From an uncultured Eubacteriales bacterium (GTDB taxonomy: Bacteria; Bacillota; Clostridia; Christensenellales; Pumilibacteraceae), in assembly GCA_949289095.1 (NCBI GenBank), contig CASEMM010000113.1:1-43920 (forward strand): DNA of 43,920 nucleotides, written 5' to 3'. Made by a program: the position numbers and the translations under genes. Positions 1 through 43,920 of the stretch are shown piece after piece. The notes below the pieces were generated by a model. That model was given only the letters and a program-made list of their open reading frames with translations. It searched no databases and was not told where the DNA came from. Position 1 is the first letter of the stretch. Every line of letters starts with the position of its first letter.

Positions 1-795
1 ATAATAGAAAACGGTATAGACATACCGCGCGCGAACACAATGGTCGTCATCAACTCGGATACGTTCGGTTTAAGCCAGATGTATCAGCTTCGCGGCCGCA
101 TAGGACGCAGCAACCGTCTCGCATCCGCGTATTTCACGTACGATTCGAACAAGCAGATGACTGACGTTGCCATGCAGCGGCTGGATGCCATCATGCAGTG
201 CAAGGAACTGGGGAGCGGATTCATGCTCGCAATGCGCGATCTCGAACTGCGCGGCGCGGGAAACGTGCTCGGACGCGAACAGCACGGACATATGGAGGCG
301 GTCGGTTACGATACGTACATGAAACTGCTGCGCGAGGTCATTGCGGAGAGTTCGGGCGGCGAGATAAAAGAGCGCAAGGAAGTGGCCGTAAGAACGGAGT
401 ACAACGCATATATACCCGAAAATTACGTTACGGACGAAGAATGGCGCGTGCGGCAGTACGGCAATATTTCGCGGATAGACAGCATGCGCGATCTCAGACG
501 GATGATAAATACCATGCGCGACATATACGGCGCGCCGCCCGACGAGGTCGTCAATCTCCTCACGGTCGCGCTCGTCAAGAACAGGGCTGCGGACTTCGGC
601 GCGGACGAAGTGACTCTCATGCGCGGAAAGAGCGCGGTCGTGTTCAGACTCGCAAAGGACGTTCCTCACGGATTCGTGGAACGTGCGGAGAACATGGGCG
701 GGGAATTGGCAATGACGGACAAACTGTCCGTATCGTTCCCGACAGGCGGCATGCTCGTGAAATTTTTGTGCGAAAGCGGCTCGGGCGCGGCATAA
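1..795 (+). CDS. mfd: Transcription-repair coupling factor Mfd, C-terminal fragment (5' end upstream of window)
   Basis: Frame 1 is open from base 1: IIENGIDIPRANTMVVINSDTFGLSQMYQLRGRIGRS (SF2 helicase motifs V/VI as in Mfd), then a TRCF-type C-terminal domain. TAA at 793-795. Confidence 0.9.
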   Translation: MIENGIDIPRANTMVVINSDTFGLSQMYQLRGRIGRSNRLASAYFTYDSNKQMTDVAMQRLDAIMQCKELGSGFMLAMRDLELRGAGNVLGREQHGHMEAVGYDTYMKLLREVIAESSGGEIKERKEVAVRTEYNAYIPENYVTDEEWRVRQYGNISRIDSMRDLRRMINTMRDIYGAPPDEVVNLLTVALVKNRAADFGADEVTLMRGKSAVVFRLAKDVPHGFVERAENMGGELAMTDKLSVSFPTGGMLVKFLCESGSGAA

Positions 796-800
796 AATGC

Positions 801-829
801 TTGCCTTTTTATGCGCCTTTATGTATAAT
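801..829 (+). promoter_or_regulatory. Putative sigma-A promoter TTGCCT-17-TATAAT
   Basis: TTGCCT at 801-806, 17-nt spacer, TATAAT at 824-829, upstream of the 886 CDS. Confidence 0.4.
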
Positions 830-845
830 TGAAAAGACCATTTAT

Positions 846-872
846 AAAATGCCGCCCGGCAGCGGCGTTTTC
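846..872 (+). terminator. Terminator-like hairpin (mfd terminator or leader attenuator)
   Basis: AAAATGCCGC-ccggca-GCGGCGTTTT. GC core is 851-855/862-866, flanked by A and T runs. It lies between the putative promoter and the start codon at 886. Confidence 0.45.
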
Positions 873-885
873 GAGAGAAAGTTAA

Positions 886-3366
886 ATGAAAAAAACCGCA
901 GTCAAAAAGTTAATCGCACTTATTGTTTGCGCCGTCACAGTCGCGGCGTTCCTTACGGGATGCACGATATTCGAATATGACGAAGACGCGGATATGGAAC
1001 AGGCGATAATCGACATCGCTCCCATATCGTACACTTACGAAGTGCCTCTCCGCGAGGATTACACCGATCCTTACGGCAGAACCGTATACGAACTCGATGA
1101 ATCCGGAAACAAAACGGATAAGCCGGTGTCCTCCGTCGTGCGCGATCACGACGGCAACCCCGTGCATGTCCCCGCGACGAACGCGTCGGGCGAGTTCCTG
1201 TATGTCGGTTACGATACGAAGAGCGACGAAAACGGAAACGAGGTTTCGGAGCGCGTGGCGGGCGGCGTTACCGCGTCCGATCCCCGCGTTTATACCGAGG
1301 CAGACGGCAAGAACGGCGATAATCATTTCATAGTGCTGACTGAGGCGAACGGCGTTTCGGTCGAGCGCAGCTATACCGCCGACGAATACCGTTTCGAAGG
1401 ACTCGTCGCGGCGACGGGCAATGCGTATTATGCGCTCTGGACGAAGGTTTCGGACGGATCTCCGGCATACGGCAAGGTAAAAGTCTGCGCTCCGGGCGAG
1501 AGCGAAGAGAACGGCACGTCATACGTTCCCGCCGACACCGAAGCGCTCTATGTCGTGGAACTTCCCGAGGTGCTGTATTTCAGAACGGGCAGCGCGCCCG
1601 ATCCTTCGCGCGATACGTGGAGCTGGACGGAATACGTCCACGAATCCGTGACGGCGCAGGGCGAAACCGCGGGGGATTCGGTTTACAAGCAGACGGTTAT
1701 AGAATACTTCGACGAAAGCGGCTACGCGTATTACAGCGAAAACGGCTATACTATAGACGAGATATTCGACGAGATAACCGAGCAGCTTTATACGAGCAGC
1801 ATAGAAATATCCGAAGCCGAGATTGCGATCGCGGGCGGATACGTCGACTGGGGCGTACCCGAGATCAACGATGTGAATAAGACGATTTACGAAGGCATCG
1901 ACGCCGCGCTCGACGAGCTTTACGCCGAAATCATGGGCGAGGAGCACGACGACGGTTCTTCGGTGAGCGGCGACGATTCGACCGCGCCTTCGACGCCGGA
2001 GGACGGTATGGAAAATTATACCGTCTGGCACATAACGCAGGAGCCCGACAGGCTGGTGGGAAGCGGTGCCACGGCCGAAGTGCGTTCGGGAGAACGCGCG
2101 GCAATGCGCCGTCTCGTCGACGCGGTCGAGGATTACGTGGACAACGAACGCGCGATGTCGGCAGAAGACCGCGCGAAATACGAGAACGAAATCGCCGATA
2201 TGCGCAAAAGGCTGAATACGCCGTCCGACGTCGACGAGCTTTACGTCGGTTTCGGCAATTACGAAGTGGTCCGCTATATTTACGGACAGTCGCGCGAATA
2301 CGGGCTTATGACGGAAGGACTGCGCGAATATATCGCGGGCGAAACCATAACCGCGGATACGGCGGAAGCGAAAAGGGCGTTTGCCGATGAAGTCGCGCGT
2401 CAGAAGGCGGCGTACTCTGCGGATATAAACACATACTACGACGAAGCCACGGGCGACACAACCATACTCTATTATGCGGACGAAGAGATATTCTGGGTCA
2501 AGCATATCCTCATTCCGTTCTCGGAGGAGCAGACGGATGCGCTCGAAGCATATAAGAACAAGGGGCATTCGGACGCGGACGTCGAAGCGTTCCGCCGTAA
2601 GCTCGGCATGAACGTGGTTGCGGAAAAGTTCGGAGAGGACGGCGAAGCGACCGGCGAGACCTGCACGATATATCAGGCGTGGAGCGACATAAAGGCGAAG
2701 ATGTCCGCCGTCGCGGGCGATCCGTATGCGGCAGCGACGACTTTTGATACGCTGATAGACACCTATAATACGGATGAAGGCATCCGCGATAACGAAATGG
2801 GGTATGCCGTAACCGCGACGAGCGAAAAGAACGGCGGACGCGAAGAGACGTATATGATAGAGTTCGCTACCGAATCGCGCGCGCTGTACAATGCGTACCG
2901 CAAGGGAATGTCGCTCGACGGGTTCAAGAATTCCGATCCCGACGACGCTTATGAGGCGGATCCCGATTTCACCGCGCCCGCGAACGTCGTCAATGAGGGC
3001 AGCATATCCGTGCCGGTGCTGACGGATTACGGCTGGCATATAATGTTCCTCAACGTCGTGCCCAAAGTCGGACAGTCGCTGTCTTTCGACAGTTATCTCA
3101 CTCCCGCAAAAATAACGAAGGCGGGCGAGTCGTTCGTCGAGGACGTTACGGAGAGTCAGAACGCGTTCTACGAGAGCTGGCTTTCGTCGGCTGCAAACCG
3201 CTACTATAAAAACGGCGAAGTGATCACCGTATACAAAAACAGGTTCGAGAGGTACCTCGACGATTACGATGAGAGCTTCTCGTCGCAGCAGACTGCCGAC
3301 GAAGAGCAGGCTGCCGCGGAAGAAGAGGCAAACAGCGGCTCGTCGACGGGAACGACTACCGCATAA
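886..3366 (+). CDS. Large PrsA/SurA-like parvulin peptidyl-prolyl isomerase lipoprotein
   Basis: Lipobox signal peptide MKKTAVKKLIALIVCAVTVAAFLTGC. Parvulin hallmarks FWVKHILIPFSEEQ and VLTDYGWHIMFLN in the C-terminal third. Acidic tail. Sits next to mfd, as is common in Firmicutes. Confidence 0.75.
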   Translation: MKKTAVKKLIALIVCAVTVAAFLTGCTIFEYDEDADMEQAIIDIAPISYTYEVPLREDYTDPYGRTVYELDESGNKTDKPVSSVVRDHDGNPVHVPATNASGEFLYVGYDTKSDENGNEVSERVAGGVTASDPRVYTEADGKNGDNHFIVLTEANGVSVERSYTADEYRFEGLVAATGNAYYALWTKVSDGSPAYGKVKVCAPGESEENGTSYVPADTEALYVVELPEVLYFRTGSAPDPSRDTWSWTEYVHESVTAQGETAGDSVYKQTVIEYFDESGYAYYSENGYTIDEIFDEITEQLYTSSIEISEAEIAIAGGYVDWGVPEINDVNKTIYEGIDAALDELYAEIMGEEHDDGSSVSGDDSTAPSTPEDGMENYTVWHITQEPDRLVGSGATAEVRSGERAAMRRLVDAVEDYVDNERAMSAEDRAKYENEIADMRKRLNTPSDVDELYVGFGNYEVVRYIYGQSREYGLMTEGLREYIAGETITADTAEAKRAFADEVARQKAAYSADINTYYDEATGDTTILYYADEEIFWVKHILIPFSEEQTDALEAYKNKGHSDADVEAFRRKLGMNVVAEKFGEDGEATGETCTIYQAWSDIKAKMSAVAGDPYAAATTFDTLIDTYNTDEGIRDNEMGYAVTATSEKNGGREETYMIEFATESRALYNAYRKGMSLDGFKNSDPDDAYEADPDFTAPANVVNEGSISVPVLTDYGWHIMFLNVVPKVGQSLSFDSYLTPAKITKAGESFVEDVTESQNAFYESWLSSAANRYYKNGEVITVYKNRFERYLDDYDESFSSQQTADEEQAAAEEEANSGSSTGTTTA

Positions 3367-3374
3367 ACGCGCAC

Positions 3375-3410
3375 AAAGCGGCGGGACGGCATTTCGCCGT
3401 CCCGCTTTCC
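3375..3410 (+). terminator. Rho-independent terminator candidate
   Basis: GCGGGACGGC (3381-3390), loop atttc, GCCGTCCCGC (3396-3405), then TTT. Confidence 0.6.
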
Positions 3411-3422
3411 TTCGGAGAAAGT

Positions 3423-4496
3423 ATGATAAGAAGCAGGCTTGCGGGCGGGCTCGTGCCGTATACGGCGGGCGAGCAGCCCGTGGAAAAGACAATCAAACTG
3501 AACACCAACGAAAATCCGTATCCGCCGTCGCCCGCGGTTTACCGCGCGCTCGGAGCTTTCGACGCGGAAAAATACAGACTGTATCCCGATCCGACGGCGC
3601 TTTCCCTGCGCCGGGCGATAGCCGGGTACGAGGGGGTGGGAGAGGAGAACGTCTTTGTCGGCAACGGCAGCGACGAAGTGCTGTCGCTCGCGTACGCGGC
3701 GTTTTTCGGCGGCGAGGACAAACCCGTGATATTTGCGGACGTGACGTATTCGTTCTATGAGGTGTTCGGTTCGCTGTACGGAGTCAGGTATCGGGAGGTT
3801 CCGCTTCTGCCGGATTTCCGTCTCGACGTGCGCGGTATGGCGGCTCTTGCCGGCGAAGCGTGCGGCTGTGTGTTTGCAAACCCGAACGCGCCCACATCGC
3901 TTGCGGAAGAACGGGAGGATCTGCTCGCGCTCGTGCGTGCATACGCGGGAAAGGCCGTCATTGCCGACGAGGCGTACGCCGATTTTTCGCACGTTCCGTC
4001 CCTCGTTCCGGATACGGAAGAATATCCCAATCTCCTCGTAGTCAAGACGTTTTCCAAAAGCCGCAGCCTTGCCGGAGCGCGGTGCGGCTATGCGGTTGGG
4101 GACAAAGCGCTTATAGACGCGCTGCGCACGGTCAAGAACTGTTTCAACAGTTATCCGGTGAACGCCGTGACGGCTGCCGTTGCCGAGGCTGCCGTGCGGG
4201 ACGGCGCATATTTCCGCGAATGCGTTTCACGCATTAAATCCACGCGCGGCTCTCTCGTGAAATCGTTGCGAGGTCTCGGTTTCGACGTGCCTGACAGCGA
4301 TGCGAATTTCGTGTTCGCATCTCACCCGGAAGCCGGAGGCGCGGAGCTTCAGAGCGCGCTGAGAAAACGCGGAATAGTGGTGCGTCGTTTCGATCGTCCG
4401 CGCATTGCGGACCGTCTGCGCATAACGGTAGGAACGGAAGAGGACGTTTCGGCTCTCATCGTTGCTCTCCGGGAAACGCTCGGCAGCCGAATATAA
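3423..4496 (+). CDS. hisC: Histidinol-phosphate aminotransferase
   Basis: LNTNENPYPPSP N-terminal motif and PLP-lysine motif KTFSKSRSLAGARCGY. SD GGAGAAAG precedes the ATG. Confidence 0.9.
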   Translation: MIRSRLAGGLVPYTAGEQPVEKTIKLNTNENPYPPSPAVYRALGAFDAEKYRLYPDPTALSLRRAIAGYEGVGEENVFVGNGSDEVLSLAYAAFFGGEDKPVIFADVTYSFYEVFGSLYGVRYREVPLLPDFRLDVRGMAALAGEACGCVFANPNAPTSLAEEREDLLALVRAYAGKAVIADEAYADFSHVPSLVPDTEEYPNLLVVKTFSKSRSLAGARCGYAVGDKALIDALRTVKNCFNSYPVNAVTAAVAEAAVRDGAYFRECVSRIKSTRGSLVKSLRGLGFDVPDSDANFVFASHPEAGGAELQSALRKRGIVVRRFDRPRIADRLRITVGTEEDVSALIVALRETLGSRI

Positions 4497-4512
4497 GCCG
4501 CATGCAAAAACG

Positions 4513-4542
4513 AAACGGTCCGTAAAGTCAGGCGGACCGTTT
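4513..4542. terminator. Bidirectional terminator hairpin between convergent hisC and yyaC
   Basis: AAACGGTCCG (4513-4522), 10-nt loop, CGGACCGTTT (4533-4542). A/T runs on both sides. Confidence 0.6.
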
Positions 4543-4560
4543 CATCGCAAGAGTTATTTT

Positions 4561-5118
4561 TTATCCGGGCGTTTGCTTCCGGAACGCTTTGCCGTGCGCT
4601 TCGTCGGCATGCCGTCTGCCGAATGCCGCGAAACGTATTCCGTCCGCTATGCGCGATGCGAGCGAAAACGGGAGCGCGAGACGCACTCCGGAGAGCGAGC
4701 CGGCTCCAAGTCTTCTCGACGATACCACGCCCGCAATTCCGAGATCGCCTACGGCGGGCATGGATTTTCCCACCGCCGCGGCGGGGCGCAGTCCTCCGTG
4801 CATTATCACGACGGACCCCACTTCGCCGTCCGTACCGAGCGCGCTGTCCACGGCTATGACGAACGCTTGCGGATGACGCCGCCGAAGCAGTTCGTAATTT
4901 TCGCGTACGTTAAGCGCGGTCACGGGCGACGCAAGACTGCCGTATACGGTCATTCCGCTGCCTGCAAGCAGATATCCCGTGAGCGGACCGACACAGTCTC
5001 CCGTCACGCGGTCGCTGCCTATGCACAGCACGACTATTTCCGCTCCGTGCGGGATCGCGCTGCGTACGGATTCGCATATATCGGACGCTGTCGCGCCGCT
5101 GTTGCGCAGATAAGTCAT
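4561..5118 (-). CDS. yyaC: Spore protease YyaC-family protein
   Basis: VVLCIGSDRVTGDCVGPLTGYLL matches the YyaC CIGTDRSTGDSLGP signature. ATG at 5118; the track's start at 5121 is a GTG one codon upstream. Confidence 0.8.
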   Translation of the reverse strand: MTYLRNSGATASDICESVRSAIPHGAEIVVLCIGSDRVTGDCVGPLTGYLLAGSGMTVYGSLASPVTALNVRENYELLRRRHPQAFVIAVDSALGTDGEVGSVVIMHGGLRPAAAVGKSMPAVGDLGIAGVVSSRRLGAGSLSGVRLALPFSLASRIADGIRFAAFGRRHADEAHGKAFRKQTPG

Positions 5119-5242
5119 CACACGTTATTATAGTCCGGCGCGCGCATTCCGAAACGCGTTTCGCGCGGATAAATGCGTATTCCGCCCAAACAGTCAAATT
5201 CCGCGCCTTTCCGTCATATATAATATCCGAGGAGACGAACGT

Positions 5243-6130
5243 ATGATACACGAAAAACGTTTGCTTGTGCTCGTCGGAGAGTCGAGCGGCTGTCTGCGGC
5301 TGGAAAGAACGCAGTCCGCGATCGCGTGCAGACTGACGGGCAGCGTGCGCGGCGAGTGCGTGCTTGCCGTGCGCACGGGCGGAAAACTGTATACCTTCGG
5401 GCGGTTCACTCTGCCGCCCGCATATTCGTTTACTCTGCCGGCATCCGCTTCGCTCGACGATCTCGTCGCGGCAGTGGGGGATACGCGCGGCAGACTGACC
5501 ATGAGCGGCGGGTTCAGAAGACCCATGCCGTGGCAGAGCAATATGGAGGACGATCTGCGTCGCGCCGCCCGCGATTACGGCGGCGCCGCCGAAGCGCGCA
5601 ACATAAACGATTATTTTCTCGATATCGTGCCGCAGGATTACGACGACGGAAGGATCGCCGAGGTAAATTATTATAAATCCAATCTGTCGTGTGCGGAGTC
5701 GCCGCATCCCGGACAGAACGATCGTGAATCTGCATGCCGGACCGAGCCGCCACGTCCGGAGCCCGCCGCGATAGAAAAAACGAATTATGAAGAACGGGAG
5801 AGCGCGGGCGGAAGCGGACTGACGCATGCGGAGGAAGAGCGGCGTACGCTTCGGCGCGATATCGGCGGGACGGGTGCGGAACGCGGAAATCCGCACGGCG
5901 GAAAACGGACGGACGAAGCGGAAACGGCGGCAGCGGTATCCGCGGCGAGCGAAGATCCGCCGCTGTCGGACGACGATTACGGTGCGAGAAAAGCTCCGGA
6001 ACTCGGCAGCGCTTCGTTTTACGACGGCGTGTCCGATCAGCTTGACAAGCTGTTCGGGAAGTGCGAAAGATTCGCCCTGCTGGAAAAACTCCTTGCTGTC
6101 TCGCGCTGGATAAGGGTGGATTACGATTAG
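5243..6130 (+). CDS. Hypothetical protein; N-terminal part of a frame interrupted by an in-frame TAG
   Basis: SD GAGGAG lies 8 nt before ATG 5243. The ORF stops at TAG 6128-6130, and the same frame continues into 6137-6331. Confidence 0.55.
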   Translation: MIHEKRLLVLVGESSGCLRLERTQSAIACRLTGSVRGECVLAVRTGGKLYTFGRFTLPPAYSFTLPASASLDDLVAAVGDTRGRLTMSGGFRRPMPWQSNMEDDLRRAARDYGGAAEARNINDYFLDIVPQDYDDGRIAEVNYYKSNLSCAESPHPGQNDRESACRTEPPRPEPAAIEKTNYEERESAGGSGLTHAEEERRTLRRDIGGTGAERGNPHGGKRTDEAETAAAVSAASEDPPLSDDDYGARKAPELGSASFYDGVSDQLDKLFGKCERFALLEKLLAVSRWIRVDYD

Positions 6131-6136
6131 ATCGGC

Positions 6137-6331
6137 ATGTATTATCTGGTGGGGCTGATCGGCGATCCCGTAAGATACATATGCTACGGCGTGCCGGGCG
6201 AGTATTCCCCGTCGCCTCCTTCCGAGCTTGCCGGCTACTGTCAGTGGCTGGCGTCGGACGCCGGCGATCCTTCGGGCAAGGGATTCTGGATAATGTATCA
6301 GGACGCTGCCACGGGGAAAAGTATACTCTGA
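6137..6331 (+). CDS. Hypothetical protein; probable C-terminal continuation of 5243-6130
   Basis: Same frame as 5243-6130, separated only by TAG plus 2 codons. No SD before ATG 6137. The compact YICYGVPGEY...GFWIMYQDAATG segment looks like a folded domain. Confidence 0.4.
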   Translation: MYYLVGLIGDPVRYICYGVPGEYSPSPPSELAGYCQWLASDAGDPSGKGFWIMYQDAATGKSIL

Positions 6332-6399
6332 TATGAAAAACGCGCGCCCGCAGTCTTGCGGACGGAGACGGAAGAGTGCGAAAACATGCCGCAATGCGG

Positions 6400-6426
6400 A
6401 GCGCATACGCCGTATGCGCTTTTTTG
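6400..6426 (+). terminator. Rho-independent terminator
   Basis: AGCGCATAC-gcc-GTATGCGCT followed by TTTTTT (6420-6425). Confidence 0.8.
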
Positions 6427-6481
6427 CGTTTCTCTTCCCGCCGAAAGGACGTCCTATCGGTCATAAACGCCGATAAATCTC

Positions 6482-6511
6482 TTGACTTGAAAAAGCGCAT
6501 TGTTGTATAAT
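6482..6511 (+). promoter_or_regulatory. Putative sigma-A promoter TTGACT-18-TATAAT
   Basis: TTGACT at 6482-6487 and TATAAT at 6506-6511. A 40-nt leader with SD GAGGGAAGG precedes ATG 6552. Confidence 0.55.
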
Positions 6512-6551
6512 AAAAAAACCGAAAGCTTGTTAGCGACAGAGAGGGAAGGTA

Positions 6552-8666
6552 ATGAAGACCGTTGATATAAACAAAGGCTGGCGTAACGCCGCCGCCGACG
6601 GAGAGGATTGCGCGGAGCTTCCTTTCGAGTCGCCGCAATACGGCAGGCTCGTGCTGACGGCTGTGTCGCCGTCGGACGCCGTTCACGCGTTTCTGGATAT
6701 AGACGGCGCCGAGGGCGTTATAGACGTATTTGCAGACGGCGAATGCGTCGGAAGCGCGACGGGCGGAGTTCGCCTTCCGGTATATGTCGGAGCGCTTTCC
6801 GCCGGGCGCAGCGTGCTCGGAATGTCGTTCGAGGACGGCGGCGCGGTGACGCGCGGAGCGACGTTGCATTTTTCGCAGTCGGATACTTACATCAGACCGT
6901 TCGGACTGTTCGTCCGGACTCTCGCCTGCGACGGAGAAAGCGCGGAACTGGAAATTTCCGCGGACATAACCGGTCGGGAAAGCGGCAAGCGCAGGCTCGC
7001 GCTGGAACTTTCGGTAATAAACGCGCGCGGCAGACGTTCGTGCCGCAAGTCGAAAAAATTCGTTTTTACCGGCGGAAATAAAAAGGTGACGGTTCCCGTA
7101 AAAATGCGCCGTGCGTATCCTTACGAATCCGACAAGCCTTATCTCTATACGCTGCGCGCCGTCCTTTCGGATGAGAGCGGAGACGTACTCGACGAATCGG
7201 AGACCCGGTTCGGCGTTCGGGTGCAGGGCGTGTTCGAAACGGGTTCTCTTATAGGAGCGACCGTTCCGCATTCCTGCGGAATAACGGGCGAGGCGAGTAT
7301 TCTCGACGCGGAAAAGCGCAAACTGTCCGCCCTCCGCGATCTCGGATATAACGCCGTAAGATATATCGGTCTGCCGTCTCCTCACGCGCTTGCCGCTGCC
7401 GACGAACTCGGATTGCGGCTGATCGTAGACGTGTTCGACAACTGGACTCATCCGCGCGAGGGCAGTCTGTCTCATCTTTATTTCGGAAAAGAGTGCGCGG
7501 CGCGCGCGGCGTATGCCGTTTCCGTGCTTCGCAATCATCCGTCCGTAGTCATGTACTCCGCCGGCAATATGTGCGAGGAGACTTACGGGCGCAGGGGCGC
7601 GGAGTGTGCTCCGGAGATATTTTCCGCGATAAGGGAAGCAGATCCGTCGCGTCCCGCGGCGATAGCTCTCGGCAGACTCGTTCCGACCGAAGGTGAACTC
7701 GTCCGAGCTGGAGCTAAACGCGCCGAACTGCGGGGACAGAGCGACGCGGGACTTATAGGTCTGGGCGACGTGTACGGTATTCCCGACGCGCTCACGGCGT
7801 CGGTAGCGTCGCTTGCGGACGTGTGTCTGTGTTCCGACGGTTTCAGACCTCCGGCAGACAAGCCGTATCTGCGCGTCGACACCCGTCCCGAAAACGCGTT
7901 CGAGTCCATGCGTTCGGCGGAGGACGACGAGAACATGCTCGGCGATCTCTCTCCTTCGGGAATGGACCGCTCGTCGCACGGCGTTACCGTTGCCGGCGAC
8001 ATAGATCATACCTGTCTGCCGCGCAATTCCGGACTCTATCGTTCGATGCTTTGCGGCGCGGGCAGCTCGTTCATTCTCGTCGGAGACAAGGACGCAGGCA
8101 TGCTCGAAGGTTCGCAGTGCTGGAAGGCGGCGGAGGGAGAAACGGTAAGCGTCCGCGTATTCACTCCGGGCGATGTCGTCGCGCTGTATCTCGGAGATTA
8201 TCTCGTCGGCAGACGGCTTGCCGGCAAGGTGAATAAGCAATACGCTTCGTTCGAGGTGGAATATCATCCGGGCAGACTGGAAGCCGTCAGTTATCTGCGC
8301 GGCAGGGAGTGCGACAGGGTGTCGCTTGCAACGCCGTCCGCTCCTCGCGGAATATCGCTGCTGACCGGTTCCAGGAAAATAAGCGCGTCCGGCGGGGATA
8401 TATGCTTTATCGACGTCTGGGTTACCGACGAAAACGGCGAGCCTTCTCCCGATTATACGGGTGACATAAGCGTGACTGCGGAGGGCGCCGGGGAAATAAT
8501 CGCCATGGGCTGCGAATACGGCAGAAGCGCGGACGAGGATATCGTGACTGCGGCAGGAGGTCATGCACTCGTAGCGGTGCGCGGCACGGCTGCCGGCAAA
8601 TGTACGGTGCGGGCGAAGGCGCGCGGACTGCGCGCCGGCAGACTGACCGTCACGGTTAAAGAATAA
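6552..8666 (+). CDS. Glycoside hydrolase family 2-like protein (divergent) with C-terminal Ig-like domain
   Basis: GH2-type N-terminal sugar-binding segment (LDIDGAEGVIDVFADGECVGSATGG) and Ig-like segment ending PYLYTLRAVL...ETRFGVRV. The TIM-barrel region has atypical motifs. C-terminal Big-like beta domain. Confidence 0.6.
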   Translation: MKTVDINKGWRNAAADGEDCAELPFESPQYGRLVLTAVSPSDAVHAFLDIDGAEGVIDVFADGECVGSATGGVRLPVYVGALSAGRSVLGMSFEDGGAVTRGATLHFSQSDTYIRPFGLFVRTLACDGESAELEISADITGRESGKRRLALELSVINARGRRSCRKSKKFVFTGGNKKVTVPVKMRRAYPYESDKPYLYTLRAVLSDESGDVLDESETRFGVRVQGVFETGSLIGATVPHSCGITGEASILDAEKRKLSALRDLGYNAVRYIGLPSPHALAAADELGLRLIVDVFDNWTHPREGSLSHLYFGKECAARAAYAVSVLRNHPSVVMYSAGNMCEETYGRRGAECAPEIFSAIREADPSRPAAIALGRLVPTEGELVRAGAKRAELRGQSDAGLIGLGDVYGIPDALTASVASLADVCLCSDGFRPPADKPYLRVDTRPENAFESMRSAEDDENMLGDLSPSGMDRSSHGVTVAGDIDHTCLPRNSGLYRSMLCGAGSSFILVGDKDAGMLEGSQCWKAAEGETVSVRVFTPGDVVALYLGDYLVGRRLAGKVNKQYASFEVEYHPGRLEAVSYLRGRECDRVSLATPSAPRGISLLTGSRKISASGGDICFIDVWVTDENGEPSPDYTGDISVTAEGAGEIIAMGCEYGRSADEDIVTAAGGHALVAVRGTAAGKCTVRAKARGLRAGRLTVTVKE

Positions 8667-8733
8667 TCTTAACGTTAAAATAATCGAAACGCCGTATTAT
8701 ATCGGTAATACGGATCGGAGAGCAATACAGATA

Positions 8734-10683
8734 ATGAGAAAGACATTAACGAAAGCTATCGCGCTGGCTGCTGCTGCGCTTCTGCTTGTGTGCGGTTCGG
8801 GCGCGTTCCTTGCCGGATGCGCGGGAAGTTCGCAGAATGCGGACGTCGGAAGCGTCGTGTATTCCAACGGCGGCACGGTCGTCAGATACGACGGTTACGT
8901 TTACTTTATAAACGGCATTCCCGATTATACCGATGACGAGGGCACGTCCAACGTGGAGGGACAGGTAGTCAAGGGCGGCATTTACCGCGCAAAGATAAAT
9001 GAAGACAGGCCCGCAAGCGTGGATGAGGAAGAGGCGAAGCTGCTCGGCGACGGCGTGCTCACGAGCGAGGAATACGCAAAGACCGAAACCCGTTCGACGA
9101 CGCTGTTCGACGTGCTCGATTTCGAATACGAGATCAAGGATTACATTCAGCTCAAAGAGTATACGATAGGCAACGAGAGCGGCACGGAGCCGGCTACGTA
9201 TGTGGATGAAAACGGCAGAGTCAGACAGAACTACGTTCCCACTAACGGCGGCGCAAGCGAGTTTACCGTAACGGTGGAGCAGGTCGTCGGCAAAAAAGCG
9301 GGCATCGCCGGCTACGACGGCGGACTGTGGATATACGACGGCGTGATATACTTTGCGTCTCCGTCCACAGACCGTGACTCCGAGAGCAACGTCGAATATG
9401 ACAGAACGTCGTTCTGGGCATACGATATAAACGCGGAAAGGCTCTCTCTCCTCTATACGGCAAACGAAGCGAACAACGCTCTCCCGTACGCCTATTACAA
9501 GATCGGCGACAGCGTATATCTCACCACTTTCGAAAACTACTATGCGGACGCCGATGACGAGGATGCGGGCATAACGACGGGATATATCGTCGTCAACCGC
9601 ATTTCGGGAACGAACGTCGAATCGACGTACGAACTCGTCGAAGGGGTTACGAGCGCTTATTTCCCGGTTTCCGAAACATACGATCCGGAGGATACTTCTC
9701 CGGACGACGCCGAGGACTTCGCGTACTTCACCAGGGACAACACGTCCGACGATGCGTACCCGCACGGTGCGACGCTCGAAATGATCTCTCCCGCGGCGAC
9801 GGATAACGAAGAAAACGCCCGTTTCACCGTGGACAGTACGCCTTCTGGCAGCATAACGGTGGAGGGGCTTGAAGGCGGCTATCTGTATTATACCAAGACG
9901 ATGGGAAGCTCGACCGCGCTCCTCATAAACAGCCTGTATTCTCAGCTCAACGCTCACGACGGAAATTATAATCTCGATACCTGCGCCGCGCCTCCCATGA
10001 CGGAAACGGAATCCGTGCTTTGTTCGGACACGTCGGAATATACGACGATACTTCCTATACCGCAGGACAGCAACGACATGATGGCGCCCTGCTTCATGGG
10101 CGCGAATTCCGACGGTATTTACAGAGTGACGGCGACGGGCAGAACGCAGGTATATAACGGATCGATAACTCTCGTCGGCTATCATAACGGCAGAATATAC
10201 TGTACGCTCGAATCGCAGGAAACGGACGACACGGAGGACGATAGTTCGACTGACAGCAGTGAAGAGGAATCCATGACGGCTCTCGTATCCGCATCCGCGT
10301 ATCAGGAATTCACATACTCCACGGCGCAGATACACAACATAGGCATTCCGCCTACGACAACGCCGTTCTCGCTCGATTTCTTCTCTCTCGACTTTAACGT
10401 GAACGGCGAGGAAACGACGGAAACGTATCTTGCGTATTTCGGAACGTACGGCGGTTCGATGTCCGATTATATGTATATCAACAAGGTGAGCGGTTCGTTT
10501 ATCCGTTCCGCGGCAAACGTCAAACTGGGCGATACCGTTTATTCCGAAGAACCCGCAGTCGTATGTTACGATCACAACTGTCTCAACTTCCTGCACGATC
10601 ATTCGTCCTGGGACGATTACACTCCCGACGAAGAGGAAGACGGCACTACGGACGGCACCGGCGACGGTATGACAACGGCATAA
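8734..10683 (+). CDS. Secreted lipoprotein, DUF5050-like beta-propeller repeats (hypothetical)
   Basis: Lipobox LLLVCGSGAFLAGC. Recurrent G..YF/YY motifs (YVYFINGIPDY, DGVIYFASPS, GRIYCTLES). SD GGAGAG. Confidence 0.6.
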   Translation: MRKTLTKAIALAAAALLLVCGSGAFLAGCAGSSQNADVGSVVYSNGGTVVRYDGYVYFINGIPDYTDDEGTSNVEGQVVKGGIYRAKINEDRPASVDEEEAKLLGDGVLTSEEYAKTETRSTTLFDVLDFEYEIKDYIQLKEYTIGNESGTEPATYVDENGRVRQNYVPTNGGASEFTVTVEQVVGKKAGIAGYDGGLWIYDGVIYFASPSTDRDSESNVEYDRTSFWAYDINAERLSLLYTANEANNALPYAYYKIGDSVYLTTFENYYADADDEDAGITTGYIVVNRISGTNVESTYELVEGVTSAYFPVSETYDPEDTSPDDAEDFAYFTRDNTSDDAYPHGATLEMISPAATDNEENARFTVDSTPSGSITVEGLEGGYLYYTKTMGSSTALLINSLYSQLNAHDGNYNLDTCAAPPMTETESVLCSDTSEYTTILPIPQDSNDMMAPCFMGANSDGIYRVTATGRTQVYNGSITLVGYHNGRIYCTLESQETDDTEDDSSTDSSEEESMTALVSASAYQEFTYSTAQIHNIGIPPTTTPFSLDFFSLDFNVNGEETTETYLAYFGTYGGSMSDYMYINKVSGSFIRSAANVKLGDTVYSEEPAVVCYDHNCLNFLHDHSSWDDYTPDEEEDGTTDGTGDGMTTA

Positions 10684-10719
10684 TTCGTGCAATGCGCGGC
10701 AAAAACAGCGTGAAATCGC

Positions 10720-10749
10720 TTGACAAACGTCCGCCCGATATAATAAAAT
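10720..10749 (+). promoter_or_regulatory. Putative sigma-A promoter of rplM-rpsI, TTGACA-18-TAAAAT
   Basis: TTGACA at 10720-10725 and TAAAAT at 10744-10749. Confidence 0.5.
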
Positions 10750-10775
10750 ATTTAGGAATTTGTAATAAATTGCGT

Positions 10776-10800
10776 AAAACCGACATGCCCCGTCGGTTTT
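10776..10800 (+). promoter_or_regulatory. Attenuator-like hairpin in the rplM leader
   Basis: AAAACCGAC-atgcccc-GTCGGTTTT. 9-bp stem ending in a T run, about 58 nt before the rplM ATG. Confidence 0.4.
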
Positions 10801-10857
10801 ATGCGGCTTATGCGGCGGCGTAGCGTGAAATGCGCCGACCGCGCAACGAGGATAAAA

Positions 10858-11352
10858 ATGGAAGAGAACAAGAAAGTGCGGACGGCGCGCCCCGGCAGAA
10901 CGATCGCGGCGACGACCGATCCGGCGAAGAAGGATTCTCCCGCCTATGTGGAGAAAAAGTGGTACGTTGCGGACGGCGCGGGCATGCCTCTGGGCAGACT
11001 TGCGAGTCAGGTAGCCGCGGTGCTCCGCGGCAAGAACAAGCCGCTGTTTACTCCCAACGTGGACTGCGGGGATCACGTCATAGTGATCAACAGCGATAAA
11101 GTCGTTCTGACCGGCAAGAAGCTCGAACAGAAGATGAAGAGAACGCATTCCGGTTATATGGGCGGACTTAAAGAGAAGAGTTACAAGGCGTATATGGCTG
11201 AGTCCTCTGACAAAGCCGTTTACGATGCGGTCAAAGGAATGCTTCCCAAGAACGCTCTCGGCAGAAAGATGATAAAGAAACTGCGCGTTTACAAAGACGC
11301 GTCGCACGGACACGAGGCACAGAAGCCCGAAGTCCTCACGCTCGTTAAATAA
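10858..11352 (+). CDS. rplM: 50S ribosomal protein L13
   Basis: [50 protein letters not shown] is the canonical L13 core. ATG 10858 is preceded by GAGGA. About 20 extra N-terminal residues. Confidence 0.92.
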
Positions 11353-11364
11353 GGAGTTGTCCCC

Positions 11365-11775
11365 ATGGCTACGAAGAATATCAAGAAGAAGTTACAGTTC
11401 TGGGGAACGGGCCGCCGCAAGAAGGCGGTTGCGAGAGTCCGCCTTATGCCGGGCAGCGGCGTTATAGAGGTCAATAAGCGTTCGCTTGACGAGTACTTCG
11501 GACTCGAAACGCTCAAACTCATCGTCAATCAGCCCCTCGTGCTCACCGAATCCGCAGGCAAGCTCGACATATACGTCAACGTACGCGGCGGCGGCGCAAC
11601 GGGTCAGGCGGGAGCTATCCGCCACGGTATAGCGCGCGCTCTCGTGGAGCTGGACGAGGCTAATAAGTCCGCTCTCAAAAAGGCGGGATTCCTCACCCGC
11701 GATCCGAGAATGAAGGAGAGAAAGAAATACGGTCTTAAAAAGGCGCGTAAGGCTCCTCAGTTCTCCAAGCGTTGA
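11365..11775 (+). CDS. rpsI: 30S ribosomal protein S9
   Basis: [14 protein letters not shown]...[19 protein letters not shown]...[25 protein letters not shown]. Confidence 0.95.
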
Positions 11776-11793
11776 TCTGCGGATAACCGATAT

Positions 11794-11828
11794 GAAAAAA
11801 ACGGAAAGCAAGTCTTTCCGTTTTTTCG
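11794..11828 (+). terminator. Rho-independent terminator of rplM-rpsI
   Basis: AAAAAAACGGAAAG-caagt-CTTTCCGTTTTTT. Stem 11801-11808/11814-11821, T tract to 11826. Confidence 0.85.
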
Positions 11829-12012
11829 TTTGTCTGCGTTTCCGCACGCTTGTGTCGATTTTAAGCCTCGCACATTTGTGCGCCTGCGTTGCTTTTTCGT
11901 CTGCGCGCGTTTGCGTGTCCGCGCTGCACGCCGTCCGTATTTTTGCATAACGTGCGGGATATATTTGCGGCAAAACGGAAAACAAAGGGGCGCTTCCGCG
12001 CATACTAAACGC

Positions 12013-13554
12013 ATGAAGAAATTATGCGGTTCTGCGGCGGCGCTTGCCGCCGCGGGCATTGCGGCGAAGTTTATCGGAGCGATGCACAAACTTCCTCTCA
12101 TAGCCTTTCTCGGCGCGGAAGGCACGGGACTCTATCAGCTTGCTTTTCCCGTCTATGCCGCAGTTCTCATGCTGACGAGCGGCGGAACGGTGCAGGCCGT
12201 ATCGCGCGAAGCGGCGCGCGAGGGAGGACGGGCGGCAGACGCGTTTTCCGCCGGACTGCTGTTCGCCGTAATTGCCGGCGTTGCGGGCGGCATGTTTATG
12301 GCTGCCGCGGGAAAGACCCTTGCCGCATTGCAGGGGAATCCCGAGGCATTCCCGTCCTATCTCGCCCTTGCTCCGGCAGTGCCGTTTTCCTGCGTCATAG
12401 CCGCTCTCCGCGGCTGGTGGCAGGGCAGGAGAAGTCTGCTTCCGACGGCTCTCGGTCAGCTGTCCGAGCAGGTTGTCAAACTTGTGCTCGGTCTTGCGCT
12501 ATCGCACGCCCTTATGCCGTTCGGAACGGCGTTTGCCGTGGCGGGTGCGCTTGCGGGCGTAACGGCGGGGGAGTTGTTTACATGCGCGGCAATGCTCGTC
12601 GCCGCGCGTGCGTCGCTCCGCCGGGAAAAGGAGCGCGGACGCGGGACGGGATTCTCCGTTGCGTTCCGCCGCATTGCGTGCGACGCTCTTCCGACGGCGC
12701 TCGGTGCTCTCGTTCTGCCCGCTTTGCAGCTGACCGACAGCGTAATGGTCGTGAATATTCTCACATCCGGCGGGATGTCGCCTTCGGAAGCGACGGCTCT
12801 TTACGGCGTTGCTACCGCTCCCGCGTCTGCGATAGCCGGGCTTCCTCCGATGCTTACGGCTGCTTATGCCGCGGCTCTTTTACCCGTGCTTACCGGCGGC
12901 AGCGAGGAGGATAAGCGCAGGGCGGCGTCAGGCGCGACGGGCGTTGCGTTTCTCGCGGGTATTGCCGGAGCTGCGGTCATGACGGTTTTTCCCTGCGAAA
13001 TAACGGACGTGCTGTATCCCGGCGGACTGAACGGTGAGCGTCTGGATACGGCGGTGTTCGCATTGCGCGCTTCCGGTGCGGGCGTAGCGTTCGTCTGTCT
13101 GAAACAGATAACGTCTGCGGCTTTGCAGGCGGAGGGCAGAGCATATATTCCGGCGCTGACAATGCTTGCGGCGGGAGCGGTCAAAGCCGCGCTTACCGCA
13201 GTGTTCGTGCGCGCGTTCGGGGCAGGAGGGGGAGCTGCGGCAACATCCGCGGCGTATGCGCTGTCTTTCGCCGCCGATGCTTTCGCATCGCGCGGAACGC
13301 TGCGCGCGTGCGCGCCCGTATTCACTATGCTCAAATGCTGCCTTGCCGTCGGAACGGGCGCCGCCGCGGGTATTGCCGCGCGGTTTCTTCCCGTTGCGGG
13401 AGCGCTGCCCGTCGCCGCAGTATGCGGAGGCGTATCCCTGCTCGCCGCTCTGCTCGTGCTGGTCGCTTCGAACGCTTTCGGCATTGCGTCGCGTCTGCCG
13501 TCCGCAGCGAAAATATTTTCCCGCATATTTGCCAATAAAATCAAAAAGAATTGA
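12013..13554 (+). CDS. MOP-superfamily polysaccharide/lipid II flippase (SpoVB/MurJ-like)
   Basis: Polytopic membrane protein. The N-terminus MKKLCGSAAALAAAGIAAKFIGAMHKLPLIAFLGAEGTGLYQLAFPVY resembles SpoVB/Wzx-type flippases. The upstream 61 codons of the track ORF are judged non-coding. Confidence 0.7.
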   Translation: MKKLCGSAAALAAAGIAAKFIGAMHKLPLIAFLGAEGTGLYQLAFPVYAAVLMLTSGGTVQAVSREAAREGGRAADAFSAGLLFAVIAGVAGGMFMAAAGKTLAALQGNPEAFPSYLALAPAVPFSCVIAALRGWWQGRRSLLPTALGQLSEQVVKLVLGLALSHALMPFGTAFAVAGALAGVTAGELFTCAAMLVAARASLRREKERGRGTGFSVAFRRIACDALPTALGALVLPALQLTDSVMVVNILTSGGMSPSEATALYGVATAPASAIAGLPPMLTAAYAAALLPVLTGGSEEDKRRAASGATGVAFLAGIAGAAVMTVFPCEITDVLYPGGLNGERLDTAVFALRASGAGVAFVCLKQITSAALQAEGRAYIPALTMLAAGAVKAALTAVFVRAFGAGGGAAATSAAYALSFAADAFASRGTLRACAPVFTMLKCCLAVGTGAAAGIAARFLPVAGALPVAAVCGGVSLLAALLVLVASNAFGIASRLPSAAKIFSRIFANKIKKN

Positions 13555-13579
13555 CAAATCGGCTTCATTAAATTATAAT
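13551..13579 (+). promoter_or_regulatory. Consensus sigma-A promoter TTGACA-17-TATAAT, 10 nt upstream of ATG 13590
   Basis: TTGACA at 13551-13556 contains the TGA stop (13552-13554) of the upstream gene. TATAAT at 13574-13579. No SD before the ATG. Confidence 0.65.
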
Positions 13580-13589
13580 CATAATTGAT

Positions 13590-14867
13590 ATGGTTTTTGC
13601 GTATGAATTCGATATATTCGGCATCCTTTACACGGCAATAGCCGCCGTTTTATTTGCGGCGCTCGTTGCCGCGTTTATCGTTTTCTGCGTCAGAAAAGCT
13701 CCGTGCGGACGCGGGACGGTTGCGTTCCGCGCGCTCGACATTATTCTTCTTGCGATACTCGCTGCGGTATGGTGCGTGTATATATTGATCCGTATCGGCA
13801 TATTTTCGCTAAGCGGAGAGGGATTTTCGTTCTATTCCGGCGGAGAGGTGATATTCACCGTACCGGGTTGCGTCAACGCTTATTTTATTGCGCACAGCGT
13901 GCTCGGTACGCTGCTTCTCGGCGCGGTTACGGCATTCTGCATAGCAGATCTCATACTGGCGTTTGCGCTGCGCCGCAAAGTCCCTTCCGCAAGTGCGGAA
14001 CCGCTTTCGGAAAGCGAAGAGTTTTCTCCGTACGGATCTCCCGCGCCTTATTCCGCCGCAGAAACCGCTTTTTCGGTGAGCGCGCCTGAAAATACGGGAC
14101 ATGCGGACGCCGCGGACGAAAAAGAACGGCAGTCGGAAGAATCAGCGGAAGCGCATGCGGCGGAAGAAATCATTAAGGAAGAAACTTCCGAAAGACCGGC
14201 AGAGGAGATATCTGCGGAAGAAGAAACGGCGGCAGAGCGTGAGACCGCGGAAGAGCGATTGTCTGAAGAGTGTGCGGATAAACCGGAAACGCTGCCGGAG
14301 GATGACCGCGCCATGCACCCGTCCGACGAGCCGCCGGCGGAAATCGAAGCGGAAGAATGTGTTGCGGAACAGCCTGCCGATGAGCAGACCGAACTTACCG
14401 CGGCAGAGCCGCCGGAGGAAGAACATAAAGCGGAGGAAGTCCCCGCCGGGCGTGAGGAAGGCTCTCTTTCCGCGGGCGTAGAGGAATTTGTACCCGCCGC
14501 GTCGGGAGCGGCGGAACGCGAACGGCAGCCGCGCCGCGACAGCTCGGTAATAACGGGAGTCCGTGAAAATCCGCGGGCTACGTCGCGTAAAAAATATGCG
14601 TCCGCGTTACAGCGTCCGGGTACGAAAAAGAACGTCCGGAGCGCTGCGGAAATCGAAGCGGAGGCGACAGCGCGCGACGAAGAGGAACGGCAGACCGCCG
14701 AAGAACGAATCGCGGCGCCCGCTCCCGGACCTCTGCCGATAACGCGCCGGCTTGTGATAACCAACAGGATGAACGTCGTGAACATGTACAACGAATATCT
14801 GCGCGAAAAGAAGGCTCACGAAAACGAAAAGATATCCGCGTCGTCTGACGAAGCGGACCGAAAGTAA
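13590..14867 (+). CDS. Membrane protein with long Glu/Ala-rich acidic disordered region (hypothetical)
   Basis: About 4 N-terminal TM helices (ILYTAIAAVLFAALVAAFIVF...), then an EE/AE-rich low-complexity segment and a basic C-terminus. Confidence 0.6.
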   Translation: MVFAYEFDIFGILYTAIAAVLFAALVAAFIVFCVRKAPCGRGTVAFRALDIILLAILAAVWCVYILIRIGIFSLSGEGFSFYSGGEVIFTVPGCVNAYFIAHSVLGTLLLGAVTAFCIADLILAFALRRKVPSASAEPLSESEEFSPYGSPAPYSAAETAFSVSAPENTGHADAADEKERQSEESAEAHAAEEIIKEETSERPAEEISAEEETAAERETAEERLSEECADKPETLPEDDRAMHPSDEPPAEIEAEECVAEQPADEQTELTAAEPPEEEHKAEEVPAGREEGSLSAGVEEFVPAASGAAERERQPRRDSSVITGVRENPRATSRKKYASALQRPGTKKNVRSAAEIEAEATARDEEERQTAEERIAAPAPGPLPITRRLVITNRMNVVNMYNEYLREKKAHENEKISASSDEADRK

Positions 14868-14907
14868 TAACAAACGGAACTACAAAACGGGTGGGAAAGG
14901 AAATCAT

Positions 14908-15849
14908 ATGTATCAGATAGGTATCGACATAGGCGGTACGACGGTCAAGGCCGGACTTGTCAGCGAAGGAAGGATCATTTCCTGGAAATCCGTCGTTACG
15001 GACGTGGATGCGGGCGCGGATAAAATCATCGCGGATATAGCCGGACTCGTGAACTCGCTCAAGGACGACGCGGGCGACAAGGTCATAACCGGCGTGGGCA
15101 TAGGTTGTCCGGGCGCGGTTAATTCCTGTTCGGGTATAGTGGATCACGCATATAACCTCAGATGGGAGTTCGTTCCGCTCGGAGAGAAAATGCAGCGTCT
15201 GACCGGCTATCCCACGCGCGTCTGCAACGACGCGAACGCGGCTGCGCTCGGCGAAGCGAAGTACGGAGCGGGCAAGACGTATAAGAGCAGCGTGTTCATC
15301 ACGATAGGAACGGGCATAGGCAGCGGAATAATAATAGACGGCAGACTGTTCGAGGGCAATCAGTCCAAGGGCGCGGAGATAGGTCACGTCGTCATAAAGT
15401 CCGGCGGCGAACCCTGCTCGTGCGGCAGACGCGGCTGTTTCGAAGCGTATTCTTCCGCGACGGCGCTCATACGCGACACCCGCCGCGCGATGATGCGCAG
15501 CAAATCGACCAAGCTGTGGGAAGTCTGTCCGAACATAGACGACGTGAACGGCAAGACGGTGTTCGACGCGATGCTGCTCGGCGACAAAGCCGCAAAGCGC
15601 GTGTTCGACAATTATATAACGATGCTTGGCGAGGGACTCGTCAATATCGTGAACGCGCTTCGTCCCGAGGCGATTATTCTCGGCGGAGGCGTGTGCGCGC
15701 AGGGCGACGTGCTGCTCAATCCGCTCAAAAAATACATAGCTAAATATTCGTTCGGGGAAGGTCCGCACGTCGGACTTCATACCGCGACGCTCAAAAACGA
15801 TGCGGGCATAATAGGCGCCGCAGCCCTCGTTGCATGGGCGGATAACTGA
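14908..15849 (+). CDS. glcK: ROK-family glucokinase
   Basis: MYQIGIDIGGTTVKAGLV ATP-binding motif. ROK zinc motif GHVVIKSGGEPCSCGRRGCFEAYSS. SD GGGAAAGGA. Confidence 0.85.
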   Translation: MYQIGIDIGGTTVKAGLVSEGRIISWKSVVTDVDAGADKIIADIAGLVNSLKDDAGDKVITGVGIGCPGAVNSCSGIVDHAYNLRWEFVPLGEKMQRLTGYPTRVCNDANAAALGEAKYGAGKTYKSSVFITIGTGIGSGIIIDGRLFEGNQSKGAEIGHVVIKSGGEPCSCGRRGCFEAYSSATALIRDTRRAMMRSKSTKLWEVCPNIDDVNGKTVFDAMLLGDKAAKRVFDNYITMLGEGLVNIVNALRPEAIILGGGVCAQGDVLLNPLKKYIAKYSFGEGPHVGLHTATLKNDAGIIGAAALVAWADN

Positions 15850-15866
15850 TCGAACAGGTTCGTGAA

Positions 15867-15909
15867 TACGCATAAAGCCGCGCCCGTACGGGCGTGGCTT
15901 TATGCGTAT
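15867..15909. terminator. Bidirectional terminator hairpin between convergent glcK and the dipeptidase gene
   Basis: ATACGCATAAAGCCGCGCCC-gtac-GGGCGTGGCTTTATGCGTAT. Long stem with one mismatch. Confidence 0.7.
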
Positions 15910-15937
15910 CGTTATTGCGCGCGAACGCGTCGTATCG

Positions 15938-17227
15938 TTACTTTCCGAATGCTTCGTCGAGCGCTATTATCGCACGATAGAATATTTCGGATAGCCGTGC
16001 GAAATCGGAGACGGGATAGCACTCGTCGGCGTCGTGCATGCGCGTATCCCGTCCGGGAAATACCGCGCCGAACGCTATGCAGCCGGGCAGTTCCTTGGCA
16101 TATGTTCCTCCTCCTATGTGCAGAGGGACGGATCCGAAGTCTCCCGTGCAGTCGCGGTATACTTTCATGAGCGTGTTCACGAGTATGCCGTTTTCGTCGT
16201 GCACGAGCGGCGGCGCATAATGAAGCACGGTTATATCGGTGCCTTCCGGCAGTACTTTTCCGAGCGCGCGCATAGCGTCCTCTTCCGAGTAGATCGCGCA
16301 CAGACGCATGTCCGCCGTCAGCGTTATTCTGCCGCCGCTCAGCGCACACATGCCGATATTGACCGTTGTGCTTCCCGTGACGTCTCTGCCGTTCAGACCG
16401 AGGCGTTCGGGAACGGACAGATCCCGGAAAAGTTCCGCGGCGCGTCCGAGTCCTTCGTCGGAAGGGAACATGGCTGCGAGACGCGGAAGCATTGCGGATA
16501 TTGCGTTTACTCCTCTTTCGGGTACTGATGCGTGCGCGGCTTTGCCGTTTGTTTCCAGCGTTTCGCGGCCGCGCTCGCCGTTCACGATCGCGCGGCAGAT
16601 CGCCGGGACTATGTTCGGTCTCGAACCGCCGTCGAGAGAGATGAGCTTTTCAGCCGTCTCCGCGCATCGCGGAAGGGTTATAGAAACGTGCAGTATGCCC
16701 TTTTCGCTCGCGGTGACGGGAAAGTCGGAGTCGGGAGTGAACGACACGAGGGGAATTTCGCAATGCGAGGCATAGTGTTTTATGCACGCCGACCCTTCTT
16801 CTTCGTTGCAGCCGGCGATCAGACGGATTCTTCCGTGTAACGGGTGTTTTTCCTTCGCTAAGCGCGCGAGTGCGTAAAGGCTCGCTATCAGCGGACCTTT
16901 ATCGTCGCTGACGCCGCGTCCGTACATCGTTCCGCCGCGCACGTCCAGAGAAAAGGGCGGGCTTGTCCAGCCGTTTCCCGCAGGCACGACGTCGAGGTGG
17001 GCGAGAATGCCGACGGTAATTCTGCCGTCGCCGTATTCCGCCCAACCCGCGTAGCCGTCGTCGTCGCCCGTATTCAGCCCCATTTCGCGCGCGCGGGACA
17101 GAAACAGATCGAGCGCGCGGCGGTTTTCCGCTCCGAACGGAGCGCCGGGAAGAGGGGCGGAGGCGACCGACGGAACGGCAACGAGAGCCGCAAGATCCTG
17201 CGTCATTCTTTTTGTATCGTAGTTCAT
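15938..17227 (-). CDS. pepV: M20-family dipeptidase (PepV/Sapep-like)
   Basis: M20 motifs GILAHLDVVPAG, GRGVSDDKGP, NEEEGS. The start at 17227 (MNYDTKRM...) is chosen because a consensus promoter ends 6 nt upstream. Confidence 0.8.
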   Translation of the reverse strand: MNYDTKRMTQDLAALVAVPSVASAPLPGAPFGAENRRALDLFLSRAREMGLNTGDDDGYAGWAEYGDGRITVGILAHLDVVPAGNGWTSPPFSLDVRGGTMYGRGVSDDKGPLIASLYALARLAKEKHPLHGRIRLIAGCNEEEGSACIKHYASHCEIPLVSFTPDSDFPVTASEKGILHVSITLPRCAETAEKLISLDGGSRPNIVPAICRAIVNGERGRETLETNGKAAHASVPERGVNAISAMLPRLAAMFPSDEGLGRAAELFRDLSVPERLGLNGRDVTGSTTVNIGMCALSGGRITLTADMRLCAIYSEEDAMRALGKVLPEGTDITVLHYAPPLVHDENGILVNTLMKVYRDCTGDFGSVPLHIGGGTYAKELPGCIAFGAVFPGRDTRMHDADECYPVSDFARLSEIFYRAIIALDEAFGK

Positions 17228-17233
17228 GCTTTT

Positions 17234-17262
17234 ATTATATTTTATGCGCGCAATTATGTCAA
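17234..17262 (-). promoter_or_regulatory. Consensus sigma-A promoter TTGACA-17-TATAAT ending 6 nt before ATG 17227 (leaderless)
   Basis: On the minus strand: TTGACA (17262-17257), 17 nt, TATAAT (17239-17234), aaaagc, ATG. No SD. Confidence 0.7.
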
Positions 17263-17280
17263 CTTTATTCATTAAAACTA

Positions 17281-17309
17281 TTGACAACGTGGCTTTCGGC
17301 GTGTATAAT
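17281..17309 (+). promoter_or_regulatory. Consensus sigma-A promoter TTGACA-17-TATAAT ending 7 nt before ATG 17317 (leaderless)
   Basis: TTGACA at 17281-17286, TATAAT at 17304-17309, atgcgat, ATG 17317. No SD. Confidence 0.7.
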
Positions 17310-17316
17310 ATGCGAT

Positions 17317-17802
17317 ATGAATGCAGTATGCTTAACGGGCAATCGTCCGCATAAACTCCCTTTCAGGGAGGGCAGCCGCGAGCAGCAGCTCCTGACGGAA
17401 CGAATGAAGAACGCCGTCACGGAGCTGATAGGAGAGGGCTACCGTCGGTTCATTACGGGCATGGCGCTCGGTTCGGACATCTGGTTCGCCGAATGCGTCA
17501 TAGACCTGATGGATGTGTATCCCGACATAGAACTCGAAGCTGCCGTGCCGTATGCGGGTCAGCGCGACAGCCTTGCGGCTGCGGACAGATTCCGTTACGA
17601 CGCGGTGCTGTCCAGGTGTTCGAAAGTGACGATGCTCGGCAACGAATATACCAAATACTGCATGAGCAGGCGCAACCGTTATATGGTGGATAATTCGGAC
17701 GTTGTACTCGTCGTTCTTTATTCGGAAACGGGCGGAACGGCAAACACGCTTGCTTACGCGAAGAAAAAAGGCAGGCGGATAATAGATCTTTCGTCCGTGT
17801 GA
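17317..17802 (+). CDS. SLOG-superfamily DUF1273 protein (YpsA-like)
   Basis: MNAVCLTGNRPHKLPF...RRFITGMALGSDIWFAECVIDL...GGTANTLAYAKKKG matches the DUF1273/YpsA pattern. Confidence 0.75.
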   Translation: MNAVCLTGNRPHKLPFREGSREQQLLTERMKNAVTELIGEGYRRFITGMALGSDIWFAECVIDLMDVYPDIELEAAVPYAGQRDSLAAADRFRYDAVLSRCSKVTMLGNEYTKYCMSRRNRYMVDNSDVVLVVLYSETGGTANTLAYAKKKGRRIIDLSSV

Positions 17803-17887
17803 CCGTCGCACGTCGGTTGCAAGCGGAATAGAAATATAATAATCGGACGATAATAAATCGGACCGTGAGATCAGGAGACAGCTACTT

Positions 17888-18340
17888 ATGGAGAAAAAGA
17901 CGTATATACTCTGCCCCAGATGCGAACTCAACTACATGGATTCGAGGGAGAAGTATTGCGATGTATGCAAAGCCGAGCTGGGTATCGGCGAAGCGAGTTT
18001 CCTTCTTCCGGATGAGGAGGATGAATCGGAAGGCAAGCTCTGTCCCATATGCCACACCAATTACTGCGAAGAGGGCGAGGACATGTGCATAGAGTGCAAG
18101 AAGGAACGAGCTGCCAAGGAGAAAGACGAAGAGTCGGACGGCTGGAACGACGACGAAGAAGTTGCGGCGGATCTGGACGACGATCTCGACGATATGTCGT
18201 TGGGCGATCTGGACGACGAAGAGGAAGAAACCGACGACGCGTCATCCGAAGAGGACGATTTCGAATATATCAACCCGGATGACTTTGCCGAAGACGGCGA
18301 TGACGACGATGACGAAGAGGATGACAATTTCACTGCCTGA
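17888..18340 (+). CDS. Double zinc-ribbon protein with a poly-acidic C-terminal tail (hypothetical)
   Basis: CxxC pairs at C9/C12, C24/C27 and C52/C55, C67/C70. The last ~70 residues are dominated by D/E. SD AGGAGA. Confidence 0.65.
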   Translation: MEKKTYILCPRCELNYMDSREKYCDVCKAELGIGEASFLLPDEEDESEGKLCPICHTNYCEEGEDMCIECKKERAAKEKDEESDGWNDDEEVAADLDDDLDDMSLGDLDDEEEETDDASSEEDDFEYINPDDFAEDGDDDDDEEDDNFTA

Positions 18341-18363
18341 AAGAAAGGCATAAACGCTGACGG

Positions 18364-18392
18364 ACGCGCCCCGCATGAGCGGGGCGTTTTTT
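18364..18392 (+). terminator. Rho-independent terminator
   Basis: CGCCCCGC-atga-GCGGGGCG followed by TTTTTT (18387-18392). Confidence 0.85.
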
Positions 18393-18450
18393 GCGCTCAT
18401 AAAACCGTCGCGCCCGGCATACGTTATAGGGAATCGTAAAGGAGGAACGT

Positions 18451-19938
18451 ATGAACGAAAATCTTTCCCGGGTGAGTGCGGGGTATATAAGAAAAGCCGC
18501 GGAAGTGCAGACCATTGCGCACATAAACGTGCGGTGCGACGGCGCTGCGGGCGTGCTGGGAGTGAGCGCGAACGCCGCAGTGCGCGTCAGCGAGACTATA
18601 AGCGGGGAAGTCCGTCTTGCCGGCAGAGAGTCCGTTGAAGTGACCGTGACGACTGAGGACGGGCTTAAAAAGGCGAGCGGATTTGCGGAAATTTCCGACA
18701 GGGCGGAGATAGAGGGAGTAACGCCGCAGACGCGCGCTTTTGCGGTATGCCGTGTGACCGATACGGATATAGTGTCGGTTGGCGGCGGCATCATAACGCT
18801 TGCTTCCGTCGTTGAGACGACGGTATATGTCGAGGAACGCGTATTCCTTCCCGATCCGCCGGAATCTTCCGAAGGCATATATACCGACAGCCGCGAAACG
18901 GAATTTTCACGGCTGACTTCCCGTACGACGGTGCGTATCGAGAGCGGCGACAGCGAAAAGCTGCCCATAACGGAAGTGGTTTGCTGCAATGCGGGATTTG
19001 CCGCGGACGCTCCGGAAGCGGCGCTCGACGCGGTCTATGTGTCCGGAAGATTCATCATAGAGGGCGTCGGTAAGACGGCTGACGGCGGCATTGCACCGTT
19101 TTCGGCGGAACTGTCCGCGTCTGCGGAAGCGGCGTCTGACGGCGCGCGCAGAGGCGACGTCGCGTTTGTCATGTGCGGCGGCGTATCCGTTGCCGAGAGC
19201 AGGAGCGAGAACGGAGTGACGCTGTCCGCGAGCGCCGAATTGTATACGGAAACTTACGGCAAGGTGACTGCCGCCGTGGTAACGGACGCGTTTTCTCCGT
19301 CGTGCAGACTTTCGCTGACGCGTTCGCATATATGCGGAATGATAACGGACGGCGCGTTTACTCTCACCGATAAGGCGGAGGGTATCGTCGCTCTTCCAGA
19401 GGGGGATGCGGCGGACAAAGTTACGGCGGTGTGCGGATTTACGGTCACGGCGCTTTCCGCATATGCGGAGAACGGAAAAACCGTGCTCGAAGGCGCGGCA
19501 GGAGGATATGTCGTATATTCCGATGCGGAAGCGGGCAGACGCGGTTCCGCAGTTGCGGAACTGCCGTTCCGGATCGTCACGGATATTCCCGCCGCGGACG
19601 GCGACGAGCCTCGTGCGTCCGGCACGGTACTGTCTGTGATCGCGCGTCCGGCGAGAAGAGGAGAAATTGCCGTGACGTGCACGCTGCGCTTTTCCGTGCT
19701 TTCGTGCCGCAGCGTTAGTGCGGATCCCGTCACGTCTGTGGCAGAAGGCGAACCGCTTGCGGATAAAACGGGCGTACTGTCCATGCACGCCGCGTCTGAA
19801 GGCGAAACGCTGTGGGAGTGCGCAAAAGCGCTGTCCGTCCCGCCGGACACGGTGCTTGCGCAGAATCCGGATACGGTATTTCCGATGTCGCGCGGGGATA
19901 AGGTATTCGTATTCCGGTCGGCGCGCGCCCGCGAATAA
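18451..19938 (+). CDS. DUF3794-like protein with C-terminal LysM-like domain (spore-associated, hypothetical)
   Basis: Repetitive beta-rich body. C-terminal ...SEGETLWECAKALSVPPDTVLAQNPDTVFPMSRGDKVFVF resembles LysM. SD AAAGGAGGA. Confidence 0.55.
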   Translation: MNENLSRVSAGYIRKAAEVQTIAHINVRCDGAAGVLGVSANAAVRVSETISGEVRLAGRESVEVTVTTEDGLKKASGFAEISDRAEIEGVTPQTRAFAVCRVTDTDIVSVGGGIITLASVVETTVYVEERVFLPDPPESSEGIYTDSRETEFSRLTSRTTVRIESGDSEKLPITEVVCCNAGFAADAPEAALDAVYVSGRFIIEGVGKTADGGIAPFSAELSASAEAASDGARRGDVAFVMCGGVSVAESRSENGVTLSASAELYTETYGKVTAAVVTDAFSPSCRLSLTRSHICGMITDGAFTLTDKAEGIVALPEGDAADKVTAVCGFTVTALSAYAENGKTVLEGAAGGYVVYSDAEAGRRGSAVAELPFRIVTDIPAADGDEPRASGTVLSVIARPARRGEIAVTCTLRFSVLSCRSVSADPVTSVAEGEPLADKTGVLSMHAASEGETLWECAKALSVPPDTVLAQNPDTVFPMSRGDKVFVFRSARARE

Positions 19939-19953
19939 TAAATTGCGGTATAG

Positions 19954-19983
19954 CGGCGGACGCTTGTCAAAAAGCGTCCGCCG
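19954..19983 (+). terminator. GC-rich hairpin (terminator of the upstream gene) overlapping the ispE promoter
   Basis: CGGCGGACGCTT-gtcaaa-AAGCGTCCGCCG. 12-bp stem, 19954-19965/19972-19983. Confidence 0.55.
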
Positions 19984-19992
19984 TGTTATAAT
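19964..19992 (+). promoter_or_regulatory. Sigma-A promoter TTGTCA-17-TGtTATAAT ending 6 nt before ATG 19999 (leaderless ispE)
   Basis: TTGTCA at 19964-19969, extended -10 TGT+TATAAT at 19984-19992, acggtt, ATG. No SD. Confidence 0.7.
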
Positions 19993-19998
19993 ACGGTT

Positions 19999-20817
19999 AT
20001 GAAGGTCAGGGCATACGGAAAACTGAATCTGTCGCTGACGATAACCGGACGGCGCGGCGGACTGCACACGCTGGACGGCGTTATGCATTCCGTCGGTATA
20101 TGCGACGAACTGACGGTGACCGAAAACGACGTCATCGGAGTTACCGTGAACGGGGCAGACATTCCCGAAGAAAAAAATACCGCTTTTGCAGCTGCCGCGC
20201 TCGTACGCGAACGATTCGGGCTTGTTCTCCGGGCGGAGATAGTGAAACGCATTCCGGTCGGAGGAGGAATGGGCGGTTCGTCGGCTGACGCCGCAGGAGT
20301 GCTTGCGGCAGCCGCGCGCATGCTCGGCGATCGCGCGCTGCCCGGGCTGTTGACGATAGCCGCAGAGATAGGCAGCGACGTGCCGTTCATGCTTCGCGGA
20401 GGATGCGCGAGAGTACGCGGTACGGGAAACGAACTGACCGCGTTGCCGTTCGTTCCGTTTACCGCGCTCGTTGCGGACTGCGGCGCGGTAAGCACGCCGC
20501 AGTGTTACGGACTTTACGACACGCTTCCGGAAGAAAACGCGCCCGATCCGGAAGATGCGGTTGCCGACGTAATGCAAGGCAGATTTCCGCGCACGCCTTA
20601 TAACGCGCTCGGCCGTCCGGCAGCCGTTCTTAATCCGCTTGTCGGAGAATGCGTGCGTGCGGCGGATGAAGCGGGGTATACGGCAGTCGTGACCGGCAGC
20701 GGCGGTTGCGTGTATGTGCCCGATGCTTCCGTCGGCGCGGAGCGCGTGTTTGAAAAACTGGGCGTTCCGTATTTCCGCGTCGATTCCGTGCGGGCGGGAA
20801 CGGATGTTACAGTTTAG
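19999..20817 (+). CDS. ispE: 4-diphosphocytidyl-2-C-methyl-D-erythritol kinase
   Basis: MKVRAYGKLNLSLTITGRR... and GHMP kinase motif IPVGGGMGGSSADAAGVL. Ends in TAG. Confidence 0.9.
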   Translation: MKVRAYGKLNLSLTITGRRGGLHTLDGVMHSVGICDELTVTENDVIGVTVNGADIPEEKNTAFAAAALVRERFGLVLRAEIVKRIPVGGGMGGSSADAAGVLAAAARMLGDRALPGLLTIAAEIGSDVPFMLRGGCARVRGTGNELTALPFVPFTALVADCGAVSTPQCYGLYDTLPEENAPDPEDAVADVMQGRFPRTPYNALGRPAAVLNPLVGECVRAADEAGYTAVVTGSGGCVYVPDASVGAERVFEKLGVPYFRVDSVRAGTDVTV

Positions 20818-21322
20818 CTATGAGTTCGGCGATTATGCTTGCGTATTCTATGCTGCCGTCCTCGCCGTAAAAGCAGAGAGGAGGGTAGGCGACGCACCAC
20901 CAGTTTGCTCCGTTCCCTCCGCCGAGTTCTATTATGAGCGCGTCGTATTCGCCTGCAGGATAGAATACGTCGCCGTAAGTGCGGTCGGGGAATTCTTCAC
21001 GCCCTACGCGGGCTTCCGCTCCGTATCCGAATCCGCAAGCTTCGAGTATGCCGTCCGCTATCGCGGCGGTTTTTTCGGCATTGGCTTTTACGAGCCGATA
21101 CGCTTCGTTGCGGCTGCGCGCGCCCGAAAGCAGCGGAGTGAGATATTCGGTAACGGCGTCGCGCACGACGTATTTCACCGCTTGGTCGACGTCCGAATCC
21201 GATGCGGCGCGTATATGTATGCGAATGGGGTCGTCCGCATCGGCGCATGCCGAAAGCGGCAGCGAAGCGAGCGCGGCGGCGCATACAATCATTATCATAA
21301 CGGGAACTAATATTTTTTTCAT
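20807..21322 (-). CDS. spoIIR: Stage II sporulation protein R
   Basis: Signal anchor, then IRIHIRAASDSDVDQAVKYVVRDAV and NWWCVAYPPLCF, both SpoIIR hallmarks. The 3' end overlaps ispE by 11 bp. Confidence 0.85.
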   Translation of the reverse strand: MKKILVPVMIMIVCAAALASLPLSACADADDPIRIHIRAASDSDVDQAVKYVVRDAVTEYLTPLLSGARSRNEAYRLVKANAEKTAAIADGILEACGFGYGAEARVGREEFPDRTYGDVFYPAGEYDALIIELGGGNGANWWCVAYPPLCFYGEDGSIEYASIIAELIAKL

Positions 21323-21410
21323 ACCCGCTATTTTTTCCGGAAGCAAATAAAAAACTCACGTGCAGCGCATACTGAAAATGTTGATTTTTACGGAAAAAGG
21401 GGGTAAACGC

Positions 21411-22097
21411 ATGAAAAAGACGGGAATTGCTCTGCTTGCGCTCATGCTCGCACTCGGCGCGGGCGGCGCTGCGGGCGGAATGATCGCGGCGCGCGAAATG
21501 CCGTCCGTGACGGCATACGCCGCCAATATCGTCAAGGGCGACACTTACGACAACATAGTCAAAGTACAGCGGCGTCTAAAAGAACTGGGCTATTACAGGA
21601 TAGCCGTGGACGGAATATGGGGACCTAAGACGCTGGCTGCAGTCAAGGCGTTTCAGCGCGATTACGGGCTGACGGTGGACGGCATAGTCGGAACATGGAC
21701 GGAGCGCTCGCTCGGCATCACGCTGTCGGGAGGCGGCGCGTCGTCGTCTGACAGGGAACTTCTCGCGCGGTGCGTATACGCCGAAGCCCGAGGCGAACCG
21801 TATACGGGGCAGGTCGCCGTGGCGGCGGTCGTTCTCAACCGCGTGGATTCCGCGTCATTTCCGAACTCCGTTTCAGGGGTGATATACCAGCCGGGCGCAT
21901 TTACCTGCGTGTCCGACGGGCAGATAAACTATACGCCGGACAGCTCGGCGTACAGCGCCGCCGACGACGCTCTCGGCGGCTGGGATCCGACAAACGGCTG
22001 TCTGTATTACTATAATCCCGCGACTGCGACGAGCAAGTGGATATGGTCGCTCAAAGTGGAAATAACGATAGGCAGACATTCGTTTGCAAGGGGGTGA
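21411..22097 (+). CDS. sleB: Spore cortex-lytic enzyme SleB
   Basis: PG_binding_1 repeat (VQRRLKELGYYRIAVDGIWGPKTLAAVKAFQRDYGLTVDGIVG) plus Hydrolase_2 domain (ARCVYAEARGEPYTGQVAVAAVVLNRV). SD AAAGGGGG. Confidence 0.88.
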   Translation: MKKTGIALLALMLALGAGGAAGGMIAAREMPSVTAYAANIVKGDTYDNIVKVQRRLKELGYYRIAVDGIWGPKTLAAVKAFQRDYGLTVDGIVGTWTERSLGITLSGGGASSSDRELLARCVYAEARGEPYTGQVAVAAVVLNRVDSASFPNSVSGVIYQPGAFTCVSDGQINYTPDSSAYSAADDALGGWDPTNGCLYYYNPATATSKWIWSLKVEITIGRHSFARG

Positions 22098-22102
22098 TCG
22101 GC

Positions 22103-23413
22103 ATGAAAACATCGGCAAAAATATTTACGGCTCTGTCCGTCGTCATCGTACTCGGACTGATCGCCGCGGTTGTTGCGCTTGCTGTCGGCATGTACGGACT
22201 GAAAAACAGGGCTGACGAAAATGCGCGCCGTATCGATTATATGTATGAGACGGCGTTGTGCGAGAGTTTGGACGCGGTGACGGAAGCAGAAAACGATCTC
22301 GCAAAAATGCTCGTTTCTGCGGGCGGCGATACGGTTTCGCTCGCTTCGGATATACGGATGAGCGCCGGCAGCGCGGCGGCGCGGGTCGCTAATCTTCCGG
22401 TGGACGTATATTCGTATTCGGGACTGGAAAAGTTCCTCAATCAGGTGGCGGACTTTATGAGCGGTTATATCCGCGCGGCGGAATCCGGCGGCGACTGCGG
22501 CAAATATGACGAACAGCTGGAATCGCTTTACGACACCACCGTTTCGGTGCGGCGCAAGCTGGAAGAGGCTGCGGGCAAACTCGGCGGCGAGTATTCCATA
22601 TCCGGAGAGATATCCGAAACGGGCAGCTTCGATATAGGCGAGGGCGAGTTCAATATCGAATATCCCGGAATTATCTACGACGGACCGTTTTCCGACAGCC
22701 GCGACACGTCGTGGAAGGCTCTCGACGGCAAAGCGGAGATAAGCGAGGAAGAAGCGCTCGGCGTGCTTTCGCGCGGAGCGGATATGAGCGGGCGGATAAC
22801 GGGCAGAAGTTCCGGCGACGCCGAACTGTACTGCGCCGAGGGACGGACGGCGGACGGTACGCAGGCGTATGCGACGGTGACTGTGCGCGGCGGATTGATA
22901 GCCATGTACAGCGCGTATATGCCGTCCGGCAGCGGGGAGATCTCGCAGGAAAAGGCGCAGAAGCTTGCGCTCGGTTATGCGGAGAAGGCGGGATATTCGC
23001 AGACGCTCACTCCCGTGTGGTATAATTGTGCGGACGGCAGCGCGATAGTTACGCTCGTGCCCGAAATCGACGGCATCGTCTATTATCCCGATATGGTGAA
23101 GATAAAGCTGCGCGCATCCGACGGCGCGCTCACGGGCATAGAGGCGTGTTCGTACTGCGCGAATCACCGCGAACGCGATCTGCCATCCGTGCGCATGGAT
23201 AAAGATGCCGTGCGTTCGTGCGTTTCTCCGAAGCTGTCCGTCGAACACGTACGTCTCGCGCTCATTCCGGACGGCGACGGCGAAAGACTTTGTTACGAAG
23301 CGGCTTCCGAATACCGCGGACTCGATTACTTCGTATACGTCGACGCAGTCAGCGGAAAACAGGCCGATATTCTCCGTGTCATAGACGATCGTCAGGGCAA
23401 ACAGGTCATCTGA
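22103..23413 (+). CDS. ypeB: Germination protein YpeB
   Basis: N-terminal TM anchor, YpeB-type body and C-terminal PepSY-like repeats. Lies immediately downstream of sleB, as in Bacilli and Clostridia. SD AAGGGGGTGA. Confidence 0.85.
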   Translation: MKTSAKIFTALSVVIVLGLIAAVVALAVGMYGLKNRADENARRIDYMYETALCESLDAVTEAENDLAKMLVSAGGDTVSLASDIRMSAGSAAARVANLPVDVYSYSGLEKFLNQVADFMSGYIRAAESGGDCGKYDEQLESLYDTTVSVRRKLEEAAGKLGGEYSISGEISETGSFDIGEGEFNIEYPGIIYDGPFSDSRDTSWKALDGKAEISEEEALGVLSRGADMSGRITGRSSGDAELYCAEGRTADGTQAYATVTVRGGLIAMYSAYMPSGSGEISQEKAQKLALGYAEKAGYSQTLTPVWYNCADGSAIVTLVPEIDGIVYYPDMVKIKLRASDGALTGIEACSYCANHRERDLPSVRMDKDAVRSCVSPKLSVEHVRLALIPDGDGERLCYEAASEYRGLDYFVYVDAVSGKQADILRVIDDRQGKQVI

Positions 23414-23441
23414 CGGATACCGCGTGAGCGGAGAGCATGTG

Positions 23442-23482
23442 AAACGCCCGCGCTGCTTAAATCAGGCAGCGCGGGCGTTTTG
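23442..23482. terminator. Bidirectional terminator between convergent ypeB and the nitroreductase gene
   Basis: AAACGCCCGCGCTGC-ttaaatcag-GCAGCGCGGGCGTTTT. 15-bp stem. Confidence 0.8.
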
Positions 23483-23495
23483 CCGCAGATCAATA

Positions 23496-24047
23496 TCAGG
23501 AAAAATATGCGATCTCCTCGCTGCGCGGCTTCCGCGGCGCGGGTTCCGCCGCCGCATAACCGAGAGCGCAGCAGCCGTATACTCGGTTTCCTTCGGGAAC
23601 GCCGGCTTCGGATAGAAGGTCGCGCAGCTTTTCGCAGCTGTCGCCGCCGAGCTGATTTATCCAGCAGGAGGCGAGACCGACGGCGTGCGCGGCGAGAAAC
23701 ATGTTTTCGAGCGCGCAGGCGCAGTCGTCGCGGGAAGTGCCGTATGCTGGATCTGCGGAAACTATCACGAAAACGGGGGAGTGGTAGTTGCAGGAATATC
23801 CCTTATCGCCGTTGCGTTCGAGGTTCGACGACACCGACGCGTCGCCCGCGAGCGTGCGCACGCGTTCGTTCATGCGCGCGAGCCAGTCCGCATTCGTTAC
23901 TACCGTGAAACGGCGCGTAAAGCGGCTCATTCCGCTCGGCGCACAGCGCGCGGCTTGAAGGATCGCGTCCAGTTTTTCTCTTTCGGGCATATCCGGCTTA
24001 AACGCGCGGCATGTCCGCCTTGTCATGATGCATTCGATTGCGTCCAT
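23496..24047 (-). CDS. Nitroreductase-family protein
   Basis: MDAIECIMTRRTCRAFKPDMPEREKLDAILQAARCAPSGM is the typical nitroreductase N-terminus. SD GGGAGGAA. Confidence 0.85.
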   Translation of the reverse strand: MDAIECIMTRRTCRAFKPDMPEREKLDAILQAARCAPSGMSRFTRRFTVVTNADWLARMNERVRTLAGDASVSSNLERNGDKGYSCNYHSPVFVIVSADPAYGTSRDDCACALENMFLAAHAVGLASCWINQLGGDSCEKLRDLLSEAGVPEGNRVYGCCALGYAAAEPAPRKPRSEEIAYFS

Positions 24048-24068
24048 AATGATTCCTCCCTGCGGGTA

Positions 24069-24275
24069 TCAGTGTTTACAGCCGCTGCATGTCGCGCAGT
24101 TGTGCGTGCATTCGCCCGAGCAGCCCGAACTGCCTATTCTGCCGTAACACTTTCCCGAAAAACTCTGTCTGAGTCTGCCGCCGCACTTTTCGCAGGCGGG
24201 AGCGTCCTCCGCGGACTTTACCAGTTCTTCCTGCCGGTGTCCGCATACCGTGCATACGAATGACAGAAGCGCCAT
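24069..24275 (-). CDS. FmdB-family zinc-ribbon protein with Cys-rich tail
   Basis: CTVCGH...CEKCGG (CxxC_CxxC_SSSS pattern), then GSSGCSGECTHNCATCSGCKH. SD GGAGGA. Confidence 0.75.
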   Translation of the reverse strand: MALLSFVCTVCGHRQEELVKSAEDAPACEKCGGRLRQSFSGKCYGRIGSSGCSGECTHNCATCSGCKH

Positions 24276-24277
24276 TT

Positions 24278-25102
24278 TCAGTCTATATCCTCCGTTGTTT
24301 CTCTGCCCCCGCTAAGTATCGTCCATTTGCCGAAGCCGATTTTTTTCAGCGCGGCGGCAACCGTTTCGTAATTATATCCCGTGCGCTCCGAACGGTGCGA
24401 ATCGCTGCCGAAGTTGACTTTGCGCCCGCCGAGAGCGTAATACCTTTCGAAAATGCCGATATCCGGCAGGCATATCGTGCCCTCCGCCGCGCATCCGCCC
24501 ACGGACGAATTCGCTTCGAGGATTTTACCCTTTTTTATTATCGTGCGCAGAATGTCGTCGATCTCGTCGGGAAAGTCTGCGTATAGCAAGGTCTTGCGCT
24601 CGAACGGTGAAGGGCGGCCGATATAGCCGAGGTGTCCGACGGCGTCCCAGCGGTACGGCGCGTCCAGACTTTCGCGCACGCAGCGCAGATATTCGAGATA
24701 TGCGCCGCGTCTGTCGTAGCCGTTCCAGTATTCTTTCCAGTAGCAGTCGAGTCCGTGGCAGATATGCACGGAGTTGATGACGTATCCGAACGGGTGAGCG
24801 GCGAGCTTATCCGTTATCTCGGCGACGTCTTCGGGAGTGTATCCGACTTCGATTCCCGCGCACACCTCGATTCCGTTCATTTCCTCGTTTATGCGGCGGA
24901 CGCGTTCGAAATACTCGTCCGTCACGAGGTAATCGAACACCGGTTCGTCCGCGGGGCGGGAATCGTTGGGAAAGCCGAGATCCATGTGTTCGGTATATGC
25001 GATGTATGAAAATCCCTTTGCCGCGGCGGCGCGCACGCCCTCTTCGATCGGGCGCGTGCTGTCCGGCGAGAACAGCGAGTGGTTGTGACAGTCCGCTTTC
25101 AT
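24278..25102 (-). CDS. PHP-family histidinol-phosphatase (HisJ/HisK-like)
   Basis: MKADCHNHSLFSPDS metal motif, YIAYTEHMD, and SDSH near the C-terminus. Confidence 0.75.
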   Translation of the reverse strand: MKADCHNHSLFSPDSTRPIEEGVRAAAAKGFSYIAYTEHMDLGFPNDSRPADEPVFDYLVTDEYFERVRRINEEMNGIEVCAGIEVGYTPEDVAEITDKLAAHPFGYVINSVHICHGLDCYWKEYWNGYDRRGAYLEYLRCVRESLDAPYRWDAVGHLGYIGRPSPFERKTLLYADFPDEIDDILRTIIKKGKILEANSSVGGCAAEGTICLPDIGIFERYYALGGRKVNFGSDSHRSERTGYNYETVAAALKKIGFGKWTILSGGRETTEDID

Positions 25103-25983
25103 CTTCTTCTGAGATCCTTTTCAGTTAAAGCAACACTTAAGCATACACGCTCATTGAATAATCTGCTCGCAATGCGCTCTCCGTATCTGTCTGCGAGCGC
25201 AGTGGGGGAGAGATTGGTCGTTATCAGCGTATGACGGCGGGCGTTCATGCGTTCGCTGACGACGGTATAAAGGTATTCGAGCGTGACGTTGCGCAGAATG
25301 CTCTCCGTACCGAGGTCGTCTATTACGAGCAGATCCGCGCCGAGCAGCGCGTCCAGCGTTTCGGAGCGGGACGGCTCGAATGACGTGTGGTATCTGCGGC
25401 AGGCGTCGTTGAATCCGAACGCCGTCAGAAACACCACGGAAAAGCCGCGCGCTTCCAGTTCGTTGGATATCGCGGAGGCAAGGCAGGTCTTGCCAGTACC
25501 CACGCTGCCGATAAGAAGCAGGTTTATGTTTTTCGTGTGCGGGAACTTGTCGCAGAATACGCGCATTGCGGAATACGCCGCATCCATCGTTTCGCGGTCG
25601 CGTCCGGAGAATACGGATATATCGCAGTCGGCGAACGTGAACTGAGGAACGGACGAACCGTCCGCGTCCATACTCGCCCTGCGCCGCGTGCAGTCGCAGT
25701 ATCTGCCGCTCACATAGCCGGTGTCGCCGCAGAGAGGACATGCGGGCTGCGGATCGAAGTCGGCGGGTGAATAACCGTGAGCGGCGAGGAGCGCGTCGCG
25801 CCGCGCCGTGAGTGCGGCGATCTCATCGTCGCTTGCGCCGTCGAGAACGGCGGAGCGCAGTTGCTTTTCCGCATCTGCGAGCGTTTCGTCCGCGTCGAGC
25901 AGCGCGAGAAAGCGCGCCCGCGCGGCTGCGCGCCGTGCCGAATATTCGCTCTTTATGAGATTTGCCGCAGTTTTGCAATCCAT
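25099..25983 (-). CDS. DnaC/DnaI-like helicase-loader AAA+ ATPase
   Basis: Walker A LLLIGSVGTGKTCLASAI and Walker B DLLVIDDLGTE. N-terminal Cys cluster CPLCGDTGY...CDC. ATGA overlap with the downstream gene. Confidence 0.8.
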   Translation of the reverse strand: MDCKTAANLIKSEYSARRAAARARFLALLDADETLADAEKQLRSAVLDGASDDEIAALTARRDALLAAHGYSPADFDPQPACPLCGDTGYVSGRYCDCTRRRASMDADGSSVPQFTFADCDISVFSGRDRETMDAAYSAMRVFCDKFPHTKNINLLLIGSVGTGKTCLASAISNELEARGFSVVFLTAFGFNDACRRYHTSFEPSRSETLDALLGADLLVIDDLGTESILRNVTLEYLYTVVSERMNARRHTLITTNLSPTALADRYGERIASRLFNERVCLSVALTEKDLRRR

Positions 25984-25987
25984 TGCG

Positions 25988-27418
25988 TCAGATGTCCTCC
26001 GGGTTTATATGTTTGAGTTTGTAATTTAAGCTGTCTGCTTCATCATTGCTTAATTTTTGAGGCATGGCTGAATTTTGTGAATTTGTTTTAATATTAAGTT
26101 TTTTCGCTCCTTCGACGTCCGTCACGCCGCACTCGCGGTATTGCTTGACGAGCATGTGCATGCGCACTCGGGGATTCGCTTCTCCCATGCTGCGCTCCGC
26201 CGCGTATGCGAGCAGTTCGGGGGATATGTGCCAGTAGTTTGTCCAGATATTATAGCTGTCGCGGTCGCGGGAAGTGACGTCGCCGCTTATACCGGCTTTT
26301 TTGAGCAGAGCGGATATCGCCGCATCGAATTTGCCCTCTCCGGCAAAGCGCGCGCGTACCGCGTTCTCATCCGTCGCGCCCTCTGCCGCGCACTCCCGGA
26401 GAAGCGCGCTCATCTTTTCGCAGGACTTTTTTTCGTGACGGAAACAGTAGTCCGCGACAATAATAAGCGACTGCGCGTCGAATCCCGCTTTAAGCCATTC
26501 CTTGACGTACGTTTCGGCATAGTAATCGAGATGATTGTACCTCACATCGAGGCGCGCAAGCAGTTCTTTCGTCAGAGAAAGCAGGTTGTCGCGGCTCTTG
26601 CGATATTCCTCTATATCGCGCAGGTCTGTCAGTCCGTCCGCATGATAGCGGGTGAGAAGGGTATCCAGTCCTTTCATTTCGCCGTATACGCCCTTTGCGA
26701 CGTACATTACCGCGGCGGGAGAAAATCCCATTTCCTCCGTCCATTTGCGGTACATGCGCACATCTTCGAAGTCCTGCGCGCGGCGGATTTTGAGCGTTTT
26801 GAACAGTTTCGCCACGTCCGACGATATTATGTCGCTTGCTGCGAGTTTAGCTTCCACTTCGTCCGCCGTGCGGCAGCCTTCGTTTGCGAGGTTGCGAGCA
26901 ACGGTCACTATATATTTCCATCCGACGCTTTTTCCTTTCAGCCGCGCGCAATACGCGATTATTCCGAGCATGGCGTCCGTATCTATGTGACAGTCCTCGA
27001 TGACCGAGTAATATTCGTTGAGTTCGCTGGGCAGAAAGTCGCGGTTGGGGAACATCTTCATCAGCATTTCGTTGAACGCCGTGAATTTCTTTTTCGAATA
27101 CGTTTTGAGCGACGGACGCGTATAGCGCACCGGAGTGTACTCCACTTCGTACGGCGGCACGGCGGAAATGCGCACGAGTCCGTGATCCTGCCAGTAGGAG
27201 AAAGCCTCCATGACGTCGTCCTCCGTCATCCCCAGCAGTTTTGCCATGCGGTCGGGAGTGTTGTCCGCACCCGAATTGCCCTCTGCGAGCATCTTGCCGT
27301 ATATGTATACCTTTGTATAGCTTTCGGGTGCGAAGGGCATAAGTTCGAGTATGAACACGTTATCCAGCTCGATCCCCGTCTTTGCCGTCAGTTCGCTGCT
27401 CAGCCGCGTAAAAGCCAT
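25988..27418 (-). CDS. DnaD-domain replication initiation protein (Bacillus DnaB/DnaD-like)
   Basis: N-terminal DnaB_2-type winged helix (ELDNVFILELMPFAPESYTKVYIYGKML) and repeated DnaD-like segments. Paired with the helicase-loader gene. SD GGAGGA. Confidence 0.7.
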   Translation of the reverse strand: MAFTRLSSELTAKTGIELDNVFILELMPFAPESYTKVYIYGKMLAEGNSGADNTPDRMAKLLGMTEDDVMEAFSYWQDHGLVRISAVPPYEVEYTPVRYTRPSLKTYSKKKFTAFNEMLMKMFPNRDFLPSELNEYYSVIEDCHIDTDAMLGIIAYCARLKGKSVGWKYIVTVARNLANEGCRTADEVEAKLAASDIISSDVAKLFKTLKIRRAQDFEDVRMYRKWTEEMGFSPAAVMYVAKGVYGEMKGLDTLLTRYHADGLTDLRDIEEYRKSRDNLLSLTKELLARLDVRYNHLDYYAETYVKEWLKAGFDAQSLIIVADYCFRHEKKSCEKMSALLRECAAEGATDENAVRARFAGEGKFDAAISALLKKAGISGDVTSRDRDSYNIWTNYWHISPELLAYAAERSMGEANPRVRMHMLVKQYRECGVTDVEGAKKLNIKTNSQNSAMPQKLSNDEADSLNYKLKHINPEDI

Positions 27419-27460
27419 TGATCATCCTCCGTTAAGCGCAATCGAATGCACGTATATAAT

Positions 27461-27489
27461 ATAATAACACATCCGCCTGTGATTGACAA
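27461..27489 (-). promoter_or_regulatory. Sigma-A promoter TTGTCA-17-TGtTATTAT for the dnaD-like operon
   Basis: On the minus strand: TTGTCA (27489-27484), 17 nt, TATTAT (27466-27461), with an upstream TGT. Confidence 0.6.
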
Positions 27490-27502
27490 GCGCTTTGCGC
27501 TT

Positions 27503-27539
27503 CGAAAAAGCGCGGCGCGGGATATTTCCCGCGCCGCGC
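27503..27539 (-). terminator. Rho-independent terminator of cysS
   Basis: 13-bp perfect stem GCGCGGCGCGGGA/TCCCGCGCCGCGC (27510-27522/27527-27539), followed on the minus strand by TTTTT (27509-27505). Confidence 0.85.
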
Positions 27540-27566
27540 GGCGGCAGCGTCATGCCGCATGCGTTT

Positions 27567-28952
27567 TTATCCGTTCTTTTTCAGCGTATATCCGTCTTTT
27601 GAATCGAGGACTGTCCAGCCCTTTTCCGCCAGTTCGGCACGAAGCGCGTCGCTCTCCGCCCAGTTTTTCGCCCTGCGTGCGGCGAGCCGTTTTTCCGCAA
27701 GTTCTTTCACTTCGGGCGGGATATCGTCATCGTGTTTCTCGTCGCATTTGTCCAGCGAGAGTCCGAGCACTTTGTCGGCGCGCATAGCCGCGTCGTAAAT
27801 ATCGCGCGACGGGGGATTTTTGAGAAGCGTCCACAGTTCTCCCAGCCCGAGCGGAATATTGAGGTCGTCGCTGACCGCGTCGGCAAAAGTCCTGTCGAAG
27901 TCCGCTATCGTTGCGGGATCGGTTTTTGTATCCGAATGTTTGCAAGCGGCTGTCAGCGCGAGCAGGCGGGAATATGCCGTCTTTGCGCCGTCCATGCCCT
28001 CGAACGTGAAGTTGAGCTTTTTGCGGTAATGCGTGTTGAGACAGAAGTAGCGGAAGTCCATGGGGGAGTAGCCCTTTTCCGCAAGTTCGTCCAGCGTGTA
28101 TGTGTTGCCCAGACTCTTGCTCATTTTGCGCCCGTCAACCTGCATGAATTCGACGTGCATCCAGTAGTGAACCGCGGGGTGACCGAGCAGCGCTTCCGAC
28201 TGCGCTATTTCGTTTTCGTGGTGAATGGGTATGTGATCGACTCCTCCGGTGTGTATGTCGAACGTGTCGCCGAGATACTTGCGCGACATCGTCGAGCACT
28301 CTATGTGCCAGCCCGGATAACTGCGTCCCCACGGCGAATCCCATTGCATTATGTGTTCTTTGGGAGCTTTCTTCCAGAGCGCGAAGTCAGCCGGATTGCG
28401 CTTTTCTCCGTTGACGTCCACGCGCGCGCCCGCAATATTGTCGGAAAGGCGGGTATTGCCGGACAGTTTGCCGTATGAAGGGAATTTCGATATGTCGAAA
28501 TAAATTCCGTCGCTCGTTTCGTATCCGTAACCTTTTTCCACGAGCTGTTCGACGAATCCGAGCATGTCTGCAATGTGATCCGTGGCTTTTGCGACGATTT
28601 CGGGACGCTCTATGTTCAGCTTATCCGTGTCCTCGAAGAACAGCTTCGTGAAGTGCTCCGCGATCTCCCACGGCGTTTTGCCCGTCTTTTTCGCCGCGTT
28701 TTCCATCTTGTCGTCGCCGTCGTCCGCGTCCGAGGTCAGGTGACCGACGTCCGTTATGTTCATGACGCCGAGCAGCTTATAGCCGTTGAATTTTATTACG
28801 CGGCGCAGCGTGTCCATAAATATGTATGCGCGCATGTTTCCCATGTGCGCGCGGGAATACACCGTCGGTCCGCACGAATACATGCGCACTTCGCCGGGGT
28901 GTACGGTGATGAGTTCTTCTTTTTTCCGGGTGAGTGTGTTGTAAACTATCAT
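27567..28952 (-). CDS. cysS: Cysteine--tRNA ligase
   Basis: [16 protein letters not shown] (HIGH region) and KMSKSLGN (KMSKS). ATG 28952 overlaps the cysE stop (ATGA). Confidence 0.95.
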
Positions 28953-29608
28953 TGTTCGTCCTCGCTGCAATCGCACGGCGATTTGCCTGCGGCGGTTTCC
29001 AGCCGTCTTATTCTGCGTTCGAGCGCGTTCAGTTTATCTTCGACGGGGTCGGGAAGAGCCTGATCGAGGTCGTCCGTGCGTTCTCCGTTGAGCCTGACCA
29101 CGACTCCCGGCACGCCGACGACGGTGGCGTTTGCGGGAACGTCTTTGAGAACGACGCTGCCCGCGCCTATCTTTGCGTTTCGCCCTATCGTTATCGGTCC
29201 GAGCACTTTCGCTCCCGCGCTTATCATTACGCCGCTTTCGACGGTAGGGTGGCGTTTGCCCTTGTCTTTGCCCGTGCCGCCCAGCGTCGCGCCCTGATAT
29301 ATCGTCACGTTGTTGCCGATCTCCGCGGTTTCGCCGATAACTACGCCCGTGCCGTGGTCTATGAAAACGCCGTATCCGATCTTCGCGCCGGGATGTATTT
29401 CGATGCCGGTAAAAAATCTGCCGATCGACGAGATCATTCTTGCGATCAGCTTAAACCCCCTGACGTGCAGGTAGTGCGCGATGCGGTACAGCACGAGCGC
29501 GTGAAATCCGTTATACGTCAGAACGATTTCCCATGCGCCTGTAGCTGCGGGATCGTGCGTGCGCGCCGCTTCGAGGTCCGCCTTGATTTTGTTTATTTTT
29601 CTCTTCAT
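28949..29608 (-). CDS. cysE: Serine O-acetyltransferase
   Basis: [30 protein letters not shown]-terminal helix domain and hexapeptide repeats [11 protein letters not shown]...[22 protein letters not shown]. Confidence 0.92.
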
Positions 29609-29629
29609 ACGCAGTCTCCGCGGCGCGTA

Positions 29630-30040
29630 TCAGAGGAAAGAAAGCAGGTCGAGTACCGCGCCGAATTTGCTCACACCCTCATCATATTCTTTTTCATCGG
29701 TCAGAATGCCTTTGAATTTGTCTTCGAGCGCAATGACGGTGCGTTTGAGCACGTCCATGCCCTTGTCCGTTATCGCATACATTACGGCGCGCCTGTCGTC
29801 GGGACGGCGTGTCTTTGTAAGTTCGCCGTCTTTCTGCATTTTCCCGGTAAGCAGAGCGAGATTGGATTTGACCATGCACAGCTTGCTCATCAGTTCGGCG
29901 GGAGAAAGAGGTCCGCCCGAAAGCAGATAAAGCAGCTTTATCCGGAGAGTGAGCGGCTCCGCCTGCGTGCCTGAAAGATTGCAAGCGCTCCGCGACGCTA
30001 TATCGAGTTCTATCAGCAGTTCGCCCGCCGACTTTCTCAT
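29630..30040 (-). CDS. MarR-family transcriptional regulator
   Basis: Winged-helix segment LSPAELMSKLCMVKSNLALLTGKMQKDGELTKTRRPDDRRAVMYAITDKG. SD AAGGGGG before ATG 30040. Ends 21 bp upstream of cysE. Confidence 0.8.
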   Translation of the reverse strand: MRKSAGELLIELDIASRSACNLSGTQAEPLTLRIKLLYLLSGGPLSPAELMSKLCMVKSNLALLTGKMQKDGELTKTRRPDDRRAVMYAITDKGMDVLKRTVIALEDKFKGILTDEKEYDEGVSKFGAVLDLLSFL

Positions 30041-30096
30041 GACGTGACCCCCTTGGCGGAGCGGTCGAATGCCGCGTATCCGCATTGCTTTGGATT

Positions 30097-30125
30097 ATTA
30101 TATAATAACGCGGCGGGTTCGTCAA
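30097..30125 (-). promoter_or_regulatory. Sigma-A promoter TTGACG-17-TATAAT for marR-cysE-cysS
   Basis: On the minus strand: TTGACG (30125-30120), 17 nt, TATAAT (30102-30097). About 55-nt leader. Confidence 0.6.
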
Positions 30126-30231
30126 GCGATATTCGGAATCTCTTTCCGCGCATTTTGCGGCGGGCAGCCGCTTCCGCTGTCCTTCGCGCCCGAATTTCAT
30201 ACCGAAATGGCAATTTTTTTTCAAAAAAGTA

Positions 30232-30260
30232 TTGCAAAAGTTGCAAGTATATGCTAAAAT
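30232..30260 (+). promoter_or_regulatory. Sigma-A promoter TTGCAA-17-TGcTAAAAT for spoVG
   Basis: TTGCAA at 30232-30237, TGC+TAAAAT at 30252-30260. Confidence 0.6.
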
Positions 30261-30320
30261 AATTATACAGTCACCGAAACGGTGCAGTGAGAAAAATAAT
30301 CAAACAGGAAGGGTCACACA

Positions 30321-30602
30321 ATGAACATTACGGAAGTTCGTGTAAGACTGGTCAAAAAGGAAGAGGGTAAGCTGAAAGCCGTGGCATCCGTAACGATAGA
30401 CGATTGTTTCGTCATCCATGACGTGAAGATAATCGAGGGCGCGGAAGGATGCTTTATCGCTATGCCTTCCAAACGCACGCCGGACGGCGAATATAAGGAC
30501 ATAGTGCATCCTCTTAACACGGAAACGCGCGAAATGATGGGGCGCGCCGTGCTCGCCGAGTATGAAAAGGCGAAGAGAGAGTCGGAAAGCGCGGGTGTAT
30601 GA
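30321..30602 (+). CDS. spoVG: Septation protein SpoVG
   Basis: [40 protein letters not shown]...[22 protein letters not shown] is nearly invariant SpoVG sequence. Confidence 0.95.
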
Positions 30603-30693
30603 CCCGTTTTCTCCGACTATGCAGAGGATGATCCGGACAGTATCGGCGCGGTGCATGCGCCGTACGCCGTATGCGCCGCATAGTTGCGGCGAC

Positions 30694-30726
30694 AGACCGC
30701 AGATCGGAAAGGTCTGCGGTTTTTGC
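30694..30726 (+). terminator. Rho-independent terminator of spoVG
   Basis: ACCGCAGA-tcggaaagg-TCTGCGGT followed by TTTTT. Confidence 0.8.
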
Positions 30727-30737
30727 GTGTCAAAGTG

Positions 30738-30766
30738 TTGCAATACGCGGCGCGTTGTGTTACAAT
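30738..30766 (+). promoter_or_regulatory. Sigma-A promoter TTGCAA-17-TGtTACAAT ending 6 nt before ATG 30773 (leaderless)
   Basis: TTGCAA at 30738-30743, TGT+TACAAT at 30758-30766, aaactc, ATG. No SD. Confidence 0.65.
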
Positions 30767-30772
30767 AAACTC

Positions 30773-31609
30773 ATGAAAGTTGCAAAAGACGACAGCGGAA
30801 TAACGGTTGAAGGGAGTGAATATTTTTCCGTCGCCGACACGCTGGAGTGCGGGCAGATGTTCCGTTTCGCGCCGCGCGGCGGCGGATATGAGGTGCGTTC
30901 GGCGGATAAGTCCTGCTTTTTGCGGCAGACGGAAAGCGGAGTCAGGATAGATACGTCCGATCCGGATTATTTTTACGGGTATTTCGCGCTTGACGAAGAT
31001 TACGGAGATTATTACGAGCGTCTGCACGCTTTTCCCGAACTGAAAGAAGCAAGCGAAGCCGGCAGGGGAATACGCCTGCTCCGCCAGGATCCGTTCGAGA
31101 TGATAATATCGTTCATCATCTCCGCGAACAACAACATTCCGCGGATAAAGGGCATCATAGAACGGCTTGCCGCGCGTGCCGGGCGGCGGACGAACGGCGG
31201 GTACGCGTTCCCGACGCGCGACGAACTGCTTCCGCTGACGCAGGCGGACTATGCCGCTCTCGGCGCGGGCTACCGCGACTCTTATCTGTACTCCGCCGTA
31301 CGAACGGTGACGGAAGATTTCCTGAATGAGCTGAAATCTCTGCCGACTGCGGAGGCGAGGAAGATGCTTCTCACCGTCAAGGGCGTGGGACCGAAAGTGG
31401 CGGACTGCATAGTGCTGTTCGGACTGGGCAGACGGGATTCCTTTCCGGTGGATACATGGATGAAAAAGGCGCTGGGCGGCGGAGAATTGGATACGCCCGT
31501 AAAGATTCACGACTTCTATATGGCGCGGTACGGAGATCTCGCCGGACTTGCGCAGCAATACATATTCCATTACGCGCGCAACGTGGTTTCGGCAGCGCGC
31601 AACGATTGA
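30773..31609 (+). CDS. ogg: 8-oxoguanine DNA glycosylase/AP lyase (HhH-GPD, Ogg-type)
   Basis: N-terminal ADTLECGQMFRF and HhH-GPD motif VKGVGPKVADCIVLFGLGRRDSFPVDTWMKK with the catalytic Lys/Asp pattern. Confidence 0.8.
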   Translation: MKVAKDDSGITVEGSEYFSVADTLECGQMFRFAPRGGGYEVRSADKSCFLRQTESGVRIDTSDPDYFYGYFALDEDYGDYYERLHAFPELKEASEAGRGIRLLRQDPFEMIISFIISANNNIPRIKGIIERLAARAGRRTNGGYAFPTRDELLPLTQADYAALGAGYRDSYLYSAVRTVTEDFLNELKSLPTAEARKMLLTVKGVGPKVADCIVLFGLGRRDSFPVDTWMKKALGGGELDTPVKIHDFYMARYGDLAGLAQQYIFHYARNVVSAARND

Positions 31610-31634
31610 CATATCCGCATGCGCGGCGTATAAT
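31606..31634 (+). promoter_or_regulatory. Consensus sigma-A promoter TTGACA-17-TATAAT ending 6 nt before ATG 31641 (leaderless)
   Basis: TTGACA at 31606-31611 contains the ogg TGA stop (31607-31609). TATAAT at 31629-31634, cgtagt, ATG. No SD. Confidence 0.7.
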
Positions 31635-31640
31635 CGTAGT

Positions 31641-32369
31641 ATGTTCGGAAAATACGAAAAGACGGGCGATATATCATACAGTCTCGGGGCTTTTCCCACG
31701 GTGGAGCTGATAAAGCGCCGCCCTCAGGATATCGAGCGCATAGCGCTCAGCTCCGATCTGCGCATGACGGACGAGCTGGAACGCATTCTCGCACCCGTGC
31801 GCGGCGTAACGGCTGTGGACGACAAAGCGATAGCGCGCGTTGCGAAAAAGGGCAACGTGTATATGGCGGGAGCGTTCCGCAAGCGCTTCGCGGAGTTCGG
31901 CGCGTGCAGTCACGTCGCGCTCGTACATCCGTCCGACGAGGGCAATCTCGGAACGATAATGCGCACCATGCTGGGATTCGGCATAAAGAATCTTGCCGTA
32001 ATAGGCGAGGGCAGCGCGGACGCGTATAACCCGAAAACGGTGCGCGCGTCCATGGGCGCGATATTTTCTCTCGATATATGCGTATATCCGGACTGGCAGG
32101 CGTATGCCGCCGCGCATAAAGAGCGCAGGCTGATGTTCATGCTGGACGGACGCAGCGTTACGCTCGGTTCGGTACGCGCGGAAGAGCCGTATGCGCTCGT
32201 GTTCGGCAACGAGGGGGCGGGACTTCCGCCGGAACTCGCGGAAGAGGGAACGCCGGTCATAATACGGCACAGCAGGGATATAGATTCGCTCAATCTGCCG
32301 CAGGCGGTTGCGATAGGACTATACGAAACGACAAAACACATTTTCAGCGGAGATACATATCATGAGTAA
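31641..32369 (+). CDS. TrmH/SpoU-family RNA 2'-O-methyltransferase
   Basis: SpoU motifs [24 protein letters not shown], and [16 protein letters not shown]. Confidence 0.8.
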
Positions 32370-33891
32370 CCGACAGACCGTAATCGTCCTCGACTTCGGA
32401 GGACAGTATAACCAGCTTATAGCGCGCCGCGTCCGCGAGTGCAGCGTGTACTGCGAACTGCTGCCCTATACGACGCCGACGGACAAGCTGCTTGCAAAAT
32501 CGCCGATAGGAATAATTTTCACGGGCGGACCGAGCACCGTTTACGAGGAGAACGCTCCGACGGTTGACAGCAGACTGCTCGAATCGGGTATTCCCGTGCT
32601 CGGCATTTGCTACGGATGTCAGCTCATCGCGCACATGTCGGGCGGCGTCGTCGCAACGGGTCCGCGCGAATACGGCCGTCAGACGCTCACTGCGGGAGAC
32701 AGCAGGCTGTTCGACGGCGTGAAAAAGACGTCGCTGTGCTGGATGAGTCACACGAGTTATATAGAAAAGCTCCCCGACGGATTCAGAGTGACGGCGACTA
32801 CCCCCACATGCCCCGTCGCGGCGGCGGAGTGCGAAGAGAAAAAACTGTACGGAGTGCAGTTCCACCCCGAAGTCATGCACACCGAAGAAGGAACGAAGAT
32901 ACTGCGCAACTTCCTCTATAACGTGTGCGGCGCGAAGGGCGACTGGACGATGGGCAACTTCGCCGCGGAAACGATTGCGCGTCTCAAAGAGAAGATAGGC
33001 GACAAAAAGGTGCTCTGCGCGCTTTCGGGCGGCGTGGACAGCGCGGTTGCGGCTACTCTCGTGCATAAGGCGTGCCCCAACCTCGTGTGCGTATACGTCG
33101 ATCACGGGCTTATGCGCAAGAACGAAACTGCGGAGATCGTGCGCGTGTTCCGCGACGAGCAGGGAATGAACCTCATCGCGGTGGACGCGGGCGAGCGTTT
33201 CCTCTCCAAGCTCAAAGGCGTGACCGAACCCGAAAAGAAGCGCAAGATAATAGGCGCGGAGTTCATCAAGGTGTTCGAGGAAGAGGCGAAGAAGATAGGC
33301 GCGGTGGATTATCTCGTGCAGGGTACGATATATCCCGACGTGATAGAGAGCGGACTGGGCGCGAGCGCAAAGATAAAGAGCCATCACAACGTGGGCGGAC
33401 TGCCCGACGTCGTGGACTTCAAGGAGATAGTCGAACCTCTGCGCGACCTGTTCAAGGACGAGGTGCGCGCGTGCGGCTTCGAGATAGGTCTGCCTGCGTC
33501 CATAGTCATGCGTCAGCCGTTCCCCGGTCCCGGGCTGGGCATACGCATAATAGGCGAAGTCACCGCCGAAAAGGTAAAGATATTGCAGGAAGCGGACTAT
33601 ATATACCGCGAAGAGATCGCCCGCGCGGGACTGGACAAGGATATATGGCAGTATTTCGCGGTGCTCACCAACGTGCAGACGGTGGGCGTCATGGGCGACG
33701 AGCGCACATACGACTATGTTTGCGGACTGCGCGCTGTCACGAGCGTGGACGGCATGACGGCGGACTGGGCGCGCATACCTTACGACGTGCTGGAAGTCAT
33801 TTCCTCACGCATAGTGAACGAGGTTAAAGGAATCAACCGCATAGCATACGACGTTACGTCCAAGCCTCCCGCAACGATAGAGTGGGAATAA
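32362..33891 (+). CDS. guaA: GMP synthase (glutamine-hydrolysing)
   Basis: GATase motif [11 protein letters not shown]-PPase P-loop SGGVDSAV, and the invariant C-terminus KPPATIEWE. Overlaps the upstream gene by 8 nt. Confidence 0.97.
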
Positions 33892-33917
33892 GGACGTTCG
33901 GATAAGGAGGAAAAGCG

Positions 33918-33959
33918 ATGACGGGAGACATAGGTTACGGTATATGGATATCGGCATAA
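33918..33959 (+). CDS. 13-codon mini-ORF (MTGDIGYGIWISA) behind a strong SD; coding status unknown
   Basis: AAGGAGGA lies 6 nt before ATG 33918; TAA at 33957-33959. Sits between the guaA stop and the terminator. Confidence 0.2.
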   Translation: MTGDIGYGIWISA

Positions 33960-34006
33960 TCATATATACGTATACGCGCTTCGGTCGTTATAACGGCGAT
34001 GGCATG

Positions 34007-34031
34007 ACCCGCGGGAAACCGCGGGTTTTTG
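34007..34031 (+). terminator. Rho-independent terminator downstream of guaA
   Basis: ACCCGCGG-gaaa-CCGCGGGT followed by TTTTT. Confidence 0.8.
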
Positions 34032-34082
34032 CGCGCCCGCCGAGCGCATGCCGGTTGCCGCGATAAAACCGTCCGACGGCGC

Positions 34083-34691
34083 TCACAGCGCGCCGCTTTC
34101 TTTCAGACGAGAAAGGTGTTTGAAGAACGCCGACTTTCCTATGCCGAGGTTTTTCATCGCCGCGCTGCGGGAAACGCGTCCTTCCGCATATCCGCGCATC
34201 GTGAGTATGAAATCGTCGGAATATACCGTGCGCGGCCGTCCGAATTTCACTCCGCGCGCCTTTGCGAGGCGGATGCCGTCCGCCCGGCGCGTGCGTATTT
34301 TCGTGCGCTCGTTTTCCGCAACGAACGAAAGCACCTGTAAAACGACGTCCGCGATGAATCTTCCCGCGAGCGTGCCGCCGCGCGAGCGCGTGTCGAGAAC
34401 GGGCATGTCTATAACGCAGATGTCCGCGCCTATCGTTTTCGTTATGCGTTTCCATTCGGAGAGTATCTGTTCGTAGTCCCGTCCCAATCTGTCGAGCGAA
34501 AGTATGACGAGGAGATCTCCGCGCCGCAGGACATCGGTCAGCCGTCTGTACTCCGTGCGCTCGAAGTCCTTACCGCTCCGTTTGTCCGAAAAAACGTTTT
34601 TTACGGGTACTCCGAATTTATCGAACGCTTCGAGCTGGCGGGCAAGATTCTGATCCGAACTCGAAACGCGCGCATATCCGTAAATATTCAT
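34083..34691 (-). CDS. Small serine recombinase (resolvase/invertase family)
   Basis: MNIYGYARVSSSDQ (catalytic Ser), SLDRLGRD, ENERTKIRTRRADGIRLAKARGVKFGRP, and a C-terminal HTH. SD GGAGGTG before ATG 34691. Confidence 0.88.
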   Translation of the reverse strand: MNIYGYARVSSSDQNLARQLEAFDKFGVPVKNVFSDKRSGKDFERTEYRRLTDVLRRGDLLVILSLDRLGRDYEQILSEWKRITKTIGADICVIDMPVLDTRSRGGTLAGRFIADVVLQVLSFVAENERTKIRTRRADGIRLAKARGVKFGRPRTVYSDDFILTMRGYAEGRVSRSAAMKNLGIGKSAFFKHLSRLKESGAL

Positions 34692-34741
34692 ATATGCACC
34701 TCCGTCGCATCTGCGTTGTACCGCGTAACGCAAAACAGCCG

Positions 34742-34767
34742 TCCGCGAAAAGTACGCGTTTCGCGGA
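34742..34767. repeat. Inverted repeat, left copy (26 bp, hix-like 12-2-12 site)
   Basis: TCCGCGAAAAGTACGCGTTTCGCGGA. Exact reverse complement of 34869-34894. Confidence 0.95.
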
Positions 34768-34798
34768 ATAATAATTTTGCGAAATTACGGCAATACTC

Positions 34799-34828
34799 TT
34801 GCAAATAATATCATATATGTGTTATACT
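34799..34828 (+). promoter_or_regulatory. Sigma-A promoter TTGCAA-18-TGtTATACT inside the IR-flanked cassette, facing the 34957 operon
   Basis: TTGCAA at 34799-34804, TGT at 34820-34822, TATACT at 34823-34828. A leftward extended -10 TGaTATTAT (34813-34805, minus strand) overlaps it. Confidence 0.6.
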
Positions 34829-34843
34829 GAATACGGAAATCGG

Positions 34844-34960
34844 ATGAAAAAACATGCGCATCATGCCGTCCGCGAAACGCGTACTTTTCGCGGAGACGGA
34901 GAAACGCCCGTTTCATCCGATCGTATCACGAAACGAAACGTCGTCTGGGGAGCAGGATGA
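34844..34960 (+). CDS. 38-codon upstream ORF spanning IR-R, ATGA-coupled to the operon's first gene (coding status uncertain)
   Basis: ATG 34844 ... TGA 34958-34960 overlaps ATG 34957. Peptide MKKHAHHAVRETRTFRGDGETPVSSDRITKRNVVWGAG. No clear SD. Confidence 0.25.
   Translation: MKKHAHHAVRETRTFRGDGETPVSSDRITKRNVVWGAG
34869..34894. repeat. Inverted repeat, right copy (26 bp)
   Basis: TCCGCGAAACGCGTACTTTTCGCGGA. Exact reverse complement of 34742-34767. Confidence 0.95.
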
Positions 34961-36909
34961 GAGAGAATTACGGCAGCATAAAAGAAACGCTCGGTGAATG
35001 CGGTTCCGTAAAAGAATACATAGCGCATAAACTGCATCTTCTCGATGAGTCCGGACGCGACATGCGTGCGCTCTTCGGGCTGATGTTTTCCGAACGCGGC
35101 AACGTCCTCGCTGAAACGACGGACGGTTTTCGCGTGCGCACGATTACGTACGGGGAGTGCGCGGACGGCATAGAGCGCAGATCCGCGCGCCTTGCGTATC
35201 TTCTTTCTTCCGTGCCGCACGGCTCGAAAGTGGGGCTTTGCATGGAAAACTCTCCGGATTGGATAGAGATCTTCTGGAGCATTCTCAAAGCAGGTTACGA
35301 GCCGCTGCTCGTCAACATGCGCGCGGACGACGAAACGATCAACTCCGTTTTTGAGGAATACGGCGTCCGTGCGGCGGTATCGGACGGGCGCGGGCTGAAT
35401 GCGGAGATACTCGTTTCTCCCGCGCAGATAGACGAGGCTCCCGCTCTGCACGGCGCGGAAAACGCGCCGTTCGGCAATGAAGTATATTTCATGTCGTCGG
35501 GAACGTCTTCGCAGCTCAAAATCTGCGGATATACCGGCGAAGAATTTTGTCATCAGATACGCTGCAGCGCGGATATACTGCGCAGAAGCCGCTCGATAAA
35601 ACGGCATTGGCGCGGCAGGCTCAAACTGCTCGCATTCCTGCCGTTCTGTCACATTTTCGGATTCGCGGCGGTGTACGTCTGGTTCTGCTTCTTTTCGCGT
35701 ACGCTCGTGTTTCTCGGAGATATGGCGCCGGATACCATAACGGATACGGTGAGAAAACACGGCGTCACTCACATATTCGCCGTACCGCTGTTCTGGGAAA
35801 AGCTGTACGACGCTGCCGTGGCAAAGATAAAAGAGCGCGGAGCGAAAACGTACCGCAGGTTCTTGCGCGGAATGAAACTCGCCGGAGTGCCGGTCATAGG
35901 CAGGCTGATAAAAAAATTCGCATTCCGCGAAGTGCGCGACAACATATTCGGTGAAAGCGTGATGTTCATGATAAGCGGCGGCGGAAACATATCCGAACGC
36001 GCGATGCGCTTTGCAAACAGGATCGGTTACAGACTGGTCAACGGCTACGGGATGACGGAAACGGGTATAGCGTCCGTGGAACTTTCGGAGCGCGCGTCCG
36101 TGCGGGAGCGGCGTTCGGTGGGCAAGCCCTTCGGCTGCGTGCGCTTTGACATAAGAGACGGAGAACTGTTCGTACGCAGCGACGCGATGGCGCGCGATAT
36201 ATTCGTCGGAGGGGAACGCGTCGCGGCAGACGCCCGCGGCTATGCCACCGGTGACCTTTTCGAATGCGTGCGCGGCGAATATTATATTCTGGGAAGAAAA
36301 GACGATCTGCTCGTCGGTGCGAACGGAGAAAACCTCAATCCCGAACTCATCGAACCTAAACTTGCCGCGGACGGAGTTCGCGGACTGTGTCTCGTGCGAA
36401 GCGGCGGGGGGATCGCGCTGGTCGCTGAAATTTCCCCTTACTGCGGCGGAAACCGCATTTCGAGCATACGTTCGGAAATCGCATCGCGTATCGCCGCGCT
36501 CGGACTGAGCGGTTCGGTCAATGAGATAGTGCTGACGACGAGCCGTCTTATCGGTGAAAAGGATTTCAAAATTTCGCGTTCGCGTGTCGCGTGCAGACTG
36601 GCAGCCGGCGAACTTTGCACGGTAACGGCGGATACCGCCGGCGGCGACGAATCCGATACGCTCATTACCGGGAAACTGCGCGGCATATTTGCGGAAGCGT
36701 TGAACAGGGATGTTGCGGAAATAGGATGCGACGACAATTTCTTCTTCGATCTCGGCGGTAGCAGTCTGGATTATTTTGCCATGGTTTCCGCTGTATGCTC
36801 GGAGTTCGGGATCGGATTTCCGTCGTCGGATACGGCAAGCGCGGCAACCGTGCGCGACGTTGCAAAACTCATAAAGTCATTTTACAGCGAGGAGGATATA
36901 CACAAATGA
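34957..36909 (+). CDS. Adenylate-forming enzyme fused to a carrier-protein domain (acyl-AMP ligase/A-T didomain)
   Basis: ANL motifs MSSGTSSQLK (A3), NGYGMTETG (A5), YATGDL (A7), GRKDDLLVGANGENLNPELIE (A8). C-terminal PP-binding motif FFFDLGGSSLDYF. SD GGGGAG. Confidence 0.85.
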   Translation: MRENYGSIKETLGECGSVKEYIAHKLHLLDESGRDMRALFGLMFSERGNVLAETTDGFRVRTITYGECADGIERRSARLAYLLSSVPHGSKVGLCMENSPDWIEIFWSILKAGYEPLLVNMRADDETINSVFEEYGVRAAVSDGRGLNAEILVSPAQIDEAPALHGAENAPFGNEVYFMSSGTSSQLKICGYTGEEFCHQIRCSADILRRSRSIKRHWRGRLKLLAFLPFCHIFGFAAVYVWFCFFSRTLVFLGDMAPDTITDTVRKHGVTHIFAVPLFWEKLYDAAVAKIKERGAKTYRRFLRGMKLAGVPVIGRLIKKFAFREVRDNIFGESVMFMISGGGNISERAMRFANRIGYRLVNGYGMTETGIASVELSERASVRERRSVGKPFGCVRFDIRDGELFVRSDAMARDIFVGGERVAADARGYATGDLFECVRGEYYILGRKDDLLVGANGENLNPELIEPKLAADGVRGLCLVRSGGGIALVAEISPYCGGNRISSIRSEIASRIAALGLSGSVNEIVLTTSRLIGEKDFKISRSRVACRLAAGELCTVTADTAGGDESDTLITGKLRGIFAEALNRDVAEIGCDDNFFFDLGGSSLDYFAMVSAVCSEFGIGFPSSDTASAATVRDVAKLIKSFYSEEDIHK

Positions 36910-38915
36910 TAGCTAAACCTATGGGACTTTCGGTTTCGGCAGGATCTCTCAACACTAAGTGGAAAGAACTGCTGTTTTCCTTTTCCGGATTCGGCCCCAA
37001 CTTTCTGATGGTTCTTATGGGCGCGTTTTATTCGGATGCGGTTAACCCTGCCGGATTTATGGATAATACGGCCGGGCAGTCCATAGTCGGAACGATCTGT
37101 CTTGTCGTACCCGGTCTTTTTTCCGTGCTTATGCTCGTTGCGAAGGCGTTCGACGGACTTATCGATATCCCGTTTGCGTCGGTAACGGACAATCTTTCCA
37201 CGAGATGGGGCAGGAGACGGCCGCCGATAGCGATATGTTTCGCTCCCATGGTAGTATCTTTCGCCATGTGCTGGCTGCCGGTATTCGGAACTGCGGAGAG
37301 TGCGCAGCTCGGCAATACGATTTGGTTTATTCTGTGGGCGCTCGTGTTCTTCTCGACGTATACGATGTGTCTGATTTCCTTTTACGGCAGTCTGAGCACG
37401 GTATGCAGCGACGAGGCGCAGCGCCTGCGCGTATCCAGTTTCAAGTCGTTCTTCGATACGATTTCGTACTGCATCGTATATGCTCTCGTACCGGTGATAG
37501 TCAGCGCGCTGAACAACGCGTCGGGCGGTTCGCTCGGTATGGATGAATTCGTGTTCATGAGCCTGCCGCTCATGTTCACGATGATCATTCCTCTTTTCAT
37601 GATAAAGGAGGGGGCGAAATACGGTTATCCCGAAAACGAGGGCGCGGAAAAACCGCAGAAAATAACGCTCGGAAAGTCGCTTAAAATCACGTTCAAGAAT
37701 AAGATCTTCCGCAATTGGCTGGTAGTCAACTGCTGTTCGTTCTTCGGGTTGCAGATGTTCCTCGTTTCCATGAACACGATGATAATAGGCGGAATGGGAA
37801 TGAACGCGCTCGAAATGATGATGCTCAATACGTGCGCGTTCGCTCCCGTGCCGATAATGCTGTATCTGTTCCGTAAAATGAAAGAGCGAAGGGGACTGCG
37901 ATTCACGTATCAGACGTGTCTGCTGTCGTTCGCTCTTGCGATACTCGGATTCTTTTTCGGCTCGAAACTCGTTTGCGGGGACAATAAAACGGTGCAGTAC
38001 ATAATAGGCTGCGTGGGCGGCGTGCTCGGAAGCTGGGCGATAGGTTCGTTCTTCATGATGCCGTACATGGTTCCGTCGCAGATATCCGCGGTTGAGGAAA
38101 AACTGCTTAAACGCAATCACAGCGCCATGTATTTCGCGGCGCAGGCGTTTGCGACGAGTATCGTCGGCGCGGTCGCTTCTTACGGAATATACGATATAAT
38201 AAAAAACATATTCTTTACCAAGAGCGGGTCTTTCGTCTGGGCGGAAGCGGTGGCGGAAACGGGCAAGAGCGCGTCGCAGGTAGCGGCGGAAACGCTCGGC
38301 GTCGCAGAAGACGCGGTGTATAATTTCGGAACCACGCTCGTTCCGTTCGTCGTTGCTATCATGTGCATCGTCGGATTTTTGTTTGCGTTCAGAATGCCGA
38401 GGGATTATAATCATAAGGAAGTGGCGATGGCTTTCCTCCGAATGGATCCCACGCTGGATATTTCCGAATATATCAACGAAGAAGAGCCGAAGCCCGAAAA
38501 AGGCGAGATACTGTTCGTTCAGATAGGACTTTCCGTGCTTTCCGGGTTCATATTCGGATTCATATGGCTTGGCTTCATGCTGCGCGCGATAAGAAAGGCG
38601 GCGGGCGAAGCGCTTAAAGTCAGACTCAACCCTCTGTTCTGGGCGCTCGGCTGCTTTATTCCGTTCGTCGGCATATACGTTCTCATAAAGCGTCATTCCG
38701 AACTTGCCGCCGCGGCAGAGAAATACGGGCTTTCGATAGGCAGAAAGACGGCGGCGTTCATCGTTACGGGTATACTGCTGCCCGTGCTTCCCGTGAACGT
38801 GGTCGGTCTGTCGCTCATGCAGCACGATCTGAACAGATACTATGCTGCGGAGAGAGCGGCGGATGCCGCTGCCGCACCCGCAAAAGGAGTCGCAACGGCA
38901 GATGAAGCTGTTTAA
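36906..38915 (+). CDS. GPH/MFS_2-family transporter (MelB/Mfsd2a-like) with extra C-terminal 2-3 TM module
   Basis: GPH signature AKAFDGLIDIPFASVTDNLSTRWGRRRPP in loop 2-3 and about 12 TM segments. The C-terminal ~170 aa (from about nt 38400) form an additional DUF4234-like membrane module. ATGA overlap with the upstream gene. SD GAGGAGGA. Confidence 0.8.
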   Translation: MIAKPMGLSVSAGSLNTKWKELLFSFSGFGPNFLMVLMGAFYSDAVNPAGFMDNTAGQSIVGTICLVVPGLFSVLMLVAKAFDGLIDIPFASVTDNLSTRWGRRRPPIAICFAPMVVSFAMCWLPVFGTAESAQLGNTIWFILWALVFFSTYTMCLISFYGSLSTVCSDEAQRLRVSSFKSFFDTISYCIVYALVPVIVSALNNASGGSLGMDEFVFMSLPLMFTMIIPLFMIKEGAKYGYPENEGAEKPQKITLGKSLKITFKNKIFRNWLVVNCCSFFGLQMFLVSMNTMIIGGMGMNALEMMMLNTCAFAPVPIMLYLFRKMKERRGLRFTYQTCLLSFALAILGFFFGSKLVCGDNKTVQYIIGCVGGVLGSWAIGSFFMMPYMVPSQISAVEEKLLKRNHSAMYFAAQAFATSIVGAVASYGIYDIIKNIFFTKSGSFVWAEAVAETGKSASQVAAETLGVAEDAVYNFGTTLVPFVVAIMCIVGFLFAFRMPRDYNHKEVAMAFLRMDPTLDISEYINEEEPKPEKGEILFVQIGLSVLSGFIFGFIWLGFMLRAIRKAAGEALKVRLNPLFWALGCFIPFVGIYVLIKRHSELAAAAEKYGLSIGRKTAAFIVTGILLPVLPVNVVGLSLMQHDLNRYYAAERAADAAAAPAKGVATADEAV

Positions 38916-39576
38916 CGCCTTCGTAAAAGGAACGGCGTGGCCCGTACAGTGGCTGTGCTTCCGAACGAAAGTGTATTACGCGGACAAAAAGTCGCAGAGC
39001 AGAAAGATAAAAGGTCCGGCTATAATAATTTCCAATCATACGTCTGTATACGATTACGCGGTATTTTTGTTCGTGTTCTGGCGCAGAATGCTGCACTATC
39101 AGATGGCGGAGTGCCTGTTCAGAAAGAAATTGCTCGGCAGGTTTCTTCGTGCGATGGGCGGGATATACGTCGACAGGGACGCGCGCGACTTTTCATTCGT
39201 GCATAAGTCGCTCGGAATTCTTGCGAAAGGCGGAGTCGTCGGCATATTCCCGGAAAGCCGGCTGCCTCTCGAAGGCGAGGAACGGCCTCTGCCGTTCAGA
39301 ACGAGCGCGGCTTATATCGCGCTGGAAAGCGGCGCGCCGGTCATACCCGTATATACGGACGGCAATTACTTCGGACGCGGGCGTGCGCGCGTAATAATAG
39401 GAAAGAGCATTTCGGTGAGAGAGATGTGGAACGATTCGCTCGGTTACAAAGCAAATCTCGAAAACATTTCCGCCGGATTGAGACATGCGGTCATCGCATT
39501 GAAAGATGAATTAGACAGGCAGCGTGAAGAGGAAAGAAGAAGAAAAGAAAAAAAGAAGACGCACGTTGGGACTTAG
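38902..39576 (+). CDS. PlsC-family (lysophospholipid) acyltransferase 1
   Basis: HX4D motif SNHTSVYD and GIFPESR block. Overlaps the transporter 3' end by 14 nt. Ends in a Lys/Arg/Glu-rich tail and TAG. Confidence 0.85.
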   Translation: MKLFNAFVKGTAWPVQWLCFRTKVYYADKKSQSRKIKGPAIIISNHTSVYDYAVFLFVFWRRMLHYQMAECLFRKKLLGRFLRAMGGIYVDRDARDFSFVHKSLGILAKGGVVGIFPESRLPLEGEERPLPFRTSAAYIALESGAPVIPVYTDGNYFGRGRARVIIGKSISVREMWNDSLGYKANLENISAGLRHAVIALKDELDRQREEERRRKEKKKTHVGT

Positions 39577-40210
39577 ATATTTCGTGTATGATTTCGTCAA
39601 ATGGACGGCAGCGCCGTTTCTGATGCTCGCATTGCGTCCGAAAGTTTATTTCGAAAACGAAAACGCGAAGAAACACGTTAAGGGCGGAGCGCTCGTCGTG
39701 TCCAATCATACGGGATATACCGACTGCGTCAAACTGCACTTTTCGCTGTGGTACAGACGGCTGCATTTCGTTGCTACCAAGGATATGTTCGAGGGCAGAC
39801 TTTCGCGGTGGTTTTTCCGCAGACTGCTGTGCATTCCGGTGGATAAGGATAATTTCGAAATGCGTACGTTTGACGAAGTAGGCGAAAGGCTGAACGAAGG
39901 AAGCGTCGTGGTCATATTCCCGGAGGGACGCATTAACCGCGAGGGCGGAATCGAATATTTCAAGGCAGGCGCGGTGCTTATGGCAATGAGGTACAAAGTT
40001 CCCGTCGTGCCGGTCGTTCTCATTCGTCCGTCGGGAAGATTCGACCGCACGCGCATAGCGGTAGGAGAGCCGATAGACGTATCGGGCGGCGGCTGTACGC
40101 TTGCCGGTGTAAACGAGATTGCGCGCATGCTGCGCAAAAAGGAAGAGGAACTTACGGAGCTTGTCGCGCGGCGCCGCCGGAATAAAAACAAACTCAAGGA
40201 AGAAAAATGA
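39524..40210 (+). CDS. PlsC-family acyltransferase 2 (start codon uncertain: GTG 39524, TTG 39566 or GTG 39584; no ATG)
   Basis: HX4D motif SNHTGYTD and IFPEGR block. The N-terminus aligns with acyltransferase 1 from about LRYFVYDFVKW. +1 frame relative to the upstream gene, across a purine/A7 tract. Confidence 0.8.
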   Translation: MKRKEEEKKKRRRTLGLRYFVYDFVKWTAAPFLMLALRPKVYFENENAKKHVKGGALVVSNHTGYTDCVKLHFSLWYRRLHFVATKDMFEGRLSRWFFRRLLCIPVDKDNFEMRTFDEVGERLNEGSVVVIFPEGRINREGGIEYFKAGAVLMAMRYKVPVVPVVLIRPSGRFDRTRIAVGEPIDVSGGGCTLAGVNEIARMLRKKEEELTELVARRRRNKNKLKEEK

Positions 40211-40458
40211 CCCGCGAAGAAATTACAGAAAAACTGAGAAACATACTGGCGTCCGCCGCCGACGACGGAGCGGAAATCGCCGAACGCGCGACGGAGGATT
40301 CCGATCTCGCGGCAGATCTCGGACTGTCGTCCATAGGAGTGCTGCTTATGGTAATCGCGATAGAAGAACGCTTCGGAATAAAATTCGGCAACGTGCGTCT
40401 CGGCAGTTTCAGGACTGTGGGCGACGTAGTCGATTACATTCAGAAATCGACCGCGTAA
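40207..40458 (+). CDS. Acyl carrier protein
   Basis: 83 aa, with phosphopantetheine attachment motif DLGLSSIG. ATGA overlap upstream and TAATG overlap downstream. Confidence 0.85.
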   Translation: MTREEITEKLRNILASAADDGAEIAERATEDSDLAADLGLSSIGVLLMVIAIEERFGIKFGNVRLGSFRTVGDVVDYIQKSTA

Positions 40459-41483
40459 TGAAGTGGACGTTCGATACGCCCGAAGCGGGCGATATGGTGC
40501 GCGTGCGCGTCGGCTCGATTTATCATTACGGAATATTTGTTTCGGATGAGGAGATAATACAGTTCGGTCCGCCGCCGTCGGACGTGCGCCGGCTCGCGTC
40601 CGGAGAAGACATACGCGTGATCAGTACGGATGCGGACGGTTTCCGTTCGGGCGGGTTCATCGAAACGGGCAGACCGGGATTCTCCGAGCGTGTGCGTGCG
40701 CGCCGCCGCGCTGCCGTCGTTGCATATGCCCGTTCGCAGCTCGGCAGAGGCGGTTACGATATCCTTCGCAACAATTGCGAACATTTCGCGCGCGAATGCC
40801 TGTTCGGCAAAGGAGAATGCGCGGTCGTGGATAAAGCGCGCATAGCGGCGCGCGCAATGCCGTCCGCGGACGTATATCTGTCCGAAGTGTCCGGTTCTGA
40901 AACGACGCGCGTTTATCCTCCGGACAGAGAGAGCGAAATAAGAAGCGCGTGCAATGCCGCCGTCGCCGCGCAAAAACGCACGGCATGGAGACTGCTTTGC
41001 GTCGCAATGAAAAATTCAATGGGGATCGAACCGGAAAAGGCGGAATTCCGCCGTACGGAAAACGGAAAGTGGCTCTGCGACAAGTGCATGTTCTCGCTGA
41101 CCCATACGGCGGGATATGCGGCTGCCGCGGTATCGCGTTTTCCCGTCGGCGTCGATATGGAAGAGTATTCCCGCACGCGCGATCTGCGGAAACTGTACGG
41201 GAAAATCGTTTGTCCGGAAGAACGGCTCGTATACGGAGAAGACCCCTCGGATACGGACGTGCTTCGTTTGTGGACGCGAAAAGAAAGTATTTTCAAACGG
41301 TACGGAGACGGCGGTTTTGAACCGTTGTCCGTTAATACCGAAAAGGAAACGGCGGTTACGCGGATACCGGTTAAATATCCGCTTGTGATTTCCGTATCGG
41401 CGGAACGTCTCGCTTACTTTTCGATATACGAAGTGTCTGCGGACGGAAAGGTCATAAGTCCGCTTGCGGGCAGAAACGCATAA
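40458..41483 (+). CDS. Fusion protein: N-terminal LRAT/NlpC-P60-type acyltransferase-thiol hydrolase domain plus C-terminal Sfp-type 4'-phosphopantetheinyl transferase
   Basis: LRAT His box GSIYHYGIFV and catalytic Cys box NNCEHFARE. PPTase motifs FSLTHTAGYAAAAV, VGVDMEE, and LWTRKESIFKRYG. Confidence 0.8.
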   Translation: MKWTFDTPEAGDMVRVRVGSIYHYGIFVSDEEIIQFGPPPSDVRRLASGEDIRVISTDADGFRSGGFIETGRPGFSERVRARRRAAVVAYARSQLGRGGYDILRNNCEHFARECLFGKGECAVVDKARIAARAMPSADVYLSEVSGSETTRVYPPDRESEIRSACNAAVAAQKRTAWRLLCVAMKNSMGIEPEKAEFRRTENGKWLCDKCMFSLTHTAGYAAAAVSRFPVGVDMEEYSRTRDLRKLYGKIVCPEERLVYGEDPSDTDVLRLWTRKESIFKRYGDGGFEPLSVNTEKETAVTRIPVKYPLVISVSAERLAYFSIYEVSADGKVISPLAGRNA

Positions 41484-41497
41484 AGGAGGAGAACAGT

Positions 41498-42061
41498 ATG
41501 TATTGCAAATTCTGCGGTAAGTACACGAACGAAACCGACGCGGTGTGCGCCGAGTGCAAGAGCAGAACGGCAAAGAACGCCGCCCCGCAGGGCGGCATTC
41601 AGGGACAGCCGCCGTACGGGGGCGCGGGATATAACGGAGGAAACGTTTATCGCGGTATGACCCCGCCCGCACCCGCGCCGCAGCCCGGGTCGCCTTACGG
41701 AAAACTGTACGGATTCGGTCCCGCGCTCGCATCGGCGATATGCGGTTGCATAGGAGGTCTTGTTCTTTTCTACGGCTGGCTCTCCATACTCGTGTTTCTG
41801 CCGGCGTTCGTTTTAAGCTCCGATTCGCTTCTGACATGGCGGATCACATACATTTTCATGATAGCGGTGGGGTTCATCCTCGGCGTGATCGCGCTCGTGC
41901 TCGGGATTAAGGGCATGCGCAGCTTCTTTGTCGCCAAGCGCAACGGCGGGAAGGCGATAGCCGCGCTCGTGCTCGGAATAGTGGGGCTGGTATCCGGGGC
42001 GTTGACAATGCTTCTGGGACTGATCGTGCTCATATCCGTCGTGCCCGGAATGTTCGTATAG
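41498..42061 (+). CDS. Zinc-ribbon membrane protein (CxxC-CxxC, Gly/Pro/Gln linker, ~4 TM)
   Basis: MYCKFCGKYTNETDAVCAECK, G/P/Q-rich spacer, then hydrophobic helices. SD AAAGGAGGAG. 14 nt after the upstream stop. Confidence 0.7.
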   Translation: MYCKFCGKYTNETDAVCAECKSRTAKNAAPQGGIQGQPPYGGAGYNGGNVYRGMTPPAPAPQPGSPYGKLYGFGPALASAICGCIGGLVLFYGWLSILVFLPAFVLSSDSLLTWRITYIFMIAVGFILGVIALVLGIKGMRSFFVAKRNGGKAIAALVLGIVGLVSGALTMLLGLIVLISVVPGMFV

Positions 42062-42092
42062 CGGGCGTGGATTGCGGATACGAATCAGACGG

Positions 42093-42120
42093 CGCGCGGG
42101 AGACAAATGTCTCCCGCGCG
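42093..42120. terminator. GC-rich hairpin between convergent genes (no U tract)
   Basis: CGCGCGGGAGA-caaatg-TCTCCCGCGCG. 11-bp stem, 42093-42103/42110-42120. Confidence 0.45.
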
Positions 42121-42198
42121 CTCTGCCGCTGTCGCGCGTTTGGCATGTAAACGCACGTCCGTGTGCGGCGAGCAAAGAGCGGCACATAAACCGCGTCG

Positions 42199-42987
42199 TT
42201 ATTCCGCTCCGAAGAGCAGCTTTTCGGCATTTGCGTGCAATATCATATCGAGAGTGCGTTTGTCACGCACGGCAGAGCTGACGAAGTCGAGGTTGGCGCG
42301 TATGTCCCTCCACGGCGAGTCGCTGCCGAACAGCAGTCTGTCTGCGGGGAGAACGGAGAGAACGTGGCAGAACCGTTCGGGAGTGAATTGCGATGACGCG
42401 AGCGAAAGGTCGGCGTATGCTCCGCAGCCGGCAAGTACGGCAAGTTCCTTATCCGTTATTCCGTAACCGCCCGTATGCGCGAGTACCGTGCGTTCGGGGC
42501 AGAGAATATCGAACAGCGGCAGAAAGTCCGAGGGGTAAACGTCGAGATCCGTAGGCGTGCGCCCGGGTCTGCCGCAGTGGAACACAGCCGTTATTCCCGC
42601 GTCGCGCACCGCGCGCCACAGCGGAACGAGACAGGGATCGCCGAGAACGAAGTTCTGCATGTTCGGGTGAAATTTTACGCCTTTAAGCCCTTTGTCCGCA
42701 TATTCGCGCACGAGCGCGGGAGCGTTTTCCGAATGCGGGTGAACTGAAAAAAAGGGAATTATCCCGTTCCCGTGAGTGTTCAGCACGAAATCGTTGACGG
42801 TGCGCTCGTGCCCCGGTCTGCCGCACACGGGCAGCGCGACTGCGAGTTTGACGCCCGCGCCGCGCATAGCGTTTTCCAGCCCGGCAAGCGTGCCGTCCGC
42901 ATCGCCCTCGACGACGTCGTCCACGCCGCGCAGCGCGCGCCGTGCGAGACAGGGCGGGTAATAGTGAGTGTGAAAATCTATTGTCAT
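42199..42987 (-). CDS. Amidohydrolase_2-type metal-dependent TIM-barrel hydrolase
   Basis: MTIDFHTHYYPP metal-binding start, VKFHPNMQ, VFHCG, and a C-terminal FGSDSPW motif. Confidence 0.75.
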   Translation of the reverse strand: MTIDFHTHYYPPCLARRALRGVDDVVEGDADGTLAGLENAMRGAGVKLAVALPVCGRPGHERTVNDFVLNTHGNGIIPFFSVHPHSENAPALVREYADKGLKGVKFHPNMQNFVLGDPCLVPLWRAVRDAGITAVFHCGRPGRTPTDLDVYPSDFLPLFDILCPERTVLAHTGGYGITDKELAVLAGCGAYADLSLASSQFTPERFCHVLSVLPADRLLFGSDSPWRDIRANLDFVSSAVRDKRTLDMILHANAEKLLFGAE

Positions 42988-42995
42988 CACGCAAA

Positions 42996-43024
42996 AGATT
43001 AACATAAATTTCTTCCGCGGTCAA
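42996..43024 (-). promoter_or_regulatory. Promoter TTGACC-17-TGtTAATCT ending 8 nt before ATG 42987 (possibly leaderless)
   Basis: On the minus strand: TTGACC (43024-43019), 17 nt, TAATCT (43001-42996). No SD. Confidence 0.45.
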
Positions 43025-43032
43025 TCGGATAA

Positions 43033-43061
43033 TTGACGAAACGCGAAAGCGGGTGTATAAT
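43033..43061 (+). promoter_or_regulatory. Sigma-A promoter TTGACG-17-TATAAT
   Basis: TTGACG at 43033-43038 and TATAAT at 43056-43061. The leader carries SD GGGGAG before ATG 43083. Confidence 0.6.
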
Positions 43062-43082
43062 AATCATCGGGGAGATTTGCAT

Positions 43083-43709
43083 ATGAAAGTACTTATGATC
43101 AACGGAAGTCCTCACAGGGACGGTTGCACGAACGCCGCGCTGACCGTGATAGGGAATACTCTTGCAGAACAGGGTATAGACAGCGAGATCGTGCATATAG
43201 GCGGTGCGCGTATAAGCGGGTGCGTTGCGTGCGGGTATTGCCGCAAAAGCGGCTCGCGGCGCTGCGCGATAAAGGACGATATCGTCAACGAAGTGATAGA
43301 AAAGCTGGACGCCGCGGACGGACTTGTCGTCGGTACGCCGGTATATTACGCGTCGCCGAACGGCAGCATCGTAAGTCTGCTTGACCGCGTGTTTTATGCT
43401 CACGGCGGCTATCCGCACAAGCCCGCGGCGGCGATAGCGTCCGCACGCAGAGCGGGGACCGTCGTCAGCGTGGACGAGCTGAACAAGTATTTTACGATAA
43501 GTCAGATGCCCATCGTCTCTTCCACCTATTGGAACGAGGTGCACGGTTCGCGGGCGGAGGACGTGCAGAAAGACGAAGAGGGCGTTGCGACCATGCGCAA
43601 TCTCGCGCTTAACATGGCGTGGATGCTCAGATGTATAGAGTGCGGCAGGGCAAACGGCATATTGCCGCCCGAAGTAGGCAGCGTTCCGAGGACGAATTTT
43701 ATCAGATGA
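43083..43709 (+). CDS. Flavodoxin-like FMN reductase / iron-sulfur flavoprotein family
   Basis: MKVLMINGSPHRDGCTN, Cys cluster CVACGYCRKSGSRRC, and GTPVYYASPNG. Confidence 0.8.
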   Translation: MKVLMINGSPHRDGCTNAALTVIGNTLAEQGIDSEIVHIGGARISGCVACGYCRKSGSRRCAIKDDIVNEVIEKLDAADGLVVGTPVYYASPNGSIVSLLDRVFYAHGGYPHKPAAAIASARRAGTVVSVDELNKYFTISQMPIVSSTYWNEVHGSRAEDVQKDEEGVATMRNLALNMAWMLRCIECGRANGILPPEVGSVPRTNFIR

Positions 43710-43741
43710 CGGCGTAAACCGTCGCGCGAAAAGGAGAAAAC

Positions 43742-43918
43742 ATGTCGCTTCCGCAAGATCCGTATATTCTGCTCGGGTACGTCAACATGAAACTGCGCGA
43801 CAGCTATTCGTCACTTGACGAGCTGTGCGAAGAGGAGGGAGTAAGCAAGGACGAGATAGTGTCCGCCCTTGCCTCCGCAGGCTTCTCATACGACGAAAAG
43901 CACAACGCTTTCGTCTAG
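43742..43918 (+). CDS. DUF4250-family small protein
   Basis: 58 aa (below the track cutoff): MSLPQDPYILLGYVNMKLRDSYSSLDELCEEEGVSKDEIVSALASAGFSYDEKHNAFV. SD AAGGAGAA. TAG at 43916-43918. Confidence 0.7.
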   Translation: MSLPQDPYILLGYVNMKLRDSYSSLDELCEEEGVSKDEIVSALASAGFSYDEKHNAFV

Positions 43919-43920
43919 CG

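Follow-up and report, generated by a model that had tools for sequence, protein, structure and literature searches.

How do ribosomes find the start of a gene that has a promoter immediately before its ATG and no Shine–Dalgarno (SD) sequence? This question is raised by several genes in the window analyzed here – a 43,920-nucleotide stretch of DNA from a MAG (1.6 Mb, 55% GC) of an uncultured Eubacteriales bacterium. The phylum to which this bacterium belongs, Firmicutes, is usually regarded as SD-dependent. The initial annotation read the arrangement as leaderless and took its recurrence to suggest an unusual translation-initiation landscape in the lineage.

Direct reading and a consensus scan of the window recovered all five of the main promoter–ATG sites originally proposed (pepV-like, YpsA-like, ispE, ogg, and SpoU/TrmH-like), and the three weaker ones are likewise present as described (Table 1). 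Their number is far beyond chance, with a window density of close-promoter sites about three times the genome average. Between positions 13000 and 32500, the consensus scan found four perfect promoters (12 of 12 positions matched), each of them 6–10 nt before the ATG of a gene. Pfam searches bore out the proposed gene families, returning Peptidase_M20, YpsA, GHMP kinase, OGG_N, SpoU_methylase, Amidohydro_2, and DUF1256, and gave no match for the product of the gene starting at 13590. In none of the eight does the stretch from the −10 box to the ATG contain an SD-like or GGAGG-like element. An Rfam search of the window identified no known RNA family; therefore, no promoter in the window belongs to a described leader RNA.

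Table 1. Promoters, gene starts, genes, and a terminator-like element at the close-promoter sites of the window
Feature	Position	Strand	Details
DUF1256 (yyaC-like) gene start	5116..5132	−	TATAAT, 8 nt, ATG 5118; poor −35
425-aa membrane-like protein gene start	13551..13592	+	TTGACA-17-TATAAT, 10 nt, ATG 13590
pepV-like gene, predicted leaderless	15938..17227	−	Peptidase_M20, Pfam PF01546; without SD
pepV-like promoter	17234..17262	−	TTGACA-17-TATAAT-aaaagc(6)-ATG 17227
YpsA-like promoter	17281..17309	+	TTGACA-17-TATAAT (TGtGTATAAT)-atgcgat(7)-ATG 17317
YpsA (SLOG family) gene, predicted leaderless or with 1-nt leader	17317..17802	+	Pfam PF06908
ispE promoter	19964..19992	+	TTGTCA-17-TGtTATAAT-acggtt(6)-ATG 19999
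ispE gene (GHMP kinase), predicted leaderless	19999..20817	+	Pfam
Intrinsic-terminator-like hairpin and U-run	30695..30729	+	Between upstream gene and ogg promoter
ogg promoter	30738..30766	+	TTGCAA-17-TGtTACAAT-aaactc(6)-ATG 30773
8-oxoguanine DNA glycosylase gene (ogg), predicted leaderless	30773..31609	+	Pfam OGG_N from residue 16
SpoU/TrmH-like promoter	31606..31634	+	TTGACA-17-TATAAT-cgtagt(6)-ATG 31641
SpoU-family RNA methyltransferase gene, predicted leaderless	31641..32369	+	Pfam PF00588
Amidohydro_2 gene start	42985..43024	−	TTGACC-17-TGtTAATCT, 8 nt, ATG 42987

A genome-wide scan of the spacing between −10 box and ATG, proposed in the initial annotation as a check, produced a sharp peak at 6 nt. 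Independently of gene calls, 57 of the 601 strong promoter-like sites in the genome had an ATG exactly 6 nt past the −10 box, compared to a mean of 11.9 at other spacings (Poisson P = 4e-21), and ATG was the commonest triplet at this position. ORFs of at least 100 codons were opened by 46 of the 57 ATGs (background mean 3.6; P = 1e-34), and a secondary, smaller peak was present at 7 nt (16 versus 3.6 ORF-opening ATGs; P = 1e-6). Counted from the candidate starts, 54 ATGs had a −10 box exactly 6 nt upstream, versus ~12 at comparable spacings. The peak is restricted to ATG, with none for GTG (8 versus ~4) or TTG (2). Across the 60 listed leaderless candidates, we found a single SD-like element, and most candidates had a −35 box matched at four or more of its six positions at 17±1 bp, or a TGn extension.

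No genome-wide enrichment was seen at 8, 10, or 11 nt. We thus rejected short leaders as a class; orthologue conservation supports the individual cases in the window. Spacings of 8–11 nt, seen at 13590, 42987, 5118, and 30085, would imply leaders of 1–5 nt, and the predicted leader at 13590 is 3–4 nt. The 10-nt spacing at 13590 is kept in four orthologues and is 6 nt in one (G003). Orthologues of the Amidohydro_2 gene hold the promoter at 6–8 nt and share an M-x-x-DFHTH N-terminus, and an alternative start at ATG 43005 is not conserved among them. Most of the five DUF1256 orthologues have −10-like boxes 7–9 nt before the ATG.

RNA polymerase usually initiates about 7 nt beyond the −10 box. A sigma-A-type housekeeping promoter – a −35 box, a 17-bp spacer, and an often TG-extended −10 box – would, at the spacings of the main sites in Table 1, place the polymerase start on the A of the ATG, so that the transcript would carry neither a 5′ UTR nor an SD sequence. 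The ribosome would then recognize the 5′-terminal AUG, as in known leaderless translation. From this geometry we infer both the position of the transcription start and the mode of ribosome recruitment, and on these sequence-based grounds the listed genes probably yield mRNAs with no leader or almost none.

Consistent with this reading, the leaderless geometry was retained across the genus at 40–70% protein identity. The 6-nt spacing of ispE is kept in 13 genus genomes despite varying spacer sequence. Sixteen genus genomes have the trmH-like promoter at exactly 6 nt, and the ypsA promoter is likewise kept in 16 genomes, 7 nt from the ATG in all but G004, where the distance is 6 nt. In pepV, 16 of 17 genus members have the promoter 6 nt before the ATG (in one case 7 nt), and it moves with the start codon where the N-terminus is displaced, over a range of −12 to +21 nt. 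For ogg, the three closest orthologues whose upstream region could be read had the same geometry; more distant genus members were not clear-cut.

The genes ispE, trmH, ypsA, and pepV were compared across 13–17 genus genomes and other families, and orthologues that lack the close promoter carry GAGG, AGGAG, or GGAGG instead. The trmH-like orthologues of G013 and two distant ones are SD-led, as are pepV orthologues outside the genus. Within the order, a number of families outside that of the genus also have the ispE geometry, others being SD-led; searches for IspE and PepV in five complete genomes of one family (f19) found neither. Judged from the conservation of these four genes, and from the SD found in place of the promoter where it has been lost, the geometry is under selection.

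An alternative is that the principal transcripts start at more distant upstream promoters and are translated as SD-independent leadered mRNAs, with the close promoter adding little. Clostridium phytofermentans provides a precedent, since apparent leaderless start sites in this species usually had a second, upstream start site (PMC5171806); some of the genes described here may likewise have additional upstream promoters. In addition, an AT-rich −10 region would reduce mRNA structure around the start codon, and low structure at this position helps non-SD initiation (PMC5397173). An element that merely lowers structure, however, needs no −35 box at 17 bp, no TG extension, and no nucleotide-fixed spacing. 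The ispE and ogg promoters are each immediately preceded by a terminator-like hairpin that separates them from the upstream gene – the ispE −35 box sits in the loop of its hairpin – which argues against read-through leadered transcripts of these two genes. The divergent pepV and ypsA promoters together fill their 89-bp intergenic region and thus leave no space for another promoter. The gain of an SD in orthologues that lose the close promoter also counts against an upstream origin, which we regard as improbable.

A second alternative is that the starts are mis-assigned, the true starts being downstream in-frame codons with an SD and the promoter-adjacent ATG lying within a short 5′ UTR. Starts in this genome are not self-evident, as in ~45% of cases another start codon precedes the candidate leaderless ATG in the same open frame; examples in the window are the pepV-like (20 codons downstream of the first start codon in frame), trmH-like (31 codons), and ogg (34 codons) genes. 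In ogg, moreover, an in-frame ATG at codon 29 has a GGAG 9 nt upstream. The longer ogg ORF from ATG 30671 crosses the terminator and is probably not used. The −35 box of the trmH-like promoter overlaps the ogg stop codon.

Against mis-assignment, the residues between the proposed ATGs and later starts are conserved as protein and fall inside Pfam domains, and long ORFs are opened by 81% of the ATGs at 6 nt versus 30% of those at other spacings. Pfam profiles mostly begin at residues 1–7 of the proteins read from the proposed ATGs, OGG_N (Table 1) being later: profile position 1 aligns at residue 4 of YpsA and residue 3 of the Amidohydro_2 protein, and for two other predicted leaderless genes the match starts at residue 4 (Ham1) and at residue 7 (PolA exonuclease domain). 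In IspE, the N-terminus M-K-x-x-A-Y-G/A-K-L/I-N lines up from residue 1 whether the orthologue is SD-led or leaderless, the MF(R/G)AY(D/E)K of the SpoU/TrmH-like protein is conserved from residue 1, and the YpsA N-terminus MNAVCLTGNRPH is conserved among orthologues. The agreement with family N-termini claimed in the initial annotation is thus upheld by Pfam starts and by orthologue alignment from residue 1. By the same measures the promoter-adjacent ATG is in all likelihood the true N-terminus, and mis-assignment appears very unlikely.

Chance or composition, that is, TATAAT-like hexamers falling near ATGs in AT-rich intergenic DNA, is refuted as an explanation: AT-rich Clostridia do show the pattern tens of times at any spacing, but the enrichment here is confined to one spacing, a reversed-pattern control gave 4 matches versus 37 with the true pattern, and the geometry is conserved across divergent orthologues.

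With leaderless expression as the favored reading, 59 of 1034 genes (~5–6%), including ~39 of the ~442 operon-leading genes (9%), are predicted to be leaderless; these percentages are approximate, as gene calls came from a simple self-trained ORF caller that omitted genes below 90 aa. Genome-wide, a clear SD is present in ~70% of genes, and GGAGG-type motifs peak 4–10 nt ahead of the other starts. The predicted leaderless set consists mainly of single housekeeping genes, plus some regulators and transporters. It includes genes for DNA repair and nucleotide sanitation (Ogg, UDG, Ogt, Ham1, the PolA 5′–3′ exonuclease domain, and dCMP deaminase) and for RNA modification (SpoU, an RsmB/F-like protein, and a PP-loop protein). 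Loss of ribosomal protein S1 was considered as a correlate and rejected, because a 691-aa frame of G000 contains three S1 domains.

Compared with most other Clostridia, close-promoter starts are clearly enriched here. The ratio of 6-nt to 9-nt spacings (N6/N9) is 2.4 in the bacterium's own genus and 3.1 in a sister family with 0.8–1 Mb genomes, compared to 1.06 in 193 Clostridia from other orders. Genome size was rejected as a cause: other Clostridia of 1.1–1.3 Mb in the class sample have an N6/N9 of ~1. It is conceivable, though rather unlikely, that leaderless initiation expanded independently in this one order – in the genus, its family, and the sister family with 0.8–1.0 Mb genomes – with back-and-forth switching. 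If so, individual genes would alternate between having the AUG right at the promoter and being SD-led, as the difference between G013 and the rest of the genus illustrates, and the predicted leaderless genes, many of them for DNA-repair and RNA-modification enzymes, might be jointly tuned in translation, for example under 70S-favouring conditions.

These results add a lineage to a known mechanism; they do not suggest a new one. In this lineage, start codons will be set wrongly by gene finders that favor the SD or the longest ORF. For genes with a promoter immediately before the ATG, both promoter and predicted transcription start can be read from the DNA itself, which is useful for uncultured gut Clostridia. 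The lineage-restricted enrichment, together with natural switches between predicted leaderless and SD-led starts, offers natural comparisons for studying how one initiation mode replaces the other in a phylum usually taken to depend on the SD.

The classical leaderless mRNAs, phage lambda cI and Tn1721 tetR, are isolated mobile-element genes in an SD-dependent host, with a 5′-terminal AUG as their only initiation signal and a strong AUG preference. By comparison, dozens of chromosomal housekeeping genes are predicted to be leaderless here, and the arrangement is inherited across a genus. In the GeneMarkS-2 classification, group C (Actinobacteria such as Mycobacterium tuberculosis, and Deinococcus-Thermus) has 25–50% leaderless operons (Lomsadze et al. 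2018, PMC6028130); with ~9% of operon-leading genes predicted leaderless, the source genome falls below this range and would therefore remain in the SD-dominated group A. Its −10 box is also a full TATAAT accompanied by a clear −35 box, whereas that of the high-GC Actinobacteria of group C is a looser TAnnnT. The geometry itself matches the −10-to-start distance of 6–8 nt given for bacterial leaderless genes in the same work, which placed 36 of 1064 Firmicutes in a leaderless class (PMC6028130).

Within Firmicutes, Zheng et al. 2011 (BMC Genomics 12:361; PMC3160421) predicted leaderless genes in 56 of 209 genomes, with a mean of 4.2% and a range of 2.4–16.6%. Our estimate falls within this range and, like those genomes, the source genome is otherwise SD-dominated. 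Also alike is the TATAAT-type Pribnow box, often TG-extended and ~10 nt before the start codon, predicted for Lactococcus, Streptococcus, and other Firmicutes (PMC3160421). The leaderless genes of that study were in Lactobacillales and Mycoplasma and not in Clostridia, whereas those predicted here belong to one order of uncultured gut Clostridia, most of the other Clostridia sampled lacking the trait. The unusual landscape put forward in the initial annotation is thus borne out relative to most Clostridia but not relative to the phylum, in which a share of this size is ordinary and leaderless-class genomes had already been recognized, nor in the sense of a departure from SD use, which still dominates this genome.

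The closest systems with mapped transcripts are the solventogenic clostridia (PMC9045289) and C. phytofermentans (PMC5171806), which belong to the same class as the source genome and have the same sigma-A promoter type. In these species, ~2–3% of transcripts or 4% of start sites have a 5′ UTR shorter than 6 nt. The leaderless start sites of C. phytofermentans mostly retain a ribosome-binding site, whereas the sites predicted here have no SD and are conserved in this form.

The initial annotation described five genes in this window with leaderless geometry, in which a sigma-A-type promoter places its -10 box 6–7 nt before the ATG and no Shine-Dalgarno (SD) sequence intervenes. Direct reading found all five arrangements exactly as described, and a consensus scan recovered them independently. 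Three weaker cases were likewise present in the sequence, SD-like elements were absent at all listed window sites, and the gene names were upheld by Pfam (Peptidase_M20, YpsA, GHMP kinase for IspE, OGG_N, SpoU methylase, Amidohydro_2 and DUF1256). All four perfect (12/12) TTGACA-17-TATAAT matches that the scan found between positions 13000 and 32500 sit 6–10 nt before a gene ATG. We identified one additional very short predicted leader that the earlier list lacked. The window is ~3 times richer in leaderless-type sites than the genome average.

Leaderless-type sites and associated features in the window and elsewhere in the source genome
Feature	Contig	Position	Strand	Description
pepV-like	window	17227	-	main site
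YpsA-like	window	17317		main site
ispE	window	19999		main site
ogg	window	30773		main site
SpoU/TrmH-like	window	31641		main site
Weaker site	window	13590		10 nt
Amidohydrolase	window	42987	-	weaker site, 8 nt
yyaC-like	window	5118	-	weaker site, 8 nt, poor -35
Additional very short predicted leader	window	30085-30125	-	TTGACG-17-TATAAT, 11 nt, ATG; no SD
ORF behind the 30085 promoter	window	29630-30085	-	151 aa
ispE-upstream hairpin	window	19953-19992		13-bp GC hairpin after upstream gene; ispE -35 box (TTGTCA) inside loop
ogg ORF extension	window	30671-30772		longest ogg ORF, from ATG 30671, crosses upstream terminator hairpin and ogg promoter
Uracil-DNA glycosylase	C148	4008	-	leaderless geometry
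S1-domain open frame	C122	~34500-35180	-	691 aa, three S1 RNA-binding domains

The assembly (1.60 Mb in 202 contigs, 55% GC, 92% complete, with the window as its largest contig) yielded 1153 genes with products of 90 aa or longer from a simple self-trained ORF caller. A genome-wide scan for -10 boxes near ATGs, as the initial annotation had proposed, profiled the positions of -10-like hexamers relative to candidate starts and gave a single sharp peak where the spacer is exactly 6 nt, with 54 ATG candidates vs ~12 at comparable spacings. This peak was restricted to ATG; GTG and TTG had none. A second test, free of gene calls, considered 601 strong promoter-like sites across the genome. An ATG lay at 6 nt in 57 of these vs 11.9 on average at the other spacings (P = 4e-21), and ATG was the commonest triplet at that position. 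ORFs of at least 100 codons were opened by 46 of the 57 vs a mean of 3.6 (P = 1e-34) – a long-ORF share of 81% vs 30% at other spacings. There was a second, smaller peak at 7 nt (16 vs 3.6, P = 1e-6), and spacings of 8, 10 and 11 nt were at background level among these sites. When 6 bases intervene, the usual RNA polymerase start position coincides with the A of the ATG. The 6-nt spacing also lies within the 6–8 nt that GeneMarkS-2 gives for bacterial leaderless genes (PMC6028130).

Conservation among orthologues is the strongest evidence for the predicted leaderless geometry. For ispE, TGnTATAAT, 6 nt and ATG recur in 13 genus genomes at only 40–56% protein identity, the spacer being constant in length and variable in sequence. 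Several other families of the order have this geometry; others have a distant promoter and a GGAG-type SD instead, and the IspE N-terminus aligns from residue 1 in leaderless and SD-led orthologues alike. In 16 genomes of the genus the SpoU/TrmH-like gene keeps a spacing of exactly 6 nt, and it carries AGGAG or GGAGG where the close promoter is missing (genome G013 and two distant orthologues). At ypsA the spacing is 7 nt in 15 genomes, with a single genome at 6 nt. Of 17 genus members, 16 have a leaderless-type pepV-like gene, its promoter tracking the ATG as the N-terminus moves by -12 to +21 nt; the gene is SD-led in G013 and in most orthologues from other genera and families. At ogg, only the three closest relatives whose upstream region is readable share the geometry, and the 8-nt and 10-nt cases retain promoters at 6–10 nt in the orthologues examined. 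Together, geometry and conservation suggest that transcription would start on the ATG and that ribosomes would initiate at a 5'-terminal AUG.

G013 belongs to the same genus (loci L133, L157 and L009) and is SD-led at pepV and the trmH-like gene, where 15–16 others are leaderless; its ispE has no clear close promoter. It may represent a reversion or an early branch.

Terminator-like hairpins stand immediately upstream of the ispE and ogg promoters, and the pepV and ypsA promoters fill an 89-bp divergent spacer, leaving little room for leadered transcripts. The ispE hairpin is predicted at -30.1 kcal/mol (z -6.0). Since orthologous stems differ yet still pair (e.g., AAGGGGAC...GTCCCCTT; GGAGGC...GCCTC), hairpin and ispE promoter share DNA across the genus. 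If the longest ogg ORF were annotated, 34 of its codons would be spurious; the trmH-like gene and pepV may be over-extended in the same way, by 31 and 20 codons.

Because a clear SD precedes ~70% of genes, with a strong positional peak, vs 5–6% predicted to be leaderless (47 with a 6-nt and 12 with a 7-nt spacing, of 1034), the genome is SD-dominated with a leaderless minority; these percentages depend on simple in-house gene calls. Among operon-leading genes, ~39 of ~442 (~9%) are predicted leaderless. Just one of the 60 listed candidates contains an SD-like motif, and nearly all carry either a good -35 box (spacing 17±1 bp) or a TG extension. Single housekeeping genes make up most of the leaderless set, among them several enzymes of DNA repair and nucleotide sanitation, enzymes of RNA modification, the GTPase Der, ArgRS and BirA; regulators and transporters also occur. 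In ten proteins scanned from this set, Pfam profiles start at residues 1–7 where an N-terminal domain exists. The uracil-DNA glycosylase geometry recurs at locus L187 of genome G084, from the sister family f19, in a gene identified from its N-terminus by eye. The frame with three S1 domains indicates that an S1-type protein has not been lost from the lineage.

We counted TGNTANNAT-N6-ATG and the identical pattern with N9 in whole genomes. The 17 genomes of the genus gave 493 vs 205 (ratio 2.40, with 14 of 17 at 2 or above), and 193 Clostridia from other orders gave 6778 vs 6394 (ratio 1.06, median 1.04, maximum 2.6); N6 enrichment thus characterizes this lineage within Clostridia. Ratios were 1.80 in other genera of the family, 3.13 in f19 plus f18, and patchy (0.4–3.7) in other families of the order, with weaker signs of enrichment in a few other families (e.g., f53/g62 and f64/g82). 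Small genome size alone does not account for the enrichment, as other 1.1–1.3 Mb genomes have ratios near 1. The f19 genomes (G084, G115, G142, G169 and G195; same order) are AT-rich, 0.8–1.0 Mb and 100% complete. Their signal is the densest, with 32–52 TGnTAnnAT-N6-ATG sites vs 7–21 at N9. Seven of ten sampled sites (L185–L194) open ORFs of 75–376 codons, unlikely to arise by chance at 25–38% GC. A search of the five genomes found neither IspE nor a PepV-like M20 peptidase.

The leaderless architecture is thus real and enriched in this lineage. The initial annotation had proposed an unusual initiation landscape, which is partly supported: the architecture is enriched relative to other Clostridia (2.40 vs 1.06) but is not unusual for the phylum. 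Leaderless genes were predicted in 56 of 209 Firmicutes, at a mean of 4.2% (range 2.4–16.6%), with TG-extended TATAAT boxes and a concentration in Lactobacillales and Mycoplasma (Zheng et al., 2011; PMC3160421). GeneMarkS-2 assigned 36 of 1064 Firmicutes to its leaderless class (PMC6028130). Start-site maps of solventogenic clostridia (PMC9045289) and C. phytofermentans (PMC5171806) give 2–4% leaderless, with the RBS mostly retained in the latter (PMC5171806). The leaderless mechanism is already established and only the lineage is new: this genome would not qualify for GeneMarkS-2 group C, and both the kind and the frequency of its predicted leaderless genes match what is already known.

Follow-up and report, generated by a model that had tools for sequence, protein, structure and literature searches.

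An inversion-switched operon in an uncultured Eubacteriales bacterium with a possible role in lipid salvage through its own acyl carriers

Introduction

What does a bacterium gain from an operon that combines an adenylating enzyme, a transporter, two acyltransferases, an acyl carrier protein (ACP) and a phosphopantetheinyl transferase (PPTase), placed behind a promoter that may invert? We addressed this question for a locus in a 43,920-nucleotide stretch of DNA from an uncultured Eubacteriales bacterium (the window). An initial annotation had proposed a self-contained, possibly phase-variable lipid re-acylation system and had not recognised the gene combination as a described pathway; our literature search likewise found no published description of the cluster. 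We conclude that the operon is an inversion-switched accessory system that most likely salvages outside lipids and re-attaches fatty acids by means of its own acyl carriers, a reading that we hold with moderate confidence.

Results

Operon organisation

Seven open reading frames (g1 to g7) occupy positions 34957-42061 on the plus strand, with stop and start codons that overlap or nearly abut. The g1/g2 and g4/g5 junctions are ATGA overlaps (36906-36909 and 40207-40210), and g5 and g6 are joined by TAATG (40456-40460). The g3 ATG at 38902, for which the gene caller had picked 38863 instead, is preceded by AAAGGAG and lies in a 14-nt overlap with the end of g2. The g3/g4 junction is ambiguous, as g4 may begin at GTG 39524 (53-nt overlap) or GTG 39584 (7-nt gap); the latter is favoured because homologues are ~205 aa long. 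Between g6 and g7 lies a 14-nt gap containing AAAGGAGGA. The genes are packed tightly enough to be compatible with a single transcript. Re-reading of frames and junctions therefore bore out the description of seven consecutive same-strand genes with overlaps or 14-nt gaps, with ambiguity at the g3/g4 start.

The operon likely ends at a GC-rich hairpin (42093-42120; 12-bp stem, 4-nt loop), which sequence and predicted folding place between g7 and a convergent amidohydrolase gene. Because it has no T-tract, this hairpin is terminator-like only. The last gene, g7 (41498-42061), encodes a 187-aa zinc-ribbon protein for which hydropathy indicates three transmembrane helices; besides a weak zinc-ribbon match, Pfam gave DUF4190 below threshold (16.9 bits, cut-off 35). 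It was found in 3 of 56 loci overall, and similar zinc-ribbon membrane proteins also trail the cluster at loci L002, L003, L084 and L085. All seven genes of the proposed cassette are present here, but g7 is not conserved: it is an accessory member confined to the source sub-lineage.

Pfam domains were judged by bit scores against curated cut-offs. All called domains exceeded them, in agreement with the domain assignments first proposed, and all domains of the cassette are present with their predicted catalytic residues.

Invertible promoter switch

Upstream of g1, two 26-nt inverted repeats with 100% complementarity (34742-34767 and 34869-34894) enclose a segment of 101 nt (34768-34868). A consensus scan found a single promoter-like match between the repeats, TTGCAA-18-TATACT with a TG upstream of the second hexamer (34799-34828, plus strand). 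It faces g1, which is the predicted ON orientation. A gene for a small serine recombinase of 202 aa lies on the minus strand (34083-34691), 51 nt from the left repeat; its product matched Pfam Resolvase at 88.9 bits and, weakly, the NCBIfam models of XisF and Mpi-type invertases. We presume that this recombinase is the invertase of the switch and that the repeats are the recombination sites. Each repeat arm comprises two 12-nt half-sites (10 of 12 positions alike) around a central AC, the layout of hix-type sites.

The same arrangement of recombinase and repeats, including the right-hand repeat, occurs at loci L001, L082 and L083. At L082, the ~100-nt segment between the same 26-nt repeats is flipped, with 95 of 101 positions matching ours as the reverse complement versus 56 of 101 in direct orientation. 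The flanks of L082 are collinear with those in the window: the intergenic stretches match at 47/50 and 56/62 positions, the recombinase gene at 581/609 and a 900-nt stretch of g1 at 890/900, and the protein encoded by the first gene is 98% identical to g1. This natural inverted variant is direct evidence for phase variation of the operon promoter. The candidate invertible promoter of the initial annotation is accordingly upheld by perfect repeats, a promoter-like site, an adjoining Resolvase gene and the occurrence of both orientations in nature. Among the loci compared, the switch is confined to the source lineage and does not extend across the cluster family.

Ligase, carriers and acyltransferases

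The product of g1 (34957-36909; 650 aa) is predicted to be a carboxylic-acid adenylating enzyme fused to a carrier domain (Pfam AMP-binding, 124.3 bits, cut-off 29.9; PP-binding, 47.4 bits, cut-off 20.8). Across 22 homologues, an SSGT motif near residue 180 is nearly invariant, and S181, G363, G365, E368, G446, R447, D449, D450, K538 and the carrier serine S603 are invariant. The best solved matches of the family profile were MenE (E 7.5e-25), 4-chlorobenzoate-CoA ligase and FadD13, with a weak match to DltA (E 3.5e-10). As a nonribosomal peptide synthetase (NRPS) amino-acid adenylation domain (TIGR01733), g1 scored 57.6 bits, below the cut-off of 317.4. For both g1 and a second ligase found in related operons (see below), the likeness to MenE and aryl-CoA ligases is as strong as that to fatty-acid ligases, so that the acids activated by the two enzymes are uncertain.

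A free-standing ACP of 83 aa is encoded by g5 (40207-40458; PP-binding, 36.8 bits, cut-off 20.8). It matched NCBIfam ACP models below their cut-offs and shares 39% identity with the g1 carrier domain. The second ligase gene, which usually lies directly upstream of the free-standing ACP gene, is missing from the window, and the loading route of g5 is therefore not evident.

Two predicted PlsC-type acyltransferases follow the transporter gene: g3 (38902-39576; 224 aa from ATG 38902), of the LPLAT type, and g4 (39584-40210; 208 aa, with the alternative GTG at 39524). They matched Pfam PF01553 (Acyltransferase, cut-off 23) at 72.2 and 98.8 bits and carry the HX4D motifs NHTSVYD and NHTGYTD, respectively. 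In NCBIfam, g4 scored best (E 1e-22) against the acyltransferase part of PRK08633, a model of acyl-[ACP]--phospholipid O-acyltransferase, and it also matched Thermotoga PlsC (PDB 5kym, E 1e-7). In hydropathy analysis, g4 showed one borderline hydrophobic stretch. The products of g1, g3 and g6 are predicted to be cytoplasmic or peripheral because they have neither a signal peptide nor a membrane-spanning segment.

The transporter

The g2 product (36906-38915; 669 aa) is a predicted MFS_2 (GPH family) transporter, which scored 100.6 bits against MFS_2 (cut-off 27), above the 46.6 bits against MFS_1. As it reached only 54.3 bits against TIGR00792 (gph; cut-off 231), it is a divergent member of the GPH family. 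In NCBIfam it matched GPH, MelB and glucuronide transporter models only; no LplT model was matched at E <= 0.001. Hydropathy indicated an MFS core of ~12 helices and a C-terminal extension of three further transmembrane helices; this extension has a weak DUF5684 match only. This long form of MFS_2 occurs mostly within the cluster.

A PDB search at the sequence level matched no solved transporter. For an AF2 model (pLDDT 80.7), the top eight Foldseek matches in the PDB were all MelB or MFSD2A (E 4e-10 to 4e-9; other MFS proteins ~1e-7), with target-normalised TM-scores of 0.69-0.81 and 11-15% identity in the structural alignments. The proposed likeness to MelB and Mfsd2a is thus supported by the modelled fold. 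These two are the solved members of the MFS_2/GPH family, and MFSD2A is a eukaryotic sodium-dependent lysophosphatidylcholine transporter; the modelled fold cannot tell a sugar from a lysolipid as cargo. In TM2, the motif K-x-F-D-G-x-I-D-x-P is invariant across aligned homologues, with D83 and D87 invariant in 24 of them. These residues would correspond to the cation-site residues of the MelB/MFSD2A family. The Asp-x3-Asp motif also occurs in the single short-form MFS_2 protein examined (L053).

The LRAT-PPTase fusion

The 341-aa product of g6 (40458-41483) joins an LRAT/PLAAT-like thiol acyltransferase domain (PF04970, 55.9 bits, cut-off 24.3) to an Sfp-type PPTase (ACPS, PF01648, 35.8 bits, cut-off 25). 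In the homologue alignment, H23 and NNCEHF (105-110) of the LRAT half are invariant and Q35 is nearly so, while G231, D233, W272, E276 and K280 of the PPTase half are invariant. In the AF2 model (pLDDT 87.6), the N-terminal domain matched PLAAT2/3/4 with target-normalised Foldseek TM-scores of 0.71-0.81, and phmmer related g6 to PLAAT4 at E 7e-5. This PLAAT/LRAT fold is a circularly permuted form of the NlpC/P60 fold. The best Foldseek matches of the C-terminal domain were AASDHPPT, Sfp and PptT; profile, pseudo-dimeric fold and the motifs (V/I)G(V/I)D and W-x2-K-E-x3-K together place it among Sfp-type (group II) PPTases. A hydrophobic segment that could serve as a C-terminal membrane anchor, as in PLAAT/LRAT proteins, was not found in g6, whose C-terminus is the PPTase domain. 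PLAAT/HRASLS and LRAT enzymes transfer phospholipid acyl chains through an acyl-cysteine intermediate (cf. PMC4624172). The LRAT-PPTase fusion noted at the outset is present in g6 but is not fixed in the family: LRAT often stands alone, and it is absent at a few loci.

A fuller operon in Clostridia

In a collection with one genome per species, 550 loci encode relatives of g1. The 80 that were examined all belong to Clostridia, and the cluster family extends to hundreds of Clostridia species from gut and rumen. Gene order was counted at 64 loci with sufficient downstream sequence, and accessory genes at 56. Downstream of g1, the first PlsC gene was present at 64/64 loci, the second at 62/64, ACP at 58/64 and LRAT at 59/64. 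Synteny, for which the initial annotation had called for a neighbourhood survey, is therefore strongly conserved in independent genomes.

The fuller operon has ~11 genes: the ligase-carrier fusion, two PlsC genes, a second acyl ligase, ACP and LRAT with or without PPTase, then a membrane-anchored hydrolase, DegV/FakB, MFS_2 (about half of loci), FakA and a second hydrolase. DegV/FakB and FakA were each present at 46 of 56 loci, with a short MFS_2 gene between them at 26. The two membrane-anchored alpha/beta hydrolases occurred at 44 to 45 of the 56, and the closest proteins of solved structure are, for both, esterases, lipases and a monoacylglycerol lipase. A fatty-acid or lipid function, the theme originally proposed, gains support from the FakA/FakB genes and these lipase-like neighbours.

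None of the second ligase, FakA, FakB and the two hydrolases is encoded within the 44-kb window. The cassette is thus a reduced derivative of a larger operon, and the claim that it is self-contained does not hold. LRAT, PPTase, ACP and the second ligase have each been lost in some lineages, and ACP and PPTase are both missing from L002, the closest relative.

Discussion

A possible route for lipid salvage

From family membership and neighbouring genes, we infer the following steps. The Sfp-type half of g6 would prime both carriers, the domain within g1 and the ACP g5, by attaching phosphopantetheine. As a cation-coupled symporter, g2 would deliver an amphipathic lipid, be it lysolipid, monoacylglycerol or free fatty acid, at the cytoplasmic side of the membrane. 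The free carboxylic acid adenylated by g1 would most likely be a fatty acid, which the enzyme would then load as a thioester on its own carrier domain. The Aas-like PlsC proteins g3 and g4 could then move acyl groups from the carriers to the hydroxyls of lysolipid or glycerol-phosphate acceptors, perhaps dividing two positions or two acceptor classes between them. The LRAT/PLAAT half of g6, acting through an acyl-cysteine intermediate, might shuttle acyl chains between phospholipids and carrier thiols or clear carriers of wrong loads; that it is fused to a PPTase, an enzyme that binds carriers, speaks for the carriers as its partners. Elsewhere, in the majority of species, this core would operate together with the second ligase, FakA/FakB and the two membrane-anchored lipase-like hydrolases. 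In this scheme, the Lands-cycle chemistry, the cargo of g2 and the part played by the LRAT domain are conjectural. Several points count against salvage of lipids: the ligases are also akin to MenE and aryl-CoA ligases, g2 matches no solved transporter at the sequence level, the second ligase is missing from the window, LRAT, PPTase and ACP are individually dispensable in some lineages, and Sfp-type PPTases and fusions of adenylation and carrier domains are typical of secondary metabolism too.

The cluster family might, more tentatively, be the missing Gram-positive counterpart of LplT/Aas, a carrier-based system by which gut and rumen Clostridia take up host or dietary lysolipids and fatty acids, with an MFSD2A-like importer and acyl shuffling by the LRAT-PPTase protein. 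If so, it would constitute a third uptake route beside FakAB and the classical acyl-ACP synthetase. Dedicated carriers would keep scavenged chains separate from fatty-acid synthesis, and in the source lineage DNA inversion would toggle membrane lipid remodelling.

Alternative explanations

Secondary metabolism usually relies on just such a set of parts: an adenylation-carrier didomain, a free-standing ACP and an Sfp-type PPTase. The operon might instead be an NRPS-like natural-product cluster, in which dedicated carriers serve to build a specialised small molecule bearing acyl groups, or a signalling lipid, that the MFS protein exports. Some databases label g1 homologues as non-ribosomal peptide synthetases, aryl-acid ligases are among the nearest solved relatives of g1, and accessory genes differ between lineages. 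However, no condensation, thioesterase, reductase or ketosynthase domain was found in the window operon or in the fuller operon of L053, the acyltransferases are of the PlsC/Aas type, and the conserved partners are FakA, DegV/FakB and lipase-like hydrolases. Export also fits poorly with g2, a member of the GPH symporter family with its paired cation-site aspartates intact; to our knowledge, the known members of this family are importers. We consider a natural-product cluster unlikely. Invertible promoters typically govern surface structures, which raises the quite unlikely alternative of an envelope-modifying system akin to Dlt or LnsAB, whose acylation of a surface polymer, of a glycolipid anchor or of lipoproteins would make surface properties phase-variable. 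The ligase-plus-carrier logic recalls DltA/DltC, and g7 and the g2 extension are membrane proteins to which no role is assigned. There is also a bacterial LRAT-type precedent in LnsA, an NlpC/P60-LRAT-type enzyme reported to N-acylate lipoproteins in Staphylococcus aureus (PMC7387801). Against envelope modification, neither the window operon nor the L053 operon contains an MBOAT (DltB) or DltD domain, the g1 profile matches DltA far more weakly than MenE or FadD13, g1, g3 and g6 are predicted to be cytoplasmic or peripheral and g4 has only its borderline stretch, and the switch is restricted to the source lineage rather than family-wide.

The presence of FakA and FakB inside the fuller operon (46/56 loci), the 550 loci of the cluster and its own PPTase could also point to a housekeeping phospholipid route in Clostridia that need outside fatty acids, in which ligase and carrier replace the acyl-ACP of FASII and FakAB feeds PlsY. 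Incorporation of outside fatty acids by rumen bacteria has been called largely unexplored (PMC12394162). An essential role is nevertheless hard to reconcile with the locus, because the operon is switchable and an OFF variant exists in nature. Moreover, the form in the window has no FakA/FakB, and ACP, PPTase, LRAT and the second ligase have each been lost in some lineages. We regard this route as improbable and retain an accessory, switchable salvage of outside lipids as the preferred reading.

Comparison with known systems

Among known systems, LplT/Aas of Gram-negative bacteria comes closest; there, an MFS protein, an acyltransferase and an acyl-ACP synthetase act in lysolipid repair by a described mechanism (PMC11416262). 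In both systems an MFS transporter gene abuts an acyltransferase gene, the PlsC-type acyltransferase has a short N-terminus, and an adenylate-forming enzyme would supply the donor, an acyl-carrier thioester. The PlsC/LPLAT domain with its HX4D motif is found in both g3 and g4, and g4 best matches the LplT-Aas-type fusion model PRK08633. However, two defining features are missing here: the transporter is MFS_2/GPH rather than LplT, and ligase and acyltransferases (208-224 aa) are separate proteins instead of a bifunctional Aas. With a transporter from another MFS family and an unfused enzyme, orthology to LplT/Aas is ruled out. The present ligase is, furthermore, fused to its own carrier and accompanied by a second dedicated ACP, with an Sfp-type PPTase encoded in the cluster itself. 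The cluster also has a pair of acyltransferases and an LRAT domain, to which the fuller operon adds FakA/FakB and two hydrolases.

The FakA/FakB pathway is likewise related, as its genes lie in the fuller operon at 46/56 loci and both systems would activate external fatty acids. The window, in contrast, has neither gene, and the core is predicted to adenylate acids onto carriers instead of forming acyl-phosphate. Like MFSD2A and MelB, its best fold matches, g2 passes the MFS_2 cut-off and keeps the paired TM2 aspartates, but it adds a C-terminal module of three transmembrane helices and is only 11-15% identical to them. With PLAAT/HRASLS, LRAT and LnsA, g6 shares the fold and the invariant catalytic histidine and NCEHF cysteine; it differs in its fused PPTase, the lack of a membrane anchor, a Gln instead of His as the third residue of the triad and a context of carrier proteins. 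Finally, the switch resembles those of the Hin/Gin type in having a small serine recombinase beside two 26-nt inverted sites that flank a promoter, two 12-nt half-sites around a 2-nt core in each site, and both orientations in nature. It differs in its very short segment (~100 nt), in the position of the recombinase gene outside that segment, and in that it would control a lipid-metabolism operon instead of flagellin, tail fibres or capsule.

Operon structure and gene content

An uncharacterised lipid-related operon is widespread in Clostridia, and the cassette at 34957-42061 is a reduced version of it that is phase-variable and specific to its lineage. The initial annotation had described seven consecutive, tightly packed genes on the same strand (g1 to g7), and both points were confirmed, the gene series by the ORF list, which places it on the forward strand, and the packing by reading the sequence. 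The g1/g2 and g4/g5 pairs each have an ATGA in common (36906-36909 and 40207-40210), and g5/g6 a TAATG (40456-40460). Ahead of the g3 ATG at 38902 stands the ribosome-binding site AAAGGAG, and g3 thereby overlaps with the end of g2 over 14 nt, while g7 starts 14 nt past g6 and is preceded by AAAGGAGGA. The sole ambiguous junction is g3/g4, where g4 may start at GTG 39524 or GTG 39584; the latter is favoured because homologues are ~205 amino acids long.

The domain assignments also held up in HMM searches, with all matches above the Pfam curated cut-offs. These were AMP-binding and PP-binding in g1 (ligase-carrier), MFS_2 in g2, PlsC-type Acyltransferase in g3 and g4, PP-binding in g5 and LRAT plus ACPS in g6. 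The g7 product has three transmembrane helices and gave only sub-threshold matches to zinc-ribbon and DUF4190 models. The operon probably ends at a GC-rich hairpin (42093-42120) between g7 and a convergent gene for an Amidohydro_2 protein (42199-43005, reverse strand), beyond which lies a gene for an FMN reductase/flavodoxin-like protein (43083-43709, forward strand). At two other loci, L086 and L087, an FMN_red gene adjoins a solitary gene for a g2-type transporter (long MFS_2), which may be coincidence. An Rfam scan of the whole window found no RNA family, and therefore no riboswitch in the leader.

Features of the encoded proteins

The g1 protein retains the adenylate-forming core motifs and the carrier serine. 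A single-sequence search of the PDB returned nothing at 1e-10, and solved relatives were found by profile instead, the best matches being MenE, 4-chlorobenzoate-CoA ligase and FadD13. It scored far under the amino-acid adenylation model. On this basis g1 would activate a carboxylic acid, and the neighbouring genes make a fatty acid the most plausible substrate. An HX4D motif and a short N-terminus are common to g3 and g4. In NCBIfam, g4 matched best to the acyltransferase portion of an LplT-Aas-type fusion model, and its only solved relative by sequence was a Thermotoga PlsC.

PDB sequence searches with g2, alone and as a profile, yielded nothing meaningful, and its relatives were sought by a fold search with the predicted model (pLDDT 80.7). 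The fold is nearest to MelB and MFSD2A (E 4e-10 to 4e-9, versus ~1e-7 for other MFS transporters). A K-x-F-D-G-x-I-D-x-P motif in TM2 is invariant, and recurs in the single short-form MFS_2 examined (L053, a locus with the fuller operon). Three transmembrane helices in the C-terminal 200 amino acids of g2 (38316-38912) make up an additional module that matched DUF5684 only, and weakly. This module is conserved across the long-form MFS_2 family (1296 matches, 55-74% identity), whose genes lie mostly inside this cluster and occasionally alone.

The model of g6 (pLDDT 87.6) comprises an N-terminal PLAAT/HRASLS-like domain (target-normalised TM-score 0.71-0.81) and a C-terminal Sfp-type PPTase. 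Among 24 homologues there is no variation at H23, at NNCEHF (105-110) or in the PPTase motifs. For the LRAT-PPTase fusion, a library clustered at the 50% identity level yielded 685 representatives at E <= 1e-30, and ~100 of the best 150 matches listed span both domains. This fusion is an unstudied enzyme that is bifunctional by domain content. Another g6 relative, the 1125-amino-acid P0492, contains nine LRAT-like stretches and looks like a multi-LRAT repeat protein.

An invertible promoter segment upstream of g1

The 26-nt arms of a perfect inverted repeat (34742-34767 and 34869-34894) enclose 101 nt in which the only promoter-like site, TTGCAA-18-TATACT with an upstream TG, faces g1. A serine recombinase gene (202 amino acids) lies 51 nt away on the opposite strand. 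Each repeat arm consists of two 12-nt half-sites (10/12 alike) about a central AC, as in hix-type sites.

We compared the orientation of this segment in the window and three further assemblies of the same lineage. Two of these (L001 and L083) carry it as in the window. The third, L082, derives from a strain that shares 98% identity with the window in the g1 protein; here the segment (L082:9792-9943, compared with 34742-34894) is the reverse complement, matching at 95/101 positions versus 56/101 in direct orientation. Its flanks are collinear with those of the window (intergenic 47/50 and 56/62, recombinase gene 581/609, g1 890/900). The element therefore inverts in nature, and this natural variant bears out the earlier proposal that the operon promoter is phase-variable. 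Judged from the direction of the promoter-like site, the window would represent the ON state and L082 the OFF state, in which the promoter would point at the recombinase gene.

Upstream of g1 homologues at the other loci, this serine recombinase was not found, nor were inverted repeats of 14 nt or longer. This confines the switch to the present lineage, and we rejected phase variation as a general property of the family. Separately, L088 has a gene for a tyrosine recombinase (Phage_integrase; L088:6171-7085) two genes upstream of its g1 homologue, where a search for inverted repeats down to 14 nt found none; it may mark another switch or a mobile element.

A conserved operon in Clostridia

Full-length homologues of g1 number at least 824 (~45% identity) and are unnamed or labelled just 'AMP-binding protein'. 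A scan of a one-genome-per-species collection detected 550 loci encoding a g1 relative. The best 80 of these all belong to Clostridia, namely Oscillospiraceae, Ruminococcus, Lachnospiraceae (among them Butyrivibrio) and Christensenellaceae, and their sources are the rumen, the hindgut and the human gut. Among these carriers of the cluster are two Ruminococcus strains in culture whose genomes are complete, JE7B6 (NZ_CP162391.1) and JL13D9 (NZ_CP162392.1).

By mapping window and L053 proteins onto the loci, we derived a canonical order: AMP-carrier, PlsC_a, PlsC_b, a second, free-standing acyl ligase, ACP, LRAT (with or without fused PPTase), alpha/beta hydrolase, DegV/FakB, short MFS_2, FakA and a second alpha/beta hydrolase. 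Each hydrolase of this fuller operon has one N-terminal transmembrane anchor; among solved structures, the hydrolases come closest to esterases, lipases and a monoacylglycerol lipase. The survey confirmed that gene order is kept. Among 64 loci with at least 7.5 kb past the g1 start, PlsC_a was present in all 64, PlsC_b in 62, LRAT in 59, ACP in 58, the second ligase in 55 and PPTase in 41, and a long MFS_2 adjoined g1 in 8. Where at least 11.8 kb was available (56 loci), DegV and FakA were each found in 46, the two hydrolases in 44 and 45, short MFS_2 in 26 and a g7-like gene in 3, a rarity for which g7 was rejected as a core component.

The second ligase, FakA, DegV and the hydrolases were not found in the window's 44 kb, and the suggestion that the cassette is self-contained was accordingly not upheld. 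Reduction goes further in the window's closest relative within the species collection (L002:9998-16768), whose operon has g1, long MFS_2, two PlsC genes, a stand-alone 143-amino-acid LRAT and two zinc-ribbon membrane proteins, and is without ACP or PPTase; this operon defines a minimal core. Together with the gene counts, it gives a constant core of ligase-carrier and two acyltransferases of the PlsC type, to which LRAT is usually added. Membrane proteins with a zinc ribbon, similar to g7, are encoded directly 3' of the cluster in the window (41498-42061), L084 (L084:17301-18407) and L002 (L002:15625-16768), and are limited to the sub-lineage with long MFS_2. At L084 and L085 the ligase-carrier gene is absent, and ~580 nt upstream of long MFS_2 lies a gene (L084:7151-9418, likewise in L085) for a 755-amino-acid protein with HTH_3, Cupin_2 and AMP-binding domains, which may be a regulator-ligase fusion.

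Proposed function

The lipid re-acylation reading is supported in part; the domains, motifs, gene order and inversion are observed. Our preferred reading, to which we give about even odds, is that the operon is an accessory lipid salvage and re-acylation system with its own carriers, every chemical step of which we infer. The PPTase half of g6 would prime both carriers, the MFS_2 symporter g2 would import an amphipathic lipid, and g1 would load a fatty acid onto its own carrier domain. The Aas-like PlsC enzymes g3 and g4 could then add acyl groups to lysolipids or glycerol-phosphate. Kept beside the carriers by its PPTase partner, the LRAT domain may shuttle or edit acyl groups via an acyl-cysteine.

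An NRPS-like cluster making a specialised lipid or small molecule appears unlikely, as there is no condensation or release domain and the partners are FakAB, PlsC and lipase-like hydrolases; an NRPS assembly line proper was rejected on domain content. So was Dlt-like D-alanylation, and envelope acylation more broadly, in the manner of Dlt or LnsAB, is quite unlikely given that MBOAT and DltD are lacking and that a cytoplasmic or peripheral location is predicted for the enzymes. The variable gene content and the ON/OFF switch with its natural OFF variant make a housekeeping phospholipid route of fatty-acid auxotrophs very unlikely.

Significance and comparison with known systems

Uptake and membrane incorporation of dietary or host lipids in Gram-positive gut and rumen anaerobes are largely unexplored (PMC12394162), and the operon at 550 loci offers a concrete gene set to test for lipid uptake in such organisms. 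It unites an MFSD2A-like transporter, Aas-like acyltransferases, dedicated carriers and FakA/FakB. With such an operon behind an invertible promoter, phase variation would reach beyond surface polymers into the metabolism of membrane lipids. This could affect how well cells tolerate toxic fatty acids, how sensitive they are to phages or antimicrobials, and how the host recognises bacterial lipids.

The system consists wholly of known families. No published description of this cluster was found in the open-access literature searched, and within that literature the gene combination, as initially proposed, matches no described pathway. Streptococci are known to take up and acylate lysolipids, and LplT-Aas has so far been identified in Gram-negative bacteria only (PMC11416262). 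The cluster shares with LplT/Aas an MFS transporter, a PlsC-type acyltransferase and acyl-carrier synthesis (PMC11416262). However, its transporter comes from another MFS family and its enzymes are not fused, so it does not belong to that system; by analogy, LplT/Aas is nevertheless the known system whose working appears most similar to that of this cluster.
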